From positions 64,001 to 128,000 of the forward strand of contig JAHPZA010000009.1 in assembly GCA_019058445.1 (NCBI GenBank): a DNA stretch of 64,000 bases, given 5' to 3'. How positions within the stretch are numbered: the stretch's first letter is position 1; each line of letters begins with the position of its first letter. This document shows, piece by piece, positions 1-64,000 of this stretch. This stretch comes from Promethearchaeota archaeon. Lineage in GTDB: Archaea; Asgardarchaeota; Lokiarchaeia; Sigyniarchaeales; SOKP01. Below the pieces are notes generated by a model. It saw only the letters and a list, made by a program, of their open reading frames with translations. It did no database searches and had not been told where the DNA came from. Both the position numbers and the translations under genes were made by a program.

Positions 1-141
1 ATTTAAATAAAAATCATCTTTTAATATTTGAATAATTGTTAAAAATAAAATTTATTAATACATTTAGGATTCTATAAATAGTAGATTTTTATAGATTGAT
101 GATATTATATAAACTAAATATAAAAAAAAGAGAGTTAAAAA

Positions 142-690
142 ATGGCTAAAGAAATTAATATTCGAGAGCTTTTTTTTGATATCTTAGATCTCGTAAAATT
201 TGAATTAAAGTTTTATAAAGATAAAGAAAGTCCTATGTTTGAACGAATTGTGAAGACCAGAGTTTTTCAAACCAAGGTCCAACGGTTAAAGGACTTCATT
301 ATGAATTATTTCGAAATTCTTTATAAAGATGAGGATTCTCCGATTAATCAGGCCGCTCTTCAGACTCAGTTAGAGAATATCGCTCGTCTGACTAATTATT
401 ATAATGATCTCTCAAATTTTTACAAAGATCACACAAAAGATCTTATCACAAAAGACAAATTATTGAATTTGATTGACTACAGCCATATAGAAATTTTGTT
501 TTTAATCTTTTCTAATATTCTCGACTGGGAACATTACCGAAGCAGTTTATTATTTCCTACAGATAAAGCTAAGGAAAAGATACTAAAGGAATTTTTAAAT
601 AAGCTAGCTAGCATAGATATCAAAGATGCTGATGATATAATAGATTTGGAGCAAAGTATTGATATCTTTATTGAATCAGTGGAAGTTTAG
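142..690 (+). CDS. hypothetical helical protein (182 aa)
   Basis: Clean ORF with ATG after purine-rich GAGAG; no family recognised. Confidence 0.75.
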   Translation: MAKEINIRELFFDILDLVKFELKFYKDKESPMFERIVKTRVFQTKVQRLKDFIMNYFEILYKDEDSPINQAALQTQLENIARLTNYYNDLSNFYKDHTKDLITKDKLLNLIDYSHIEILFLIFSNILDWEHYRSSLLFPTDKAKEKILKEFLNKLASIDIKDADDIIDLEQSIDIFIESVEV

Positions 691-868
691 AATTTTCCCA
701 TACCATTTAAACCTCCAATAAGGGAACTTAACCATAAAACTAATTTTAAAGAATGTTCTTTAATTTCCTAACATATAATATTCAAATAGATAAATTTAAT
801 TAAGTGAAATCTATTAACCCACCTTCTATTTTTAAACATTTTTCTTGTTTTGAGAAAAAACGTTTCAT

Positions 869-1276
869 ATGTCGATAGAATTCTCAAATTTTTCTCAATA
901 CACAAAATTTATATTTGTAAATCATTATGTCTTTTTTGGTATAGGAGAAAGGAATTTCAAATTATTTTCCCCATTAAAAATGGATTGTGTAGATGAAATT
1001 TTAATATATTATGAGAATAAAGAGAGTCATCAATCTCGAGCAATTAAGACTTGGATTAGCCATATTTTGATTGATTTAATGAGAGATTTAGAAGAGGATG
1101 ATCCAAAAAGTAATTTAAGAGTTCGAAATTGCTTAATCCTTTTAGTAAATCTATTTTTCGATGTAGATAATCCTGATCATTACCACTCACAAGGAATTCC
1201 TATCCATGAGATTACGGAAAAAGACAGAGTAAAATTTATTGAAATTTTGAAATCAGAAATAACTCATTTCAATTAA
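869..1276 (+). CDS. hypothetical protein; true start possibly ATG 980 (MDCVDEIL)
   Basis: ORF; a TATA-like AAATTTATATTT at ~905-916 lies inside the called N-terminus, so the start is probably downstream. Confidence 0.6.
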   Translation: MSIEFSNFSQYTKFIFVNHYVFFGIGERNFKLFSPLKMDCVDEILIYYENKESHQSRAIKTWISHILIDLMRDLEEDDPKSNLRVRNCLILLVNLFFDVDNPDHYHSQGIPIHEITEKDRVKFIEILKSEITHFN

Positions 1277-1316
1277 GCTGAAGATTTTTACTAAAACTAA
1301 GATCTATAAATTCTTT

Positions 1317-3572
1317 TTAAAAAATAGGGGTATAGTCGGGTCGCGTTTTATCATATTCATTAAAAATGTTATCAATTTTCTGTAGTATTTGTATTATAGC
1401 ATCCTTAGTTTCTTTATCTTGACCAAATGTATCAACAATCACACTATAGAGATCCACTTGATATTCAGAAGTCAGTTGCGAAATTTTCCTTAAATCCCAC
1501 TGTCTAATTCCGTGCTCTTTTAATTGGATAAATACATTATCTATTTCTTCTTTAAGTTTAAGTGTCGCAGAAAGCGATTTAGTACAATTCTCTAAAAGAT
1601 CTTTTTCTTTTTTAAAAACAATTAACTCCTCGCCATTTAAATCTTCCTTAGCTTCAATATCTTCAATTCGTTCAATTAATAAATACTTTAATCTCTCATA
1701 TATATGAATTGTTTGAGCTATTTTTTCTCTACTTTTTATTAAATCTTGACGATTCAATCTGGCTTCCACAATTTTTAAGTACGCATCTTCATAATAGGTC
1801 TCTAACTCACCGAAGGTACTTTTCTCCCACTCATTAATTTTCTTTCTGATTTGTCGCAGTTGCTCATTTAAAACATCAATTTCTTTCACATTTAGGTTTT
1901 GATTATTTAACTGATTGAAAATTTTATTGGCATCTGATTTTATTAATATAGTTCTTAGTTTAAGGATATGTGCTTTTTTTTCTATATTAGTAATGCTTCT
2001 AGAAACACCCTCTTTTTCACAGATCGTAAAGATGCTAATTGCACTGTCCAATAATTCATTAAATTTATCTTGATTAGATTCAATATAATATTTTGAGTCT
2101 TGAACTTTCTGAATGGCTCTATCCATCTGAATTTCTAATTCGAAAATAAAATCAATCAAATTTACTTGCGTTCTTTCAGATAATATCTTCGATTTATTGA
2201 CCATATCCTCTTCTACAGATTTACTGGCAAGATACCAAAAAACAGCTGCGGGTATCCAGAAAAAGACTGAAAACACCATCATATTGAAAATGCTTCCTAA
2301 CATTGAAATCAACATAAATGAAATTAAAAGAGTAAATCCTTTACCCAATTGCTCCGAAAGGTTGAAAAAAGAGGCAGCAGTTCCTTTATGTTCGGGCATA
2401 TTTACATCTACCATTATTGCATTTTTATTGGCTACTGGGGCAGCTCCTAATGTTGAACCAATTAATGCTACAACAAAATACCATATATAGGAGGGATAAA
2501 CTCTAAATACTGCTTGAATGGTTAAAAAAATATAATGCCATGTTTCTCCTGTCGGGATTGGATCGGGATAATCAATATTTAACTTCGCGACGCTGACGGG
2601 TTCAATAAGAAATAGCATTATTAAACAACAGGGAATTGCAATTATCATACAGACTGTCGCTAATCTCGCGCGGTTTCTTTTATTTCTCTTGTATAATACA
2701 TCACTTAAACGTGAAATGATTACATTACCTAATAAATAGCCAATACCAACCATTCCAGCAAAAATAGTAGCGGTTTGTAGTCTAATTTCTGGAGGTAATT
2801 CAGCAAAATAATATAATGCTAACATTGAAGTTAAGAAATAAATAAGAATTGTTCCAGGGATCACCGTTAAGAACCCTTGGCTAACTAAATGACGGTTTGT
2901 CTTTTTTCGAATGATCTCTGCTAAATCCTCTCTAGAGATACGGTAACTATATTCTAAATTAAATTCAGTCAAATCTAATAGTTCACTTTCACTCGCACCC
3001 CGTTGAGGTATTTTTATAAAGAACAAAATACCTAATATGAAAAAGCTAATTATCGATAAGAGAATAAAAGGAAATCTCCATCCAAAAATTGGACCTATAA
3101 ATGATGACAAGGCTTGTCCTGTTCCGTTCGAGATGGAACTTAAAATTGCTAATGTACCAAACCAACCAGATCTCTCCTCAGGAGGGATGGCATCAGATAT
3201 AATTGAATATCCCACTGGCAAAACACATCCTAACCCGGCCCCACTGAGCATTCTACTTAAAATGAGCATTTCATAAGAAGTACAAAAGGCAGTAAGGAGC
3301 ATTCCAAAAGTCCAACAAAACGCTCCTACCCTGATAACTTTTGTTCTATTTATACGGTCGGTATAATACCCCCATATAATAGCAAAACAGGCGCTAACTA
3401 AAATAAATAATGCATCTGGAATTGCAATTAAAGCAACGGGAATGTCAAATTCTTGCTGAATCGCTGCATAACTTGGGATAAGCATATTCGCACATGCGAT
3501 TGAAACAAATAATAAGAGCACAACTAAGATTATCGGAATTAAATCTTTTGTTTTGACTGTTGTAAGTGGAAT
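1317..3572 (-). CDS. MFS transporter (spinster-like) fused to ~290-aa C-terminal helical domain; probable ATT start
   Basis: MFS motif A (WGYYTDRINR), ~12 hydrophobic segments; frame open upstream of the called GTG 3521 to ATT 3572 (PLTTVKTKDLIPIILVV), preceded by GGTAAT+5 nt. Confidence 0.85.
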   Translation of the reverse strand: MPLTTVKTKDLIPIILVVLLLFVSIACANMLIPSYAAIQQEFDIPVALIAIPDALFILVSACFAIIWGYYTDRINRTKVIRVGAFCWTFGMLLTAFCTSYEMLILSRMLSGAGLGCVLPVGYSIISDAIPPEERSGWFGTLAILSSISNGTGQALSSFIGPIFGWRFPFILLSIISFFILGILFFIKIPQRGASESELLDLTEFNLEYSYRISREDLAEIIRKKTNRHLVSQGFLTVIPGTILIYFLTSMLALYYFAELPPEIRLQTATIFAGMVGIGYLLGNVIISRLSDVLYKRNKRNRARLATVCMIIAIPCCLIMLFLIEPVSVAKLNIDYPDPIPTGETWHYIFLTIQAVFRVYPSYIWYFVVALIGSTLGAAPVANKNAIMVDVNMPEHKGTAASFFNLSEQLGKGFTLLISFMLISMLGSIFNMMVFSVFFWIPAAVFWYLASKSVEEDMVNKSKILSERTQVNLIDFIFELEIQMDRAIQKVQDSKYYIESNQDKFNELLDSAISIFTICEKEGVSRSITNIEKKAHILKLRTILIKSDANKIFNQLNNQNLNVKEIDVLNEQLRQIRKKINEWEKSTFGELETYYEDAYLKIVEARLNRQDLIKSREKIAQTIHIYERLKYLLIERIEDIEAKEDLNGEELIVFKKEKDLLENCTKSLSATLKLKEEIDNVFIQLKEHGIRQWDLRKISQLTSEYQVDLYSVIVDTFGQDKETKDAIIQILQKIDNIFNEYDKTRPDYTPIF

Positions 3573-3712
3573 GTGAGATTACCATTTTAAATTTTGATAA
3601 TTATATTAAATAAGATTAGGACGTTAAAAAATTTTCAGACTTAAAATATTAAGAATCTAATATTTTCGAAATATAACAGTAAGTAAAATAATGATGCATT
3701 AGAGTAAAGTAA

Positions 3713-3816
3713 TGGAGACGGCGGGATTTGAACCCGCGGCCTTTCGCATGCCAAGCGAACGATCTTCCGATTTAATCCTGCACGGAGCTTGTCCGTAGAG
3801 TCTAATCCACGTCCCC
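3713..3816 (-). tRNA. tRNA-Ala(GGC) with 30-nt D-loop intron; CCA not encoded
   Basis: Acceptor GGGGACG/CGTCTCC with G3:U70, discriminator A; anticodon arm TTCGC-TTGGCAT-GCGAA; T arm GCGGG-TTCAAAT-CCCGC; D stem GATT/GATC; spliced length 74 nt. Confidence 0.95.
3772..3801 (-). other. tRNA intron at non-canonical position 15/16
   Basis: ACTCTACGGACAAGCTCCGTGCAGGATTAA; forms a BHB-like motif (central helix GAUU/GAUU, bulges AG|A and AA|A, intron stem CUCUACGGA/UCCGUGCAG). Confidence 0.8.
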
Positions 3817-3939
3817 ATTTTAAAAAGTTTTATTTGAAGACAGTTCTATGTTAAATAGTTATAATCAATTTTTAAAAAAAATTATGGTTTTTACATAAAA
3901 GAAATAAGAAATAAATACAAAATTGAATATTTGAGATCT

Positions 3940-6414
3940 ATGAAAAATCTAAAAAAAAAAGCGAATTCATTTATCCTTATTTTTATCCTTACAAGCAACA
4001 TTCTCACGCCATTTATCGGGATGCCTTTAACTCGGGCTACATATAATAATACTATTCAAATTCAATCAGATTTAATTTCATTCCGAAAAGAAAATGATGT
4101 GGCTTATAATAACAATTGGGAGAAAATGCTTGCCAAATTTGACAAGAATGGAAATGAAGTAGCTGATCAACTTGATAATAAGCTTGAATTATTAGAAATA
4201 TCTTATGATTTTGTAAATTCAGGTCCATCTGAACCAATAGACTTCATCATTCAATTTCCAGATGGTTATGACTATTCAAAAGTGATTGTAATTTTAAAAG
4301 AAAACGGTGGAAATATCAAATATGAGTATAATGCTGCTATTAATGGTTTTGCTGGAAGCATTGAATATAATAGATTAAATGATTTTTGCGAAAAGTTAAA
4401 ACAGAATAAAGTAGATTTTTTAATTGAAGAAGATGCAAAAATCAAAGCGAACTTATATTATGCATCACGTAATTTAAATTTACGACCTTATGTGTGGAAA
4501 ACACTAGATGGGGGTTATACTGGAGATAATACTAGTTCAATAGCAATAATGGATACCGGGATTGATGAATCTCATGAGTTTTTTGATAATTATTCTTTTG
4601 GTGATTTTAGATATAAAATTGTAGGATGGAGAGACTTTACTCCAGGAGGAAATAATGTAACTCTTTATGATGATGTCGGTCATGGGACTCATGTCGCGGG
4701 AATAGCAGCAGGAGTTGGCACTCCAATTAAAGATGGCTCAGATAGATCTATTGCCACTAGTGCTAGCAATGTAGATTATTTTGCTAGCGGAAGTGTAGTA
4801 GATGGTGATGAGTGGTTAGAACCTCTATCAAGGTTTAATGTGCCAACATTAGGTGAGATTGAAGTTGAATGTGGATTTAATGACTCAACACCAGCAATGG
4901 ATTATACAACATCCAAATTTTATATCCTTCGTCTCGAGGGTGATATAGGTTATATATATGCCGAGATTGGTCAAACTTCTCCAGGTGATTGGCAAAATAA
5001 TATGACTTATAATATTGATTCTACTGATAAACTGGGAGATTATGTGATAGTTGCGTTAATCACTTACAACGACGGTCCTGATGGTGATAATGATTGTTCG
5101 AATCCTAACAGTACAGTAAGAGCCGAAGTACATTGGCCATTCAATCCTCCTACATATGGATGTGGAAATCTCTGGAAAGGTGTTGCCCCTGATGCACACC
5201 TTGTGAGTGTGAGAGTACTTGGTAAATCAGGTGGAACAGAATCAGAATTTCTACAAGGTATCGATTGGGTCATTGCTAACAGAACGACCTTAAATATAAC
5301 TGTGATGTCGATGAGTCTTGGATTAGAAAATATCTATGGTCCCGTATCGAGTGCTGCTATGATCAATGCCGTTAATAACGCCGTAGAACTTGGAATAGTG
5401 GCAGTAGCTGCAGCAGGAAATGATGAGTCAGGAGGTAATAATATTGGATCCCCTGGAGATGCCGATAATGCGATTACGGTTGCTGCTATGAATTATGGAG
5501 ATCAAATAACAGATTATAGTAGTCAAGGGGGTTCCGAAAGTTACCAAAATACAACAAAGCCAGATATAACTGCTCCTGGCGGAAGTTTCAATCAATATCA
5601 AATGTTTTCGGCTGATACCAATGACAATGATGCTGAAGGTGCAATTCCTGATGACTATAGCAATGATTTGTATGGTGCCCAAGGCACCTCAATGGCAACT
5701 CCTGTAGTAGCAGGTGCGGCTAATCTTTTAATCCAAGCAATGGGAGGAGGAAACAATTGGGATTGGAATAGTGGAAGTAAATCAAAACTCGTAAAAGCAA
5801 TTTTATTGATGACAGCTACAGAAACATATCCATTAAAAAGAGAAGATGATACAAGTTATAGCCCTTCTCTAAATAGAGGTGGAAAAGATGTTCATGAAGG
5901 GTATGGACGGTTAAATATTGGTGCCGCTATACAAGCTTGGACGAATGACTTAAATGGAAAAAACCTCAGCCCCATCCTTTATTCTTCCATTGAAAATTCT
6001 TTTGCAAACCATTCTTATGCTGGTTATGTAGATTTAAATAAAGACAATACATATCTATTTAATTTAACTGTTCCAGCTGGCAAAGATTACGATTTATATT
6101 TGTATAACTATACATTCAAAGAATGGGGTGAACCTGATTTAATTGCTTCAAGCATATCTGCAATACCAGGACAAGATGAACAAATTAATTTTACCGCTAA
6201 ACATGATGGGAAATATTTCTTGGTTGCTAAAGCAATAGGAATACCTACCCCTGGTGAAGATGATGACGATGATGAAGATAAGGAAATTGTAATAGATTTA
6301 ACGTTATTTCTCATAATAAGTGCTATAGTTGCCTTGATTGGTATAATTATACTTATAAAGGTTTATAAGAAAAGTAGAGAAGATGATAACTACGAATACT
6401 ACCCAGAATACTAA
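3940..6414 (+). CDS. membrane-anchored S8 (subtilisin-like) serine peptidase with inserted domain and PPC-like C-terminal domain
   Basis: Signal peptide; IMDTGID (Asp), HGTHVAG (His), AAGN (oxyanion), GTSMATP (Ser); acidic linker, C-terminal TM helix and short tail. Confidence 0.93.
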   Translation: MKNLKKKANSFILIFILTSNILTPFIGMPLTRATYNNTIQIQSDLISFRKENDVAYNNNWEKMLAKFDKNGNEVADQLDNKLELLEISYDFVNSGPSEPIDFIIQFPDGYDYSKVIVILKENGGNIKYEYNAAINGFAGSIEYNRLNDFCEKLKQNKVDFLIEEDAKIKANLYYASRNLNLRPYVWKTLDGGYTGDNTSSIAIMDTGIDESHEFFDNYSFGDFRYKIVGWRDFTPGGNNVTLYDDVGHGTHVAGIAAGVGTPIKDGSDRSIATSASNVDYFASGSVVDGDEWLEPLSRFNVPTLGEIEVECGFNDSTPAMDYTTSKFYILRLEGDIGYIYAEIGQTSPGDWQNNMTYNIDSTDKLGDYVIVALITYNDGPDGDNDCSNPNSTVRAEVHWPFNPPTYGCGNLWKGVAPDAHLVSVRVLGKSGGTESEFLQGIDWVIANRTTLNITVMSMSLGLENIYGPVSSAAMINAVNNAVELGIVAVAAAGNDESGGNNIGSPGDADNAITVAAMNYGDQITDYSSQGGSESYQNTTKPDITAPGGSFNQYQMFSADTNDNDAEGAIPDDYSNDLYGAQGTSMATPVVAGAANLLIQAMGGGNNWDWNSGSKSKLVKAILLMTATETYPLKREDDTSYSPSLNRGGKDVHEGYGRLNIGAAIQAWTNDLNGKNLSPILYSSIENSFANHSYAGYVDLNKDNTYLFNLTVPAGKDYDLYLYNYTFKEWGEPDLIASSISAIPGQDEQINFTAKHDGKYFLVAKAIGIPTPGEDDDDDEDKEIVIDLTLFLIISAIVALIGIIILIKVYKKSREDDNYEYYPEY

Positions 6415-6451
6415 TCTTCAATTTTATTCTTTTTTTTTCTAATATTAATAT

Positions 6452-7162
6452 TTATTTCGTAATAATTAGGACTGTACCATCTTCTTTTCCTATGTATGCT
6501 TTAGAGGTCATCCCAATAAAGAACCCCGTATCCACTACACCCGGAATTTTAAGAATTTTCTCATTTAGTTCAGAAGGGTGTTTAACAATCCCAAAATTCA
6601 CATCAATAATAAAGTTTCCATTATCCGTTACTAAAGGACCCGCCTTTGCTTGAGCCATTCTTAAAACTGGTTGACCCCCTAAAGACTCAAGTTTCTTCAT
6701 GATAGGAACATAAGCCATGGGAATTACTTCAATAGGAACTCCTTTCTTCCAATTTTCACCAAGATATTTCGAATTTTTCCTGTAATCTGCAATAATGACT
6801 AATTTCTTTGAGTTTGATGCGATAATTTTTTCTTGTACTAAGCAACCTCCCCCTCCTTTAATTAAATTAAGTTCCTTGTCAATTTCATCTGCCCCATCAA
6901 TATCCAAATCAATTTCAGGGTATTGATCTAACGATACTAGATTCAATCCATTTTCCACAAGTAATTGATAGGATTGAAAAGAAGTGGGAATACATTTTAA
7001 ATTTAAATGATCACCCTTATTTTTTTCAGCTATTTTTTGTACAGCATAGACAACAGTAGAACCACTGCCAATGCCTAAAATCATGTCCTTTTTAACATTT
7101 TCTTCCACGGCTTTTTCTGCAGCAGTTCTTTTTCCTAATTCAATTAAATTTTCATTCATCAT
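6452..7162 (-). CDS. rpiA: ribose-5-phosphate isomerase A
   Basis: GIGSGST, IDGADE, KGGGG, VTDNGN motifs. Confidence 0.96.
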   Translation of the reverse strand: MMNENLIELGKRTAAEKAVEENVKKDMILGIGSGSTVVYAVQKIAEKNKGDHLNLKCIPTSFQSYQLLVENGLNLVSLDQYPEIDLDIDGADEIDKELNLIKGGGGCLVQEKIIASNSKKLVIIADYRKNSKYLGENWKKGVPIEVIPMAYVPIMKKLESLGGQPVLRMAQAKAGPLVTDNGNFIIDVNFGIVKHPSELNEKILKIPGVVDTGFFIGMTSKAYIGKEDGTVLIITK

Positions 7163-7179
7163 AATTCTATTTAATTTTA

Positions 7180-7599
7180 TTATTTTAATAGATTAAGAAT
7201 TCGAATAGCAAGATAAGCAGCGTTTTCACCGCGATCAATTCCAACACATGCCACAGGAACTTTAGGAGGCATTTGAACAATCGATAATAATGCATCTAAT
7301 CCTCCTAATTTAGAATCCACAGGAACTCCAATAACAGGCCTCTCTGTTTTTGATGCAACAACTCCTGGTAAAGCTGCTGACAATCCAGCAACTGTAATAT
7401 AAATTAAAGATTCACAAGAATTAATATATTCGTCCAATTTATCAGGATCACGGTGTGCAGATATAATTTGTAAGTCATATGGAATATTATTTTCTATCAG
7501 GACATTTTCAGCTTTCACATACACTTCCTTATCGCTTTTGCTACCTGCTATTATTGAAATTAAAGGCTTCTCATCTCTGTCTTTGTTTGAAATTGACAT
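7180..7599 (-). CDS. purE: PurE (N5-CAIR mutase / AIR carboxylase family)
   Basis: [30 protein letters not shown] motifs. Confidence 0.93.
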
Positions 7600-7803
7600 A
7601 ATTAAACTAAATTTTCGAAAAATAAAAAGAATTCTAGTCGTTTTTTAACAATTTTTAAAAAAAAATACTTAAGTAAAAAATACGAATTATTATTTTCAGA
7701 TATCCATTCATCAAAAACTTTAATATTTTTTGAAGACTTCATCACTTACTTACTAATACTAAATATTTAACAATAAACATAAACTAAAAAGTGATTATTA
7801 AAA

Positions 7804-9090
7804 ATGGTAGAATTAAACGAAGTATGGTTAATTGATTATGCGAGAACTGCCTTTTCTCGCTCAAGACCAAAGCAACCTGAAAGAGACGTGTTTGGAGAGA
7901 TAAGGAGCGATGAGTTAACTGCTACATTATTGATGAAATTTTTTGATCAGAAATTAGCTGATAAGGGAATTGAGAAAAAAGACGTTGATGAATTTACTAT
8001 TGGAACTGCTATGGGAGTTTGGGAGAATTGGACTTATGGAGGAAGATTACCACTTTTCTTAGCGGAGTTTCCCGTTGAAGTGCCTGCTTTGTTTGTAGAC
8101 AGACAATGTGGATCAGCAGGTAGTGGAATGCATGTTGCAATCATGGAAATCATGACTGGAATGAGTAAATGTTGTCTTTCGGCGGGAGTGGAGCATATGA
8201 CTCGGGTTTCTATGCAGAACAACCATATCAATCCTAATCTGGGAATGGTTAACAAAAAGGATAAATGGTATAGACCCCAGTATGATATAATGACGACAAT
8301 CAATATGCTTCAAACTGCGCAAAAGCTTTACGAGCAAGAAGTTCCTGCGTTTACTAAAGAAGATCTAGATAAGTTTGGAGTACGAGCCCACAATTTAACT
8401 GTAGAAAATACTGAAAAAGGATGGTTTAAGGGTGAAATTATTCCAATAGAAGGACATGCTGAAGGAAATATTGAAGAAACAATGATGATTGATAGAGACA
8501 TGGCAGCGAGAAGATCTACATTAGAAAAGGTTTCAACATTACCTCGATTATCGAAACCTTATTATTTAGAAAAGAATGGTGGCAGAAAAGGTTATGTTGA
8601 GAGAGAAGGAACTAAAGATGGCGTAATCACCCCGGGAAATTCTTCACCTCTTAATGCGGGAGCTACTGCAGCGCTATTAATGGAAGCTAAGGAGGCTGAA
8701 AAGAGAGGGCTCGAACCAATGGCCAAAATTGTTTCTATTGGTTGGGCAGGAGTTGATCCATCAGTAATGGGTCGAGGACCTGTCCCTGCAACAGAAATGG
8801 CTTTAAAACATGCTGGTTTAACCGCTGACGATATCGATTATTGGGAGATTAATGAAGCTTTCTGCATCGTGGCATTAAACTGTATGAAACATTTCAATAT
8901 TCCTGAAGAAAAGGCTAATGTCATGGGAGGTTCAACTGCTATTGGGCATCCTCTTGGTGCTACAATGATTCGATTACCAGGTACGCTTGCACGAATCTTA
9001 AGAGACAAAAAAGCGAAATATGGTTGTGCAAATGCCTGTTGCGGAGGAGGCCAAGGAGTAGCAACAATTATAGAAAATCCTGATGCCTAA
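7804..9090 (+). CDS. acetyl-CoA C-acyltransferase (thiolase)
   Basis: RQCGS active-site Cys, NEAF, GHPLGA, CCGGG; SD GTGAT upstream. Confidence 0.95.
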   Translation: MVELNEVWLIDYARTAFSRSRPKQPERDVFGEIRSDELTATLLMKFFDQKLADKGIEKKDVDEFTIGTAMGVWENWTYGGRLPLFLAEFPVEVPALFVDRQCGSAGSGMHVAIMEIMTGMSKCCLSAGVEHMTRVSMQNNHINPNLGMVNKKDKWYRPQYDIMTTINMLQTAQKLYEQEVPAFTKEDLDKFGVRAHNLTVENTEKGWFKGEIIPIEGHAEGNIEETMMIDRDMAARRSTLEKVSTLPRLSKPYYLEKNGGRKGYVEREGTKDGVITPGNSSPLNAGATAALLMEAKEAEKRGLEPMAKIVSIGWAGVDPSVMGRGPVPATEMALKHAGLTADDIDYWEINEAFCIVALNCMKHFNIPEEKANVMGGSTAIGHPLGATMIRLPGTLARILRDKKAKYGCANACCGGGQGVATIIENPDA

Positions 9091-9136
9091 AATTACATCT
9101 AGATAGTCCTAGATTAACAAATAATTATAATCCCTA

Positions 9137-9151
9137 TTTTTCTTTTTTTTT
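9137..9151 (+). terminator. oligo-T archaeal terminator after thiolase
   Basis: T-tract ~50 nt after the stop; similar tracts follow many genes (e.g. ~6430, ~9560, ~22805, ~34030, ~45470). Confidence 0.5.
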
Positions 9152-9323
9152 AATTTTCAAATTGTTGAGATTTTCTTTATCATTAGCTAATTTTAAAACA
9201 ATCTATTTGCAAAATATTTATATATCCAACTATACCAAATATACACTAAATCAAGAAACTTTAATTATAACATAGGGTATATTCAAAATTTAAAAATTAT
9301 TTAAAAAAAGTGGTGATTAATAA

Positions 9324-9530
9324 ATGCCAGTATATAAATCTATCCAGCTCGTGGGCACGAGTGATGTAAATTGGGCAGAAGCTGTAAAGAATTGTTATGC
9401 TGAAGCAAAAAAGTCTCTTCGGGGTATACGTAACATTCAGATTATAGAATCTGATGTAAAGGTAAAGGAAGATGTAGATAAGCTCATTTATCGTGTAAGA
9501 GTTCAAGTAAATTTCGAAATAGAGAAATAA
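9324..9530 (+). CDS. dodecin family flavin-binding protein
   Basis: VYKSIQLVGTS..W.EAV, SLRGI, YRVRVQVNF; SD GGTGAT+6 nt. Confidence 0.9.
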   Translation: MPVYKSIQLVGTSDVNWAEAVKNCYAEAKKSLRGIRNIQIIESDVKVKEDVDKLIYRVRVQVNFEIEK

Positions 9531-9686
9531 TATTAACGCTCTAATGAAATTCTAATAATATTTTTTTTTATTAATTTTTTTGTATAAATCCATGAATTAT
9601 CTTTTTTCTTTAAACTAATATACAAAAATTTATTTATTCCTCCTATAATATTTAATTTAAATTAATAATATAATTTTCAAGATAAA

Positions 9687-9803
9687 ATGTTATTAAATGG
9701 ATTAGAAGAGACTTATACTCAATATATCATAGGTGGGTTTGTACTTTTATTAATTTTTATTATATGCTGTCTTATACATAATAAACTTTTAAGAGAGTCG
9801 TAA
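9687..9803 (+). CDS. small single-TM peptide (38 aa), not in ORF track
   Basis: MLLNGLEETYTQYIIGGFVLLLIFIICCLIHNKLLRES*; TATA-like CTATAATA ~40 nt upstream. Confidence 0.55.
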   Translation: MLLNGLEETYTQYIIGGFVLLLIFIICCLIHNKLLRES

Positions 9804-9875
9804 GTAATACCTAATATTTTATCTTATTTATTCGGCGTTGTGTTTCCATTTTACACAGTGTGATAATAAAAAAGA

Positions 9876-10493
9876 TTATAATCTGTCACCGCATTCATCA
9901 CAAAAGCGCGCTCCTCCTCGATTAATATTCCCACATTTCTTACAAATACTTTTTTCTTCTGGTTCTATTTCTTCATTCCGTTGTTGGTCCAACTTTTTCC
10001 GTATAAATTCTTTGGCATGAACGGCGTAAGGGAAGGTAGGATCAATATCTAAGGCTTTTTGATAATATGTTAAGGCCTTATTTAAGTTTTCTTTTGTTTC
10101 ATAAATTAAACCTATATTATAATAACAATGCTTATAATCTGGTTTAATTTTAATTGCGTCATAGTATGCTTTTAACGCATTCTCAACCTGACCTAGATTA
10201 AAATAGGCAATTCCTAAATTGTAGTGGACTTTATAATTTTTTGGCTCAATTTTAAGAATTCTTTTGAAAATTTCAACTGCCTTCTCGTATTCTACCATAT
10301 ATTCATCGTTAAGATACCCACCATAAGAAAATAAAGCATTAATTAAAGTTTTCTTAATTAATTCCGATTGTGGATCTTTGTGATACACATCTTCTAGCAA
10401 TTCAATTGCTTCTTCGAATTTCTCTTTATTAATTAAACTTTTAGCCTGATTAATAATTTCTTGTGTGTTATTCAATGTTTTCACTTTTTCCAA
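9876..10493 (-). CDS. TPR protein with C-terminal zinc ribbon
   Basis: TPR repeats (HYNLGIAY, YYNIGLIY); CKKCG...FCDECG. Confidence 0.9.
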   Translation of the reverse strand: MEKVKTLNNTQEIINQAKSLINKEKFEEAIELLEDVYHKDPQSELIKKTLINALFSYGGYLNDEYMVEYEKAVEIFKRILKIEPKNYKVHYNLGIAYFNLGQVENALKAYYDAIKIKPDYKHCYYNIGLIYETKENLNKALTYYQKALDIDPTFPYAVHAKEFIRKKLDQQRNEEIEPEEKSICKKCGNINRGGARFCDECGDRL

Positions 10494-10537
10494 TCTATTT
10501 CATGAATTTAGTAATCAAACAAGAAAATAAATAAGAA

Positions 10538-10993
10538 TTATATCTCTTTTTCATACCAGATATATTGAGATTTTTTTAATCCAAGTTTCATTAATAAACT
10601 TCGCATTGACCCATCTGAATCCGGACAAATAATATGGATTTTTTTCATATCCGGAATGGTTTTTTTTATATACGTAAGAAGTTCACGTAATATCTTTTCC
10701 TCAATACCTTTTTTGAATGAATCTTCTTTTCTCGTTAAAACTTGATGTATTAAAACCCTACTATTTCCAAGATAATCTCTAAAAATTGTATAAGTGCCCC
10801 AGCCAACCATTTTATCACCCTCTTTTATCATAACCATAGAATTCCGATATTGTAAGTCAAGGAGTCTTTTATTCAATTCTGTTTCAAAATTCTTCCAGTT
10901 TGAAGAAAAATATGTTTTATTTTGAATAAAATCATTAAATAGTTCTATTAGGGCTTCCTTATCTTTTCTGGGGTCATATCTATATACCTGCAT
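10538..10993 (-). CDS. GNAT-fold acetyltransferase-like protein (start likely ATG 10993)
   Basis: KMVGWG strand, FKKGIEEKIL degenerate motif A, LMKLGLK C-terminal motif. Confidence 0.6.
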   Translation of the reverse strand: MQVYRYDPRKDKEALIELFNDFIQNKTYFSSNWKNFETELNKRLLDLQYRNSMVMIKEGDKMVGWGTYTIFRDYLGNSRVLIHQVLTRKEDSFKKGIEEKILRELLTYIKKTIPDMKKIHIICPDSDGSMRSLLMKLGLKKSQYIWYEKEI

Positions 10994-11180
10994 TATTAGG
11001 TTAATCCATTTATAATTAAGAATAGAATGCAATTAGCAATAATTTGAATGTTTCTCATTTATTATATTTTTACAAGATATAGACTGATTTTCAAACTAAA
11101 CCAAAAAATTATAACCCTTTTTTAATTTATTTATTGTTAACGGATTAATATCCTAATATAAGAACGATTGAACAAATACA

Positions 11181-11230
11181 TCTTATTAATCAGTTAAGAT
11201 TGTCTAATGATTAATAGGAATTTTTTTTTT
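11181..11230 (+). other. intergenic stem-loop followed by T10 (terminator/sRNA end or operator)
   Basis: TCTTATTAATCA (11181-11192) pairs with TGATTAATAGGA (11208-11219), one G-U; T-run 11221-11230. Confidence 0.5.
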
Positions 11231-11280
11231 AATAGGTGGGTTATAAAAGAATGATATAAATGAAACAACGAATAAATCAT

Positions 11281-11823
11281 ATGAAGTCAGAAAATAAAGA
11301 GTTAATAATCCCTTTTAACTTTATTAAAGAACAAATCTTAATTCCATTTAAACCTTTAAGAAAGGGAGTAGTTATACCAAAACCATCAAAAAAAGGAGAT
11401 GCAGGTGCTGATGCGCGGATTATGGGATTTAAAAAGATTATAAACGAAGATGGCAAAAAAGAATTGGTTGAAATTGATTTAGAAAGTTACACATTACAAC
11501 CTCTAGAGAGAATAGGATGTCCTTTAGGTTTTTCTACAGCTATTCCTGAAGGGTATTATTTTAAAGTTGTCCCTAGAAGTGGTTTGGCTTTGTGGGAAGG
11601 CTTATCAATCGTAAATACTCCTGGTACCATAGATACTGGATATAGAAACGAATGGATGGCAATTGTAGTAAATTTATCAAATAAAGAAGTTATTTTAAGA
11701 AAAGGGGATCGAATTTGTCAAATAATTCTTGGCAAACTTCATGATTATAAGTTTATTGAGACAAATAAACTGCCAGATTCAGAACGAGGTTTAGGTGGAT
11801 TTGGCTCCACTGGGAAAGAATAA
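11281..11823 (+). CDS. dut: trimeric dUTP diphosphatase (alternative start ATG 11260)
   Basis: GDAGAD, PRSGLA, GTIDTGYR, GDRICQ, RGLGGFGSTG motifs I-V; TATA TTATAAAA at 11241 favours the 11281 start. Confidence 0.95.
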   Translation: MKSENKELIIPFNFIKEQILIPFKPLRKGVVIPKPSKKGDAGADARIMGFKKIINEDGKKELVEIDLESYTLQPLERIGCPLGFSTAIPEGYYFKVVPRSGLALWEGLSIVNTPGTIDTGYRNEWMAIVVNLSNKEVILRKGDRICQIILGKLHDYKFIETNKLPDSERGLGGFGSTGKE

Positions 11824-11981
11824 GAGCTTGTTTCCAAAGTATACTTTTTTTTAGAATATCTTGTTTTTTTATTTAGTATAATAGATAGGTTTTATTATTT
11901 AAAAAAAAAACTTCTTAAAATTTTATTAATTTCTTGAAATATAATTCTTTATTTAAAGTAGTATTATTTCTGGTATTTAAT

Positions 11982-13526
11982 TTGACTAATATTAATGAAA
12001 ATAAATTAGCGAAATCAGATCAAACTAATGAAGATCTGTCAAAAAACCATTTTCTCTATAAAATCTTAAATCCTAAAAGCATGTGCGTTTTTGGAGCGAA
12101 CAATAATTTAATCCAAACGATGGGGAGCATGCAATTAAGAAATTGTATAGCTGGCGGAGGTTTTGACCAAAATATTTACCCGATTCATCCGAGATTGGAT
12201 AATGTTCAAGGATTTAAAGCATATAAATCAGTTTTGGATTTACCTATTGTCCCTGAATTAGCATTTATTATTTTACCGCCTAATGCTGTTCCTGAAGTTA
12301 TGGAAGAATGTGGCCAAAAGGGAATAAAAAATTTAATTATTACGTCAGGAGGTTTCAGAGAGAGTGGTCCTGATGGAATTCAACTATCTTCTAAGATAGA
12401 TGAATTAGCTAAAAAATATAAAATGCGCTTTATTGGTCCTAACTGTTTGGGTGTATATAATGGATGGTTCCACTATCCCAAAAAACAAAATGCATACATT
12501 AATACCTTTTGGATTTACATACCTCATAAAAGAGGTAATATATCATTAGTAAGTCAATCAGGTACCATTGCAGCTCAAACTGCATGGCATACGAACACTA
12601 TGGGTGTAAAAATCGGGAAATCTATTTCTATAGGGAATGAAAGAAATATTGATATTGTCGATTTTTTAGAATTTTTTAGAGATGATCCTCAAACTGATGT
12701 AATCGGTATGTATTTAGAAGAAGTTAAGCGTGGTAAGGAATTTGTAAAATTAGCACAAGAAATAACTCCTAAAAAACCTATTGTAGCGATATATGCGGGA
12801 GGCTCAAATGCTGCAAATAGGTCGATTATGAGTCATACAGGTTCTATAGGAGGGAATGAAAAGATATATAATGCTGTTTTTAAAGAAACGGGCATTATTT
12901 ACACTACTTCAGTTACAGACTTTTTATATTATCTGAGAACGCTGTCATATGCTCAAATTAAAAATGTATTTCCTAAAGGTAGAAGGCTGGGTATTATTAC
13001 GGATTCAGGAGGATCTGGGTCTATTATTACGAAAATGGCAGAAAAATACAATTTAAAAGTGCCAGAATTCTCGAAGGAATTACAAAATAAAATCTCTGAT
13101 TTGATACCTCCCACGGGAAGTAAATCTAATCCGGTAGATATCACTTTTTTTAGAAATTATAATGATTTTTTCGTTAAATTACCGAAAATTATATTGAAAT
13201 CTGGTGAAATTGATTGCCTAATTTTTGATGGTATCTTCGATTTTCAAGAAGTTTTTGAGGTTATGGAAAATTCTGGATATCCTGTTGATGAAAAAATCAA
13301 ATCCTCAATGGGTTTATTCTTTAGTATGATTATACAGCCTTTACAAAAATTAGTTCGGAGAAAATCCATACCGTTTTTTTATAGTGGACCTCAACTTTAC
13401 ACGCATCCGTTATATAAGGAATTTCTTGATAATAATATTAGTATTTTTGATCTATGGGACCAACCTTCCAAATGTATGACAATATTAGTAAAATATGCTG
13501 AATATCGAAGAAAACACTCTTTATAG
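11982..13526 (+). CDS. ADP-forming acetate/acyl-CoA ligase alpha-like subunit, copy 1 (TTG start)
   Basis: CoA-binding domain (LNPKS, IYPIHP, GPNCLG), SQSG, phospho-His SHTGS, NPVD. Confidence 0.9.
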   Translation: MTNINENKLAKSDQTNEDLSKNHFLYKILNPKSMCVFGANNNLIQTMGSMQLRNCIAGGGFDQNIYPIHPRLDNVQGFKAYKSVLDLPIVPELAFIILPPNAVPEVMEECGQKGIKNLIITSGGFRESGPDGIQLSSKIDELAKKYKMRFIGPNCLGVYNGWFHYPKKQNAYINTFWIYIPHKRGNISLVSQSGTIAAQTAWHTNTMGVKIGKSISIGNERNIDIVDFLEFFRDDPQTDVIGMYLEEVKRGKEFVKLAQEITPKKPIVAIYAGGSNAANRSIMSHTGSIGGNEKIYNAVFKETGIIYTTSVTDFLYYLRTLSYAQIKNVFPKGRRLGIITDSGGSGSIITKMAEKYNLKVPEFSKELQNKISDLIPPTGSKSNPVDITFFRNYNDFFVKLPKIILKSGEIDCLIFDGIFDFQEVFEVMENSGYPVDEKIKSSMGLFFSMIIQPLQKLVRRKSIPFFYSGPQLYTHPLYKEFLDNNISIFDLWDQPSKCMTILVKYAEYRRKHSL

Positions 13527-13611
13527 CAATTTCATGATTTATTTAAAATTAAGTTCATATTACCTTATTCATTTTTAAATTCAAAATTATTGAAATAAAT
13601 GTGATTTATTA

Positions 13612-15129
13612 TTGACCGAATTGTCGGAAAAAAATACACATCCTTTAGAGGGACACTTCTTATATTCTTTTCTAAATCCTAAAAGCATTACTGTATTTGG
13701 TGCTAATAATGAATATTTAGGCACAATGGGTGCAATGCAACTTCGAAACGTTATTTTTGGCGGATTTCCAAAAGATAAGATCTTTCCCATACATCCAAAA
13801 CTTAAAGAAGTTCAAGGATTAAAAACATATCAAAGTGTATTAGATTTACCCGAGATCCCAGATTTAGCGTTTATTATTTTAAGACCCCACATAGTGCCTC
13901 AAGTGTTAGAAGAGTGCGGACAGAAAGGAATAAAAAAAGTAATTATCACTTCTGGAGGATTTCGGGAGATTGGAAATGAGGATTTATACAATGAACTTAT
14001 TAAGATTACGACCAAATATGACATGAGATTTATAGGCCCCAATTGCTTAGGAGTATATAACGCATGGTACAGATATCCTGAATATTCTGACACCAATTTC
14101 AACACCATGTGGATTCATGAAACTCCCGAAAGAGGTAATATTTCAATCATTGCTCATTCAGGAACGATAGCTTCTCATATTTTCTGGGCATGTAGAGACA
14201 TTGGAGTAAAGATTAGTAAATCATTTTCAATCGGTAATGAAGATGATATTGATATTGTTGATTGCTTAAATTACTTAAAAGATGATCCTGAGACGAGTGT
14301 AATAGGATTATATATTGAAGAGATCAAGAGGGGAAAGGAATTTATGGATCTGATAAAGGACATCACTTCCAAAAAGCCTATTGTTGCAATATATGCTGGT
14401 GGAACAAAAGCAGCCTCAAGGACAATTATGGGACATACAGGTTCAATAGCAGGTGATGATAATATCTTTGAATCTGTGTTTAAAGAGACAGGTATTATTT
14501 CTACTATATCGATTAAAGATTTTATGTATTACTTAAGAGAATTTTCAAGTGGAATTCTTCCAAAGGGTAATAGGCTTGGAATTTTAACAGATTCTGGAGG
14601 TTGTGGAGCAATGATGGCAAAAGCAGCTGAAAAAAGTGGTTTGGCTGTTCCCGAATTCTCAGAAGAGTTAAAATCTAAACTTAAAGAACATGTTGTGGAT
14701 ATTGCAAATATTGATAATCCGCTCGACCTCACTTTCTCATTTGGTGTGCATAATAAATATATTAAAATTCCTAAACTAATGATTAACTCAGATGAGATAG
14801 ATGGTGTCGTTATTTATGCTGCTTGGGCAGTTGAAGAATTTTTAGACATAGTTAAAAAGTCTGGTGGAGACGTTCCCGATATATTCGCTCAAACGAGTAA
14901 CGAAATGATGAGTAGGGCTTATTTAAAACCTATGCAAAAATTTGCTCGTAAAAAATCTGCTCCAATTTTGTATATTTGTCCACAAGGGTATTCTAATGAC
15001 TGGGTTAAAGAATTTATCAAATTAAATATTCCAATTTTTGATTTGTGGGATATGCCAATTAAATGTTTTGAAGTTCTTGCTAAATATTCCGAATATCGCA
15101 AAAAGTTATCCCAAACATCTAAATCTTAG
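13612..15129 (+). CDS. ADP-forming acetate/acyl-CoA ligase alpha-like subunit, copy 2
   Basis: Same motifs (GPNCLG, GHTGS, NPLD); tandem paralog; GTGAT+6 nt+TTG. Confidence 0.9.
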   Translation: MTELSEKNTHPLEGHFLYSFLNPKSITVFGANNEYLGTMGAMQLRNVIFGGFPKDKIFPIHPKLKEVQGLKTYQSVLDLPEIPDLAFIILRPHIVPQVLEECGQKGIKKVIITSGGFREIGNEDLYNELIKITTKYDMRFIGPNCLGVYNAWYRYPEYSDTNFNTMWIHETPERGNISIIAHSGTIASHIFWACRDIGVKISKSFSIGNEDDIDIVDCLNYLKDDPETSVIGLYIEEIKRGKEFMDLIKDITSKKPIVAIYAGGTKAASRTIMGHTGSIAGDDNIFESVFKETGIISTISIKDFMYYLREFSSGILPKGNRLGILTDSGGCGAMMAKAAEKSGLAVPEFSEELKSKLKEHVVDIANIDNPLDLTFSFGVHNKYIKIPKLMINSDEIDGVVIYAAWAVEEFLDIVKKSGGDVPDIFAQTSNEMMSRAYLKPMQKFARKKSAPILYICPQGYSNDWVKEFIKLNIPIFDLWDMPIKCFEVLAKYSEYRKKLSQTSKS

Positions 15130-15336
15130 TAAATTAGTTTCTAATATTTTATTTTTCTATTTATTTCAAGATTATTTATGTAAATTTTTCAAAATAAATA
15201 AGTCAAATTTGTTTTGAATTGTTTTATTCACATCAATTTAATATCTATTTTCAATTAAATTGAATTTTATACAAGTTAATAGAACGAACATCAAAAATAA
15301 AAGGTAGTTTAAAAAATCAGTTCTTGTTTAATCTAA

Positions 15337-17355
15337 TTGAAAGAGAAGACATTATCATCTCTAATTATTTTAACAAAAAGCCCATTAAAAAAGTTGAGTA
15401 AATCCGACAAGGATAAGAGGAACACTGTGAAGTCGAAAGGACTTTATTCAAATTCAAATAGTGAACCAGAAGAATTGATGAAAACCCGAGAAACCTTAGA
15501 AGAATCAGAACAGAGATATCGAGATTTATTAGAGTCATCCTCAATGGGTTTAATGGAATTAGATATGAAGAAATGGCAGATATCTTATGTTAATCAGAGA
15601 TTAATAGATATTATAGGTTATTCAAGAGAAGAATTAAACAAAAATAATTTAATGGCAAAGGTTATTCACCCAGACGATATCTATGAGATTATAAATTCCT
15701 TTGAAGATGGGGATTTAGAGTGTAGAATTACATCTAAAGATGGACAATTAAAATGGTTAGCAGGCACTAAGATAGGACAATATAATGAGAAAACGGAGCT
15801 TATAAGTTTAAGGATATGGTTATATGATATTACGGAAAAGAAACTAAAAGAACAGAAATTGTCAGAATCTGAAGAGAAATATCGATTTCTGTTTGAAAAT
15901 TCACCATTTCCCATCTTTTTAATTAATATGAAAGGTAAAGTTTTGGATTGTAATCCAAGTTTTGAGGAAGTTACAGGATATAGAAGAGAAGAAATATTAG
16001 GAATAAATTATGCTAACCTTAAGTTAATTCATCCAAAATATCTCCCAATACTATTAAATCGTTTCAAATTAATTAAAAAAGTTAAAAAACATCCTATCTT
16101 GGAAATAGAGCTATATAAAAAAGATGGAAGTATAATTTGGGTAAGATTTCAATCATCATTGGTAGAAATTGGTAATAAAGCATTTATTCAAGTAATTGGA
16201 GATGATATTACACCTCAAAAGGAAGCTGAAAAGAAATTAAGAGAATCTGAAATAAAATACCGAAGTATAATTGAAGCATCTCCAAATTTAATGCTTTTGT
16301 TTGATGACAAGGGAACTGTTATTGACTGTAACAATTCAGTATTACAATATTTTGAACTACCGAGGAAAAATATAATTGGATTTAAAATTTATGAACTTTT
16401 ATCAAATTTCTCAGAAGATAGTACGATTTCAATTTTAAATCTAATTAGCAATAATCTAAGGAATAATAAGTCCGATCCAATTGAATTCTCGTATATAAAC
16501 AGTAAAAATAAGACACAATGGTATCAACTTTACTATTCTACGGTTAAAATAGGAGAAAATTCTTTCTTTCATCTTGAACTTCAAGATTTTACGAAATTAA
16601 AAGAAGCAGAAAATATAATTAAAGAAGAAAACAGACGACTTATGGATTTAGATAAATTAAGAAAAAAGTTTTTAGACACTGCAGCTCACGAGTTAAAAAC
16701 TCCTCTCACATCTGTTTATGGAGCAATTCAGCTCATATATGAATTAAATATAGATATCTTAAATCCGGAATCACTAAAATTTATTGAAATAGCGAAAAAT
16801 GGTAGCGAAAGATTAAAAGATTTAATTCTTAATTTACTTGATATTTCACGATTAGAATTTAACAACTTTAGGATTCATAAGAAAAACCATGATTTAGTTA
16901 ACATAATTAAGAATTGTATCAGTGACATTAATTATTTATTCTACAAAAGGGGACAATTAATAATTCTGGATCTTCCTGAGAATTTATATGTAGAAGTAGA
17001 CAAATCTGGAATTGAACGTGTGATTATCAATTTATTATCTAATGCAACTAAATATACACCTCCAAAAGGAAAAATTGAAGTAAAATTGGGGGAAAATAAG
17101 AATTATATTGAGTTATCAATCAAGGATACAGGAGTAGGATTAACTAAAAAAGAAATAAATAAAATTTTTAATAAATTTAGTAAGATCGAAAGGTCTAAAG
17201 ATGTAGAAATCGATTTAATTAAAGAGGGAACTGGATTAGGGTTGAATATTTCAAAAGAAATTGTTGAAATGCATGGTGGACAGATATGGGTTTCCTCAGA
17301 AGGGCGAAATAAAGGCTCAACTTTTATAGTTAGACTCCCAGTGAACAAAAAATAA
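15337..17355 (+). CDS. cytoplasmic multi-PAS sensor histidine kinase (start may be GTG 15427)
   Basis: Three PAS/S-box repeats (ESE..YR), H-box AAHELKTPLT, N-box NLLSNATKY, DTGVG, GTGLGL. Confidence 0.93.
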   Translation: MKEKTLSSLIILTKSPLKKLSKSDKDKRNTVKSKGLYSNSNSEPEELMKTRETLEESEQRYRDLLESSSMGLMELDMKKWQISYVNQRLIDIIGYSREELNKNNLMAKVIHPDDIYEIINSFEDGDLECRITSKDGQLKWLAGTKIGQYNEKTELISLRIWLYDITEKKLKEQKLSESEEKYRFLFENSPFPIFLINMKGKVLDCNPSFEEVTGYRREEILGINYANLKLIHPKYLPILLNRFKLIKKVKKHPILEIELYKKDGSIIWVRFQSSLVEIGNKAFIQVIGDDITPQKEAEKKLRESEIKYRSIIEASPNLMLLFDDKGTVIDCNNSVLQYFELPRKNIIGFKIYELLSNFSEDSTISILNLISNNLRNNKSDPIEFSYINSKNKTQWYQLYYSTVKIGENSFFHLELQDFTKLKEAENIIKEENRRLMDLDKLRKKFLDTAAHELKTPLTSVYGAIQLIYELNIDILNPESLKFIEIAKNGSERLKDLILNLLDISRLEFNNFRIHKKNHDLVNIIKNCISDINYLFYKRGQLIILDLPENLYVEVDKSGIERVIINLLSNATKYTPPKGKIEVKLGENKNYIELSIKDTGVGLTKKEINKIFNKFSKIERSKDVEIDLIKEGTGLGLNISKEIVEMHGGQIWVSSEGRNKGSTFIVRLPVNKK

Positions 17356-17501
17356 GTAGTATGAGGAATTTTTTAAATTATTGTGTATAAGAATAAAAAT
17401 TGTGCCTCAAAAAATTTTCACTAATTATTTATATCATTATTAGAATATTATTATTAGAATTATTAAAAATGCGATAAATTTCATTAGAAAAGGATTTACT
17501 T

Positions 17502-18500
17502 TTGACAATAGAATTTTATAGACCGCCCAAAGCAATATTAGCTTCTGGAACTAAGGAAGGTGTTGAACTTGGTGGAGATAAAAGCATATTAAGTGTTGAT
17601 GGACAGCATAATTTGTATGACGAGGGAACTATTTTTACTGAGATGAGTTGGGCAGAGTTTTATAAAGAGTCAGGACTAGAAGACCAAATAGATACGTTTC
17701 AAACTACGGAATATAAATCTGTGAGAGATGATCCAAATGCATTAGTTAACACGATTGTTGAGAGCATTGAAAGGATTATAAGAGAAAAAAAACTTTTTTA
17801 TGGTATTGTTGATTTTGAGGTGGATGCATTTTTAAACCAAAATTGTGTGATTCCAGGGCTCACTTTAGATCCTGAGATTATAAATAAATTTATGGAGGCT
17901 CATAAAAAAACAAGAGATGAAAATTTATTTCCTGAGATTACTATTGGTGCTGGAGGAATATATAAAATTAAATTTGAGTTTCAGGGAAAGAATAAAAAGA
18001 ATTTAAGAATTTTTGGGTCGAGTCTAGAAGATATTTCTGATAAATTGCGATTGGCAAGGGGATTTGCTACTGGTATCGTTTGTACTAGTAGAGGGGCTGC
18101 AAACTTGTACATCATGAGCGATAACATTATTTTCTCTGAAAATGAGTTACCGGAGTTATATATTGATGAAGAAAACATAGGGATAATCGAAATGGGAATT
18201 CAACGAGAATTGCTATTCCCCATTAGTTGGTTTAGAATAGATATCGGTATAAAGTCCTTGGAAACTTTGGAATTGTGGGATGAGATAAAAGACAAGCCGA
18301 AACTTCAGAAAGCATTGGAGCAATATAATGATTATATTTCAAAACTGCTTATCAAAAAGTATAAAGCAGTCGCTTCGGGTGATCAGTTTAGCACTACTCT
18401 TGAGGAAGATTTTTACAATATGTCTCCAGCAGAAAGAAGAAAAGCATTGAAAGATATGGCAGACGCGATAAAAATCCTTACAAAAAAATATAAAGAGTAA
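17502..18500 (+). CDS. hypothetical acidic protein (332 aa)
   Basis: Long ORF, TTG after AAGGA; no family recognised. Confidence 0.8.
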   Translation: MTIEFYRPPKAILASGTKEGVELGGDKSILSVDGQHNLYDEGTIFTEMSWAEFYKESGLEDQIDTFQTTEYKSVRDDPNALVNTIVESIERIIREKKLFYGIVDFEVDAFLNQNCVIPGLTLDPEIINKFMEAHKKTRDENLFPEITIGAGGIYKIKFEFQGKNKKNLRIFGSSLEDISDKLRLARGFATGIVCTSRGAANLYIMSDNIIFSENELPELYIDEENIGIIEMGIQRELLFPISWFRIDIGIKSLETLELWDEIKDKPKLQKALEQYNDYISKLLIKKYKAVASGDQFSTTLEEDFYNMSPAERRKALKDMADAIKILTKKYKE

Positions 18501-18513
18501 AATCTTTTTCTGT

Positions 18514-18819
18514 TTAATCTTTTAAGATTCTTGGAGCTTTAAAATACCCATCCTTTTTATGTTGCGCATTTTTTAAAACTTCCTCATTAGAAAGGCTTTT
18601 CCAAGGAACATCTTCTCTAAACACATTCTTTAAGCCATCAATCGGATGTGTTGTGGGCTCGACGTCTGTGGTGTCCAAGTCATTTAATTTTTGAAAATAA
18701 GAGATTATATTATTTAATTGTTTGGAGAATTTTTCTTTCTCTTCCTCAGTTAAATCTAATAACGCTAATTTCGAAACATGATCAATAGTTTCTTTTGAAA
18801 ATTCTTCTTTTTTTGACAT
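18514..18819 (-). CDS. gatC: Asp-tRNA(Asn)/Glu-tRNA(Gln) amidotransferase subunit C
   Basis: HVSKLALL, LDTTDVEPT, NVFRED, GYFKAPRI. Confidence 0.95.
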   Translation of the reverse strand: MSKKEEFSKETIDHVSKLALLDLTEEEKEKFSKQLNNIISYFQKLNDLDTTDVEPTTHPIDGLKNVFREDVPWKSLSNEEVLKNAQHKKDGYFKAPRILKD

Positions 18820-18979
18820 GAGCAATAGAAAATAAATAATAATTTGTATTCAATCGATAATAATGTATTGTACTAATTAAGCTTAATTCTAAAGAAATTA
18901 AATAGAAATTGAATAAAATAAAAGAGATGTTATAACAAAGTTACCAATCATAATCATTTGGATCTGGGATTTACTATTC

Positions 18980-21172
18980 TTAAGTCATAAGAGAAATCTC
19001 TTTAGGAATAAAGGGAACAATTATTTTCAATTCTATTAACGATTCTATAGCATTTATTACTAAATCTTTATTTTGTTCGCTGACTATGTTAAGTACAGTT
19101 TCTAATTCAAACTTATTTTTATCTTTTGAAATTGAAATAATATTATTAATCACACGAGTTTCCAATTTAGTAAACTTTCTTTCTTTTGATAGTCTCATTA
19201 AATCAAATGTTTTTTGGTTTATTTCAAAAAATTCCTTATAATATAATTCATAGTGGTTATTTACAAATGAAGCAATAAGCTCTTCAAATTCATCAAGTAT
19301 CCCCTTCCAATTTTTTATTTGTTTCGCAAATTGGAGAAATAATTTTGATATAAACAATGCTGTATGATTTTTTAATCTTTCAGATGCTCTCTCATTAAGA
19401 ATTAGGACAACCCTTATCTCTTCTCTTTCCATAATCAAGCATATAAAATGTCTAAAGTCTAATTCATTTAATTTTTCAATGCCAAACTCCTCCTTTAATT
19501 CTATTAAACCATTCTTTTCTATAGATCTTCGGGTAATCTCTTCGCTTATAGTCATGATAGCTTGAATAAAACCTGAAAACATTACTTCCTCCTCCCCTTC
19601 TAAGAATGTATAATTTTTAAAATACATTAAATTCCCGCCCTCCCTATGACTTATTACAATTGCTTGGATATTTTTAATATCTTTATATTTCTGTGTTCTT
19701 TGTAGTAAATATCGCTCCATTTTTCTTTTTCTTGGGGCTAAATAATATGTTCTCAGGCTTATAACTCCTAAAACCCCACTTACAGCAAATAATATACTTA
19801 AGATTATCCAATTAAGCCCTGATTCTTGTATGATTTTATTTGAATCTCCATTTTCATCTGATTCAGGAGTAATTATGACATATGATATATAAAGATAAAC
19901 CTCATCAATCGAAATGTTAATATTCTGATCTAAATGAAATTCATCTGCAATAAAAACTTGAATCGATAAGTTCACAGAGTCTGTAGGAGGTGAAAGATAT
20001 AAATTTATTTCATTAAAGGTGGTGTTAATTTGGCTTAGTTTAATGGTTATTGGATGAAATTGACCATTTAAATGAATTCTAATCTCTGAATTTATAGATA
20101 AAGTGGTTTTGGTCCAATTTTGACTAATTTTATATTTAAAATTTAAGTGTGCTTCTGTACTTAAAACTTTGTAATTTTCAGAACTGAGTTTATTAAGTTC
20201 ATCTCCATTTTGATTCCAGGAAACAGTCGTTAATTGATTAATCTTTTTCTCATAAGTAAAAGTGAAATTCAGATAATTAATTATTAAATCATTAAAAGTA
20301 TCTTCATCAATTCCTGTTGCACTATTATCTTCCGTAAATAATTTCATTCCTAATGTTACAGTAAAATTACAGTGGTCTGTACTTAAAACTGAAGAAAGAT
20401 AAAAGATCAGAACTTCTTGAGGAACAGTTATCATATATGTATCTGATAAAATATCCGTGCCAGGAGGGTTACCCCTGCCTAATTCTTCTGTTTGAAAATA
20501 AGCAATTTCATACACTTTATTTTTTTCCAAATCTGAAACTAAAACGTAAAATCTGACATAATCTCCAACAACATAACTATTCATATAAGTTGTAGGCCAT
20601 CCAGATTTAGCCAAGGTATCTCCAGATCGATCAAGATTTTCATCTACCGAGGCATTAACTCTAGCTTGAATGGATGCAGAAGTGATAATAAAATCTGAAA
20701 TATCAACAGGCATGCTAATATTTTTGTCCCAATGAACACTTGGATTTTGATTGGCTGTCATATCATCGTAAGTATGACGAACCCAACATCCTTCAGAAGT
20801 AATTTCATGATATTGAGTTTTATTTGGAAAATTAGGATTATTTACTTCTGTCCAATTTGAAGCGGTAGGAGGATCTGCAATTAATGAAAAAGTTTTTTTT
20901 TCTCCCAACACCTCGAAATTTGCTACACCCTCTCTAATTGAAGCATTAACATCTTTTTTATCCCCACTAATAGATTTTTTCCATGATGTTTGAGAACTAA
21001 AATCAGAATTGTTTAACCATTGCCTCTTCCCACTTATTTGACCTGAACTGTGGGGAACTTTTTGGCTATATACATCGATCGAGGTTATCATAGTTCCTAC
21101 ATAAACAAAGTGATAATGAAATGTAAAAATAATAAATAATACTATTAAGCCCAGATTTCTCTTATATTTCAA
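18980..21172 (-). CDS. single-pass membrane protein: extracellular beta-rich domain, TM, cytoplasmic longin-like domain and winged-helix-like tail
   Basis: N-terminal hydrophobic segment, many N-x-S/T sequons, TM WIILSILFAVSGVLGVISL, then IQAIVISHREGGNLMY...FSGFIQAI longin-like signature. Confidence 0.75.
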   Translation of the reverse strand: MKYKRNLGLIVLFIIFTFHYHFVYVGTMITSIDVYSQKVPHSSGQISGKRQWLNNSDFSSQTSWKKSISGDKKDVNASIREGVANFEVLGEKKTFSLIADPPTASNWTEVNNPNFPNKTQYHEITSEGCWVRHTYDDMTANQNPSVHWDKNISMPVDISDFIITSASIQARVNASVDENLDRSGDTLAKSGWPTTYMNSYVVGDYVRFYVLVSDLEKNKVYEIAYFQTEELGRGNPPGTDILSDTYMITVPQEVLIFYLSSVLSTDHCNFTVTLGMKLFTEDNSATGIDEDTFNDLIINYLNFTFTYEKKINQLTTVSWNQNGDELNKLSSENYKVLSTEAHLNFKYKISQNWTKTTLSINSEIRIHLNGQFHPITIKLSQINTTFNEINLYLSPPTDSVNLSIQVFIADEFHLDQNINISIDEVYLYISYVIITPESDENGDSNKIIQESGLNWIILSILFAVSGVLGVISLRTYYLAPRKRKMERYLLQRTQKYKDIKNIQAIVISHREGGNLMYFKNYTFLEGEEEVMFSGFIQAIMTISEEITRRSIEKNGLIELKEEFGIEKLNELDFRHFICLIMEREEIRVVLILNERASERLKNHTALFISKLFLQFAKQIKNWKGILDEFEELIASFVNNHYELYYKEFFEINQKTFDLMRLSKERKFTKLETRVINNIISISKDKNKFELETVLNIVSEQNKDLVINAIESLIELKIIVPFIPKEISLMT

Positions 21173-21465
21173 TAAGAACCCTCAGATCTAAATGTAATAT
21201 TAAATTGATACAAAAACCCGTATTTATATGAGTTTATTGAGTTATATTGGAACAAGTAATAATATGGATTTAAACTATTTAATACTTTTTCAATTTATAC
21301 CTTAATGTGGAAAAGTTAGAAAGGTTTTCTCCCATGAAAAAAAGGAAAATTATTACTAATTCTCCTCGATTTTACTCATCTAACACTTTTCTTAATAAAA
21401 ATAATGGATTCAATTATTTACGTAAAAACAAATTTAGATTTAATTTTATTTAGATAAAAAAAAAT

Positions 21466-22191
21466 CTAATTTTTTTTAGATATTCGTTTTTCTATCCATT
21501 CTGGCAAATAAAATCCCCAATAGAACTCTATAGTACTAGTTAAGACTAATAATCTCATTATGACTACCGTGGCGATATGAATCGGTAATATAGCATCTAC
21601 GAGACCACCTACCGCATAGGTTAAGAATGCTAAAATAAGCAATTTTCCTTTTAGCTTATTTTCAGGCTTTTCTGACCTTAGAGACTCTCGAGCAAATAGA
21701 ATTCCCGTCATTTCAAGAATAACTATTAAAAAGAGAATATAAAAAAGAACAAAACTTTTATATTCTACATTGACAGGCCCAGTTAATTCTCCGATTTGAG
21801 AAGGATCAGCAAATAGAAAATAGAAGAAAATGGATTCAAAAATAACAGCTGTAATGGAAAATAATAAAAGAATCATTTTCTGCTTGTCTTTATATAAAAA
21901 CTCCGTAAATGCGGTTAACCACACAATCATAAAGAATGGAAGTAAAGAAATTCCAAGGATAAAATAAAGTTCAGGATTAAGTGGTGCGCCTGTTGTTAGA
22001 ACCAATATAAAGGAGACACTAGATGGATACCACGGAGTAACTACTCCAATCCATGTGACTCCCACAAGTACGAATGTTTTTTGCCTATATTCAAAATATT
22101 TTGAAGCTATTTTTAATCCTACAATTATTGAGATAATAACAATAATGATACTAAACAAGCCAGATATAAACTCAACCGTTGATAATTCCAT
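21466..22191 (-). CDS. stand-alone 7-TM membrane protein (paralog of 60461-61165)
   Basis: Seven hydrophobic segments; shares SKYF, DPS.I, LKGK, EFY.GF.LP with the paralog. Confidence 0.85.
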   Translation of the reverse strand: MELSTVEFISGLFSIIIVIISIIVGLKIASKYFEYRQKTFVLVGVTWIGVVTPWYPSSVSFILVLTTGAPLNPELYFILGISLLPFFMIVWLTAFTEFLYKDKQKMILLLFSITAVIFESIFFYFLFADPSQIGELTGPVNVEYKSFVLFYILFLIVILEMTGILFARESLRSEKPENKLKGKLLILAFLTYAVGGLVDAILPIHIATVVIMRLLVLTSTIEFYWGFYLPEWIEKRISKKN

Positions 22192-22406
22192 AAAATCCCC
22201 TTTTATTTTGATAAATTTTTTTCTAACTCAAATATAGTAGAAAATATATATAAAGCTTTTCAATAAGAGTGAGGATCTTTTTATTACAATAGTATTTTTC
22301 AATCCTCTCATATCTTCTATAAATTATAAGATAAAAAAATTAATTATCTTAAAATATTAAAGTAATTAGATTAATACCATTTAACATATTAAAATTAAGA
22401 CGAATT

Positions 22407-22781
22407 ATGACAGAAAAACAAAAAGAAGATTTAAGGTTAGAAATCCCTAGCTATGCGTGGATCTCCTTAGCTCGAAGAGGCATGGAAAAAATAAGCCTTG
22501 ATCAATGCTTCCTAAAAAACTGTGATAATGAGGACCCAAAATTGTTAGAACCTTTCGAGAAGAAAGAGTTTGAAGAGGAAAATAAGCATATTAAAATCAT
22601 TTCAATTAAATGCAAAAAATGCAATGGAATTTTTAAATTCAAATTAGAAACTCTTAAAAAAGTAGCGAAACCTACAATAAAGAGTAAAGGTGAAGATGAT
22701 GATGAGGGCGCATTATCTATGGGAATTGTTTATGCTTTAGATGAAAATGATAACAATTTAGGGCATATTGGTTATTTTTAA
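22407..22781 (+). CDS. hypothetical protein, possible Zn-binding (Cx4C...CxxC)
   Basis: CFLKNC and CKKC. Confidence 0.75.
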   Translation: MTEKQKEDLRLEIPSYAWISLARRGMEKISLDQCFLKNCDNEDPKLLEPFEKKEFEEENKHIKIISIKCKKCNGIFKFKLETLKKVAKPTIKSKGEDDDEGALSMGIVYALDENDNNLGHIGYF

Positions 22782-22932
22782 TTATTCTAATCAATAATTC
22801 TATTCTTTTTTTAATTTTTAAAGAGAATTATTGTGTTGTATATCTAAAGAAAACAATTCTTAATATCACTTAAATTTCTTTTAAAAAGGAGGAATAGAAA
22901 AATTAATAACTAGTAATTAATGGGAATTAGTA

Positions 22933-23706
22933 ATGAAAGAAATAGATTATGATCAATTTAGCCAAATATACGATTTAAGTAGAGGGACTAATCCTAAGAC
23001 CGTTAATGATTTGGTTAAATTTACTCATATAGATCAAAATTCATTGCTTCTTGATATGGGATGTGGTACGGGCAACTATACAAATGTATTAAAACCGTTT
23101 GTAAAGAATATTATCGGGTTGGATCTTTCTATAGGCATGATTAAGAAAGCAAAAAATAAATATCCAAATTTAGAATATACAAATAGTAATATCTTATGGA
23201 TTCCTTTCCGTTCGGAAGTTTTTAATGGATTATATCTCATTCAAGTCATTCATCACATATCAAATAAATTAGACCTATTTAAAGAAGCATACCGAGTGCT
23301 TAAAAAAAATGGATATATAGCAATACATACTTGTTCTCACGATCAAATTAATACATATTGGTATACCTATTATTTTCCTGAAGGATTAAAAGCGGAACTA
23401 AAACGATTTCTTGAGATAAAAGACTTAATTTATCTACTTAAAAAGACGGGATTTTCAAAAATAGGAGTAAAGATTTGCTATTATGATACGGTTATTTTGA
23501 ATCAATCCCCAAAAAATTATTTAGACAAAAACTTTCGGAATGGAGATTCTTTCTTTTCATTAATGGAAGAGGATGAAATAGAAGCAGGATGTAAAAAACT
23601 ACAAGATGACATAAAATCCGGTGTTATTAATAAAATCCTGGAAGAATATAAGGAAAGAGTAACCTTGTACGGAGGATCTCTAATTATTTATGGTCAAAAG
23701 CTATAA
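22933..23706 (+). CDS. class I SAM-dependent methyltransferase
   Basis: LLDMGCGTG, GLDLS, YRVLKKNG. Confidence 0.9.
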   Translation: MKEIDYDQFSQIYDLSRGTNPKTVNDLVKFTHIDQNSLLLDMGCGTGNYTNVLKPFVKNIIGLDLSIGMIKKAKNKYPNLEYTNSNILWIPFRSEVFNGLYLIQVIHHISNKLDLFKEAYRVLKKNGYIAIHTCSHDQINTYWYTYYFPEGLKAELKRFLEIKDLIYLLKKTGFSKIGVKICYYDTVILNQSPKNYLDKNFRNGDSFFSLMEEDEIEAGCKKLQDDIKSGVINKILEEYKERVTLYGGSLIIYGQKL

Positions 23707-23771
23707 GAGATTAATCTTTAATAAATTTAGAAATTATATTGATTCTACTAAAAAACTGATGATGATTGTTT

Positions 23772-24416
23772 TTATCTAGGAATAAGTTCTATTAAACTTT
23801 CAGGACAGCTGGTAACACAAAGACCGCAACCAAAACATAAATCTTGCTTAAAAACAATATTATTGTTAGAGTCTAATACTCTTGCTCCAAAGTGACATCG
23901 ATCGACACAAACCCCACATTGTTTACATGATTTTTGGTTGAAAGTTGCAACAAACTCGCTTTTTTTTACCAATCCTTTCATATTCATCAATTTAAGTCCT
24001 TGGAGCGCTTGGCAACAACAACTACAACAGCTACAAATTTCAAGGGGGAATTGATCTGTATTATTCGATTGATGCATCGCTAAATGGACTAGTCCTCGTT
24101 CATGAGTCTCAGAAACAATGGCCATTGCCTCTTTAATAGTAATATATTTTGCCCTTCCACTCTTAACAAATATTTCAGCCCTTTTATTAAGTAAGATACA
24201 GGTATTTCGCGGCATGCTACAATTTTGAAGACTCGTTCGACAAACACAATCTCCCAGAGCAATTTTTTCAGCCTGCAATAGAATTTGAGTAGCTCTAGTT
24301 AGATCGAGTGCAAATTGTCTATTTTCAATAGAAATATTCACAGGAATGGTAATAGCCTGCCATTTTTTTTTGAAATTAAGAAGTTTCGTCTCCGACCATC
24401 TTTTAAACTCATTCAT
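23772..24416 (-). CDS. 4Fe-4S binding protein (ferredoxin-like)
   Basis: CVCR, ICSCCSCCC, CKQCGVCVDRC, CFGCGLCVTSCP; SD GGAGG. Confidence 0.9.
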   Translation of the reverse strand: MNEFKRWSETKLLNFKKKWQAITIPVNISIENRQFALDLTRATQILLQAEKIALGDCVCRTSLQNCSMPRNTCILLNKRAEIFVKSGRAKYITIKEAMAIVSETHERGLVHLAMHQSNNTDQFPLEICSCCSCCCQALQGLKLMNMKGLVKKSEFVATFNQKSCKQCGVCVDRCHFGARVLDSNNNIVFKQDLCFGCGLCVTSCPESLIELIPR

Positions 24417-24753
24417 TTAGGGATCATCCTCCTATTTTAAATTGACTATGTTACATCTAATAAGTATGTTATGACGTTCTTTAGCAATGGGATTTCTTTA
24501 TACTGTATATGAATGTAATAACAATTTAAGGCATATGGGTTGTTTTTAGATGTTTTAATTATATTTTCTGAATTTAATTTAGCTAATTCTATTTTTCTTG
24601 ATTATTATAATTATTTTAAGAAATATAATTTTAGCTTATAATTCATTATCATTAACTGCCTTAAACTAGTACGTAAACAAGAAGTGAAAGATAAAAAATA
24701 AAAATGCAAATTTCTTCTTATTTAATATTGATTATCCTAAGAGGATCGCCCAA

Positions 24754-26475
24754 ATGCCGACAAAATTAGGAGAAGAAGATTTATTACGGAAAAAAGTCTG
24801 GAAAATAATTAATTTAATCCAAGCGAATCAACTTTTCGTACATTCTCAAAATTTGATAATACAATATATAGACGAGAAAAATAAGCTTCAGACTAAAACT
24901 TTACCAGAGATTTTAAGTTTATGTGTATTAAATGCATTAGTACCCAATTCTGCCATGCTATTAATCGGTGGCCACGGAGGTGGAAAAACGACCCTCGTTA
25001 AATTGCTAGGCAGAATGTTTACCGCAAATTCACTAAGTGAGATAGAAAACTCTATTATCCGGGGACATCCACAACTTACAGAGGAAAAATTAGTAGGTAC
25101 GCTTAAATTGGGAAAATTAATGCATGAAGGGGAAGAAGAAGTTGTATGGCGGCAATTTGTCACAAATTTTTGGAAAATAATTGATGAAGTTAATCGATTA
25201 ACTCCCTATGCTCAAGATATATTATTATCTTTATTGGCAGAGGGTACTGTGAAATATTACGATTCAATTACCACAATAAGTAAATACTGTCTCTTTGCTA
25301 CCATTAATCCACAAGATGTTGGAACTTTTGAATTGAGCAATCCCTTCAAAGATCGCTATGGGATATCCGTTCCTATCTCTATGCCAGCTAGTCAAGATTT
25401 GCAATTAATACTTAGTGGGAAAGATGAGAAATATAGTGGATGGGATGAGCTTATCCAAGTACCAAAAGTTTTGACCATCGATGAATTAATGGAAATTTGG
25501 TATCATGTAAATAAGGTTCGCTATGAAAGCGACGTGAATAATTATATCCATGCCATCATTAGAGAATTTACGTTATGTGCAAGAATTAACAAGGGTAATA
25601 CTGAAGATTTAAAACCAAGTACAGGGCTCTGCTCAGGGTGCCATTTTAATACCGCTCAAAATATTTGTAATAAGATAGATTCAATTCTCTCAGTTAGAGT
25701 TGCGAAGGATCTTTTAAGGTATTCAAAAGCATTAGCTTGGCTAATGGGCTTAGATAAAATTGATATTAACATTGTCAATACCATTGCACCTTATGTGATA
25801 TCTCATAGAGTTAGTTATGTAAAAAGAGACCTCGAAAATGCTCCATACTGGGGAAATAAGTATGAATTTAGCAAAAATATTTTAAGTTTAATCCAAAAAA
25901 GATTTAAAACACGAGAAATTTGTTATCAAATCGCAGAACGATTTCGAAATGGGATTCCCAAGCAAGCAGATTTAGCTGAGCTAAAAAAGTATCAAAAAAG
26001 CGATTTAATTGTAAAATATGATTTATTTCCATTCATAGAATCTATTAAGGACAAAGATTATTCTAATTTAGCACAAAAGATCAATGATGCAAGCAAAAAG
26101 GGTAATATTGAAGAATTATCAAAAATTAGGAATAATTTATTAGAAGATCTTGATTTTCCAAATCGAGCTGATTTAATAAATAAATGCAATTTAGAATTAT
26201 ACAAGCAGACCGTAACAGATTTTGTATTTAAATATCGTGATAATAAAGAAATATGGGCGGATATTGCATCTGAATTTTCAAATTTGGATGGACCTATTAA
26301 GGAAGCTTTTAGTAGAAGACAAACGAAACAAATCAGATCTGAAGACTTATTGTTAGAAATTAACGTGACTGGCACTGATGATGATTCTATAGTGAATATG
26401 CAAATATCGGGAGGTTCAGAAGCTTTAAGATTAATAAAAGTTCTGGAAAATAAAGAGTATATTCAAGAGGAATGA
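24754..26475 (+). CDS. MoxR-family AAA+ ATPase
   Basis: Walker A GGHGGGKT, Walker B IIDEVNR, ATINP, sensor-2 SVR. Confidence 0.88.
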   Translation: MPTKLGEEDLLRKKVWKIINLIQANQLFVHSQNLIIQYIDEKNKLQTKTLPEILSLCVLNALVPNSAMLLIGGHGGGKTTLVKLLGRMFTANSLSEIENSIIRGHPQLTEEKLVGTLKLGKLMHEGEEEVVWRQFVTNFWKIIDEVNRLTPYAQDILLSLLAEGTVKYYDSITTISKYCLFATINPQDVGTFELSNPFKDRYGISVPISMPASQDLQLILSGKDEKYSGWDELIQVPKVLTIDELMEIWYHVNKVRYESDVNNYIHAIIREFTLCARINKGNTEDLKPSTGLCSGCHFNTAQNICNKIDSILSVRVAKDLLRYSKALAWLMGLDKIDINIVNTIAPYVISHRVSYVKRDLENAPYWGNKYEFSKNILSLIQKRFKTREICYQIAERFRNGIPKQADLAELKKYQKSDLIVKYDLFPFIESIKDKDYSNLAQKINDASKKGNIEELSKIRNNLLEDLDFPNRADLINKCNLELYKQTVTDFVFKYRDNKEIWADIASEFSNLDGPIKEAFSRRQTKQIRSEDLLLEINVTGTDDDSIVNMQISGGSEALRLIKVLENKEYIQEE

Positions 26476-26691
26476 TAATCTAGGTTCCTTTTTAAATCAA
26501 TGAATTATAAAGAATAAGTCTTTTAGTAAATCACCTTTTTTTTTATAACCAATTATTGGACTCTATAAATCTTATATTTTAAGGAGTGATATTAATACAA
26601 TAGTGCTTTCAGTCTTTAAGATTTACCAGAACACATTAAAAAGAACAAATATTTTTAATAAGTTAATAATTAAGTTTAAATTTTGATTAAA

Positions 26692-27732
26692 ATGGCAGTT
26701 TATACTAATGTTAGAAATAAATTTCAATTATCTACAAAAATTGAGAATAAATATAAAATTATTTCAGAAAAGGTGTTACAGTTAATTTCCTATTTTGATT
26801 CATTTGATTATCCTATTACTTTTGATGAGATTGTTTCTTTATTAAACTTTGAAAAAAACAGGATATGGATTGCTCTAAATGATTTGAGCTACCAGCAAAT
26901 CATATCTCATAAGTATAATTATTATTTTATTCCAGGTAAAGAATGGACGATTGGAGAAAGAAATAATTCGATGAATTTATTTCTTCAAAATCTACATAAA
27001 ATCATAAAATCTGGATGGATTTTATCTCATCTTCCATTTGTGAGAGGTTTACTTTTAACAGGCTCTGCTTCTAAGGAAATCATGGAAAAAAATGATGATT
27101 TTGATTTTTTAGTAATTGCTGAACCAAATCACATTTGGTTATGCCGATTAATTATTGAGATGTTTCGGAAACTTATTTCTAAAAATTTTAAATTCAAAAA
27201 TTATCGATACTTTGATTGCAATTATATTATTAGTCAAAAAAATCTCACAATTAAAGACCAGAATGAATTTACTGCTATTGAAATCTTTTTTGCTAAACCA
27301 ATTTTTAGTTATAGTAATTATAAAATGTTTATTGAACAAAATAAATGGATAAAGAAATTCTTTAAATTACCAAAAAGAAATAAATCAATTCCCTTAGTTA
27401 AACATCGAATTCAATTAGTTCAAAGTATAACTGAAAAGCTAATCAAGATATTTTTAACATTTTTTTATAGAAATAATAGATTGGAAAAATATCTTTATCT
27501 ATGTTATTATAATAAGAGTTTAAAAAGAAATAATGTTTCTTGTTTGGATGATTATAAAAAACACAAATCACTGACTCAGATTAAGAATTCGAATAATACA
27601 CAGCCTTTTATGTTACAATTGTTTAGACATTATAAAAAAAATGAATCTAGAAACAAATTGAAGACTAAGTTAATAAGAAAGCTACTTGTCCAACAAGGTA
27701 ATAATTCAATAATTGATTTTAATGAGATTTAA
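26692..27732 (+). CDS. Pol-beta-type nucleotidyltransferase-domain protein with N-terminal wHTH-like segment
   Basis: LPFVRGLLLTGSAS...DDFDFLVI; YFDSFDYPIT N-terminus; very AT-rich. Confidence 0.7.
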   Translation: MAVYTNVRNKFQLSTKIENKYKIISEKVLQLISYFDSFDYPITFDEIVSLLNFEKNRIWIALNDLSYQQIISHKYNYYFIPGKEWTIGERNNSMNLFLQNLHKIIKSGWILSHLPFVRGLLLTGSASKEIMEKNDDFDFLVIAEPNHIWLCRLIIEMFRKLISKNFKFKNYRYFDCNYIISQKNLTIKDQNEFTAIEIFFAKPIFSYSNYKMFIEQNKWIKKFFKLPKRNKSIPLVKHRIQLVQSITEKLIKIFLTFFYRNNRLEKYLYLCYYNKSLKRNNVSCLDDYKKHKSLTQIKNSNNTQPFMLQLFRHYKKNESRNKLKTKLIRKLLVQQGNNSIIDFNEI

Positions 27733-27821
27733 ACCTATATTATTGAATTTTTTGAAAATTTATTATTAAAACACCGTAAATAGAATAAAAAATATTAGAT
27801 TAAAAGGAGCAAATATTAATA

Positions 27822-29174
27822 ATGTCAAAAATTGGAAAAATCTTTTGGTTGCTGGTCTATTTCCTCAGTCCTTTAATAACTATTTTGCTGTTTTATTTAA
27901 TAACACCAAATTTTTATCATACCCCTCTACATTTATTAGCAACTGGGTTCGCAATCGCCGCATTTGTGTGGTTAACATATGAATTCATTCTAACAGCAAG
28001 ACCTAAATTTATTGATAAAAATTTTGGTATGGATAATGTAATTAATTTTCATACGATTATGTCTATTGTTGCTTTAATGTTCGGAATCATTCACGGAATT
28101 ATTATTATTAATATAAGACGAGCCAATATTACTCAAATTGGAACTGGAGTTATTCATGTAATATTATATATTCTCCTTATGATATTGGGTCTAATTTTTT
28201 TGAGTAATACTATTTTGCTAAAAATCAATCCACTCCAAAAATTACGCGAAAAAACAATCAAGAAAAAATCAATGAAATATCATATTGCTAAAATTATCCA
28301 TAATATAACGATGATTGCAACTATTGTATTATATCTACATCTAATTGTTGCTACGGCTACGACCTATTCATTATTACTACAATTTGTATATACAGTGCAT
28401 TTTGCTTTAGCTATTATTTTTTGGGTGAATCATAAATTTATTAGAGCTTATCGCATACGAAAAGATCCTTATGTCGCAACAGAAGTGATCCAAGAGTCAT
28501 CTATAATATGGTCCTTAAAAATTTCACCAGAAAATGGTGAAATTATAAAATTTGAACCAGGACAGTATGTTTATCTTACAATTATTGGAAAAAATATCAC
28601 AAAAGAACCCCATCCTTTTACGATCTCATCGAGTCCAAATCAAAAGAAATATTTAATACTAACAATCAAAGAGTCAGGTGACTATACCTCAAATATTGGT
28701 CGAGTTAATTTAGGTGATAAAGCATATATAGATGGACCATATGGAATATTTAAACCACTAGACTCTAAATCTAATGAGCTAGTTTTTATAGCAGGAGGAG
28801 TCGGGATTACACCATTTTTAAGTGTTTTTAGATATCTAAGAGATATTAATCAAAACCGCAAGATTACGCTAATTTGGGGAGTTCGATTTCAGGAAGAAAT
28901 GATTCTTACTCAAGAAATTGAAGATCTTAAAAATTCGATGCCGAATTTAAGAGTTATTCCCGTTCTTTCAGAAGATGATAATTGGTTAGGGGAATGTGGA
29001 TTTATTAATAGAGATAAACTTGATAAATATTCGGCATGTGAGACTCCTTATGAAGCTGAGCAAAAAAAGGATTATTATATTTGCGGTCCTAAGGCTATGT
29101 CAGATAAAATCGTTCCTACTCTTAAAAAAATGGGAGTCCTCAAAAAATATATTCATATTGAAAGATTTGGTTAA
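27822..29174 (+). CDS. ferric reductase-like membrane flavocytochrome (FNR-type FAD/NAD domain)
   Basis: 6 TMs with paired His; HPFTISS, GPYG, IAGGVGITPF, YICGP, ERFG. Confidence 0.9.
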   Translation: MSKIGKIFWLLVYFLSPLITILLFYLITPNFYHTPLHLLATGFAIAAFVWLTYEFILTARPKFIDKNFGMDNVINFHTIMSIVALMFGIIHGIIIINIRRANITQIGTGVIHVILYILLMILGLIFLSNTILLKINPLQKLREKTIKKKSMKYHIAKIIHNITMIATIVLYLHLIVATATTYSLLLQFVYTVHFALAIIFWVNHKFIRAYRIRKDPYVATEVIQESSIIWSLKISPENGEIIKFEPGQYVYLTIIGKNITKEPHPFTISSSPNQKKYLILTIKESGDYTSNIGRVNLGDKAYIDGPYGIFKPLDSKSNELVFIAGGVGITPFLSVFRYLRDINQNRKITLIWGVRFQEEMILTQEIEDLKNSMPNLRVIPVLSEDDNWLGECGFINRDKLDKYSACETPYEAEQKKDYYICGPKAMSDKIVPTLKKMGVLKKYIHIERFG

Positions 29175-29554
29175 AATTTTTAAATTTTTTCTAATATTTA
29201 CATTTAATGACTAATATCTATTATTTAATTAAGTTACAAGTATTTTAAAGGTCAATACACATTTTTTTTAAAAGATTTTACTAAGCTCAAAAAGAAAAAT
29301 GGAATGAATATAAGAAAGTTTTTTTCTATATCAATTGAAAACTTTGATATTAAAATTATAAATTGATAAGTTAAAAATATAGATTATATTAAACCTAAGG
29401 ATAAGCTACTTATATTATTTTAAATAAAATCATCTTTTGAGCAAAAAAAAAAAATAAGAAGAGAATAAAAATAAATAATTAAAAAATACATATTTTGATA
29501 TAATTTAATATTCAAGCTTTTTAAAATTAAAGAAAGAATTTACATTAAAGAATA

Positions 29555-31408
29555 ATGGGAGAAAGTTTAATAAAAGAGAAAGCAAGTAAAAAAGAAATAA
29601 TATCTAAAGAAGCAAAATTAATCAATTTAGCTGAAATTGCTTGGGGAAAGACTTTACAAGAATTTTATTATCCCCCTCTTGAGCTGCCCAATTTTGTGTT
29701 TGATTATACCCATAAAGAAGGTTTTTACATTGATCCGGATCGTAAGTGGCAAATTACCATGAATTTAGCAAATACGCCACTTTTTAGAGACGAGGAAGAT
29801 TATATTAAATATTTTCATGCGATTTCTATGCATGAAGTATCTCACTATGAGATCATTCCGTATGACGGATTAATTCACGCTAAATTGCTTAAAGCTGCAA
29901 TGAAACATGTTAATTCTAATTTTGCACCAATAGTTGTAAATATCTTTGCTGATTTGATAATTGATACGTTGTTATTTAAAAAATATCCTGAATTAATGCT
30001 TTGGGAATTGAGAAAGGGATATGAACATATCACTGAAAGATATAAGGATAAATTAAGTGATTTTTCAAAATTTCTTTTTAGATCTTATGAAAAAATGTGG
30101 AACGAGCACTTAATTAACAAAAATTTAAGTTCAAAAGTTAGTAAAGTTAAAGAAATTATTACAAATTCAATGTCTGCTAAAGAAAAGTCAGATGTATTAA
30201 GAGATAACTCTATTTCTGAAAAGGAGTTGCACCAAATTGAAATTTATAATTCTCTTTCAAAAGTAGATAATTTGGCAAATAAAGTGACTAAGGAAATCTT
30301 AAAGAATTTTGAGGATGAAACAACATGGGAAAAAAAAGTGGCAAACATTTCAAGAATGTTAAAGAATATGATTAATGATACATTCACTTTAGTTGGCAGA
30401 TATGTTAAAGTCGAGGAAGGAAAAGAAAGAAGAAAAGCTCCAGGAAAAGGAGGAGGAAGTATAGATATTCCCGAAGATATCATCGAAATAATGGATAATC
30501 CTCTTGAAAATAAAAATCGTGATAAATTAAAGCAAGATAATGAAGATGAGTTAAGGCAAAAGAGCGAGGAGTTTGCAAAAGAGACCCCTTATTCTGAATT
30601 TGGATCTCCAGCAGATCAAGCAGGGATCTTAATAGATGGGAGCCCTTTAGCTACTTGGTATCGGGGATTAGCCAAAAATCTTATTGAAATCAAAATTTAT
30701 GAAGAAAAATCTGGTGGGCAATTACCTATATATCCAGATATCTGGAGGATTGGTGATCCTATAGAAGATTTGGATGTGGTTCAAACTCTTTTAAATAGCC
30801 CTGTTATAATTCCAAATATAACTACGCGTAAATGGATCTTTAAGGAAGGTCCCGGACATATGATTGAAAAACAAATCCCCGATTTATTAATTGTACTTGA
30901 TTCCTCCGGCTCAATGATGTGGAACTATACAGCTAAAACTGACGCGGGAAGAGGTCCTTATCACACAGCTTTAGTTGCTTCATTTGCAGCGTTACATTAC
31001 GCAGCAAGTAAAGGTGTAAAATTTAGTATAATAAATTTTTCAGGTCGGCCGGATACATGCCAATGGACCTCAGATTATCATATAGCAGAGCAAACACTTT
31101 TAAGATACCAAGGAAGTGGAACAGTTTTACCCATAAAAACTATAGCGACTCAATGTGAAAAAGCAGAAGGAAAGGTATTAGTTTTCATAATAACTGATTT
31201 TGGGATTCATAATTGGGGTAAAGCCAAAAAAATTATGATTGAATTATCAAAAAGAGGTCATAAAATTGTTGGATTTTTTATTGGTGCTACATCTATTCCC
31301 AAAGCTCAATTTAAAGCCTTGCTAGATAAGGTCACATTTTATCCTATAAAAAATTCCAGAGATCTCATTAATCTAGTGATAGAGGAAGTCAAAAAGTACT
31401 ATTTTTAA
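29555..31408 (+). CDS. vWA-domain protein with N-terminal HExxH metallopeptidase-like domain (MoxR partner)
   Basis: MHEVSH; MIDAS DSSGS, G.GT, ITD. Confidence 0.88.
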   Translation: MGESLIKEKASKKEIISKEAKLINLAEIAWGKTLQEFYYPPLELPNFVFDYTHKEGFYIDPDRKWQITMNLANTPLFRDEEDYIKYFHAISMHEVSHYEIIPYDGLIHAKLLKAAMKHVNSNFAPIVVNIFADLIIDTLLFKKYPELMLWELRKGYEHITERYKDKLSDFSKFLFRSYEKMWNEHLINKNLSSKVSKVKEIITNSMSAKEKSDVLRDNSISEKELHQIEIYNSLSKVDNLANKVTKEILKNFEDETTWEKKVANISRMLKNMINDTFTLVGRYVKVEEGKERRKAPGKGGGSIDIPEDIIEIMDNPLENKNRDKLKQDNEDELRQKSEEFAKETPYSEFGSPADQAGILIDGSPLATWYRGLAKNLIEIKIYEEKSGGQLPIYPDIWRIGDPIEDLDVVQTLLNSPVIIPNITTRKWIFKEGPGHMIEKQIPDLLIVLDSSGSMMWNYTAKTDAGRGPYHTALVASFAALHYAASKGVKFSIINFSGRPDTCQWTSDYHIAEQTLLRYQGSGTVLPIKTIATQCEKAEGKVLVFIITDFGIHNWGKAKKIMIELSKRGHKIVGFFIGATSIPKAQFKALLDKVTFYPIKNSRDLINLVIEEVKKYYF

Positions 31409-31492
31409 TAGAATTAACAATATTACAAAAAATTTTGTTCTTAATCAAATCAAAAAACATATATAGTTCAAACTTATGTCTTAATTAATTCT

Positions 31493-32629
31493 ATGTCAAT
31501 CAAAATTTTATTGCTAGAACGTTCCGCCTACCAAAGAATATTATTTTCAAATATGCTCTCGTCGCATAAGAGTATTAATACTGTAATTGTGGCGAGAAAT
31601 GCAAAAGACGCATTTGAACGCATCATTCGAGATAAACCTGATGTTTGGATTATTGATATAGGACTTACTGAATTAAATGATCTAAAGATCATTCAAACTC
31701 TAATTAAAAAGTTCTCTATTCCTACAATTTTTTTAATTCCTACTCATTTAAAAACAGAAGAACCGCCACTTAAAGCACTAATTTCAATTGCTTTTGATTT
31801 TATTATTAAACCTAGTGGGATTTGGAAAGACGAAATCCCAAAGATTAAAGATGAATTAATATCTAAAACATTATTAGCTTCTAAGTCTAATAGAGAGAAA
31901 CCAGCCGATGCAGTTAAAATAAGTAATGAAATACTAGCTGAGCATATTCATAATATTTCATCTAAAGAAAAAGAGAAATTAGAGGGGGGAGAGCAGTTAA
32001 GACATGAGGAATTTTTCTTTGATAGAAGTCCAGCAAATCTCAAAAGTTTAGAGACCAATGTAATTGTAATGGGTGCCAGTGTTGGAGGTCCAAGGACGAT
32101 AAAAGCAATAATTGAAAAAATTCCTGAAGATTTTCCAAGTCCAATACTCATTGTCCAACATATGAATCATTTTTTTATGAGACAGTTTGCCGTAAACTTA
32201 CGAGATAGGAGTGCTCTAAAAATAAAAATAGGAAAAAATGGTGAATTTATAGAACCGGGAATCATCTATCTTGCTCAAGGAGATAAACACATGCAAATTA
32301 TTGGGAAAGCTGGAAAACCATGTATAAGAATTTTTGATGGTGAACCCGTAAATTTCTGTAGACCTTCTGTAGATGTATTGTTTTATTCAGCTGCTCGTGT
32401 ATATAAAGATAAAACTATTGGGATTTTATTAACAGGAATGGGAAATGATGGAGTTGCGGGGCTTAAATCTATTAAACAAATGGGGGGCAAAACAATTTCT
32501 GAATCAGTTGAGACTGCAGTTCTCTATGGAATGCCAAAGGTAGCTGCCGAAAGTGGGGTATCTGATTTTATTGTGCCAAATTATTTAATTTCAAATTATA
32601 TGGTCAAATTTGCTAAGAAACTCACTTGA
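31493..32629 (+). CDS. cheB: CheB protein-glutamate methylesterase with atypical receiver domain
   Basis: GASVGGP (Ser), QHM (His), RPSVDVLF, LTGMGNDG (Asp), YGMP. Confidence 0.93.
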   Translation: MSIKILLLERSAYQRILFSNMLSSHKSINTVIVARNAKDAFERIIRDKPDVWIIDIGLTELNDLKIIQTLIKKFSIPTIFLIPTHLKTEEPPLKALISIAFDFIIKPSGIWKDEIPKIKDELISKTLLASKSNREKPADAVKISNEILAEHIHNISSKEKEKLEGGEQLRHEEFFFDRSPANLKSLETNVIVMGASVGGPRTIKAIIEKIPEDFPSPILIVQHMNHFFMRQFAVNLRDRSALKIKIGKNGEFIEPGIIYLAQGDKHMQIIGKAGKPCIRIFDGEPVNFCRPSVDVLFYSAARVYKDKTIGILLTGMGNDGVAGLKSIKQMGGKTISESVETAVLYGMPKVAAESGVSDFIVPNYLISNYMVKFAKKLT

Positions 32630-32855
32630 AATAAAGCTTATCTAATCTGAAATTATACACATATAAAGTCCATTAATGAGTTGAGGGCTTAAAATTTTCA
32701 ATATAAAAAATTACCTATAATTTAAAATTCGATTTAAGCAGACAAAATTTTTACTTTATAAAAAAAACTTTTAAAAACTCTCCAATAAGTCTATACTTAA
32801 GATTTAATCATTTATAGTGAAATCTAAAAATTAAATAATTTAGTGTGATAAAAAA

Positions 32856-33446
32856 ATGAAAGAAACTCCAAAAAAATTATATACCGCCTATGTAGGTGAA
32901 TCGCAAGCCAGAAATCGTTATACATTCTGGGCTAAAATTGCAAAAAAAGAAGGATACGTCTTAGTAAACAAAATCTTTTTAGAAACAGCTGATCAAGAAC
33001 AACAACACGGAAGTTGGTTTTACAAAATGCTCCAAGACTTCAAAAAAGAAGAACCATTCGATGAGATGCACGTTCTGCCAGATGCAATGTTCCCTACAAC
33101 TTATGGGAATACCCTTGAAAATTTAAAATCGGCTATGGCAGGAGAAGATATGGAATGGCAAACTCTTTATCCTGATATTGCTGAGACAGCGGAGAAAGAA
33201 GGATATCCTGCTATCGCAGCCCGTGTTCGTGCGATTATAAAAGCAGAAAAGCATCATTCTGAGAGGTATGGAAAACTCATAAAATTAGTAGGGGACGATG
33301 CTTTCTTTAAACGCGGAGAGAAGATCGTATGGATCTGCATGGAATGCGGGTATGAAGTAGAAATGGACAGTTTACCTGATAACTGGAAATGTCCCTCGTG
33401 TGATCATTCACGTGATTATTTCAGAAAAAAATGCGAAGATTTCTAA
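32856..33446 (+). CDS. rbr: rubrerythrin
   Basis: GESQARNRY, ETADQEQQH, AEKHH, CMECG...CPSC. Confidence 0.95.
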   Translation: MKETPKKLYTAYVGESQARNRYTFWAKIAKKEGYVLVNKIFLETADQEQQHGSWFYKMLQDFKKEEPFDEMHVLPDAMFPTTYGNTLENLKSAMAGEDMEWQTLYPDIAETAEKEGYPAIAARVRAIIKAEKHHSERYGKLIKLVGDDAFFKRGEKIVWICMECGYEVEMDSLPDNWKCPSCDHSRDYFRKKCEDF

Positions 33447-33555
33447 ATAGCAATGAAACTTTAAAATTATAAAAATAACTATTAAATACGAGAGAAATCA
33501 ATATAAATCCAAACAAAACGAAATTTTGTGATAACCAAAATAGAGTGAATATTTA

Positions 33556-33948
33556 ATGAAGCGTAAAGAGATTTATAAGTGTAATGTGTGCGGAAAGGTT
33601 ATTGAAATTCTCAACCCTGGAGTGCCTGAGACTATATGTTGTGGACAGCCAATGCAATTGATGGAAGAACAAACTGCTGAATGGAAAGGAGAAAAACATG
33701 TTCCGAAAATCACAATTGATGGTAATAAAGTCACTGTTGATGTTGGTATTTCAATGGGTACTCCACACCCAATGACTGATGAACATTGGATTATGTGGAT
33801 TGAGTTAATTTGCAAAGATGATTGCTATAAAAGAAAATTCTTGAATCCTGGTGATGAGCCAAAGGCAACCTTTGTTGTAGCAGATACATCTGGTCTTAAA
33901 GCCCGAGAATACTGTAATATACATTTTCTATGGGCGGGTACTGAATAG
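33556..33948 (+). CDS. dfx: desulfoferrodoxin (2Fe superoxide reductase)
   Basis: CNVCG...CCG; EKHVP, HPMTDEHWI, EYCNIH. Confidence 0.95.
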   Translation: MKRKEIYKCNVCGKVIEILNPGVPETICCGQPMQLMEEQTAEWKGEKHVPKITIDGNKVTVDVGISMGTPHPMTDEHWIMWIELICKDDCYKRKFLNPGDEPKATFVVADTSGLKAREYCNIHFLWAGTE

Positions 33949-34152
33949 GGGTCAATAACTACTGAAAAACAACAATTAGGTTTATCTGAATAATATAAAT
34001 TAGTCATTTATTTATAAAACCAAACAAATTCTTTTTTTATTTTTTCATTAATTTTCCTACTTTTTGATTTTAAATTATTAGTGTCGTCTATCTTTAATTT
34101 ATTATAAATTAAAACTACATTTTTTATGAAGAATTATTTTTAATTTATTAAT

Positions 34153-34626
34153 ATGAAAGAAATAGCAACTTTTGGTGCGGGATGTTTTTGGGGAGTAGAG
34201 TCTGCCTTTCGAAAAGTGAAGGGGGTCATCTCGACTAGAGTAGGATATACGGGAGGGCATTTTGAAAACCCTACATATGAAGATGTATGCTCCCATAAAA
34301 CAGGTCATGCTGAAGCTGTTGAAATTACCTATGATCCTTCAATTATATCTTATGAAGAATTATTAGATATATTTTGGAAAATCCATGACCCAACAACTTT
34401 AAATCGGCAGGGTTGGGATGTTGGAACCCAATATAGGTCAGCAATATTTTATCATAATGATGAGCAGAAAGTAGCAGCATTAGCATCAAAGGAAAAAATG
34501 GAAAAAAGTGGAATTCATAAAAGAGATATAATTACTGAAATCATACCCACTACAACATTTTACCAAGCGGAAGAATATCATCAGCAATATAACGAGAAAA
34601 ATAAGCATAGGTATCTTTTTATTTAA
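34153..34626 (+). CDS. msrA: peptide-methionine (S)-S-oxide reductase
   Basis: [27 protein letters not shown]. Confidence 0.96.
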
Positions 34627-34716
34627 TCTTTATAGATTAAAAGATTAAAATTTTAAAGGGTATAATGTATTATTTTAAGTATTCTACTAAAACTAGCTTA
34701 ATTCACTTTTTGAAAT

Positions 34717-36072
34717 ATGTCAGCATATTTGCAGATCATAGTGATTGCTTGTTTTGCGATGGTAATCGTTGCTCTCTTTCGTGAAAAAACGGATTTTTTA
34801 ACGTATAGCATAGCTGCAATGTTCATAGCAGTTATAGCAACTTTTTACTTTTTACCAGCCGTAATAACTGTAGATGGTTTGATTTTAGCAATTGAATGGG
34901 AAGTCATATTCTTTTTAATAGCAATTTTCACTATAGTTGAAGTTTTGGATGACAAACGAATTTTTCAAGAATTAGCTCTCAGAATTACCCGAAAATTTGA
35001 AACTAATACCAGAAAGTTTTTCTGGGTTATGTGTTTAACTTCAACCTTGAGTGCGGCTTTTATAGAAGATGTTTCAGTGGCTATAATATTTATACCCTTA
35101 ATTATTAAAACTTCCGAGAAATTGCATATAAATCCTACTCCCTTTCTTTTAGGTGTAACAATATGCATCAACTTAGCAGCTACATTGACCCCTTTTGGCT
35201 CATCACAAAACATATTGATTGCGGCAAAATTTGATCTCTCAACCACATGGTTTATCCTTAATTTAGGATTATATTTCATAATTTCAACATTATTTACATT
35301 AATTCTTTTAGACCACTTCATTTTGAAGAATTCATTAAAACAAATTTGGCTTCCTCATTGTACTATCAATGAAGAACCTTTTGAAGCACATCATATTCAA
35401 AGCCATGAGTTATACATAATGGAAAAACCAATAGATAAAAAGGTTTTCAATAAAAACATGATAGCACTATTAATCTTTATAGCGTTATTGTTTATCATTC
35501 CCAACATACTATTTGTAGGAATTTTAGGTGCATTAATGTTTGTGATAATTAATCCGAGACCTTATGGCAAAAATAAACGTCCTGATATTTCTTATTACTT
35601 CTCCAAAATTGATTATAAATTAGTTTTTTTCTTCATGTGTCTCTTCATTTTAGTTTATTGTATGGAACTTAATGGAACAATTTTGATAATCGAACACCTC
35701 GTAATGGATTTAGCAATTGAGAATTTATTTTTATTGTGTATAGTAATTTTAATTATGACCTCCCTGCTTTCTGCTTTATTAGATAATGTGCCAGTAACCG
35801 TAATTTTCATACCTGTTATTCAAGTCCTTGTAATTCAAGCAGGCTTTGCTGCTACTCCATTGCTTATAGCATTTATATTAGGCATAAATGTAGGAGGAAA
35901 TCTTCTCCCACAAGGTAGTGCATGTGATATGTTGACGTTAGAATTTGCTAAAAAAAGCCATATTCATGAAATGAATTATAATAAACTCTTAAAAGTAGGT
36001 GGCATCTTTGCGATATTTCATACATTAATAGGAATCGCATATTTATGGTTTTATATTTATTTTTTACTTTAA
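34717..36072 (+). CDS. ArsB/NhaD (IT superfamily, CitMHS/SLC13-like) anion permease
   Basis: LSAAFIED, TPFGSSQN, LSALLDNVP, NVGGNLLPQGS. Confidence 0.85.
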   Translation: MSAYLQIIVIACFAMVIVALFREKTDFLTYSIAAMFIAVIATFYFLPAVITVDGLILAIEWEVIFFLIAIFTIVEVLDDKRIFQELALRITRKFETNTRKFFWVMCLTSTLSAAFIEDVSVAIIFIPLIIKTSEKLHINPTPFLLGVTICINLAATLTPFGSSQNILIAAKFDLSTTWFILNLGLYFIISTLFTLILLDHFILKNSLKQIWLPHCTINEEPFEAHHIQSHELYIMEKPIDKKVFNKNMIALLIFIALLFIIPNILFVGILGALMFVIINPRPYGKNKRPDISYYFSKIDYKLVFFFMCLFILVYCMELNGTILIIEHLVMDLAIENLFLLCIVILIMTSLLSALLDNVPVTVIFIPVIQVLVIQAGFAATPLLIAFILGINVGGNLLPQGSACDMLTLEFAKKSHIHEMNYNKLLKVGGIFAIFHTLIGIAYLWFYIYFLL

Positions 36073-36087
36073 AGAATCGAATTAGAA

Positions 36088-36636
36088 ATGAATGAAAACA
36101 AAGCAATATTTTTAGACAGAGATGGAACATTAAATAAAGATTCTGGATATGTCCATAAAACTGAGGATTTCGAACTTTTGCCTGGAGTTATAGAGGGGCT
36201 CAAATTACTCCAAGATGAGTTTATATTTATAATAATTACTAACCAATCTGGAATTGGACGCGGTTATTATACAATCGATGATTTCCTAGTGTTTAACAGT
36301 TTACTCGTTACAACCCTAGCAAAAGAAGGAATTGAAATTAAAACTACATATTTTTGCCCTCACCTTAAAGAAGATGGATGTGATTGTAGGAAACCAAATA
36401 CGAAATATATTAAGCAAGCAGTCTCAGAATTTAATATTGACATAAAAAAATCTTGGATGATGGGAGACCACCCCTCTGATGTCAATCTTGGAACAAATGC
36501 GGGGTGCAATACTGTTTTTATGCTAACTGGGCATGGTATGGAACATTATCATGAGATTGAAGAGGGAAAGTTTAAACCTACCTTAATAGCTGAAGATTTT
36601 CTCACAGCAGCAAAAAAGATAAAAGAATTTATTTAA
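36088..36636 (+). CDS. gmhB: HAD-IIIA phosphatase, GmhB/HisB-N type
   Basis: FLDRDGTL, TNQSG, CPH...CDCRKP, GD..SD. Confidence 0.85.
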   Translation: MNENKAIFLDRDGTLNKDSGYVHKTEDFELLPGVIEGLKLLQDEFIFIIITNQSGIGRGYYTIDDFLVFNSLLVTTLAKEGIEIKTTYFCPHLKEDGCDCRKPNTKYIKQAVSEFNIDIKKSWMMGDHPSDVNLGTNAGCNTVFMLTGHGMEHYHEIEEGKFKPTLIAEDFLTAAKKIKEFI

Positions 36637-36763
36637 GAGAGATTTTCCTCATTATTTTGAAATATAAATATTTACTTATCAAAAATTAAGAGTTTAATAT
36701 ATATAGCTTAATTAACTCTAATCATTAAGAGTATTATATAAAGGATTAAGAGAGGTATTTTCA

Positions 36764-37225
36764 CTGTCATATTTTCAGAAAATAAACAACGCAGAGCTAT
36801 GGAAAAAAATCCAAAAACTCAGAGAATACATCAAGATTTTAAATGAGCATAAACAATTCAAACAAAGAACTTGTTGGGCATGTAATAAGAGTCTAAATAT
36901 ATTCGATTTCCTTTCTGATAATTTAGAGTTTACTCCGGAATACATATTAAAATTATGGCAAACTCCTATTATAGAGTTACACTGCTGCGAATGTTTTAAG
37001 AATCTGAAATTACACGAGCTCTCATTAATTAAAAATATGGGTTTGGAGACTCGAAATTGTCATAACTGTGGAAGTTCTATGGATATTTATAGATTCTCTA
37101 AGATTTACAATTTCCTTAAAATAAAGGAGCTAAAAGAGATATGGTTAAATGAAAATGCTCTAATATTCTGTAGCGGATATTGTGAAAAGTATTATTATAA
37201 AATAAAAAAAAGAAAAAAAAATTAG
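36764..37225 (+). CDS. 153-aa tandem double Zn-finger protein, probable CTG start (track calls only the last 62 aa)
   Basis: Frame open from stop at 36719; repeat 1 RTCWAC...LKLW...LHCCECF, repeat 2 RNCHNC...KEIW...IFCSGYC; SD GAGGTATT+4 nt+CTG. Confidence 0.85.
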   Translation: MSYFQKINNAELWKKIQKLREYIKILNEHKQFKQRTCWACNKSLNIFDFLSDNLEFTPEYILKLWQTPIIELHCCECFKNLKLHELSLIKNMGLETRNCHNCGSSMDIYRFSKIYNFLKIKELKEIWLNENALIFCSGYCEKYYYKIKKRKKN

Positions 37226-37233
37226 AGGATTAT

Positions 37234-38421
37234 TTACTCGGATTTTCTAACTTTGCCTAATTTTGGCATTGCGTGTTCATAGCGATTCATAACGAATCTT
37301 GAGATGACAATTCTTTGTATTTCAGAAGTTCCCTCATAGATTTGATATAACTTTGCATCTCTGAATAATTTTTCCACGGGGTATGTCCTAAGATATCCAT
37401 AACCCCCAAAAATTTGTACTGCTTCAGTTGTGACTTTCATTGCTACGTCAGAAGCAAACGCTTTCGCGATTGAGGAACTTAAATTATTATCTTTACCTTG
37501 ATCTGCCTCCCATGCTGCCTTATATGTTAAGAGTCGAGCAGCTTCAATGTCTTTATACATTTCAGCAATTTTAAATTGAATCGCTTGATAATGATCGATA
37601 GTTCGTCCAAAAACTTCTCTTTTTTGAGCATAATCAATGGAATATTCCATAGCTGAGCGAGCACACCCGACTGCGAAAGCTCCAATAGCAGGTCGAGTAT
37701 GAGCAAAAGTTTGCATTCCTAAAACAAATCCCCTTCCTGGTTTGGCTAGTACATTTTCTTTTCCGATCCGTACATCTTTTAAAACTACAGAAACGGTATT
37801 TGATGATCTTTGACCTAATTTGGGAATATGTTTTCCTAATTTGACTCCTTCAGTGTCAGTGGGGACAATAAACGTTGCAATACCTTTATGTTTTTTTTCG
37901 GGATCTATTGTAGCGAAAACAGTTACATAATCAGCATACCCGCCATTTGTTATCCAAAATTTTGAGCCATTTAAAATATAATCATCACCATCTGGCTCAG
38001 CCCTACATTTTATACCAGCAACATCAGAACCCATGGTAGGCTCAGAGGTTGCGAAAGCGATTAGTTTAAAGTTTTTTGCAATATCTGTTAAGACCCTTTC
38101 TTTTTGCTCTTCACTTCCCCCTATAATAATAGGTTCTGCTCCTAAGTTATTATCAAACACAGATGTAGCAATTCCAGGACAAGCAGAGGATATTTCTTCT
38201 ACTACAATGCATGAATCTAATAAGCCACGCCCGGCTCCACCATACTTTTTTGGAATGCCTAAATTTAATAAGCCTTCATTATAAGCTGCTTTAATAACAT
38301 CTATTGGGAATTCTTCTTCCTCATCATACTTTCTTGCTACAGGCAATACTTCTCTAATGGCAAATTCTCTTGCTTTTTTTTGCAAGGCTAATTGATCTTC
38401 CGTTAAACTAAAGTCAATCAT
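37234..38421 (-). CDS. acyl-CoA dehydrogenase
   Basis: SEPTMGSD, NGSKFWITNG, QIFGGYGY, IYEGTSEIQ. Confidence 0.96.
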   Translation of the reverse strand: MIDFSLTEDQLALQKKAREFAIREVLPVARKYDEEEEFPIDVIKAAYNEGLLNLGIPKKYGGAGRGLLDSCIVVEEISSACPGIATSVFDNNLGAEPIIIGGSEEQKERVLTDIAKNFKLIAFATSEPTMGSDVAGIKCRAEPDGDDYILNGSKFWITNGGYADYVTVFATIDPEKKHKGIATFIVPTDTEGVKLGKHIPKLGQRSSNTVSVVLKDVRIGKENVLAKPGRGFVLGMQTFAHTRPAIGAFAVGCARSAMEYSIDYAQKREVFGRTIDHYQAIQFKIAEMYKDIEAARLLTYKAAWEADQGKDNNLSSSIAKAFASDVAMKVTTEAVQIFGGYGYLRTYPVEKLFRDAKLYQIYEGTSEIQRIVISRFVMNRYEHAMPKLGKVRKSE

Positions 38422-38423
38422 AG

Positions 38424-39632
38424 TTAACTTCCCTCCATTTTTGCCATTAACTTGTCAACTACTTCCTTAAAATTCAAATCTTCTGGTCTAGGTACAAATT
38501 TTATTTCGATTGTTTCTATCACTTCTATTTTCGTTGCTTCCATTTGTTCGACAATTTCTTTTACAGCTCCTTTACTCCAGCCATAGCTTCCGAAAGCAAT
38601 TCCAATTTTATTTATTGGTTTAAGCCCTTTTTGATAACATACATACTCAGCGACTGAAGGAAACATTCCCAAATTCAATGTTGGACTTCCTATTAAAATA
38701 GCCTTGGCTTTCATTGCTTCCGTAATCACATCTGAATAATCAGCATGTGTCAATCTAAATCTTTTAACAAGAATCCCTCGACTTTTAATTTCCTTATAGA
38801 GTGCCTTAGCAATTTTTTCAGTACTATTCCACATTGTATCATATACAATTAAAACACTATTTTCTTCAATTTCACCACTGGACCATTTAACATACTTTTC
38901 TAAAATATCTGGTATATGTGATCTCCAACAAACTCCATGAGACGGACACATAATTTCAATTGGTAGAGGAGCGACTTTGGGAATCGTTTTTGCAATTAAA
39001 CCAGAGAGATGAAGTAAAATATTTGCATAGTATTTTTCAGCTTCTTGCATTATAACAGATAAATCATTTTCATCATCCCAGATCCTTGAAGTTGCTAAAT
39101 GTTGTCCAAACGCGTCATTAGAAAACAATATATTTTTGCCATTCTCATCAGTCATAAATGATACCATGGAATCCGACCAATGAATCATAGGAATTGGAAC
39201 AAATGTAAATATTTTACCATTACCAACATCTAAGGTGTCCCCTTCTTTCACAGCTCTAATTTGCTTGAATCTTCCGGCCTCAACCTCTTGGTGGTAATGT
39301 TGTTCCAAGATCTCAACACCTTTAGTTGATGCCACTATTTCAGCATTAGGGAGATATTTTTCTATCAATGGAAATGAACCAGAATGGTCAGGCTCTACGT
39401 GGTTTACGATAAAATATTTAATATCTTTTAGATCACATACAGATTTGATGTTTGCTAAATAATACTCGAAATAAGGGCGTTTAACCGTGTCTATTAATGT
39501 GTAAGCATCTCCACTTTTTACTAAGTAGGCATTATAGCTGCTTCCTCTATTAGTTGAGTAACCATGAAAATTACGCACTTCCCAATCTACATATCCAATA
39601 AAAAATACGTCTTTTAAAATCTCTTGCGCCAT
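38424..39632 (-). CDS. fprA: FprA A-type flavodiiron protein
   Basis: HVEPDHSG, HWSD, SNDAFGQH, PSHG; flavodoxin YDTMWNST, FGSYGW. Confidence 0.95.
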   Translation of the reverse strand: MAQEILKDVFFIGYVDWEVRNFHGYSTNRGSSYNAYLVKSGDAYTLIDTVKRPYFEYYLANIKSVCDLKDIKYFIVNHVEPDHSGSFPLIEKYLPNAEIVASTKGVEILEQHYHQEVEAGRFKQIRAVKEGDTLDVGNGKIFTFVPIPMIHWSDSMVSFMTDENGKNILFSNDAFGQHLATSRIWDDENDLSVIMQEAEKYYANILLHLSGLIAKTIPKVAPLPIEIMCPSHGVCWRSHIPDILEKYVKWSSGEIEENSVLIVYDTMWNSTEKIAKALYKEIKSRGILVKRFRLTHADYSDVITEAMKAKAILIGSPTLNLGMFPSVAEYVCYQKGLKPINKIGIAFGSYGWSKGAVKEIVEQMEATKIEVIETIEIKFVPRPEDLNFKEVVDKLMAKMEGS

Positions 39633-39882
39633 AATTTTTCACTTTTTTATTTAGGATTTTAATATCAATTTATAATACATTGGGAGTAATTATAAAGTTA
39701 TTTTCTATGAATTATAAAAATTTCTGGGGTATAGTATTAAAAAACGGGACTTTTCAACCTCACTGATTTTTAGTTTAAAAACTAAATAATTATTACTTCT
39801 TAATATTTGAGGTGATATTCTAAATTCTAAGTAATGAGAAAATAGATTTAAAATTCTATTCACACAGGTTCTAATTCACAGA

Positions 39883-40797
39883 TTATAAGCCTCGTAAATA
39901 GTCGGGTCGACGCACATTTGGATTTTTAATAGCTAGCTCAATTCTTTTAAGAAATTCTTTTTTATCTTTTGCTAAGCTTCCTTTTAAATTCAAATAATTT
40001 GAGGCATGGTTTGTGTTAAATATACAATTTTGCAAATCATCAGAGGTGTACTCTATCATTGTATATAATTCTTCTAAAATCTGAGTACTAGAGCACGGTT
40101 GGAATTCTCCTTTTGATTTTTGCGTCCATAACTCGGTTCCCGGAGTTACCCTTAAAGTTAAAGGTGAAATATACCACTTAATGGGTGTTGGGGGGGCCAT
40201 TCTATTAATTAATTTAGCAGATTCAATCGCATGTTTTTTACTTTTTTCAGGATTGTTTCCCGCAAGTCCCAAAAGAAAAATACCTGACCATGCTATTCCT
40301 GCTTTGTGACATTTTTGAGCCGCAAGAGTAATCTCATCTTGATTAGTACCTTTATGACACGCTTCAAGAACCTCATCATCCCCACTTTCAATACCCACGT
40401 ATACCATTGTAAATCCGCTTTCTGCCAGTCTTTTCAAATCCTCATCAGATTTGCTGACAATGTCTTTAGCATGAGCATATGCACTCACCTTTTTGAGATT
40501 TGGAAGAATTTTATAACAATATTTGGTTAAATCAATAAGAATCTCAGGTTTTACTACAAAAGCGTTTCCATCTTCGAAAAATACTTTGCGTACTTGATTT
40601 CCATAAAAATTCGCTGCTATTTTTATATCTTGTTTGATTTCTTCAATATCTTTACGAACAGAGAATTTTTTAGTTCTATACATAGCACAGAATGTACATT
40701 TGCGAGTACATCCATTTGTTACTGCTATTAATAACGCATTCCACTCAGAAGGAGGTCTAAATACTGGATCAGTTAAATTTCCCACAACGTAATTCAT
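39883..40797 (-). CDS. radical SAM protein (FRPPSE N-terminal subgroup)
   Basis: CTRKCTFC; FRPPSE, YVGIESG, NHASNY. Confidence 0.9.
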   Translation of the reverse strand: MNYVVGNLTDPVFRPPSEWNALLIAVTNGCTRKCTFCAMYRTKKFSVRKDIEEIKQDIKIAANFYGNQVRKVFFEDGNAFVVKPEILIDLTKYCYKILPNLKKVSAYAHAKDIVSKSDEDLKRLAESGFTMVYVGIESGDDEVLEACHKGTNQDEITLAAQKCHKAGIAWSGIFLLGLAGNNPEKSKKHAIESAKLINRMAPPTPIKWYISPLTLRVTPGTELWTQKSKGEFQPCSSTQILEELYTMIEYTSDDLQNCIFNTNHASNYLNLKGSLAKDKKEFLKRIELAIKNPNVRRPDYLRGL

Positions 40798-40928
40798 GAT
40801 AGTTTTAATTCTTATCGTGATTTTTTTAAACTTTTACCTTTATAAAAAACTAAATGTGTGATAATTTCTCATTTTTTACCCTTTAAGGATAATAAAATTT
40901 AGGTTTTTTTTGAAAAAGAGACAAAATT

Positions 40929-41294
40929 TTATTTCATAAAATTAATCGTAACTTTTTCTAAATTAAGTTTCCAAACTTTCTCAGGAGCTCTACCCGACTC
41001 GCTTGGTCTATATTCTTCCAAATCGATAATTCCAACAGAATTTAATTCCCTTAAATGATAATAAAGTTTAGCTTTATGTTTTTTCAAATCTTTAGGATGT
41101 CCAGCTTCACATTGACCTTCACATATATTATCGTTTGAATGATCTTTAGTTTCAATAATCTTTTGAAAAATTTCATCAGAACTTTTTGGTCCGCTCTTTA
41201 GGACTTCAATGATATCCCATCGAATAGGACAATGCAACACTCGCATAACATCTTTAAAGGACTCTATGTCTGATATCTTAAATTCTTTAGTCAT
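40929..41294 (-). CDS. ArsR-like winged-helix regulator with Cys/His insertion
   Basis: LHCPIRWDII, LYYHLREL..GII, GRAPEKVW. Confidence 0.85.
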   Translation of the reverse strand: MTKEFKISDIESFKDVMRVLHCPIRWDIIEVLKSGPKSSDEIFQKIIETKDHSNDNICEGQCEAGHPKDLKKHKAKLYYHLRELNSVGIIDLEEYRPSESGRAPEKVWKLNLEKVTINFMK

Positions 41295-41529
41295 ATTTTT
41301 TTCGTATTATAAGTCTTTTTTCTTATTATTTAATAAAGAATCAAAATATTTATATATTAGGTAATAATTGTTAAATATAATACTTTATTATTTCAATCTA
41401 TGGTCAAACTAATGAAAAATGTAAAAATGAAACTTGAATGTATGAAATTCAGAGATTTCTTTTTTTCATTAGTCTTCAAAAATAATGATAAAATTTTAAA
41501 AAAAAATTAAAAAAAAACGAGGTAATAAA

Positions 41530-41688
41530 ATGAAATTAAAAGAAGTTGAAGAATGTGATTGTACAAAACCAGAAATAAAGGAGAAGTTCCCAACTGGCTG
41601 TTCTTTGAACCAAATAATAAAATGTCATGGAGATCAACCTATTGGAGAACTTTTGAAACATTTTGAGTTAGAAAAAGAAGAAGAATAA
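41530..41688 (+). CDS. small Cys/His protein (52 aa), not in ORF track
   Basis: MKLKEVEECDCTKPEIKEKFPTGCSLNQIIKCHGDQPIGELLKHFELEKEEE*; SD GAGGTAAT; T-tract after stop. Confidence 0.8.
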   Translation: MKLKEVEECDCTKPEIKEKFPTGCSLNQIIKCHGDQPIGELLKHFELEKEEE

Positions 41689-41728
41689 TTCAAAACTAAA
41701 TTTTTTTTTTTAATTATTAATAAAAGAG

Positions 41729-42736
41729 ATGATGAAAATAGAAGCTATTGAAGTAAAGAATTTATCTAAACATTTCTTTCCGTCAATGAAGGAGAGAAAA
41801 AGAATAAGAATGCAACAAGAAGGATCAGAAAAAGGTACTAAGAATAACATAATTCAAGCTGTTAACAACATCAACTTCAGTGTAAAACAGGGTGAAATTT
41901 TCGGTTTTTTGGGTCCAAATGGTGCTGGAAAGACGACGACCATTCGGATGTTAACTGGAGTGCTCAAGCCTACTAATGGGAGTATTTCTATTTATGGGGG
42001 AAACATTTGGAAACATCCAATTGAGGTGAAACAAATATTAGGACATGTTCCTGAGGAGGCAAATGTCTATATGGATCTTACAGGAATGCAAAATCTATAT
42101 CTAATTGGCAAACTTTATGGACTTTCGAAAAGCGAACGTGTTAATCGAGCTGAACAATTATTAAAACAGTTTGAATTGTTCGAAAAAGGGAATTTAAAAG
42201 CCAAGAAATATTCCAAGGGAATGAAACAAAGATTATTGCTATGTATGGCGCTTATGAGTAATCCCAAAATTTTATTTCTTGATGAGCCAACATCGGGTTT
42301 AGATGTTAAATCAAGTAGAATAATCAAGAAATTGATAAAAGAATATAATGAGAATGGAATGACCATTTTTATAACGACTCATGACATGGATGTAGCAAAT
42401 GAACTGTGTCATCGAATTGCCATTATTAATCAAGGAAAAATTATTAGTCTGGATACTCCCGATAATCTTAAAAAATTGACTCAAGAATATCTGGCTATCG
42501 ACTGTCATTTTATTGATACTGTCAATGTGAATGAAATTAAAGAATTGCATAGCATAATTGAAGTCCAACAAAACAATAGCCTATATCATATAATTGTGAA
42601 AGATATCAATGTGGCATTAATCGAACTCGTAGATTTTATCAAAACCAATGATTTGAATGTGAAGCAAGTATCTACAAATGAACCAAAATTAGAGGATGCA
42701 TTTTTAAAAATAATAGAAAGAGGTGTTGAGAATTAG
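41729..42736 (+). CDS. ABC-2 exporter ATP-binding subunit (DrrA-like), copy 1
   Basis: GPNGAGKT, YSKGMKQR, LFLDEPT, TTH. Confidence 0.95.
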   Translation: MMKIEAIEVKNLSKHFFPSMKERKRIRMQQEGSEKGTKNNIIQAVNNINFSVKQGEIFGFLGPNGAGKTTTIRMLTGVLKPTNGSISIYGGNIWKHPIEVKQILGHVPEEANVYMDLTGMQNLYLIGKLYGLSKSERVNRAEQLLKQFELFEKGNLKAKKYSKGMKQRLLLCMALMSNPKILFLDEPTSGLDVKSSRIIKKLIKEYNENGMTIFITTHDMDVANELCHRIAIINQGKIISLDTPDNLKKLTQEYLAIDCHFIDTVNVNEIKELHSIIEVQQNNSLYHIIVKDINVALIELVDFIKTNDLNVKQVSTNEPKLEDAFLKIIERGVEN

Positions 42737-43520
42737 TAAAGAAGTATTTGGTGTAAAAGGCTCAAAAAAATTAGGCTTAACTGTCCAATTAAGAAGGGCA
42801 GCTGCAATTGCTCAAAAAGATTTAAGGATTTACTATAATAAACCCCCGGTAATAGTTCAAGGTATAATTTTTCCAGTAATACTTTTTTTTACATTCACGA
42901 TCGGAAGAAAGATCCCTACGCCGCTATTAATCTCAGGATTAATGGCAATGGTAATTTTCTTAACTGCCACATCTATAGGTCCATTTGTTTTTCCATGGGA
43001 AACTATGCGAAAAACATTTGAACGTTTAATTACTTGCCCAGTTTCAGTAAAAACAATATTATTTGGGAGTATGTTAAGTTCCTTCTTATTTGGAGTTATT
43101 TTTTCTCTGGTGCCTCTCGTCTTAGGGATAATATTTTTTTCACTCCAGATAACTATAAATTTCCTTATAATACTTATAGCCATGTTTCTCGCAGCTTTTG
43201 TGTTTTCAAGTTTCAGCCTTATTTTATCTGCCCCGCCCACGGATATGCCTGGAAATATCATGATTTTTACACTTCTTCTAAAGTTTACAATATTATTCTT
43301 AAGTCCGCTGTTTATGCCAATAAGAGATCACCCTCTAGCATGGATTTCTCCACTTACATATTTCGTAGATATCGTGAACGTTAGTTTGGGACTTGAAAGT
43401 GCTTTCGGACATTACGGAATTCTTATCGATTTTGCAATTCTAAGCTTTTTCGGAGTTTTCTTTTTATTTCTGGCTTTTATGTTGCATAAAAAAACGCTAC
43501 AGAAGAGATTTCGAAATTAA
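42723..43520 (+). CDS. ABC-2 permease, copy 1 (start uncertain: GTG 42723 or ATT 42732)
   Basis: 6 TMs, ERLITCP, SPLTY. Confidence 0.9.
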   Translation: MLRISKEVFGVKGSKKLGLTVQLRRAAAIAQKDLRIYYNKPPVIVQGIIFPVILFFTFTIGRKIPTPLLISGLMAMVIFLTATSIGPFVFPWETMRKTFERLITCPVSVKTILFGSMLSSFLFGVIFSLVPLVLGIIFFSLQITINFLIILIAMFLAAFVFSSFSLILSAPPTDMPGNIMIFTLLLKFTILFLSPLFMPIRDHPLAWISPLTYFVDIVNVSLGLESAFGHYGILIDFAILSFFGVFFLFLAFMLHKKTLQKRFRN

Positions 43521-43664
43521 TCTAAATAATTATCTAATCATATTTTATTTTTTATATTATAACCAAAAAAGAAAAATCTTTCATAAATAGGAAAAAAAGA
43601 ATAAATCAATTATAAATTAAAAGGAATACTTCATATTTTTTATTAAGATGGAGATTTGATTAAA

Positions 43665-44669
43665 ATGAATGCAATTGTTGTTAGGAATTTAACTAAATAT
43701 TTTACTCCCTCCAAAAAGGAGAAAAAAAAAGGAAGAGCTAGGAATCCATCATTAGAATCAAGAAAACAAGGGAATAATAGTATTATTCGCGCTGTAGATC
43801 ATATTGATTTTGAAGTAAAAAATGGTGAGATTTTTGGCTTTTTAGGTCCAAATGGTGCTGGAAAGACCACCACTATACGTATGCTGACCGGAATTTTAAA
43901 ACCAACAAATGGAGAGATTTTAATATTTGGGCAAAACTTTTGGAATAATCCTATTAAAGCAAAACAGATTATGGGACATGTTCCCGAAGAAGCAAACGTC
44001 TATATGGATCTTACGGGTTTAGAAAATTTATCATTTATAGGAGAATTATATGGTATATCCAAAAAAGAACGTATTAGTCGAGCCGAGCAATTACTAAAGA
44101 AGTTTGAACTGTTTGAGAAGCGTCATCTCAAGTCTAAGAAATATTCAAAAGGCATGAAACAGCGACTCTTATTATGTATGGCATTAATGAGCAATCCTAA
44201 AATTTTATTTCTTGATGAGCCAACATCGGGTTTAGATGTTCAAAGTAGTATTATTATCAAGAAGTTGATTAAAGATTATAATAAAAACGGGATGACTATT
44301 TTCATGACGACGCATGATATGGACGTTGCAAATGAGATGTGTGATCGCATTGCAATAATTAACAGAGGGAAATTAATTGGATTAGATACCCCTGAAAATT
44401 TAAAAAAATTAAAACAAGAATATCAAGCAGTTGATTTTTATTTCACTAAAGAGGCAAAAGAGAGTGAATTAGAAAACTTGAGTTCTGTGAAGGAAGTTAG
44501 AAAGATAAGGGACTATTATCATATTATTGTTCATGACTTAAACGATGGGATTTGCGAAATAATAGAGTATATAAAATCCAAAAATCTAAAAGTTAAGAAA
44601 ATAAACACTTACGAACCTCATTTAGAGGAGGTATTCTTAAAAATGGTTAATGGAGGCGATGATTATTAA
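43665..44669 (+). CDS. ABC-2 exporter ATP-binding subunit, copy 2
   Basis: Same Walker and signature motifs as copy 1. Confidence 0.95.
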   Translation: MNAIVVRNLTKYFTPSKKEKKKGRARNPSLESRKQGNNSIIRAVDHIDFEVKNGEIFGFLGPNGAGKTTTIRMLTGILKPTNGEILIFGQNFWNNPIKAKQIMGHVPEEANVYMDLTGLENLSFIGELYGISKKERISRAEQLLKKFELFEKRHLKSKKYSKGMKQRLLLCMALMSNPKILFLDEPTSGLDVQSSIIIKKLIKDYNKNGMTIFMTTHDMDVANEMCDRIAIINRGKLIGLDTPENLKKLKQEYQAVDFYFTKEAKESELENLSSVKEVRKIRDYYHIIVHDLNDGICEIIEYIKSKNLKVKKINTYEPHLEEVFLKMVNGGDDY

Positions 44670-45456
44670 AGATAATGAAGAAATATTTTCTGAAGAGTTA
44701 AAATCTGAAAGATTTTTTATTCAAGTAAAAAGGTCATTCGCAATCGCTAAGAAAGATTTAAAAATCTACTATAATAAAGGTCCTGTAGTGATACAAGGCT
44801 TTCTTTTTCCACTTATCTTATTCTTTGCCTTTACTGTAGGCAGAAACATTATCCCAATATATTTAATTTCAGGATTAATGGCCATGGTCATGTTCATGAC
44901 ATCAACATCTATTGGTCCTGTGGTTTTTCCTTGGGAAACACGATCGAAAACGTTAGAAAGATTAATTGCTTGTCCAATCTCAATTAAAACAATCTTATTA
45001 GGAAATATTTGGAGTTCATTCATTTTTGGCTGTGTATTTTCGATAGTTCCTTTATTGTTAGGCATACTTTTCTTTGGACTATGGGCTTCAATAAATATTC
45101 TAATTATAATATTAGGGATTATTGTAGCATCCTTAGCATTCTCAAGTTTTAGTCTTATACTTTCAGTTCCACCGACAGATATGCCTGCTAATACTATGAT
45201 TTTAACAATATTGATAAAATTTCCGATACTACTTCTAACTCCTATCTTTATGCCTATACATGCAGCGCCTTATGGGATTGTCTCTCCACTCACATATTAT
45301 ACTGATATCATTAACGTTGGATTAGGTGAAAGTAGTGCTTTTGGCCCTCATGGTCTTTTGCTTGACTTTTGCATTTTAATACTTTTTGGACTTGGTTTTA
45401 CCTTTTTAGCTTTCGTTTTGCATGGAAAGACGCTTCAAAAAAGATTTCGAGGCTAA
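44650..45456 (+). CDS. ABC-2 permease, copy 2
   Basis: Paralog of 42723-43520 (KDL.IYYNK, FPWET, PPTDMP, KTLQKRFR). Confidence 0.9.
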   Translation: MEAMIIKDNEEIFSEELKSERFFIQVKRSFAIAKKDLKIYYNKGPVVIQGFLFPLILFFAFTVGRNIIPIYLISGLMAMVMFMTSTSIGPVVFPWETRSKTLERLIACPISIKTILLGNIWSSFIFGCVFSIVPLLLGILFFGLWASINILIIILGIIVASLAFSSFSLILSVPPTDMPANTMILTILIKFPILLLTPIFMPIHAAPYGIVSPLTYYTDIINVGLGESSAFGPHGLLLDFCILILFGLGFTFLAFVLHGKTLQKRFRG

Positions 45457-45600
45457 TTGATATTTACCTTTTTTACTTTTTTTTTTAATGAATTTTATAG
45501 TTTTCTAGGCATACCTAAATAATCAAAATAATTAATCAATATTAATGGTATTCTTTGAAAAAGAAAGGAAATTTCGAATTATTTCGTTATATTTTTAAGA

Positions 45601-45696
45601 TTTTATGTATGTAATATAAGTTTTATGTATGAAAATTGCATAATATTTAAAAATTAATTTTCATACTATCTAATTAGTCTTACCTAATAAGGCTAA
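45601..45696. repeat. intergenic direct and inverted repeat cluster
   Basis: TTTTATGTATG x2 (45601, 45621); perfect 11-bp IR GTATGAAAATT/AATTTTCATAC (45627-37, 45656-66); hairpin TTAGTCTTA/TAAGGCTAA (45674-96). Confidence 0.55.
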
Positions 45697-45825
45697 AAGA
45701 ATAATGGATTAAATATTCAATTAAGAATAAACTTCCAAATATATTATTTTATTTGAAGAACTTATAATAAATTTAAATAGAAACTAATGAATAAAACAAA
45801 AATATAAAATTTAGGTTAAAAAAAG

Positions 45826-46440
45826 ATGATTGAATTAAGTTTTATAAAAATATATCTAATAAGCGTAATTATTGTACATTTAATTTCATTTATAGCACCT
45901 TTAATCATAATTAGGAAGAAAGGAAACGATCCACATGGTATTCATCAGGGAAATTCAATCTTAGCAAGATTAACTCCAGTTTCATATTTTTTGTTAATAA
46001 TTTTCCTTGTGTTATATATATTTTTTGACACTATAATAGAGGGATTCCGGACATTTCAATGGTTAGCCATTGATAGCATATCGATAATTGGAATTATTAT
46101 GGTTGCCATTGGGTCTTTCATTGAAATAGTTGCCACTATAAGGCTCGGTATTAACTTTAGAATTGAGCTTCCAAAAGAGCAAACAGAGTTGGTTGTCAGT
46201 GGAATATATAGACTTATGAGAAATCCCATAGCTTTCTCTCTTTATTTATTCGTATTTGGAATTTTTCTCATGATTCCAAATCTAATCACATTAATAATAT
46301 TCATAATGAATATCATAACTTTTAATGCTAAAATTAGAAATGAAGAAAAATTTCTGTCAGAGAGATTTGGGAAGGATTATGAAGCATATAAAATGAAAGT
46401 TGGGCGATATTTTCCTATTAAGGTTAAGAACAGGAAATAA
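45826..46440 (+). CDS. isoprenylcysteine carboxyl methyltransferase / PEMT family membrane protein
   Basis: LVVSGIYRLMRNP, EEKFL..RFG..Y..Y. Confidence 0.88.
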   Translation: MIELSFIKIYLISVIIVHLISFIAPLIIIRKKGNDPHGIHQGNSILARLTPVSYFLLIIFLVLYIFFDTIIEGFRTFQWLAIDSISIIGIIMVAIGSFIEIVATIRLGINFRIELPKEQTELVVSGIYRLMRNPIAFSLYLFVFGIFLMIPNLITLIIFIMNIITFNAKIRNEEKFLSERFGKDYEAYKMKVGRYFPIKVKNRK

Positions 46441-46464
46441 ACAAAGAATGAGGATTTAATTTTA

Positions 46465-47103
46465 ATGAAAATCTTAGCTATTATTGGGAGTCCTCGGAAA
46501 AATGGGACAGTAAGTAAGCTTGCACAGAATATTTTAGATGCAGCTCAAGTCAATGGTCATATAACTGAATTAATTAATCTATATGATTATGAAATAAAAC
46601 CATGTATAGGAGATTGGGCATGTGTTAAATTAGGCAAATGTCATATTCAAGACGATTTTGAAATAATTTTTCATAAATTATACGAGGCCGACATAGTAAT
46701 TTTGGGGAGTCCTGTTTATTGGGCAAATATTTCAGGTGTTATGAAAAATTTTATTGACCGCCACACAGGGTATGCTATGTTTAAACCCCCTAATGCACAA
46801 AATTTTTACAAACTTTCAAGATGGCAAAAGCTAAAAACAATTTTAAGACTAATGAAGGAATTTGGACCATTTGATCCTCGGTTTAAAGAAAAAAAATATA
46901 TTCTAATAACAGCAGCAACTGTTCCATTTAAAAGAATTATGGGAGAAGTATCTCCAACAATCAATGCAATGAGGAAATATGTAAAAAAACTTAAGGGAAA
47001 AATCATTAGTACCTTGATATACACCGATACACTTTTTAGATTTAAAAAAAATAAAGAAAAGATTATGTTAAATAAAGCCTACAGTCTCGGAAGAAAGCTT
47101 TAA
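46465..47103 (+). CDS. flavodoxin-like / iron-sulfur flavoprotein family
   Basis: GSPRKNG, CIGDWACx5C, GSPVYW, MKNFIDR. Confidence 0.88.
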   Translation: MKILAIIGSPRKNGTVSKLAQNILDAAQVNGHITELINLYDYEIKPCIGDWACVKLGKCHIQDDFEIIFHKLYEADIVILGSPVYWANISGVMKNFIDRHTGYAMFKPPNAQNFYKLSRWQKLKTILRLMKEFGPFDPRFKEKKYILITAATVPFKRIMGEVSPTINAMRKYVKKLKGKIISTLIYTDTLFRFKKNKEKIMLNKAYSLGRKL

Positions 47104-47145
47104 GGTTTTTTTAATAATTAAAAATTGAGAATTTGGTGATCTTAA

Positions 47146-47925
47146 ATTTTCAAGCAAAAGACTGCACAAAAAGTTGATTACGGAAATTGGGTGCCTAAGA
47201 ATCTATTAGGATTTCTATTATTATTGTCTATAATTCCGGCATTGATTACGCTATTTCCTTTGATATTAATAATAGAGATAATTTTATGGGTTCTTGCTGG
47301 CTTATTTTTTTTATTATTTCTTTTCATACTTTATGTTTATTTTGTTTTTGCTAAAAATGATAATAAACTACAAAATCTTTTGTGGGATATCGTTTTGGAA
47401 AAATTATCTTGGAAAGGAAATGGGAAAGTTATTGATATTGGAACTGGAGCTGGAGCAATTGCTATAAAATTAGCGAAAAGATTTCCTAACTCTGAAGTAT
47501 GGGGGGTTGATAATTGGGGAAAGGGATGGAATTATTCTAAAAATTTATGTGAGAAAAATGCCAGCATAGAAGGAGTATCAGATAATGCTATTTTTCAAAA
47601 AGCTAGTGCGTCTAATCTTCCTTTTAAAGACAATGAATTTGACGCGATTGTTAGTAATTTTGTATATCATGAAGTGGGCGATGTTAAGGAGAAAACAGAT
47701 GCAATTGAGGAATCCTTAAGAATTCTTAAAAAGGATGGTAAATTTGCGCTTCAGGATTTGTTTTTACATGAAAAAAAATTTGGTAAATTTAAAAATTTGA
47801 CTAGTAAATTTAAAGAATGGGGCGTAAGAGAAATTAATTCATTTAACCCTTTAGTTGAAATTAAAATGAATTGGATTTTACGCCTTATGTTTAGAAATAG
47901 CTTAATATTATATGGTAAAAAATAA
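47146..47925 (+). CDS. membrane-anchored class I SAM methyltransferase; probable ATT start
   Basis: IDIGTGAG, GVDNW, LPF..NEFD.IVSN.VYHEV; frame extends upstream through DYGNW to ATT 47146 behind GGTGAT+5 nt. Confidence 0.88.
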   Translation: MFKQKTAQKVDYGNWVPKNLLGFLLLLSIIPALITLFPLILIIEIILWVLAGLFFLLFLFILYVYFVFAKNDNKLQNLLWDIVLEKLSWKGNGKVIDIGTGAGAIAIKLAKRFPNSEVWGVDNWGKGWNYSKNLCEKNASIEGVSDNAIFQKASASNLPFKDNEFDAIVSNFVYHEVGDVKEKTDAIEESLRILKKDGKFALQDLFLHEKKFGKFKNLTSKFKEWGVREINSFNPLVEIKMNWILRLMFRNSLILYGKK

Positions 47926-47942
47926 TTCTAATAGAAGAGATT

Positions 47943-48341
47943 ATGGTTTCTGAGCGAATATGGAAAACAATATGGTTAATTTTAGGGATTACTTTTATGT
48001 TTATATCAATTTTTATGCTATTTTTTGGACCCTTGCTTGCTTCAATAGCAGGAACAAAGCCCTTTTCAGATCGTGCTCGAGCAATGATAAGTTTCTTCTG
48101 GATTTGGATGTTTATATATAATGGATTAGGATATATTCTCCTTTATAGGGATATTGAAAAATATAAAATTTTATTAATCTTGGCCATTCCAGCTGGAGTT
48201 CTATTCACAATCCTTCAAATATTTTACATTCTTATGGGATATTTTGAATTTGTTTTATCTGAAGTAATTTGGGCAACAAGTTCCTTAATATGGTCAATAA
48301 TATCTATTCTATATTTTGTTGATAAAAAAAAGAATTCTTAA
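47943..48341 (+). CDS. 4-TM hypothetical membrane protein
   Basis: Four hydrophobic segments; in operon context. Confidence 0.75.
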   Translation: MVSERIWKTIWLILGITFMFISIFMLFFGPLLASIAGTKPFSDRARAMISFFWIWMFIYNGLGYILLYRDIEKYKILLILAIPAGVLFTILQIFYILMGYFEFVLSEVIWATSSLIWSIISILYFVDKKKNS

Positions 48342-48555
48342 TGGTATTAATGATAATGATTGACTTAGTAGATCCCTTAACTAAAGAATTTTATAAGAAA
48401 GAAGGCATATACGAATTAAATTTGGAATGTAGCAATAATTCCTAATAAAAACATGCATCTATGATAAATAAAAATTGGACTACTCAACATTAATAAGAAA
48501 CGGAATGATAAAAATTAATGACACAACATATTTACTAAAATATGGTGAATAATAG

Positions 48556-49059
48556 TTGGAAACTCAAAAGATGTCTGCACATGAGAGAGAAGTACCACAT
48601 TCTCATTTAATCCAAGGACTTTCTCCTGTGATTTTTCTGATAATTTGGATTTTGGATTCGGATGTTTTATTCCTATCGGTTTATTTTAATACCCTTATCC
48701 CTTACCTTGTACGGCTAGTATTATTTTTATGTTCATTAATTTTTGCGTTACTTCTGATTTTCTTATCTCATCGAACTCTCTTCAATAAAAATAAACCATC
48801 TGACACGTTAATAACCAACGGAATTTTAAAATACGTCAGAAATCCTCTTTATCTGGGCGTTTTATTGATATATATTGCTTTTCTCTTTTATTCAATTTCG
48901 TTGATTTCGATTGCTGCTTTTATAGTAATTTTTTTAATATATAATCGAATGGTAAATTATGAAGAAAGAATACTTGAGAACCTATTTGGTGAAGATTATT
49001 TGGAATATAGAAATTCAGTCTCAAAGTGGATTCCTAATCCTTTTAAAAAATCCAATTAG
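48556..49059 (+). CDS. isoprenylcysteine carboxyl methyltransferase / PEMT family membrane protein
   Basis: LITNGILKYVRNPLYLG, EERIL..LFG..Y..Y; GGTGAA+6 nt+TTG. Confidence 0.88.
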   Translation: METQKMSAHEREVPHSHLIQGLSPVIFLIIWILDSDVLFLSVYFNTLIPYLVRLVLFLCSLIFALLLIFLSHRTLFNKNKPSDTLITNGILKYVRNPLYLGVLLIYIAFLFYSISLISIAAFIVIFLIYNRMVNYEERILENLFGEDYLEYRNSVSKWIPNPFKKSN

Positions 49060-49241
49060 GATAAAAACAAAAAAAATTAAATCTTTTTTTTAATACTTAA
49101 TTTCTTTAGCTTAAGAGTACTATTATTTCTTAAATATTTAAATAAAATAAGAAATATGATTAAAAAATATAATAAACAGAAAAGATTTATAAACCAACTT
49201 AACAATTTTTATAAATATTAAATACAATGAGGTCTCTTTAA

Positions 49242-50168
49242 ATGGAAGAATACAAATGTGAAGTACTAATCATAGGTGCTGGACCCGCAGGACTAACCGC
49301 AGGAGTATATTGCGGGAGAGCAAATAGAGATACGATTATCCTTCAGGGAAAAGAGCAATCTGCCTTAGAAAAAACCAAAGAGATACAAAACTGGCTTGGA
49401 GTCCCAAATATTGAGGGGCCTAAGCTCTTAGAGAAATTTAGAATGCACGCGGAAAGTCATGAAACTGTTAAGATTGTTAAGGGGGATGTCATTAGTCTCA
49501 TGATGGGAATGGGAATGAATATGATTTCAACGAGATCAGCGAATATATCTTCTGATGTTGTCATTATTGCTACTGGATCGGGGCAGCGAAAAGAAGTTAT
49601 TAAGGGAGAAAGTAATTTAGTCGGCTATGGAGTATCTTATTGTGCTTTATGTGATGGTCCTTTATATAAAGAGAAGGTTGTTTTCTTATATGGAACTGAC
49701 GAGGAAGTTATAGAAGATGCTTTAGTTTTACACCAAATGGGGTGTATTGTAAATATAATCACTACAGTTGGAATTAATGAATTACCTGGTAAAGTTAATA
49801 AAGTTAAAGAGAGCAAAATTAATATTATAGACAAAACTGAAATTTTGGAAGTGATTTCAAAGTCTGATGGCCTTGTTGAAAAAATTATATGTAAATCACT
49901 AGATACTGAAGAAATAAAAGAATATGAATTGGATTGCTTATTCATCTTTTCTCATGTTCCATCTAATTCTATATTTAAAAAAGCTGGTGTGGAATTAGAT
50001 GATAAAGGTAATATTAAAGTAGATGAAAACCAGCAAACTAATCTTAAAAGCGTGTATGCTGCAGGTGATGTTACGGGAGGTACTTTTCAAGTTGTATTTG
50101 CTGCTGCGGAAGGTGCTCAAGCAGCATTACATGCTTTAAAATATCTTAGATCGATAAAGAAAGATTAG
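49242..50168 (+). CDS. trxB: thioredoxin reductase-like flavoprotein lacking NADPH-binding motifs
   Basis: IIGAGPAG, IIATG, VSYCALCDG, TN..VYAAGD. Confidence 0.85.
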   Translation: MEEYKCEVLIIGAGPAGLTAGVYCGRANRDTIILQGKEQSALEKTKEIQNWLGVPNIEGPKLLEKFRMHAESHETVKIVKGDVISLMMGMGMNMISTRSANISSDVVIIATGSGQRKEVIKGESNLVGYGVSYCALCDGPLYKEKVVFLYGTDEEVIEDALVLHQMGCIVNIITTVGINELPGKVNKVKESKINIIDKTEILEVISKSDGLVEKIICKSLDTEEIKEYELDCLFIFSHVPSNSIFKKAGVELDDKGNIKVDENQQTNLKSVYAAGDVTGGTFQVVFAAAEGAQAALHALKYLRSIKKD

Positions 50169-50230
50169 AATTTATCACCTAGATATTATACTATATTAAT
50201 TTTGTAATATTCGTGAAATATTACCATATT

Positions 50231-51151
50231 ATGGTTGATTATAAAATTTCTGATTTTATTGATGATTACTTAATTGCGAAGGAAATTGAAGAAGGTTGTG
50301 CATCATCAACGATAAAAGCATATAGATATGACCTTCAAAAATTTATCAATATTGTGGGCGACCTCGAGGTTAATTCACCATTTGTTCGTCAAAAAATTAG
50401 ACTCTTTTTGAAAAAGCTTAAGGAAAAAAATTACACTAAAAAAGCTGTTGCTCGGAAAATCGCTTCTTTACGTTCTTTTTTTAAATTCTTAACATTAAAT
50501 GAATTCGTTGAGAAGAACCCTATGAGTACTATCAAAACACCCAAAGTAAAACTCGAAGAAAGTCTGCCTAAGTTTTTATCACTTCCAGACATAGAAGTTA
50601 TTTTTAACAAGTTAAAAGATAGGAAACTCTTTAATACAAGAAAAAGCGAGCGTTATTATTTAGTGGTTAGGTTATTTTATTCTACAATGGCAAGAGTAAG
50701 TGAATTATGCAATATAAAAATACGAGACGTTGATTTTGAGAGAGGATATATTCGATTACGAGGAAAGGGAAATAAAGAAAGAATCGTGCCCGTGGATCGA
50801 AAAACAATTGAGATTATAGAAGAATCCCTGAAGAACAGAATTTATTACAATTCAGAAGATTATTTAATAGTAAATACGAGAAATGAAAAATTAAACCCAA
50901 GAGTAGTCCAGGCAGATATTAAAACAATTAAAGAAAAATGCGGATTCCAAGCTAGTAAAATCATTACACCCCATGTTTTTCGGCATACCGGTGCGACACA
51001 TCTAAGACGCTCAGGAATGGATATTAGTGAATTACAAGATATTCTGGGTCATAGCAGTCCGAACACAACAAGAATTTACGCAAAAAACGATATAACTAAA
51101 TTAAAACAATCCTATAGTCAAATGCATCCATTAAATAATAAGAGTTTTTAA
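50231..51151 (+). CDS. xerA: tyrosine recombinase, XerA/XerC type
   Basis: ARKIASLRSFFKFL; catalytic R (ARVSEL), K (GKGNKER), HxxR (HVFRH), LGH, Y (TTRIY). Confidence 0.9.
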   Translation: MVDYKISDFIDDYLIAKEIEEGCASSTIKAYRYDLQKFINIVGDLEVNSPFVRQKIRLFLKKLKEKNYTKKAVARKIASLRSFFKFLTLNEFVEKNPMSTIKTPKVKLEESLPKFLSLPDIEVIFNKLKDRKLFNTRKSERYYLVVRLFYSTMARVSELCNIKIRDVDFERGYIRLRGKGNKERIVPVDRKTIEIIEESLKNRIYYNSEDYLIVNTRNEKLNPRVVQADIKTIKEKCGFQASKIITPHVFRHTGATHLRRSGMDISELQDILGHSSPNTTRIYAKNDITKLKQSYSQMHPLNNKSF

Positions 51152-51165
51152 AACAAAATATACCA

Positions 51166-52134
51166 TCAAAAGAGCCATAACCCAAGGAAAATAAATATTG
51201 GTACATACATAATTGCCATTATTGTAATAGTAAATACACAGAAGCCTGAAAATTCATAGTCTAGTTCAAAATATTCCGCAAAGGCTACATTAGATACCGC
51301 AGGAGGATCGACAAATAGAAGCATCAGAATGATCAGAACAATTTGACTATTTTCTGGAGGGAATTTTATAAGTTGGGCAAGTATAAAAAAAAGAATAAAG
51401 GAAAATCCTACTCTGATGAGTAAAACCTTAATAAAATCTATATCTCCAATAAATTCACGAAATTTACTAAAATCAAATTTGACAAGTAATACACCAATAA
51501 TTATCGCTCCTAAGAGTGAAGTTGCTCTTGAAAGTAATTCATTTATAGATATAAAAATTTCTTGAGTAAATCGTACGCCAAGAAGATTTAATATTAAACT
51601 TATAACTAAAGCTATAGTTGGTGGAAAAGTAAGCATTTCTTTTAAGTTATCTAAATAACTTTTTGTATTTTTACCGTAAAGAATACATTCATAGGTTAAT
51701 AATGTACTTCTAAATATTTGAGCTGATAAAGAAAATATTATTAATACTGCGATATATTCGGAACCAAATAAACTCAAAACTATAGGTAATGGAAAAAGAA
51801 ATGCATTTGGAAAAGAAACAACACTTAAAATTGACCCTTTTCTTTGATTATCCTCTTTCCCTTTATTCCTAATGATAAGAATGTATGCTAAAATTTGCGT
51901 TGCGGATATCAAAATGATTTGAAATATGATAATATTGATTATTATCGATTCATTTAGAGCTTGATTTGGCAAAAGAAACGCAAATAACACCAATGGAGGA
52001 GCAAGGATAAACAAAAGAATAAACGACAGATATTTTCCTATTTCTTCATTTTTATTCTTAAAAATTCTTCCAAAAATATAGCCAATAGCTATAACTAAAT
52101 AGAAAGTTAATAAGGCAATAAATAGATCATTCAT
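51166..52134 (-). CDS. AEC (auxin efflux carrier) family transporter
   Basis: 10 TMs; FPNAFLFPLP, FPPTIA, DPPAVS repeats. Confidence 0.85.
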   Translation of the reverse strand: MNDLFIALLTFYLVIAIGYIFGRIFKNKNEEIGKYLSFILLFILAPPLVLFAFLLPNQALNESIIINIIIFQIILISATQILAYILIIRNKGKEDNQRKGSILSVVSFPNAFLFPLPIVLSLFGSEYIAVLIIFSLSAQIFRSTLLTYECILYGKNTKSYLDNLKEMLTFPPTIALVISLILNLLGVRFTQEIFISINELLSRATSLLGAIIIGVLLVKFDFSKFREFIGDIDFIKVLLIRVGFSFILFFILAQLIKFPPENSQIVLIILMLLFVDPPAVSNVAFAEYFELDYEFSGFCVFTITIMAIMYVPIFIFLGLWLF

Positions 52135-52379
52135 GAAAAAGAAAATTCTTATAATTTCAAATAGCTGAGTTAATAAGTAAAAATTTGTTAACTTTTTGAA
52201 CTTTTCGAAAAATTATCTTTAATCCAGACGATTATCTAAACTTTTTATTCAATAATTCTTTCCCTAATTATAGATCAATAACAAATTTCCATATTTATAA
52301 GAAAGTTTAAACTATAAATGATCTATATTTTATTATAAATTGAGAAAAAAATAATTAAGATCCTCAAGGATGGACGAAA

Positions 52380-53570
52380 ATGGATGAAGATGCATTTAGA
52401 AAGGAATTTGGACAGCAGAGTGTCTTTAGACAGGCAGCCTCACTCGATTTGAGTTATGTTCCTCCTAAATTATATTGTCGTGATGAGGTAATTAAATCCT
52501 TAATCTATAATTATAGAAGAATTTTAGAAGAAAAAGAGCCTCCATCAATTAACTGCTTATTGCTAGGGAAAGGAGGAGTTGGAAAAACAGTTACAGCAAA
52601 ATATTTTGGAAAAAATTTCAGGAGTATTGCTCTCGAAAAGGATGTGAATCTTTTCATTGAATACTATAACTGCATTAATTTTAGGAGCAAATCAAAAATA
52701 ATTAGAGAACTTTTGGCTAAATATACTCACGGCTCTGGCAGGGGTTTTTCTGATGATGAGGCGTTAAAGCTTATTTTAACCAAACTGATTAATGATGATG
52801 CTTATATGTTTCTGGTAATTGATGAAGTCCAGATTTTAAAATCTGAAGATGTATTAGCCTTTCTGGATATTGCAGAGACTTTTGGACATCATAATGCAAA
52901 ATTATCTATTTTATTAGTTTCAAGAATTAAAGACTGGATGAAAATAGAGACAGAAAGAATTCTCAGCCGATTAAACGAGAAAATAAAATTAAAACCGTAT
53001 GATTTTGATGATTCCAATCTAATTTTACAATATCGAAGTGAAATAGCGTTTAAGGAAAACGTAATTAATGATGATATTTTGGCCATGATAAGCCAAATAG
53101 TTGTAGAAAATAAGAATATGAGACACGGAATTGAAATATTAAGAAAAAGCGGTTTGTATGCAGATAAAGAAGGATTCAATCGTATATCGGCAGATATGGT
53201 AAGAGAAGCTTCAAATGAAGTATATCCCACTTTTCGAGGGGATGTTATTGATAAATTAAATGAGCAAGAACTTCTTGCACTTTATGGAATTGTAAGAACC
53301 CTCATCAATAACGATGAGCCATATGCTTTAGTCGATGATGCATTTGAAGAATATAATGCCGTATGTGAAAGTTATTCAATTGAACCTCACGTAAAAATGA
53401 GCTATAGAAAATATGTCCGCCAATTGAGAGACTTAAAAATAATAGCTTCTAAAACTGTTCGAATTGAAGATGCCCAGCGAGGAAGGCATCTTAAAATTAC
53501 ATTATTAGATATCCCTCCAAGAAAATTAGAAGAACTACTTGAAGATCTATTCGAAAAGAAATTCAAATAG
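52380..53570 (+). CDS. cdc6: Cdc6/Orc1 family replication initiator
   Basis: SYVPPKL..RDE, Walker A GKGGVGKT, YNC, Walker B VIDE, PY...IL..R, C-terminal WH (RGR). Confidence 0.9.
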   Translation: MDEDAFRKEFGQQSVFRQAASLDLSYVPPKLYCRDEVIKSLIYNYRRILEEKEPPSINCLLLGKGGVGKTVTAKYFGKNFRSIALEKDVNLFIEYYNCINFRSKSKIIRELLAKYTHGSGRGFSDDEALKLILTKLINDDAYMFLVIDEVQILKSEDVLAFLDIAETFGHHNAKLSILLVSRIKDWMKIETERILSRLNEKIKLKPYDFDDSNLILQYRSEIAFKENVINDDILAMISQIVVENKNMRHGIEILRKSGLYADKEGFNRISADMVREASNEVYPTFRGDVIDKLNEQELLALYGIVRTLINNDEPYALVDDAFEEYNAVCESYSIEPHVKMSYRKYVRQLRDLKIIASKTVRIEDAQRGRHLKITLLDIPPRKLEELLEDLFEKKFK

Positions 53571-53730
53571 TGTTCATAAAAAAGAAGAATATAATAAACA
53601 TCAATAGTTCTAATACTACTGATTTTTTCTATTAAATTTGTATACATTAATGTAAAATTTATATTAATGGGAGTAATTATTATCTATACTACAATTTAGT
53701 ATAAATTACAATAATGGGTGAATTATCAAA

Positions 53731-54045
53731 ATGTTGTTTGTAATGTATTTTGAGTTAAATCCAGAGAAAGATCCATCGGAAATTTTAGATGCATTTCAAA
53801 AAATCGAAGATGCTAAAATTCGTGACATGCATGAAAAATGGGACGCTAAAGGATGGTATATTACTCCAGATTATTGGGGCGTAGCAATAGTTGAGAGCGA
53901 CAGCGTAGAGGATCATTTAAGAAATGCCAACGCCTGGAGGATAGCACTCCCAGGCATATTTACAGTTTTTAAAACTGGTTTGGCTGCGGAAGTTGAGCAA
54001 TATGCTCCGACATTACTTAAATTAGTCAGAAAACTTAAGAAATAA
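53731..54045 (+). CDS. DUF3303-like protein
   Basis: MLFV N-terminus, GWY....WGVAIVESDS; SD GGTGA. Confidence 0.65.
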   Translation: MLFVMYFELNPEKDPSEILDAFQKIEDAKIRDMHEKWDAKGWYITPDYWGVAIVESDSVEDHLRNANAWRIALPGIFTVFKTGLAAEVEQYAPTLLKLVRKLKK

Positions 54046-54255
54046 TTAATATGTTCTAAGAGATTCAATTTGTTTTCCAAAATTTTATTTTATTAAAACA
54101 TTAAATCTTCTTTTTTTTTATCTTACTTAAAAAATAGCAAACAATAGGTTTCATCGTAAAAATTGGAGGATAAATTAACAAGTAGCTTCTTTATTATTTT
54201 ATTTGGAAGAATATTGACTAATCTCACATACCATTTGAAAGTGTAAATAATGATC

Positions 54256-54486
54256 CTAATATTTCTCCTTTTCGGCTTTACTTTTTGAGTACCACTCTAG
54301 CCATTCTTTACGCCTACTCTTTTTTTGCTGATACTCATCATCGCCATCAATGTTTTGTCTTTTTATCTTTTTCCAGTAGTCATCTAATTCTGATCGTTTC
54401 AAGGACAATCCGCAAGAACTGCAAATCAAGGATTTTGTAGCACTTTCATATTCCATTTTTCCGGCACACTCTGGACAACGGGCCAT
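54256..54486 (-). CDS. small zinc-ribbon protein
   Basis: CPECAG...CSSCG; WLEWY C-terminal helix. Confidence 0.8.
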   Translation of the reverse strand: MARCPECAGKMEYESATKSLICSSCGLSLKRSELDDYWKKIKRQNIDGDDEYQQKKSRRKEWLEWYSKSKAEKEKY

Positions 54487-54649
54487 ATGCTTTCTAATCC
54501 AATTTTTTGATATTCATTAGATCTATTTTATTAATAGAATAAATTAAAGCTAAAATAATTATTGAAAAAATAAATTTACAATATTAACTATTATAAAAAA
54601 ACATTCTACATGGATATTTCAAAATTATAAATTTATTAAGTGAAAGAAA

Positions 54650-55882
54650 TTGAAATCTAAAGTATATTTTTTTACAGCTCGAACTCATACCCATCAAGAG
54701 AGTATGAGTAAGGTCAAGGGTCCCTTGGCACTTAAGCAGTTAGGCATTGAAGAAAAGCTAAAAGCTAACGATAAAATAGTAATTAAAACTCATTTTGGAG
54801 CATTGGAAAATACACGGTATATCCGTCCATCTTATATCCGATTTTTATGTGATTACATTAAACACTTAGGTGCTACTCCCATTGTTGCTGAATCTTGTGG
54901 ATGGGGGGCACCTGAAGAATTTACTGGTGCCCATACCGAATATAGTGGTCGAGCAACTGAGAAAGAATATTTGGAGGTGGCCTTAATGCATGGCTATACT
55001 GAAGAAACCATGGGAGCTCCAATCATTATGTTAGATGGTCCAAAGGGAATTGATGTGGAAAGACAAAAAATACAAGGAAAAAAATTTAATGAAGTTGCTG
55101 TAGCTGGACGTTTAAGAGAATTTGATAAATTGGTGTTAGCATCTCATTTTAAGGGACATATTAGTGCAGGATTTGGAGGCGCTATTAAGAATCTTGGTAT
55201 TGGTTGTGTATCTAAAGGAGGGAAAGTAGAAGCTCACACGGGTAAAACATTTAAATTCAACACAGAGGCACCTATTTCGGATTATGAAGTATGCCTAAAG
55301 ATCTGTCCAACTCATGCGTTAAGTGAAGATAAAAATGGTAAAATAATTAGAGATGAAAAAAAGTGCCGGCTTTGCTATATGTGTCAATCAGTCTGCAAAA
55401 ATAATGCTATTGAGATTGGAGAATCAACCACTGAAGAATTTATCATACAAATGATTGACAACGCCATTGGGGTCGTTGATTTTTTTGGGAGAGAAAATAT
55501 TTTCTATCTTAATTATGCAATTGATATTACTTGGCAATGCGATTGCACAGGGGGTAGCGATATCAACTTATTTCCAGATATAGGCATCTTATCATCTTTG
55601 GATCCTGTTGCCCTTGATCAAGCATGCATTGATTTGGCTCACCTTTCAAAAATCAATCCCTATTCAGTACTAGGAGATATTAAAAATCTTCCAAAAGGAA
55701 ATAATACTGACTGGTTTTCTTATATTCCTCGCTATAATAGAGAAACGAAGAAAATTAATATGAATCTCGAAGGAATAGCATCAAAACAATGGGAGCTTCA
55801 GTTAGAGGCTGCAGAAGAAATAGGGTTAGGATATAGAGATTATGAATTAATTGAAGTTAAGATTGAGCAAAAAGATGAGTAA
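54650..55882 (+). CDS. DUF362 family Fe-S protein with inserted ferredoxin domain
   Basis: IKTHFG, SHFKGH, GGAIKNLGIGC, CRLCYMCQSVC, CDC, DPVALDQA. Confidence 0.9.
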   Translation: MKSKVYFFTARTHTHQESMSKVKGPLALKQLGIEEKLKANDKIVIKTHFGALENTRYIRPSYIRFLCDYIKHLGATPIVAESCGWGAPEEFTGAHTEYSGRATEKEYLEVALMHGYTEETMGAPIIMLDGPKGIDVERQKIQGKKFNEVAVAGRLREFDKLVLASHFKGHISAGFGGAIKNLGIGCVSKGGKVEAHTGKTFKFNTEAPISDYEVCLKICPTHALSEDKNGKIIRDEKKCRLCYMCQSVCKNNAIEIGESTTEEFIIQMIDNAIGVVDFFGRENIFYLNYAIDITWQCDCTGGSDINLFPDIGILSSLDPVALDQACIDLAHLSKINPYSVLGDIKNLPKGNNTDWFSYIPRYNRETKKINMNLEGIASKQWELQLEAAEEIGLGYRDYELIEVKIEQKDE

Positions 55883-56012
55883 AGAATTGTATTAATGATT
55901 AAAAAAAGTTAAATAATCTAAGATAAAGTAATACTATCAATTATGAAAAAATTCTAATAAAAAAATAGGAAAAGTTATTCTGTTAGAATTTGAATAAAAG
56001 AAGTGACAATAA

Positions 56013-58280
56013 ATGGATAAAGAAGAACCGTTTAAGGGTTTAATCAGGCGCACCTATGATAAGTCAATCCCATGGTGGCCTGATCCAAAGTGGTCAGAAA
56101 AAGATAAGCCGAATGTAGTGATTATCCTCTTAGATGATACAGGTTTCGCTCATTTAGGTTGCTATGGTTCTAGCATCGAGACCCCAAATATTGATCGATT
56201 AGCTGAAGGAGGCTTACGTTACACAAATTTCCATACAACTGCTTTATGTTCACCGACGCGAGCGTGTTTACTAACTGGTCGTAATCACCATACCGTTGGT
56301 ATGAGAGCAATTGCTAATTTTGATTCCGGCTTTCCTCATATGAGGGGATACATTACACCTCACGCAGCTACTATTGCAGAAATTTTGAGTGAAGAAGGAT
56401 ACGCAACCTTTGCTGTGGGTAAGTGGCATCTTACTCCAATGATGGAGGCATCACCTGCCGGACCATTTGACAATTGGCCTCTTCAGCGGGGCTTCAATCG
56501 CTTCTATGGTTTTATGCAGGGTGAGACAGACCAGTTTTATCCTGAGCTGACCTGTGATAATCATCCAATCGACCCTCCCTATAGTCCCGAAGAGGGATAT
56601 CATATTAGTGAGGATCTTGTTGATCAAGCAATGGCACTCATCCGTGACCAGAAGTCAATATATCCCAATCAACCTTTTTTCCTTTATTTAGCATTCGGTG
56701 CGACTCATGCACCACACCAAGCCCCACGTAAATTTATTGAGAAGTATCGTGGTCGTTTTGATGCAGGTTGGGATGCTACTCGCGAGGAATGGTATCAAAG
56801 GCAGCTTGAGATGGGCATCATACCGTCCGGCACTAAATTAGCTCCTCGGAATAAAGGTGTTCGTGCCTGGGATAGATTGTCCGAGAACCAGAAAAAATTC
56901 GCACTATGTTTGCAGGAAGTTTTTGCTGGCTTTTTAGATCACACGGACCAACAGATTGGGAGATTAACTTCTTTTCTGGAGCAGCTAGGTGAACTTGATA
57001 ACACAATTTTAATTTTACTTTCAGATAATGGAGCTAGTCAGGAGGGAAGCTCCACTGGGGTCATGGATGAGTTTAAGTTCTTTAATGGAGTGATGGAAGA
57101 TATTAATGCCATCCAAGATCGTCTTGACGAGATTGGTGGACCGCACAGCCATTCTAATATTCCTTGGGGTTGGGCACAAGTAGGAAACACCCCGCTTAAG
57201 TGGTATAAACAAAATACTTTCGGGGGAGGAGTTCGTGATCCACTAATCATCCATTGGCCAAAACGGATACGAGATCGAGGAGGAATCCGTAACCAGTTCC
57301 ATTTTGTCTCCGACATTGTACCTACTATTCTTGAGGTTCTTGATATCGAACCTCCCTCGAATTATAAAGGGATTTATCAGATCCCCATTTCCGGTACATC
57401 AATGGTTTATACTTTTGATAGCCCAAACGTAGCCACTCAGAAAAATGTACAATATTTTGAGATGTTTGGTCATAGAGGTATTTGGATCGATGGCTGGAAA
57501 GCGGTTACTTATCATACAAAAGGAGAACCCTATAAGGATGAAGAGTGGGAACTATATCACTTGGATGAGGACTTTTCGGAATGTAATAATCTAGCATCTG
57601 AAAATCCTAAAAAATTGCGTGAGTTAATTGATTTATGGTGGATAGAAGCTGGGCGGTATGGCGTTCTTCCGCTTGATGATAGAAATATTGAGCTTTTTAG
57701 AGCTGTATTTCGACCAGGAACGCCTCATGCTACACGTAACTATACCTATCATCCCCCAATTAGCCATTTACCCGCAGAAGTTGCACCAGCACTCGGAAAT
57801 CGCACGTGGGTGATGACCACTGAGATAGAGCGCCCAAATAACAGTACTGAGGGAGTTTTAGTTGCTCAAGGCACTCAAAATGGAGGATACAGTTGGTATA
57901 TTAAGGATAATCAATTGGTATTTGATTATAATGTGTTTACAGAACATCATGTGGTACATTCCGATCAGAGTGTGCCCACTGGGAAATGTACGCTTGGAGT
58001 GAAATTTGTAAGAGAAGGGAGAACTGGCACAATTATCCTTTCAATGGATGGTAAGGAGTGTGGTTCAATCTCAGTTCCATATATTTTACGAATGATTTCG
58101 TCAACAGGATTAGATATCGGAAGAGATGGGCTCTCTCCAGTCACTAATGATTATAAAGCACCATTCAAATTTACCGGTACAATTAAAAGAGTCCATATAG
58201 AGCTGCCTCGCTACAGACCGCCTTCAGAAGAGCGTGAGGATAAGGAGGTTAGATATCGTACTGAGATGTCTAAACAATAA
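56013..58280 (+). CDS. arylsulfatase (Cys-type formylglycine sulfatase)
   Basis: PNVVIILLDD, CSPTR (CxPxR), GKWHL, SDNG, WYK. Confidence 0.95.
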   Translation: MDKEEPFKGLIRRTYDKSIPWWPDPKWSEKDKPNVVIILLDDTGFAHLGCYGSSIETPNIDRLAEGGLRYTNFHTTALCSPTRACLLTGRNHHTVGMRAIANFDSGFPHMRGYITPHAATIAEILSEEGYATFAVGKWHLTPMMEASPAGPFDNWPLQRGFNRFYGFMQGETDQFYPELTCDNHPIDPPYSPEEGYHISEDLVDQAMALIRDQKSIYPNQPFFLYLAFGATHAPHQAPRKFIEKYRGRFDAGWDATREEWYQRQLEMGIIPSGTKLAPRNKGVRAWDRLSENQKKFALCLQEVFAGFLDHTDQQIGRLTSFLEQLGELDNTILILLSDNGASQEGSSTGVMDEFKFFNGVMEDINAIQDRLDEIGGPHSHSNIPWGWAQVGNTPLKWYKQNTFGGGVRDPLIIHWPKRIRDRGGIRNQFHFVSDIVPTILEVLDIEPPSNYKGIYQIPISGTSMVYTFDSPNVATQKNVQYFEMFGHRGIWIDGWKAVTYHTKGEPYKDEEWELYHLDEDFSECNNLASENPKKLRELIDLWWIEAGRYGVLPLDDRNIELFRAVFRPGTPHATRNYTYHPPISHLPAEVAPALGNRTWVMTTEIERPNNSTEGVLVAQGTQNGGYSWYIKDNQLVFDYNVFTEHHVVHSDQSVPTGKCTLGVKFVREGRTGTIILSMDGKECGSISVPYILRMISSTGLDIGRDGLSPVTNDYKAPFKFTGTIKRVHIELPRYRPPSEEREDKEVRYRTEMSKQ

Positions 58281-58433
58281 TTACCATTTAAAAATTTAGA
58301 TCTCTATTTTTTTCTTATTTTAATAAATATCTAATTTAAAATGATTTTAAATACAATCATACTCTTATTTAAAAAGGAAATTTACTATTTGATATTATAG
58401 TATACCTTTTTTCAATTAGAAAAGGCGATTCTC

Positions 58434-59408
58434 ATCCCCGAAAGTAGCAGTATATTAAATGATATAAATAAGGTATTCATTCCATGCAGGACCGTGCTAG
58501 AAATGGAAGCAATAATTTCTCTCTATTTATTAAATTCTAATTATGATAGAATTAAAGAAATTCCAGAGTCTCGACCTTCTAGTGATCGGCTTGTTGACAT
58601 ATTAGGTGTTAGAGATCAAAGACTTTTTGTAGATATTATAGATTATTTTATCAATCGAGCAATCCCGAAAGTAAAACCCGTAGTTATGTATGCTCGTGAA
58701 CATCATGAAAGGTATAGAATGGGAAACGTTGCTCCTTACGCAAAAACGCGAGTATGTGTTTATCTCGCACTACATAGATTAAAATTGAAATTTTTAATTA
58801 TTAAAAATTTTTTAGATAAATTCAAATCGGCGAATAACAGCTTAGAATTTGTTTCTGATGAGGAAGCGGAAGAGGATATGACTTTTCTGACCACCTTAGC
58901 CAAGGATTATTATAAAAAAAATAAAATGAATCTGAGACTCATGATTCAGAAGAGAAGAGTTTCAGAAAGAGTTCAAAAATTACTAAATGATAAAGATGCT
59001 ATCACCAGCGACAAATTATTTAAAATGGCAACATTCAAGGTATATCTTGAAAGAGCTAATATAATAAAATTTATTATGCGAGAAATCAAAGCTTCAATTT
59101 TTGTTTGTAGATTAATGTTTGCCAAAATGGACCTTCATAATCCTTTTTCTTTTACAGAAGAAACTGCTTTGGATTTAGAAGAAATTATGATTAGTAATGA
59201 CTTTATTCCTGAGTTATTACCTGCCATATCAAAAGGTTTACAGGATAATAATATATCCCAACTTGAAGATTGTATTAACGCATTTGAATTTTTTATGGAT
59301 AAGGTTTTAAATGGTATTAATAAAGCTATAGAAATAACTTCTGGGGGACAACTCCAAATTGGGTTATACGATGCGATTTATGATATTGGCAATATTTTTG
59401 CATTTTAG
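58434..59408 (+). CDS. hypothetical helical protein; start ATC 58434 (tentative), GTG 58494 or ATG 58503
   Basis: Long ORF; frame open from stop at 58398; AAGGCGAT+4 nt+ATC CCC GAA. Confidence 0.75.
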   Translation: MPESSSILNDINKVFIPCRTVLEMEAIISLYLLNSNYDRIKEIPESRPSSDRLVDILGVRDQRLFVDIIDYFINRAIPKVKPVVMYAREHHERYRMGNVAPYAKTRVCVYLALHRLKLKFLIIKNFLDKFKSANNSLEFVSDEEAEEDMTFLTTLAKDYYKKNKMNLRLMIQKRRVSERVQKLLNDKDAITSDKLFKMATFKVYLERANIIKFIMREIKASIFVCRLMFAKMDLHNPFSFTEETALDLEEIMISNDFIPELLPAISKGLQDNNISQLEDCINAFEFFMDKVLNGINKAIEITSGGQLQIGLYDAIYDIGNIFAF

Positions 59409-59509
59409 CAAGATTCTTTAGATTAAAAATTTCATTTTAAATTCCCACTAAAGAAATATATTAAAATAAAAAAATATCATAGTTAATATTATAATTAAAA
59501 AGTATTTTT

Positions 59510-60211
59510 ATGGCTAATTATAAAGCAATTGTTAAAGATCTACAAAAAAAATACACTGATGCAACTGAGGTAGTTATCGTAAGCAAAGATGGAAAAGTCC
59601 TTTTTACAACTGATAACTGGGATGTTAATCGTGATATAAAGGGTGTATTATCCAATTGGGCAAGTGGCAATGCACAATTCGTATCTATAAATGAGATTCG
59701 GTATTCTATCCTACAGATGGAGCCAGAACGGTTTATTGCTACAAATCGTCATAAAAAGGGGCATTTGATAGGCGCAACCACACCAGATGGATCTATATGT
59801 ATTTTGGCTCATATTAAACCAAAAGCAAAAGCTTGGTATCATTCTGCCTATCCATTTGTCGCTAGAGCCGCCGCGATGATGGTAAAAGGTTCAAAATCAA
59901 AGAATTTAAAATCTAAGAAGAGTAAAAAAAGACAAAAGACCAAGAAGCAAAAAAAGGAAACAAAAGTAGTGCTAATGGATGATAAGAAGGAAAAATTGAA
60001 TACGTATGAAACCACGTATGGTGTATTAAAAGAGGAACCTCAGATTGATCCCTATCTTAAATTAGAAATTGAAAATTTTCTCCAGTGGATAAACGATCCT
60101 AATGGTTTATCATCTTATATCTCTTATTATTTAGGTCAGAATGATCATCAGAAAATTCATGCTTTGGCCATGATTTATAAAATGCTCCATAGAATATTTT
60201 CAAATGAATAA
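59510..60211 (+). CDS. Asgard profilin-domain protein with Lys-rich linker and C-terminal helical domain
   Basis: VIVSKDGKVLFTTDNWDV, INEIRYSILQMEPERFIATN..KGHL resemble Loki profilins from memory; extra ~105 aa. Confidence 0.85.
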   Translation: MANYKAIVKDLQKKYTDATEVVIVSKDGKVLFTTDNWDVNRDIKGVLSNWASGNAQFVSINEIRYSILQMEPERFIATNRHKKGHLIGATTPDGSICILAHIKPKAKAWYHSAYPFVARAAAMMVKGSKSKNLKSKKSKKRQKTKKQKKETKVVLMDDKKEKLNTYETTYGVLKEEPQIDPYLKLEIENFLQWINDPNGLSSYISYYLGQNDHQKIHALAMIYKMLHRIFSNE

Positions 60212-60216
60212 TTTGA

Positions 60217-60318
60217 TTGAATGGCATTATTAAAACTAAAGAAATAAGTTCTGGTGGACAAATACAAATCGGATTATATGATACCATATATGGTACTGGA
60301 AACATTTTTGCGTTTTAA
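60217..60318 (+). pseudogene. remnant copy of the last 34 codons of the 58434-59408 gene
   Basis: LNGIIKTKEISSGGQIQIGLYDTIYGTGNIFAF* vs LNGINKAIEITSGGQLQIGLYDAIYDIGNIFAF*; 81/102 nt identical by hand count. Confidence 0.85.
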
Positions 60319-60460
60319 CTAAGTTGTATCAAAAAAAGAAAACAATACTAACTAATCTTTAAATATAAAATAGGATCTATATTTCTACTAAAGCATTTAG
60401 AAATTTACATCTAAATTAAAATAATAAAGGATTGATTATACTATTTCTGAGGTTCTTCCA

Positions 60461-61165
60461 ATAATTCCTATTGATATTGTATTTACAATAATCTTTACAT
60501 TAATATCTCTAATTTTAGGGATAATTATGATCCTAAAATATTTTAAATATAAAATTAAAGAACTAATTTTTGCCGGGATAACATGGTGTATTATTACAAG
60601 CCCTTTTTGGGCAGATATTATCTCTTATTTGTGGTACCTAACATTTAACACACACCTAAGCGATTTGCTTTATTTTTTGCTCTGCATCGGATTTATCCCA
60701 TTAGCACATATAACATGGATGATCTTTTTTACTTCTTTCTTTCTCCAAAAATATCAGAAAGGAATTATCTCAATATTTTTGATTGAAGCAATTATATTCG
60801 AGATAGTGTTTATATATTTCCTTATAGTAGATCCTTCGAAAATTGCTACAAGAATACCATTAACTAGCGTTGTGTGGACACCATTCATTATAATTTATTT
60901 GCTTCTTTCCATAGTGCTTTTTCTACTTACTGGCCTTGCTTTTACCCTAAAAAGCTTTAAGTCAGATAAAGAGGATACCCGATTAAAAGGTAAATTTCTT
61001 CTTATCGCATTTATTTCTTTCATAATAGGTGTCATCATTGAAATAATTCCTATTTTCTTTGAATTTAAATACGTACTTAGTAGATTAATTATTCTCACAG
61101 CTGCAATAGAATTTTATATCGGATTTATCTTACCGAGTCAGATAAAAAAAGTTTTATTAAAATAA
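60461..61165 (+). CDS. 7-TM membrane protein (paralog of 21466-22191); probable ATA/ATT start
   Basis: TM1 (IPIDIVFTIIFTLISLILGII) is encoded upstream of the called ATG 60527; GAGGTT+6 nt+ATA. Confidence 0.85.
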   Translation: MIPIDIVFTIIFTLISLILGIIMILKYFKYKIKELIFAGITWCIITSPFWADIISYLWYLTFNTHLSDLLYFLLCIGFIPLAHITWMIFFTSFFLQKYQKGIISIFLIEAIIFEIVFIYFLIVDPSKIATRIPLTSVVWTPFIIIYLLLSIVLFLLTGLAFTLKSFKSDKEDTRLKGKFLLIAFISFIIGVIIEIIPIFFEFKYVLSRLIILTAAIEFYIGFILPSQIKKVLLK

Positions 61166-61190
61166 GAATTAGAATATAATGGTGATAGAA

Positions 61191-61673
61191 ATGTCCAATA
61201 ATAAAACCCTTGATTTAAGGAATTTGAAAATTGATCAACTGGGTTATGTGTATAAAGATATTGAAAAACAAGCTAAGATTATGGAAAATATGTCAGGAGT
61301 TTCCAAATTCGTTGTATTTGATCCCGTGGATGTGAAAGTTAATTATCGTGGAGTTAATAAAACTATTAAGATGAAAGCTGGATTTGGAACCTTATATGAT
61401 GATACTCAAATTGAACTTCTTCAACCTGTAGAAGGAGAATCTATCTATAATGAATTTCTCAATCAAGGGAGAGAAGGATTTCATCATATTTTATATATAG
61501 TTGAAGATTTACAAGCAGTTATTAATAAATATAAGGAGGCGGGCGTAGAAGTTATTCAATCTGGTAAAGTTATGACCTCTTCGTATGCATATATGGGCAC
61601 TGAGGAATTTCTAGGTATAATCGTTGAATTTGCTCAAGAAGGAAGAAGGAGCAGAAGGAAAAAAAAGGAATAA
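61191..61673 (+). CDS. VOC (glyoxalase/methylmalonyl-CoA epimerase-like) family, copy 1
   Basis: QLGYVYKD, QIELLQP, EGFHHI, IVEF; GGTGAT+4 nt+ATG. Confidence 0.88.
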   Translation: MSNNKTLDLRNLKIDQLGYVYKDIEKQAKIMENMSGVSKFVVFDPVDVKVNYRGVNKTIKMKAGFGTLYDDTQIELLQPVEGESIYNEFLNQGREGFHHILYIVEDLQAVINKYKEAGVEVIQSGKVMTSSYAYMGTEEFLGIIVEFAQEGRRSRRKKKE

Positions 61674-61758
61674 TTATATTACAAAAATTTTTATAATGAT
61701 TAAGTAATTCCAAAAATGATTTAGTTTATTAGAAAAATCAATTAGTGGCGAAAAAATT

Positions 61759-62229
61759 ATGAAAAAACGATTGAATATTGATATTAGTAATTTAAAAATC
61801 GCACAGTATGGTTATGTTTTTAAGGATGTTGAGAAACAGGCCGAAATAATGGAATCTATATACGGGATTCCTAAATTTGCAGTGTTAATAGATGAAGATT
61901 ATCCCATAGAATATCGGGGAAAAGAATCAAAAATCTCAACTAAGATTGCCATAAGTCGATTTTTTAACACTCAAATTGAACTTATTGAATTAATTAAAGG
62001 AAATTGTATATATAAGGAGTTTTTAGAGGCAGGGAAGGAAGGTTTTCAGCATGTTAGCTTCTTTATCGAGAATTTAGACTCATATATTGATACATTTAAA
62101 AAAAGCGGTTTTGAAGTCATACACTACGGTCAAATAGGGAAACAAAGATTTGCTTACTTTGATACTGAAGAGACTTTTGGACTTCTTTTAGAATTTCAAG
62201 AGACTGTAAAAAGAAAAAGAAAGAAATAA
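61759..62229 (+). CDS. VOC family, copy 2
   Basis: QYGYVFKD, QIELIE, EGFQHV, AYFDT..FG..LEF. Confidence 0.88.
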   Translation: MKKRLNIDISNLKIAQYGYVFKDVEKQAEIMESIYGIPKFAVLIDEDYPIEYRGKESKISTKIAISRFFNTQIELIELIKGNCIYKEFLEAGKEGFQHVSFFIENLDSYIDTFKKSGFEVIHYGQIGKQRFAYFDTEETFGLLLEFQETVKRKRKK

Positions 62230-62301
62230 TCAATTGAATATTATCTTCGTTCATTTGAAGTTATTTTTTCTAAAATCCTTTCCTTCAAATCTTTTTCATT
62301 T

Positions 62302-63639
62302 TTAAGATGAGATACTTAAATTTTTGAAAGCGATATATGGAAATAGCGAATTTAAAGAAAATTCACGTTCCTTAGAGATAAATTGACTATTTTTTATCAT
62401 TTCTAATACATTTCCGCTTATATTTCCTCCTTTTATTGGATACTCAATTTGACCATTTTTAATGAAATAGCCATTTCTAATTTCTGTTCCAAAAGAACCT
62501 GAAAATCTATCAGGATTTAACCAAGAACATTTTTCAATTAGATAACCATCTTTTATGCTCGTAATTATTTCTTCTTTAGCGATATCACCTGGTAAAATCT
62601 CGAGATTAGAAATGGAATTTATCACTGAACCATCATCGATTCTAATACCATTACCTGTAGATTCTGTATTTCCCATAATTGCAAACTTTTGATCATAGAG
62701 GCGATTTTTAAAAATCCCATTCTTGATAACTTCAATTAGCTTATGCGGATTTCCTTCTCCATCCCATGAATTACACCTCAATCCCCCTTCAAGTAATCCA
62801 TCATCACGTAAGCTAAAAGTATCTGAAGCAACTTTAGCATCAACATTTAGAGCAGAAATTTTCTCATGATATGCTTTTCCTAATGCATGAAATCCAATAA
62901 CTGGATTAATCGCATTTTTTAGCACATTTGGTGGAAAAATTACGATTGCTTGTCTATTTGGTTTTGGGATTTTTGCTTTTAATGTATCTACAGCAATCCT
63001 TGCCCATTTATTTACACGCCTTTCAATATTTAATTCTTCTTTTTCTTTAATATATTCAATTTCCCATGCTTCAGATAATTTGCCATTACTCTGAGCCTTC
63101 AATGCCATTTCAATATAAAAAAAGGTTTTTGATGCTTCTAAATTCAAACCAGTACTATTTTTAAGAGTTTTATTTTGAATATGAATTCTAAATCGGCTAA
63201 ATGTTGGAGTAATTTCCTTGTGTTCACTAATTTCTTCTAAAATCTTCTCACTCATATCGCTTTTAAAACCAATAGGGTCTTTTACAATGCTTTGATCTGC
63301 GGTTTTAATTGGTTTTTGAGGTTTTTGTTCTGGAAAATTATATTTTGAGCCACTATTTTCTTTTGATAATAACTGACAGATCTCAATATTTTTTTCGATT
63401 TGTGGTAAACTCAGTGAATTTCCTTTTACGATTCCAATACCCGTTTCATCCCCTTTCTGAGTTAGAATTCTAACAACGTACTCTATGTCCTTAACTTCTC
63501 TTACAGTATCAATTTTATATTTCAAGAATTCCGTTTCATAGATATCTTGTTCAACAAAAAAAATCTCGTATTCTCGAATTTTTTTTGATTTCAAACTTTT
63601 TTCAATTACCTCAATAGCTTCTACACTCACTTTTTTCAC
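62302..63639 (-). CDS. TldD/PmbA family protein, PmbA(TldE)-like (start may be GTG 63630)
   Basis: WDGEG.P, STGNG, SNL.I.PG, SGSFG, GY.IKNG.I.YPIKG..ISGN. Confidence 0.9.
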   Translation of the reverse strand: MKKVSVEAIEVIEKSLKSKKIREYEIFFVEQDIYETEFLKYKIDTVREVKDIEYVVRILTQKGDETGIGIVKGNSLSLPQIEKNIEICQLLSKENSGSKYNFPEQKPQKPIKTADQSIVKDPIGFKSDMSEKILEEISEHKEITPTFSRFRIHIQNKTLKNSTGLNLEASKTFFYIEMALKAQSNGKLSEAWEIEYIKEKEELNIERRVNKWARIAVDTLKAKIPKPNRQAIVIFPPNVLKNAINPVIGFHALGKAYHEKISALNVDAKVASDTFSLRDDGLLEGGLRCNSWDGEGNPHKLIEVIKNGIFKNRLYDQKFAIMGNTESTGNGIRIDDGSVINSISNLEILPGDIAKEEIITSIKDGYLIEKCSWLNPDRFSGSFGTEIRNGYFIKNGQIEYPIKGGNISGNVLEMIKNSQFISKEREFSLNSLFPYIAFKNLSISS

Positions 63640-64000
63640 CCCGGGCTTATTAAGGCACTTTTAGTTCTTACATAACTTCCCCCTGATGTAACAGGAACAA
63701 AATCTTCTTCTCCTTTTCCGCAGGTACCCGGACGTAACATTAATTCATCGTCACTAACAGCATCGATATTCTGTAATAGCTGTAATACTGAACCGCTTAA
63801 AGTAATAGTCTTGAGTAGTTTTGTTTTTTCCCCGTTTTCTATTAAATACCCCTTCTTAGATGAAATCTGCATTCCGCCCCCTAATACATCTTCCATTCCG
63901 AAATATCCACGGATTAGCATTACTCCATGTTGTATTTCAGAAATCATTTCTTCGATCTTATAATCACCCGGTTCAAAATAAGTATTTGTCATTCTGACGA
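63636..64000 (-). CDS. tldD: TldD family protein, C-terminal part (runs off the window)
   Basis: VRMTNTY..PG, GYLIENG, GTCGKG...VPV..GG. Confidence 0.88.
   Translation of the reverse strand, partial: VRMTNTYFEPGDYKIEEMISEIQHGVMLIRGYFGMEDVLGGGMQISSKKGYLIENGEKTKLLKTITLSGSVLQLLQNIDAVSDDELMLRPGTCGKGEEDFVPVTSGGSYVRTKSALISPG

Follow-up and report, generated by a model that had tools for sequence, protein, structure and literature searches.

Where does translation begin in genes whose conserved N-terminal sequence lies upstream of the first ATG, GTG or TTG codon? This question is raised by a 64,000-nucleotide stretch of DNA, hereafter called the window, from G000, an AT-rich Loki-type Asgard archaeon with a 10-contig draft genome (92.6% complete, 4.3% contamination). 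An earlier note had proposed recurrent near-cognate starts at four main and two weaker sites of the window, and the coordinates of all six are as it described them. The genes concerned are the following.

1317..3572, minus strand: site 1, MFS-type transporter with a long C-terminal coiled region; proposed start ATT 3572-3570
36764..37225, plus strand: site 2, small protein with two CxxC...CxxC zinc-finger-like repeats; proposed start CTG 36764
42732..43520, plus strand: ABC-2 type permease; likely start ATT 42732, 6 nt after GAGGTG 42720-42725
47146..47925, plus strand: site 3, membrane-anchored methyltransferase; proposed start ATT 47146
58434..59408, plus strand: conserved protein of unknown function; proposed start ATC 58434
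60464..61165, plus strand: site 4, seven-TM protein; proposed start ATT 60464 or ATA 60461

In 6/6 of these genes, comparison with relatives revealed conserved protein sequence between an in-frame stop and the first ATG, GTG or TTG. Judging from the sequence comparisons, we consider that they probably start at ATT, ATA, ATC or CTG rather than at a canonical codon, with a probability of about 0.84. Comparative data for each of the six genes, as well as genome-wide analyses, support the recurrence of such starts.

In the transporter gene, a TAA (3581-3579) stands two codons before the ATT, and TGGTAA (3584-3579) forms a weak Shine-Dalgarno (SD) motif. No canonical start occurs until GTG 3521, 17 codons after the ATT and 19 after the stop, and use of this GTG would cost part of TM1. 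About 12 genomes share the conserved N-terminus (I)PLTxxxKKDL(I/V)PI. At the start codon, ATT or ATC is present in G032, which belongs to another family, and in all 10 family genomes whose starts could be read; G014 has ATG at the same codon, G026 a nearby ATG start and G011 a GTG three codons upstream. A TAA immediately precedes the ATC of G005 and G001. The 17 codons differ from those of G002 by five substitutions, 5/5 of them synonymous and in third position.

The zinc-finger protein is encoded in a stop-to-stop frame (36722-37225) in which the SD motif GAGGT(A) (36752-36757) ends 6 nt before CTG 36764. Starting at the first canonical codon, ATG 37038 (codon 105), would delete the first repeat; with per-codon frequencies in intergenic DNA of 0.091 for stops and 0.034 for canonical starts, the chance of a 105-codon gap is ~1e-6. 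In orthologs, the CTG position is occupied by TTG (six genomes), ATG (G022), CTG (G002), ATT (G023) or ATA (G024), and G011 has a GTG three codons upstream. Over the 91 codons after the CTG, substitutions at the first, second and third codon positions number 13/5/28 relative to G003 and 13/6/34 relative to G002, and over the 14 codons before it 6/4/5.

In the methyltransferase gene, ATT 47146 adjoins TAA 47143-47145 and is located 4 nt after GGTGATC (47135-47141), or 5 nt after GGTGAT. Starting at GTG 47191, the first canonical codon, would cost the protein its DYGNW motif, which is conserved as far as another family (EYGNW in G029). The ATT and its SD are identical in G003. G008, G009 and G004 have an ATG start four codons further on, where G000 reads AAG and G003 AAA. 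This ATT is the least constrained of the six, because only two close genomes share it.

The seven-TM protein is one of ~32 paralogs in G000. Its frame opens at 60428 and contains the SD GAGGT (60449-60453), followed by ATA 60461 and ATT 60464, and no canonical codon occurs before ATG 60527, which falls within TM1. Nineteen paralogs align 5' of ATG 60527, and paralogs open with an ATG ~15 residues before the FTLIF motif. In G003, the ATT at 60464 is kept and CCA replaces ATA 60461. Relative to that genome, substitutions by codon position are 1/1/6 after the ATT and 5/4/3 before it.

The two sites regarded as weaker in the earlier note gained support from orthologs that carry ATG at the exact codon. 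The permease gene is translationally coupled to an upstream ABC ATPase gene ending with TAG 42734-42736. Canonical GTG 42723 and TTG 42726, two to three codons upstream of the likely ATT, are in or beside the SD, and translation may start at one of them instead. An SD followed 4-7 nt downstream by ATT at the codon of ATT 42732 is found in 7/8 homologs. G012 has ATG at exactly this position, preceded by the same SD, and the G009 homolog, devoid of canonical starts for 51 codons, reads GGGGGG ATA ATA ATT AGT. At the last site, ATC 58434 is 4 nt after GGCGAT (58424-58429), one base off GGTGAT, with GTG 58494 (codon 31) as the earliest canonical codon. Orthologs have ATG at the exact codon in G010, G011 and G012 (MPES...), ATC in G002 and ATT in G003 and G008, and the frames of G002 and G003 have stops five to six codons before it. 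Conservation of the motif NDINKVFIPCRT, encoded 5' of GTG 58494, extends to G032.

Thus, the ATT, ATC or CTG of G000 corresponds in orthologs of other species to ATG, TTG, GTG or another near-cognate codon, with canonical codons exactly at CTG 36764, ATC 58434, ATT 42732 and ATT 3572. In several species, in-frame stops are present 0-6 codons 5' of the near-cognate codon. From the near-cognate codon to the first canonical start, the pooled substitutions of the four main stretches relative to close relatives are 15/6/41 by codon position (p=1.1e-7). Where we compared the sequence 5' of the near-cognate codon (sites 2 and 4), substitutions are evenly distributed among codon positions, and the coding-type pattern begins at the near-cognate codon itself.

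These observations bear on other explanations. In an incomplete, slightly contaminated draft of 10 contigs, such codons might be created by errors of sequencing or assembly, or by mutations that recently inactivated ATG or TTG starts; G000 has at least two interrupted genes (eS26 and g127), and the zinc-finger gene ortholog of G024 contains an in-frame TAA. The earlier note had itself raised this possibility, but the same near-cognate codons occur in independent assemblies from different studies (10 family genomes and G032 for the transporter, ~40 for the initiation factor aIF1), which contradicts it. In addition, the downstream frames are intact, the changes accumulated since the near-cognate state arose are biased to third positions and mostly synonymous, and essential genes are affected (aIF1, and eS26 in G001). 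We thus regard errors or decay as very improbable.

We deem equally improbable a canonical start in another frame followed by +1 ribosomal frameshifting or transcriptional slippage. All four main sites have an out-of-frame canonical triplet nearby, and in every case it is in the -1 frame: ATG 3585 (minus strand), GTG 47136 and TTG 60433 upstream, and ATG 36800 downstream at site 2, the latter followed by an A7 run. Nevertheless, GTG 47136 is merely part of the SD GGTGA, the GTG upstream of the transporter gene in G005 and G001 is in a different frame and runs straight into a TAA, and the site 2 orthologs use an in-frame TTG or ATG at the CTG position, 5' of the A-run. The onset of coding-type substitutions at the near-cognate codon also argues against frameshifting, and no slippery motif is common to the sites. 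We rejected programmed +1 frameshifting or a 5' indel error as candidates: among orthologs, neither the frame nor the position of these triplets is conserved, and in-frame canonical codons occupy the near-cognate position.

It is also improbable, if slightly less so, that the true start is the first downstream ATG, GTG or TTG and that the upstream stretch is conserved as a regulatory RNA or DNA element. For g2677 (window 7600-7644) and g3512, the similarity between orthologs is indeed T-rich and resembles conserved promoter DNA rather than coding sequence, and a short N-terminal truncation might be tolerated at site 3. However, the upstream stretches encode TM1 of the MFS and seven-TM proteins, a whole zinc-finger repeat and the zinc knuckle of aIF1. 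They have full coding potential and third-position substitution bias, and their amino acids remain conserved between proteins of 30-60% overall identity, a distance at which alignment of non-coding DNA fails. In G018 and G022, the aIF1 genes have no canonical start in frame at all.

We therefore favour genuine near-cognate initiation. The ribosomes of this archaeon are predicted to initiate at these codons with Met. Translation would start at AUU, AUA, AUC and CUG, with the initiator Met-tRNA pairing with one mismatch. In about half of the cases, SD pairing with the 16S 3' end (...GGAUCACCU...) 4-9 nt upstream would hold the ribosome over the codon. AT-biased mutation of ATG to ATA or ATT probably feeds the pool of such starts.

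Genome-wide, at least 10 more exact near-cognate/canonical ortholog pairs were identified. Among 218 reciprocal-best orthologs shared with G009, a member of the same genus, 10 G000 genes qualify (4.6%, CI 2.2-8.3%), the exact G000~G009 pairs including ATA~GTG, ATT~ATG (twice), CTG~GTG and ATC~ATG; seven G009 genes qualify in the reverse direction. Near-cognate starts are absent from the same-genus relative in 7/10 cases. Among genes having paralogs, 139/2115 show alignment extending 5' of the first canonical start. In 38 ORFs, versus ~1.4 expected, the first canonical start is preceded by 60 or more codons. Based on our crude gene calling, we estimate that roughly 2-5% of G000 genes, i.e. roughly 80-200, have a near-cognate start. 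With six of 57 genes of at least 80 codons affected (10.5%), the window lies at the high end of what a genome-wide 4.6% would yield (P about 0.05).

The link with SD motifs was then quantified. The 16S 3' end reads GGATCACCT, and the aligned SD spacing of canonical starts peaks at 6 nt (range 3-10); the six canonical starts named in the earlier note do follow GGTGA/GAGGT-type motifs, here by 4-10 nt. At canonical spacing, sites 2, 3, 4 and 42732 have exact SD 5- to 7-mers, and site 1 (TGGTAA) and 58434 (GGCGAT) have one-mismatch motifs only. In-frame ATA or ATT 4-8 nt after an SD 5-mer was found 121 times, versus 90 for four control codons, corresponding to a 2.7-fold enrichment of these two codons after SD 5-mers (odds ratio 2.7, p=3e-12). 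In 86 genes, an SD and a near-cognate codon precede any canonical start by at least eight codons. The mean codon log-likelihood of these candidates, 0.251±0.010, matches that of real gene starts (0.260±0.006), versus 0.099±0.020 for non-coding controls. ATA and ATT make up ~17% of SD-led starts, versus ~4.6% for all genes. TTG starts are frequent, as had been remarked: the TTG codons listed earlier open long ORFs, and TTG represents 20% of first canonical starts genome-wide and ~18% of SD-led starts.

Many near-cognate sites have strong SDs (GAGGTGA, AGGTGAT, GGAGGTG). In a TFB paralog, ATA follows GAGGT. SD motifs may contribute to start selection, as the earlier note proposed. An SD 5-mer precedes 6/12 ortholog-fixed near-cognate starts versus 11% of all first canonical starts (p=0.001), but several SDs are weak, and no 5-mer is present at about half of the starts defined by orthologs; SD pairing alone thus does not explain all starts. 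The latter cases, and the dominance of AUA and AUU (77/86 SD-led candidates), would also suit a changed initiator tRNA, or a modification of it, that pairs with AUA and AUU, in place of SD anchoring and tolerant factors. Partial C34 modification, as in mitochondria, is an example of such a change. CUG starts (site 2, g2449), mismatched at the first position, argue against it, and we give this explanation a small chance. An initiator tRNA or GGGCUCAUAACCC stem-loop was not found in a weak search (aragorn, RF00005) that recovered 16-23 tRNAs in all.

The trait is not confined to one species. It was found within the genus, elsewhere in the family in other genera and, beyond the family, in two or more genes of G032, in line with the lineage-wide occurrence put forward in the earlier note. 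In a 780-kb sample of G032, the SD-linked enrichment is weak (18 versus ~12.5 expected), and the near-cognate rate may therefore vary between lineages. Start codons turn over fast among species between ATG/TTG/GTG and ATT/ATA/ATC/CTG. The eS26 gene has an ATT start in G001 and an ATG start in G000. In some genes, the near-cognate start is long-lived, across two families for the MFS transporter and ~40 genomes for aIF1. On these comparisons, near-cognate starts are a regular trait of this Lokiarchaeial family and not a one-gene curiosity.

The aIF1 (SUI1) gene of G000 (contig C10, about 8794-9120) reads TGA AAC TAC AAA ATT AAA GAT ... ICPLC. No ATG, GTG or TTG precedes its zinc knuckle, and the first canonical codon, a GTG, is codon 20, within the knuckle. 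An ATT or ATC start, always 9 nt after the conserved AGGTTGTGA, is shared by 20/22 family genomes and 21 additional MAGs of Promethearchaeota. The start is ATA in two genomes of another family and canonical in 49/50 other archaea; G018 and G022 have no canonical start in the whole aIF1 frame. Relaxed fidelity, which the earlier note tentatively ascribed to altered aIF1, aIF1A or aIF2, is a hypothetical cause of the near-cognate starts; the tangible finding is this family-wide ATT/ATC start of the aIF1 gene. By analogy with infC, the AUU/AUC start suggests feedback, and an AUU-started aIF1 might form a negative loop setting the tolerance of initiation. It is possible, but on balance doubtful, that start-codon stringency in Lokiarchaeia is deliberately low and set by such feedback through AUU-translated aIF1. 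If so, AUU, AUA, AUC and CUG would be ordinary, tunable starts for several percent of the proteome, including aIF1 and, in some species, eS26 and TFB paralogs, and current Asgard protein catalogues would be systematically truncated at the N-terminus. G032, with near-cognate starts and a TTG-started aIF1, indicates that an AUU-started aIF1 is no precondition for them.

With gene finders that allow only ATG, GTG and TTG, ~2-5% of the proteins of this Asgard lineage, and six of 57 in the window, would be truncated or missed. The first canonical codon is 8-105 codons downstream, in agreement with the truncation predicted earlier, and the parts lost would include transmembrane helices, zinc fingers and the zinc knuckle of aIF1. 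As Asgard proteomes are mined for eukaryote-like proteins, the missing N-termini would distort structure predictions and expression constructs. Archaeal initiation involves eukaryote-type factors acting on bacteria-like SD mRNAs. Dense near-cognate starts and an AUU-started aIF1 offer a testable handle on start-codon stringency in the archaea closest to eukaryotes.

NCBI table 11 includes ATT, ATC, ATA and CTG among its starts. Known bacterial cases are infC and pcnB (AUU) in E. coli, and infC (AUA), cvfC1 (AUU), ccpN (AUA) and citZ (AUA) in S. aureus, the latter set behind extended SD motifs (PMC13009471). In S. aureus, AUA and AUU starts of this kind work at ~10% of AUG efficiency (PMC13009471). 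G000 resembles these cases by the same codons, an SD at functional spacing in about half of the cases, conservation of the codon in orthologs, and genes truncated or missed by canonical gene finders. A strong extended SD is present at all such sites of S. aureus and at many of those of G000. Unlike bacteria, G000 is an archaeon with a eukaryotic-type aIF1/aIF1A/aIF2 apparatus, its set includes housekeeping genes, and turnover is fast, as shown by the same-genus comparison. The density, roughly 80-200 genes (2-5%), is far above the two genes known in E. coli and four mapped in S. aureus.

Fidelity factors that regulate themselves through their own weak start are described for bacterial IF3 (infC AUU/AUA) and for eukaryotic eIF1, by an AUG in poor context (Ivanov 2010, cited in PMC6237735). 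In S. solfataricus, discrimination against non-canonical starts by aIF1 is reported (cited in PMC6237735). The aIF1 gene of G000 similarly has a weak start, ATT, conserved in its lineage. Unlike for infC and eIF1, such feedback is hypothetical in archaea, and the AUU start is not confined to aIF1 in G000.

A published single-gene precedent is AtubA, an Asgard tubulin from a Kariarchaeaceae (Heimdall-type Asgard) MAG, for which a "rare ATT start codon" with a plausible RBS was inferred, thereby repairing the protein (PMC13394414). There also, an upstream ATT behind an RBS restores a conserved N-terminal strand to an annotation-truncated Asgard gene. That case concerned one gene of another Asgard class, treated as a rarity without frequency, comparative or genome-wide analysis. 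The literature searched holds a single-gene Asgard ATT anecdote and no description of such a density (six of 57 window genes), in agreement with the earlier note.

The G000 assembly (Promethearchaeota archaeon, GCA_019058445.1) comprises 10 contigs and 4.6 Mb, with a GC content of about 30%, and the 3′ end of its 16S rRNA reads ...GGATCACCT. The window corresponds to G000:C9:64001-128000, and the named relatives, reached via aIF1, are MAGs of Promethearchaeota (Loki-type Asgard). Genes of at least 80 codons were called with a simple codon-usage model, which gave 57 genes in the window and 3973 genome-wide. At unambiguous canonical starts (ATG, GTG or TTG), the aligned Shine-Dalgarno (SD) spacing is most often 6 nt, within a range of 3 to 10. 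The six canonical starts that served as spacing controls in the earlier note all have GGTGA- or GAGGT-type motifs upstream, and the TTG codons listed there are the openings of long ORFs. Its six near-cognate sites (ATT, ATA, ATC or CTG) also proved to be as described: at each of them, an in-frame stop is followed by an ATG/GTG/TTG-free stretch coding for recognisable protein. These sites, with a tRNA gene that neighbours the first, are as follows.

3572, minus strand: ATT, MFS transporter
3712-3817, minus strand: intron-containing tRNA-Pro (CGG), called by aragorn, just upstream of the MFS start region
36764: CTG, zinc-finger protein
47146: ATT, methyltransferase
60461/60464: ATA/ATT, 7-TM protein
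58434: ATC, weaker case
42732: ATT, weaker case

The claim that near-cognate starts recur in this DNA is borne out by ortholog codons, third-position substitution bias and genome-wide counts. These sequence comparisons support the view that the ATT, ATA, ATC and CTG codons are genuine near-cognate start codons.

For the zinc-finger protein, 12 orthologs are alignable across the entire stop-to-stop frame. The codon homologous to CTG 36764 is TTG in six genomes, ATG in one, CTG in G002, ATT in G023 and ATA in G024, and the G011 ortholog has a GTG three codons upstream of that position. The GAGGT upstream of the CTG is kept within the genus. Relative to G003, the 91 codons from the CTG to the first ATG show 13, 5 and 28 substitutions at codon positions 1, 2 and 3 (27 synonymous and 13 non-synonymous codon changes), and the 14 in-frame codons preceding the CTG show 6, 4 and 5 relative to G002. 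The G024 ortholog (locus L011; window 36764-37225) has an in-frame TAA within KIQKLRE, where all others have CAG (Gln), and its remaining frame is conserved; it may represent a pseudogene, an error or read-through.

The N-terminus of the MFS transporter, (I)PLTxxxKKDL(I/V)PI, is kept throughout the Lokiarchaeial family of G000. It opens with ATT or ATC in ten genomes and with ATG in G014; in G011, a GTG lies three codons upstream. The ATC of G005 and G001 directly follows a TAA. The start region of the G032 ortholog, from another family, reads AGGTGA-N6-ATC CCG, and the ortholog of G026, from a third family, has ATG. For the methyltransferase, G000 and G003 share TAA-ATT after GGTGATC. The orthologs of G008, G009 and G004 have an ATG start four codons later, at a codon that is AAG in G000 and AAA in G003, which indicates that an old ATG was lost in the G000/G003 sub-lineage.

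Like G000, G003 has no canonical start before TM1 of the 7-TM protein, and 19 paralogs align upstream of ATG 60527. Substitutions relative to G003 at the three codon positions shift from 5/4/3 before ATT 60464 to 1/1/6 after it. Since this switch occurs at an ATT that is conserved in G003, where ATA 60461 is replaced by CCA, ATT 60464 is the better candidate of the two. The 7-TM protein belongs to a large paralog family (window 60428-61165 and 21466-22191, the latter on the minus strand, as well as elsewhere in G000), for which G000 has 32 matches, G003 39 and G008 47. The family is confined to this Lokiarchaeia family and one genome of a neighbouring family.

At the first weaker site, G000 has ATC CCC GAA AGT and G010, G011 and G012 have ATG CCT GA(A/G) AG(T/C); the homologous codon is ATC in G002 and ATT in G003 and G008. 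At ATT 42732, the same SD precedes an ATG at the homologous codon of G012, and the G009 homolog has 51 codons without a canonical start. Here, a GTG and a TTG located 2-3 codons upstream in G000 are possible alternative starts.

A frameshift or indel might also separate these proteins from their canonical starts, as a canonical triplet is found in the -1 frame at all four main sites and an A7 run is present in the zinc-finger gene. This idea was rejected on the comparative data. Pooled over the four main sites, with one closest relative each, substitutions number 15/6/41 at the three codon positions (p=1.1e-7).

Genome-wide counts also point to near-cognate starts. Distances between the upstream stop and the first canonical start are heavy-tailed, reaching at least 60 codons in 38 ORFs, with about 1.4 expected from stop and start frequencies in intergenic DNA. 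Ahead of the first canonical start, ATA and ATT stand in frame 4-8 nt after an SD 5-mer 61 and 60 times, respectively, compared with 26, 16, 18 and 30 times for the control codons AAT, TTA, TAT and TTT at the same spacing (odds ratio 2.7, p=3e-12). This enrichment peaks at a spacing of 6, the same as for ATG. Raw whole-genome counts of GGTGA-N-ATA against controls were discarded, because coding sequence swamps the signal and even ATG is only 1.6-2.1-fold enriched. In 86 genes (39 ATA, 38 ATT, 6 ATC and 3 CTG), an SD and a near-cognate codon lie at least 8 codons ahead of any canonical start. Their 2879 intervening codons have a coding score of 0.251±0.010 per codon, compared with 0.260±0.006 for the opening 20 codons of canonical genes with an SD and 0.099±0.020 for in-frame non-coding controls. 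In an all-against-all comparison of paralogs, 139 of 2115 genes have an alignment that extends at least 8 residues beyond the first canonical start on its upstream side, an upper bound because some flagged genes are fragments.

Orthologs were compared using 400 kb of the same-genus genome G009, which yielded 218 reciprocal best hits with a median identity of 62%. After inspection, 10 G000 genes (4.6%, CI 2.2-8.3%) and 7 G009 genes (3.2%) qualify. Many of these are exact codon pairs. Between G000 and G009, they include ATA~GTG, ATT~ATG (twice), CTG~GTG and ATC~ATG; with the near-cognate codon in G009, they include ATA~ATG (twice), ATT~ATG and ATC~ATG. Of the ten G000 cases, seven have a canonical start in G009, implying a quick turnover of the near-cognate state. 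The g2677 and g3512 pairs were left uncounted, as their upstream similarity resembles conserved T-rich promoter DNA. In g2677 (window 7600-7644, minus strand), 8 of 14 residues are similar in G009 over the 15 in-frame codons before ATG 7599; this T-rich stretch (AGA ATT NTT TTT ATT T) resembles conserved promoter or leader DNA more than coding sequence. An SD 5-mer is present at 6 of the 12 near-cognate starts positioned by the ortholog's canonical start and at 448 of 3969 first canonical starts (p=0.001). SD pairing helps near-cognate starts but is not present every time.

The eS26 gene starts with ATT in G001 and with ATG in G000 and G032, and one TFB paralog has an ATA behind GAGGT, with support from ten paralogs. 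At least two G000 genes outside the window are interrupted.

G000:C6:441700-442010 (L049:1684-1712), minus strand: interrupted eS26, ATG start, MPKKRKSGGK...CSKCGRFVA
G000:C9:~6900-6990, upstream of the window on the same contig: interruption of gene g127, about 27 nt (ACTTTATAATATTGAGATGTAAAGCAC)

In eS26, an interruption of about 29 nt (AGAGTGTTTAACATTTCGTATTCACTGTA) is followed by KSKAKAVTRR...YYCISCAVH in another frame. Among the eS26 matches, those of G007 and G008 are also interrupted, and most other relatives have a continuous gene. Folding the G000 interruption revealed no clear bulge-helix-bulge (z = -1.0). The interruption resembles a small intron or a genuine split of the gene more than a fault of assembly. 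In g127, the conserved motif THWDREWYLTF is uninterrupted in G009; the G000 insertion holds in-frame TAA and TGA codons, with an equal frame on both sides, making it a candidate second mini-intron or an insertion in a protein gene. The HdrA-like gene h186 of G009 (C6 sample) has an in-frame TGA (VCR*GINIAG) in place of the Cys of G000 (VCHCGINIAG), which probably codes for selenocysteine. Aragorn called a tRNA-SeC in G000 (C1:27020-27126).

The start-codon fidelity factor aIF1 was inspected, as the earlier note had suggested. The G000 gene (C10) has no ATG, GTG or TTG before its N-terminal zinc knuckle, and its 5′ end reads AGGTTGTGA AAC TAC AAA ATT AAA GAT ... ICPLC. The start is ATT or ATC, 9 nt after GTGA, in 20 of 22 family genomes, and in two of these genes the frame lacks any canonical codon. 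Other families have ATG, GTG or TTG, with the sole exception of one genus with ATA. When one genome per species was scanned, 21 more Promethearchaeota MAGs proved to have ATT/ATC aIF1 genes, and 49 of 50 other archaea a canonical start. In the G000/G002/G003/G008 clade, aIF1 scores 44-49 bits with the SUI1 model, compared with 52-70 bits in most relatives, and carries changes that include KKKCASGGTV to KKKLGSGGVV and LQGDH to VRGDH. The aIF1 of S. solfataricus is reported to discriminate against non-canonical starts (PMC6237735). Minimal start-stop units closely precede the ATT of aIF1 in G014 (ATG TAG, locus L127) and, out of frame, that of eS26 in G001 (ATG TAA, L251:1143-1148); they may be regulatory or due to chance.

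In G032, aIF1 starts with TTG, yet near-cognate starts occur. A 780 kb sample of that genome yielded 1-2 credible cases in the ortholog test, in addition to the MFS gene; N-termini rarely align because the median identity is only 34%. The SD-linked ATA/ATT enrichment was not significant in this sample. Aragorn and RF00005 recovered only 23 and 16 tRNAs in G000, respectively, as its tRNA genes are intron-rich; most are thus missed by standard tools. A screen with the GGG-CUNNNRN-CCC anticodon stem gave no CAU candidate for the initiator tRNA.

We found no paper describing near-cognate start use of this kind in Asgard archaea. A 2026 review describes SD motifs as rare in Lokiarchaea (PMC12993045), and an Asgard tubulin gene was repaired in one paper via a "rare ATT start codon" (PMC13394414). 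As to the cause, the fidelity of initiation may be relaxed, or aIF1 may act in a feedback loop. The ATT/ATC start of aIF1 parallels the autoregulation of infC (AUU) and eIF1 (weak context). Among characterised systems, those nearest to these starts are infC and pcnB of E. coli and four sites in S. aureus, which follow extended SDs and reach about 10% of the efficiency of AUG (PMC13009471). The density of near-cognate starts here is well above that documented in bacteria.

Follow-up and report, generated by a model that had tools for sequence, protein, structure and literature searches.

Actin in Asgard archaea is thought to be regulated mainly by a few profilins and gelsolins (bioRxiv 10.1101/2025.11.30.690169). 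The characterised Odin and Loki profilins are single domains of 119–136 aa, close to the ~120–150 aa typical of profilins. Heimdall (6yrr) and Thor (7pbh) profilins depart from this minimal single domain by means of N-terminal extensions, which modulate function according to the account in PMC8410842. Besides these extensions, the literature searched presents Asgard profilins as free single domains, with no tailed or multidomain Loki profilin. The protein described here is encoded in a 64,000-nucleotide stretch of one contig of a Promethearchaeota archaeon (the window) and likewise falls outside the single-domain size: at 233 aa, it joins a profilin-like head to a 48-residue linker and a 53-residue tail (Table 1).

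Table 1. Coordinates of the tailed profilin gene, its parts, its neighbours and related genes. Plain numbers are positions in the window; numbers with an L prefix are positions in other loci.
Feature	Position	Strand	Basis
Whole gene, tailed profilin	59510..60211	+	ORF list and translation; 257 homologues
Head, residues 1–127 (N-helix, seven strands, C-helix)	59510..59890	+	AF2, Foldseek, phmmer, conservation
Linker, residues 128–175, disordered and variable	59891..60034	+	pLDDT, conservation, charge
Lys/Arg-rich tract within linker	~59885-59962	+	sequence
Three-helix tail module, residues 176–233	60035..60208	+	folded alone, pLDDT 91.6; no family match
3' end of upstream 304-aa gene (58494-59408), original duplication copy	59307..59408	+	read and aligned
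Diverged copy (~77%) of 304-aa gene 3' end, after profilin	60217..60318	+	read and aligned
Arylsulfatase-like gene, 755 aa	56013-58280		
Tandem paralogous glyoxalase/VOC-like genes	61179-61673, 61759-62229	+	
TldD/PmbA-type pair	62302-63639, 63636-63992	-	
~455-aa partner, example intact locus	L014:4608-5999	+	one of 14 loci
~455-aa partner, own genome, contig 6 (480 aa)	L115:1495-2937	+	
Longer paralogue of partner, own genome, contig 3	L116:1024-3027	-	
Other profilin-fold genes, own genome	L002:1477-2253, L003:1438-2043	+	
Other profilin-fold genes, own genome	L004:1435-1839, L006:1444-1818	-	
Profilin-TrmB fusion, own genome, contig 6 (440 aa)	L005:544-1866	-	Pfam TrmB 8.6e-15
Lokiactin paralogue beside the fusion	L018:1495-2649	-	
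Free tail form, own genome, contig 10	L123:4046-4216	+	
Helicase, own genome, contig 10	L123:4271-6958	+	
DnaJ-like gene, own genome, contig 10	L123:2958-3914	-	
Larger tail fusion, 352 aa	L145:1981-3039	-	
Larger tail fusion, 728 aa	L146:91-2277	-	

Architecture and conservation of the tailed profilin

The open reading frame runs from ATG to TAA, and the profilin motifs, lysine-rich stretch and helical C-terminal segment that the preliminary description had read in it are all present as described. Among the 5.8 billion clustered proteins searched, 257 homologues were recovered at E ≤ 1e-3. The 120 of these that were listed come from Promethearchaeota/Lokiarchaeia-type assemblies, are all annotated as 'hypothetical', measure 210–236 aa, cover 96–100% of the query and share a common end point. 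Alignments of 23 and 119 sequences start alike (with a conserved M-A/V-N-Y-K) and end alike, and in both the head and the tail are conserved around a variable middle, mean column conservation being 0.80 in the head, 0.76 in the tail and 0.28 in the linker. The family does not extend beyond the archaeal family to which the window belongs, in a Lokiarchaeum-type order: orthologues of this type of head scoring at least 200 bits occur only there, and the best head matches outside it are ordinary profilins of 118–186 aa at 36–73 bits.

The head (residues 1–127) is modelled by AlphaFold2 (AF2), with the 119-sequence alignment, at pLDDT >90 as helices 4–14, 43–52 and 109–123 plus seven strands. It has the motifs KDG, T.NW.V, I.Y.I and ER.I.TN..KGH in common with Loki profilins, and phmmer against the PDB matched it to Loki profilin-2 (5zzb, 9.7e-10) and Loki profilin-1 (5yed/5yee, 1.7e-9), with further matches to 7pbh (2.2e-7) and Odin profilin (5zza_P, 6.7e-7). 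In a Foldseek search of the PDB with the head model, the top five places went to Loki and Odin profilins (5zzb at 3e-11, 5zza_P, then 5yee/5yed), all of them structures of actin complexes; the fold is that of LokiProfilin2, OdinProfilin and LokiProfilin1 at a TM by target of 0.78–0.91 and an rmsd of 1.7–2.7 Å, chain P of 5zza giving 0.91 and 1.7 Å. Profilins of yeast, amoeba and plants rank after the Asgard ones. The Roadblock/LC7 and longin proteins of Asgard archaea (9jq8, 9jue) have the same core alpha/beta fold as profilin (PMC10933270), and the two Roadblock structures appear only from rank 34, at an rmsd of 5–6 Å. Profilins have a seven-stranded antiparallel sheet packed against N- and C-terminal helices, a three-strand motif taking the place of half the central helix; Roadblock/LC7 and longin domains have five strands and a full central helix through which they dimerise. 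The head model is of the first kind, with the three-strand motif among its seven strands. As modelled, then, the head is a genuine profilin fold, and the preliminary description's assignment of this domain to profilin is upheld against the Roadblock/longin fold that it had named as the alternative.

Within that fold, the head is short-looped like Odin profilin and is without most of the 'Loki loop'. Identity to the Odin and Loki profilins is only 21–27%, and actin binding is something that we only infer here. Pfam PF00235 gave no match in the tailed profilin at E ≤ 1; this profile is weak for the lineage, the genome's canonical 134-aa profilin reaching 24.9 bits against a cut-off of 25. Conservation of the head peaks in strand b4, the turn that follows it, b5 and b6 (0.88–0.99) and in the C-helix with its preceding loop (0.92–0.93), and stands at 0.66–0.75 elsewhere. 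In 5yee the three-strand motif is the actin-contacting part of profilin (PMC10933270). Since the best-conserved surface of the head coincides with this motif, we count it in favour of a role with actin.

The linker (residues 128–175), with a pLDDT below 30 in the AF2 model and a length of 34–61 residues across homologues, is read as a flexible tether. The preliminary description had built its functional proposal on a polybasic tract, which the protein does possess (19 K/R among the 55 residues 125–179, net +12). As a family feature the tract does not stand: the net linker charge reaches at least +8 in 5 of 119 homologues, all five of which have 74% identity or more to this protein, whereas homologues below 62% identity have values between -6 and +6 (median -1). 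Because it is limited to the closest relatives, the basic tract cannot be the family's core mechanism; the linker charge is read, from these alignments, as a recent genus-level change that may add local affinity for membranes or nucleic acid in this genus. A short basic stretch directly after the C-helix, KGSKSK, is conserved across the family.

The three-helix module beyond the tailed profilin

The tail had been described beforehand as a helical domain of its own, and the structure predictions agree: its helices (181–195, 200–210 and 213–231) have pLDDT >90 in the model of the full protein, and folded alone from a diverse alignment the tail reaches 91.6. It is thus predicted to be an independently folding three-helix domain of ~53 residues, one that is not described in the literature searched. 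Its consensus is FL.WI...GL..YI.YYL.QND...I..L..IY..L..IF, in which W, G and Y are invariant, and the alignment of residues 176–233 with 41 other sequences spans the whole module. The tail gave no Pfam match, a best E of 0.14 in a profile search of the PDB, no Foldseek match in the PDB and, in the wide search with VIA, a Z of at most 4.8, no better than noise for helical bundles; the ESM atlas searched by shape returned only the protein's own family, and an atlas search by features identified no family. Small helical bundles are hard to place by fold or sequence matching. An origin of the tail in the upstream 304-aa gene was ruled out, as BLASTP gave no alignment between them.

An HMM search with the C-terminal domain had been proposed in the preliminary description; a tail-only HMMER scan of 1.84 billion cluster representatives recovered 44 proteins, among them, besides tailed profilins, four Ras-family GTPases that carry the module (Pfam Ras 5e-11 to 2e-34). 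One fusion (P0157) has the order Ras-like GTPase, tail, gelsolin repeat and start of a profilin-like domain, and another (P0143) the order N-terminal tail, polyproline linker, profilin-like domain and zinc ribbon; larger tail fusions of 352 and 728 aa are encoded in two genomes of the window's own family. Across P0136, P0156, P0157, P0162, P0143 and these two larger fusions, the three-helix module occurs alongside Ras-like GTPase, profilin-like and gelsolin domains, zinc ribbons and linkers rich in proline. Proline-rich linkers adjoin the profilin-like domains in P0143, P0156 and P0162; polyproline in this position recalls the ligands of eukaryotic profilins, an analogy that we offer as a lead only.

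Within the window's family the tail profile is positive in all 40 genomes sampled, and it is also positive in 3 of 3 from the sister family and in four closed genomes of the order; 157 genomes from 25 other families of the phylum were all negative. Among the genomes sampled, those with the module thus all belong to the window's own order. In the window's family a genome typically carries the module three times: in a protein of ~205 aa, in the 213–236-aa type and as a free protein of ~53 aa. The genome analysed here has a second tailed profilin of 201 aa on contig 7, whose tail is 58% identical to that of the 233-aa protein. In the sister family there is only one tailed profilin, and it is more similar to the contig-7 paralogue (36%, E 6e-42) than to the 233-aa protein (29%, E 1e-27). 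The simplest history has a single fusion in the ancestor of the order and a later duplication in the window's family.

The free form matches the tail in hhalign with a probability of 99.0% (E 6e-18), in a test for which it was left out of the tail profile. It is homologous over the whole domain, and the module should therefore fold by itself. The free form (53–56 aa) is encoded immediately upstream of a ~890-aa DEAD/DUF5814 helicase in 20 of 20 genomes examined, and in 17 of 20 a 318-aa gene resembling DnaJ zinc fingers (DnaJ-CXXCXGXG-like) flanks its other side. These neighbours are not actin genes, so the module is not specific to actin, which argues that it may be a general docking unit. 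Judged by where it occurs (a paralogous tailed profilin, a free miniprotein, Ras-like GTPases and a gelsolin fusion), the tail is a mobile module.

Genomic context and other profilin-fold genes

At 14 of 24 loci the tailed profilin is directly preceded, on the same strand, by an unknown gene of 451–478 aa (the ~455-aa partner). In 12 of these 14 pairs the spacing lies between a 14-nt overlap and a 44-nt gap, the others being 73 and 263 nt, and the two genes look like an operon in several genera. Searches with the partner gave no PDB sequence match and no atlas match. In Pfam its only hit was to Sec7, below threshold in one of three members (E 0.005; 16.9 bits, the cut-off being 22), and this was dismissed as noise. 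The N-terminal ~250 residues of the partner family are found more widely, in other Asgard families, and the family includes longer paralogues of 635–720 aa. In one lineage Arf/Ras genes adjoin the tailed profilin gene.

In the window's genome this operon is broken, the partner being encoded on contig 6 and a longer paralogue on contig 3. The profilin gene here stands between two direct copies (~100 nt, ~77% identical) of the 304-aa gene's 3' end, of which the downstream one still reads as a remnant of 32 codons; the two copies share no 9-nt exact seed and were aligned by hand. The order of genes is thus the 304-aa gene, profilin, the duplicate and a 212-aa membrane gene, against a 301-aa gene, the 212-aa membrane gene and profilin in a close relative (L015). 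Since gene order differs in this way between close relatives, the profilin gene has changed place in this genus, and the downstream duplicate is a scar of that move. Comparison of the 304-aa ORF, as a conceivable shortened form, with the ~455-aa partner gave a BLASTP E of 3e-5 over 144 residues and an hhalign probability of 1.3%, and a 293-aa gene found downstream of the profilin in another lineage (L012) has no similarity to the 304-aa ORF. The wider neighbourhood in the window includes an arylsulfatase-like gene, tandem paralogous glyoxalase/VOC-like genes and, after these, a convergent TldD/PmbA-type pair.

This genome has six genes with a profilin fold. Two are canonical and short, encoding 134 and 124 aa; the 233-aa and 201-aa proteins bear the three-helix tail, a 258-aa protein has another kind of helical tail, and the sixth gene fuses profilin to a TrmB winged-helix regulator. 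This fusion follows a Lokiactin paralogue on the same strand at a distance of 323 nt, an actin gene directly precedes it in 8 of 8 genomes that have it, and it is a candidate actin-sensing transcription factor. The presence of two short canonical profilins means that the tailed forms may do something else.

Candidate functions and comparison with known systems

In the model that we favour, the head would handle Lokiactin monomers through the face formed by b4–b6 and the C-helix, as other profilins do, and the tail, on its flexible tether, would dock the head onto a common partner or onto other copies of the module. Profilin, alone or together with actin, would in this way be gathered at one site or complex, and the leading candidate for a co-worker would be the ~455-aa protein encoded immediately upstream in most genera. 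In this genus the highly basic linker would be a recent addition, perhaps lending electrostatic affinity for anionic membranes or nucleic acid. Taken as a whole, with a head that binds Lokiactin monomers and a tail that docks, the model comes just short of an even chance in our estimate. We infer the part played by actin from the predicted profilin fold, the actin-bound state of the closest structures, the conserved face, the gelsolin in the fusion network and the synteny of the TrmB paralogue with actin.

Several of the same observations also have to be set against the idea that the profilin fold was repurposed, so that the tailed clade no longer regulates actin. The ligand of the b4–b6/C-helix face would then be something other than actin, such as a small GTPase or the ~455-aa operon partner, much as Roadblock and longin domains serve GTPase signalling, and the tail would link the protein to that pathway. 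The tailed homologue of Candidatus Lokiarchaeum ossiferum (L. ossiferum; UYP46361.1, 207 aa), which is the 'B35_Pro1' of bioRxiv 10.1101/2025.11.30.690169, is well expressed, with a mean log2 intensity of 19.5 in the tables of that preprint, beside 21.7 for actin and 17.4 for the canonical B35_Pro2. In the Lokiactin co-IP reported there, B35_Pro1 was not enriched (log2FC 0.31, p 0.17), whereas B35_Pro2 was (log2FC 1.07, p 0.0018). This result speaks for repurposing, as do the coexistence of two canonical profilins in the genome, a tight operon with an unknown protein instead of actin genes, a tail common to Ras-like GTPases, the Arf/Ras neighbours in one lineage and the core fold that profilin has in common with Roadblock and longin (PMC10933270). 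A single antibody co-IP can, however, miss transient G-actin binders; the head is far closer to the actin-bound Asgard profilins than to Roadblock, its best-conserved surface is the actin-contacting three-strand motif, a paralogue from the extended clade is syntenic with actin in all eight genomes, and a gelsolin domain belongs to the same fusion network. With these points on both sides, we consider repurposing rather unlikely, if still a serious contender.

The proposal of the preliminary description, in which the polybasic tract is the key element that tethers profilin to anionic membranes or nucleic acid while the tail oligomerises, can draw on the charge of this linker, on the family-wide KGSKSK and on the PIP2 responsiveness reported for Asgard profilins (PMC8410842). 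The tract is nevertheless a genus-level novelty in the least conserved part of the protein, strongly positive in five close relatives and on median slightly negative among the more distant homologues, and we judge the proposal very unlikely. An artefact peculiar to this genome (through stop-codon loss, frameshift or chimeric assembly) might be suspected from the diverged duplication around the gene and its changed position relative to close relatives. The head-linker-tail architecture is, however, kept in 257 homologues from many samples, with at least 96% query coverage among the matches listed, in every genome of the family sampled and in closed genomes including that of L. ossiferum, whose homologue has been detected by proteomics. 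The lost stop codon that had been raised as a caveat is thereby excluded, and the chance of an artefact of any of these kinds is negligible.

In a further reading, the 53-residue module would be a homotypic or shared-partner docking domain that wires Ras-like GTPases, profilins and gelsolin-type proteins of the Lokiarchaeales into one assembly, with the free miniprotein as competitor or adaptor and the ~455-aa partner as a new actin-associated factor. We rate this as quite unlikely; if true, archaea would have arrived independently at a counterpart of the coupling of GTPases to actin assembly that formins or WASP provide in eukaryotes. At a more general level, the conservation of the tailed profilin, a homologue of which is expressed, and the presence of its module on Ras-like GTPases and a gelsolin fusion suggest an undescribed spatial or signalling control of the archaeal cytoskeleton. 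The tail may show how relatives of eukaryotes place their actin regulators. Should the head turn out not to bind actin, it would instead represent a profilin fold recruited to a new job near the root of eukaryotes. Either outcome is testable now in L. ossiferum, which is in culture and has both B35_Pro1 and the free module, and for which antibodies, co-IP and proteomics exist.

In eukaryotic actin regulators such as the villin or dematin headpiece proteins, a core that regulates actin is joined by a disordered stretch to a small, compact helical domain at the C-terminus. The likeness of the tailed profilin to them is an analogy of layout only; the tail has neither a sequence nor a fold match among solved structures (none with Foldseek, a best Z of 4.8 with VIA). 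B35_Pro1, from the same order, consists like this protein of head, linker and tail, the tail aligning over its full length; it is 29% identical to the 233-aa protein and 36% (E 6e-42) to the contig-7 tailed profilin, and is without the basic linker. The profilin passages of bioRxiv 10.1101/2025.11.30.690169, which lists B35_Pro1 as a profilin, make no mention of a tail. In the Heimdall and Thor profilins the extensions are short, N-terminal and flexible, whereas the extension in the tailed profilin is a folded C-terminal module held in common with other protein families.
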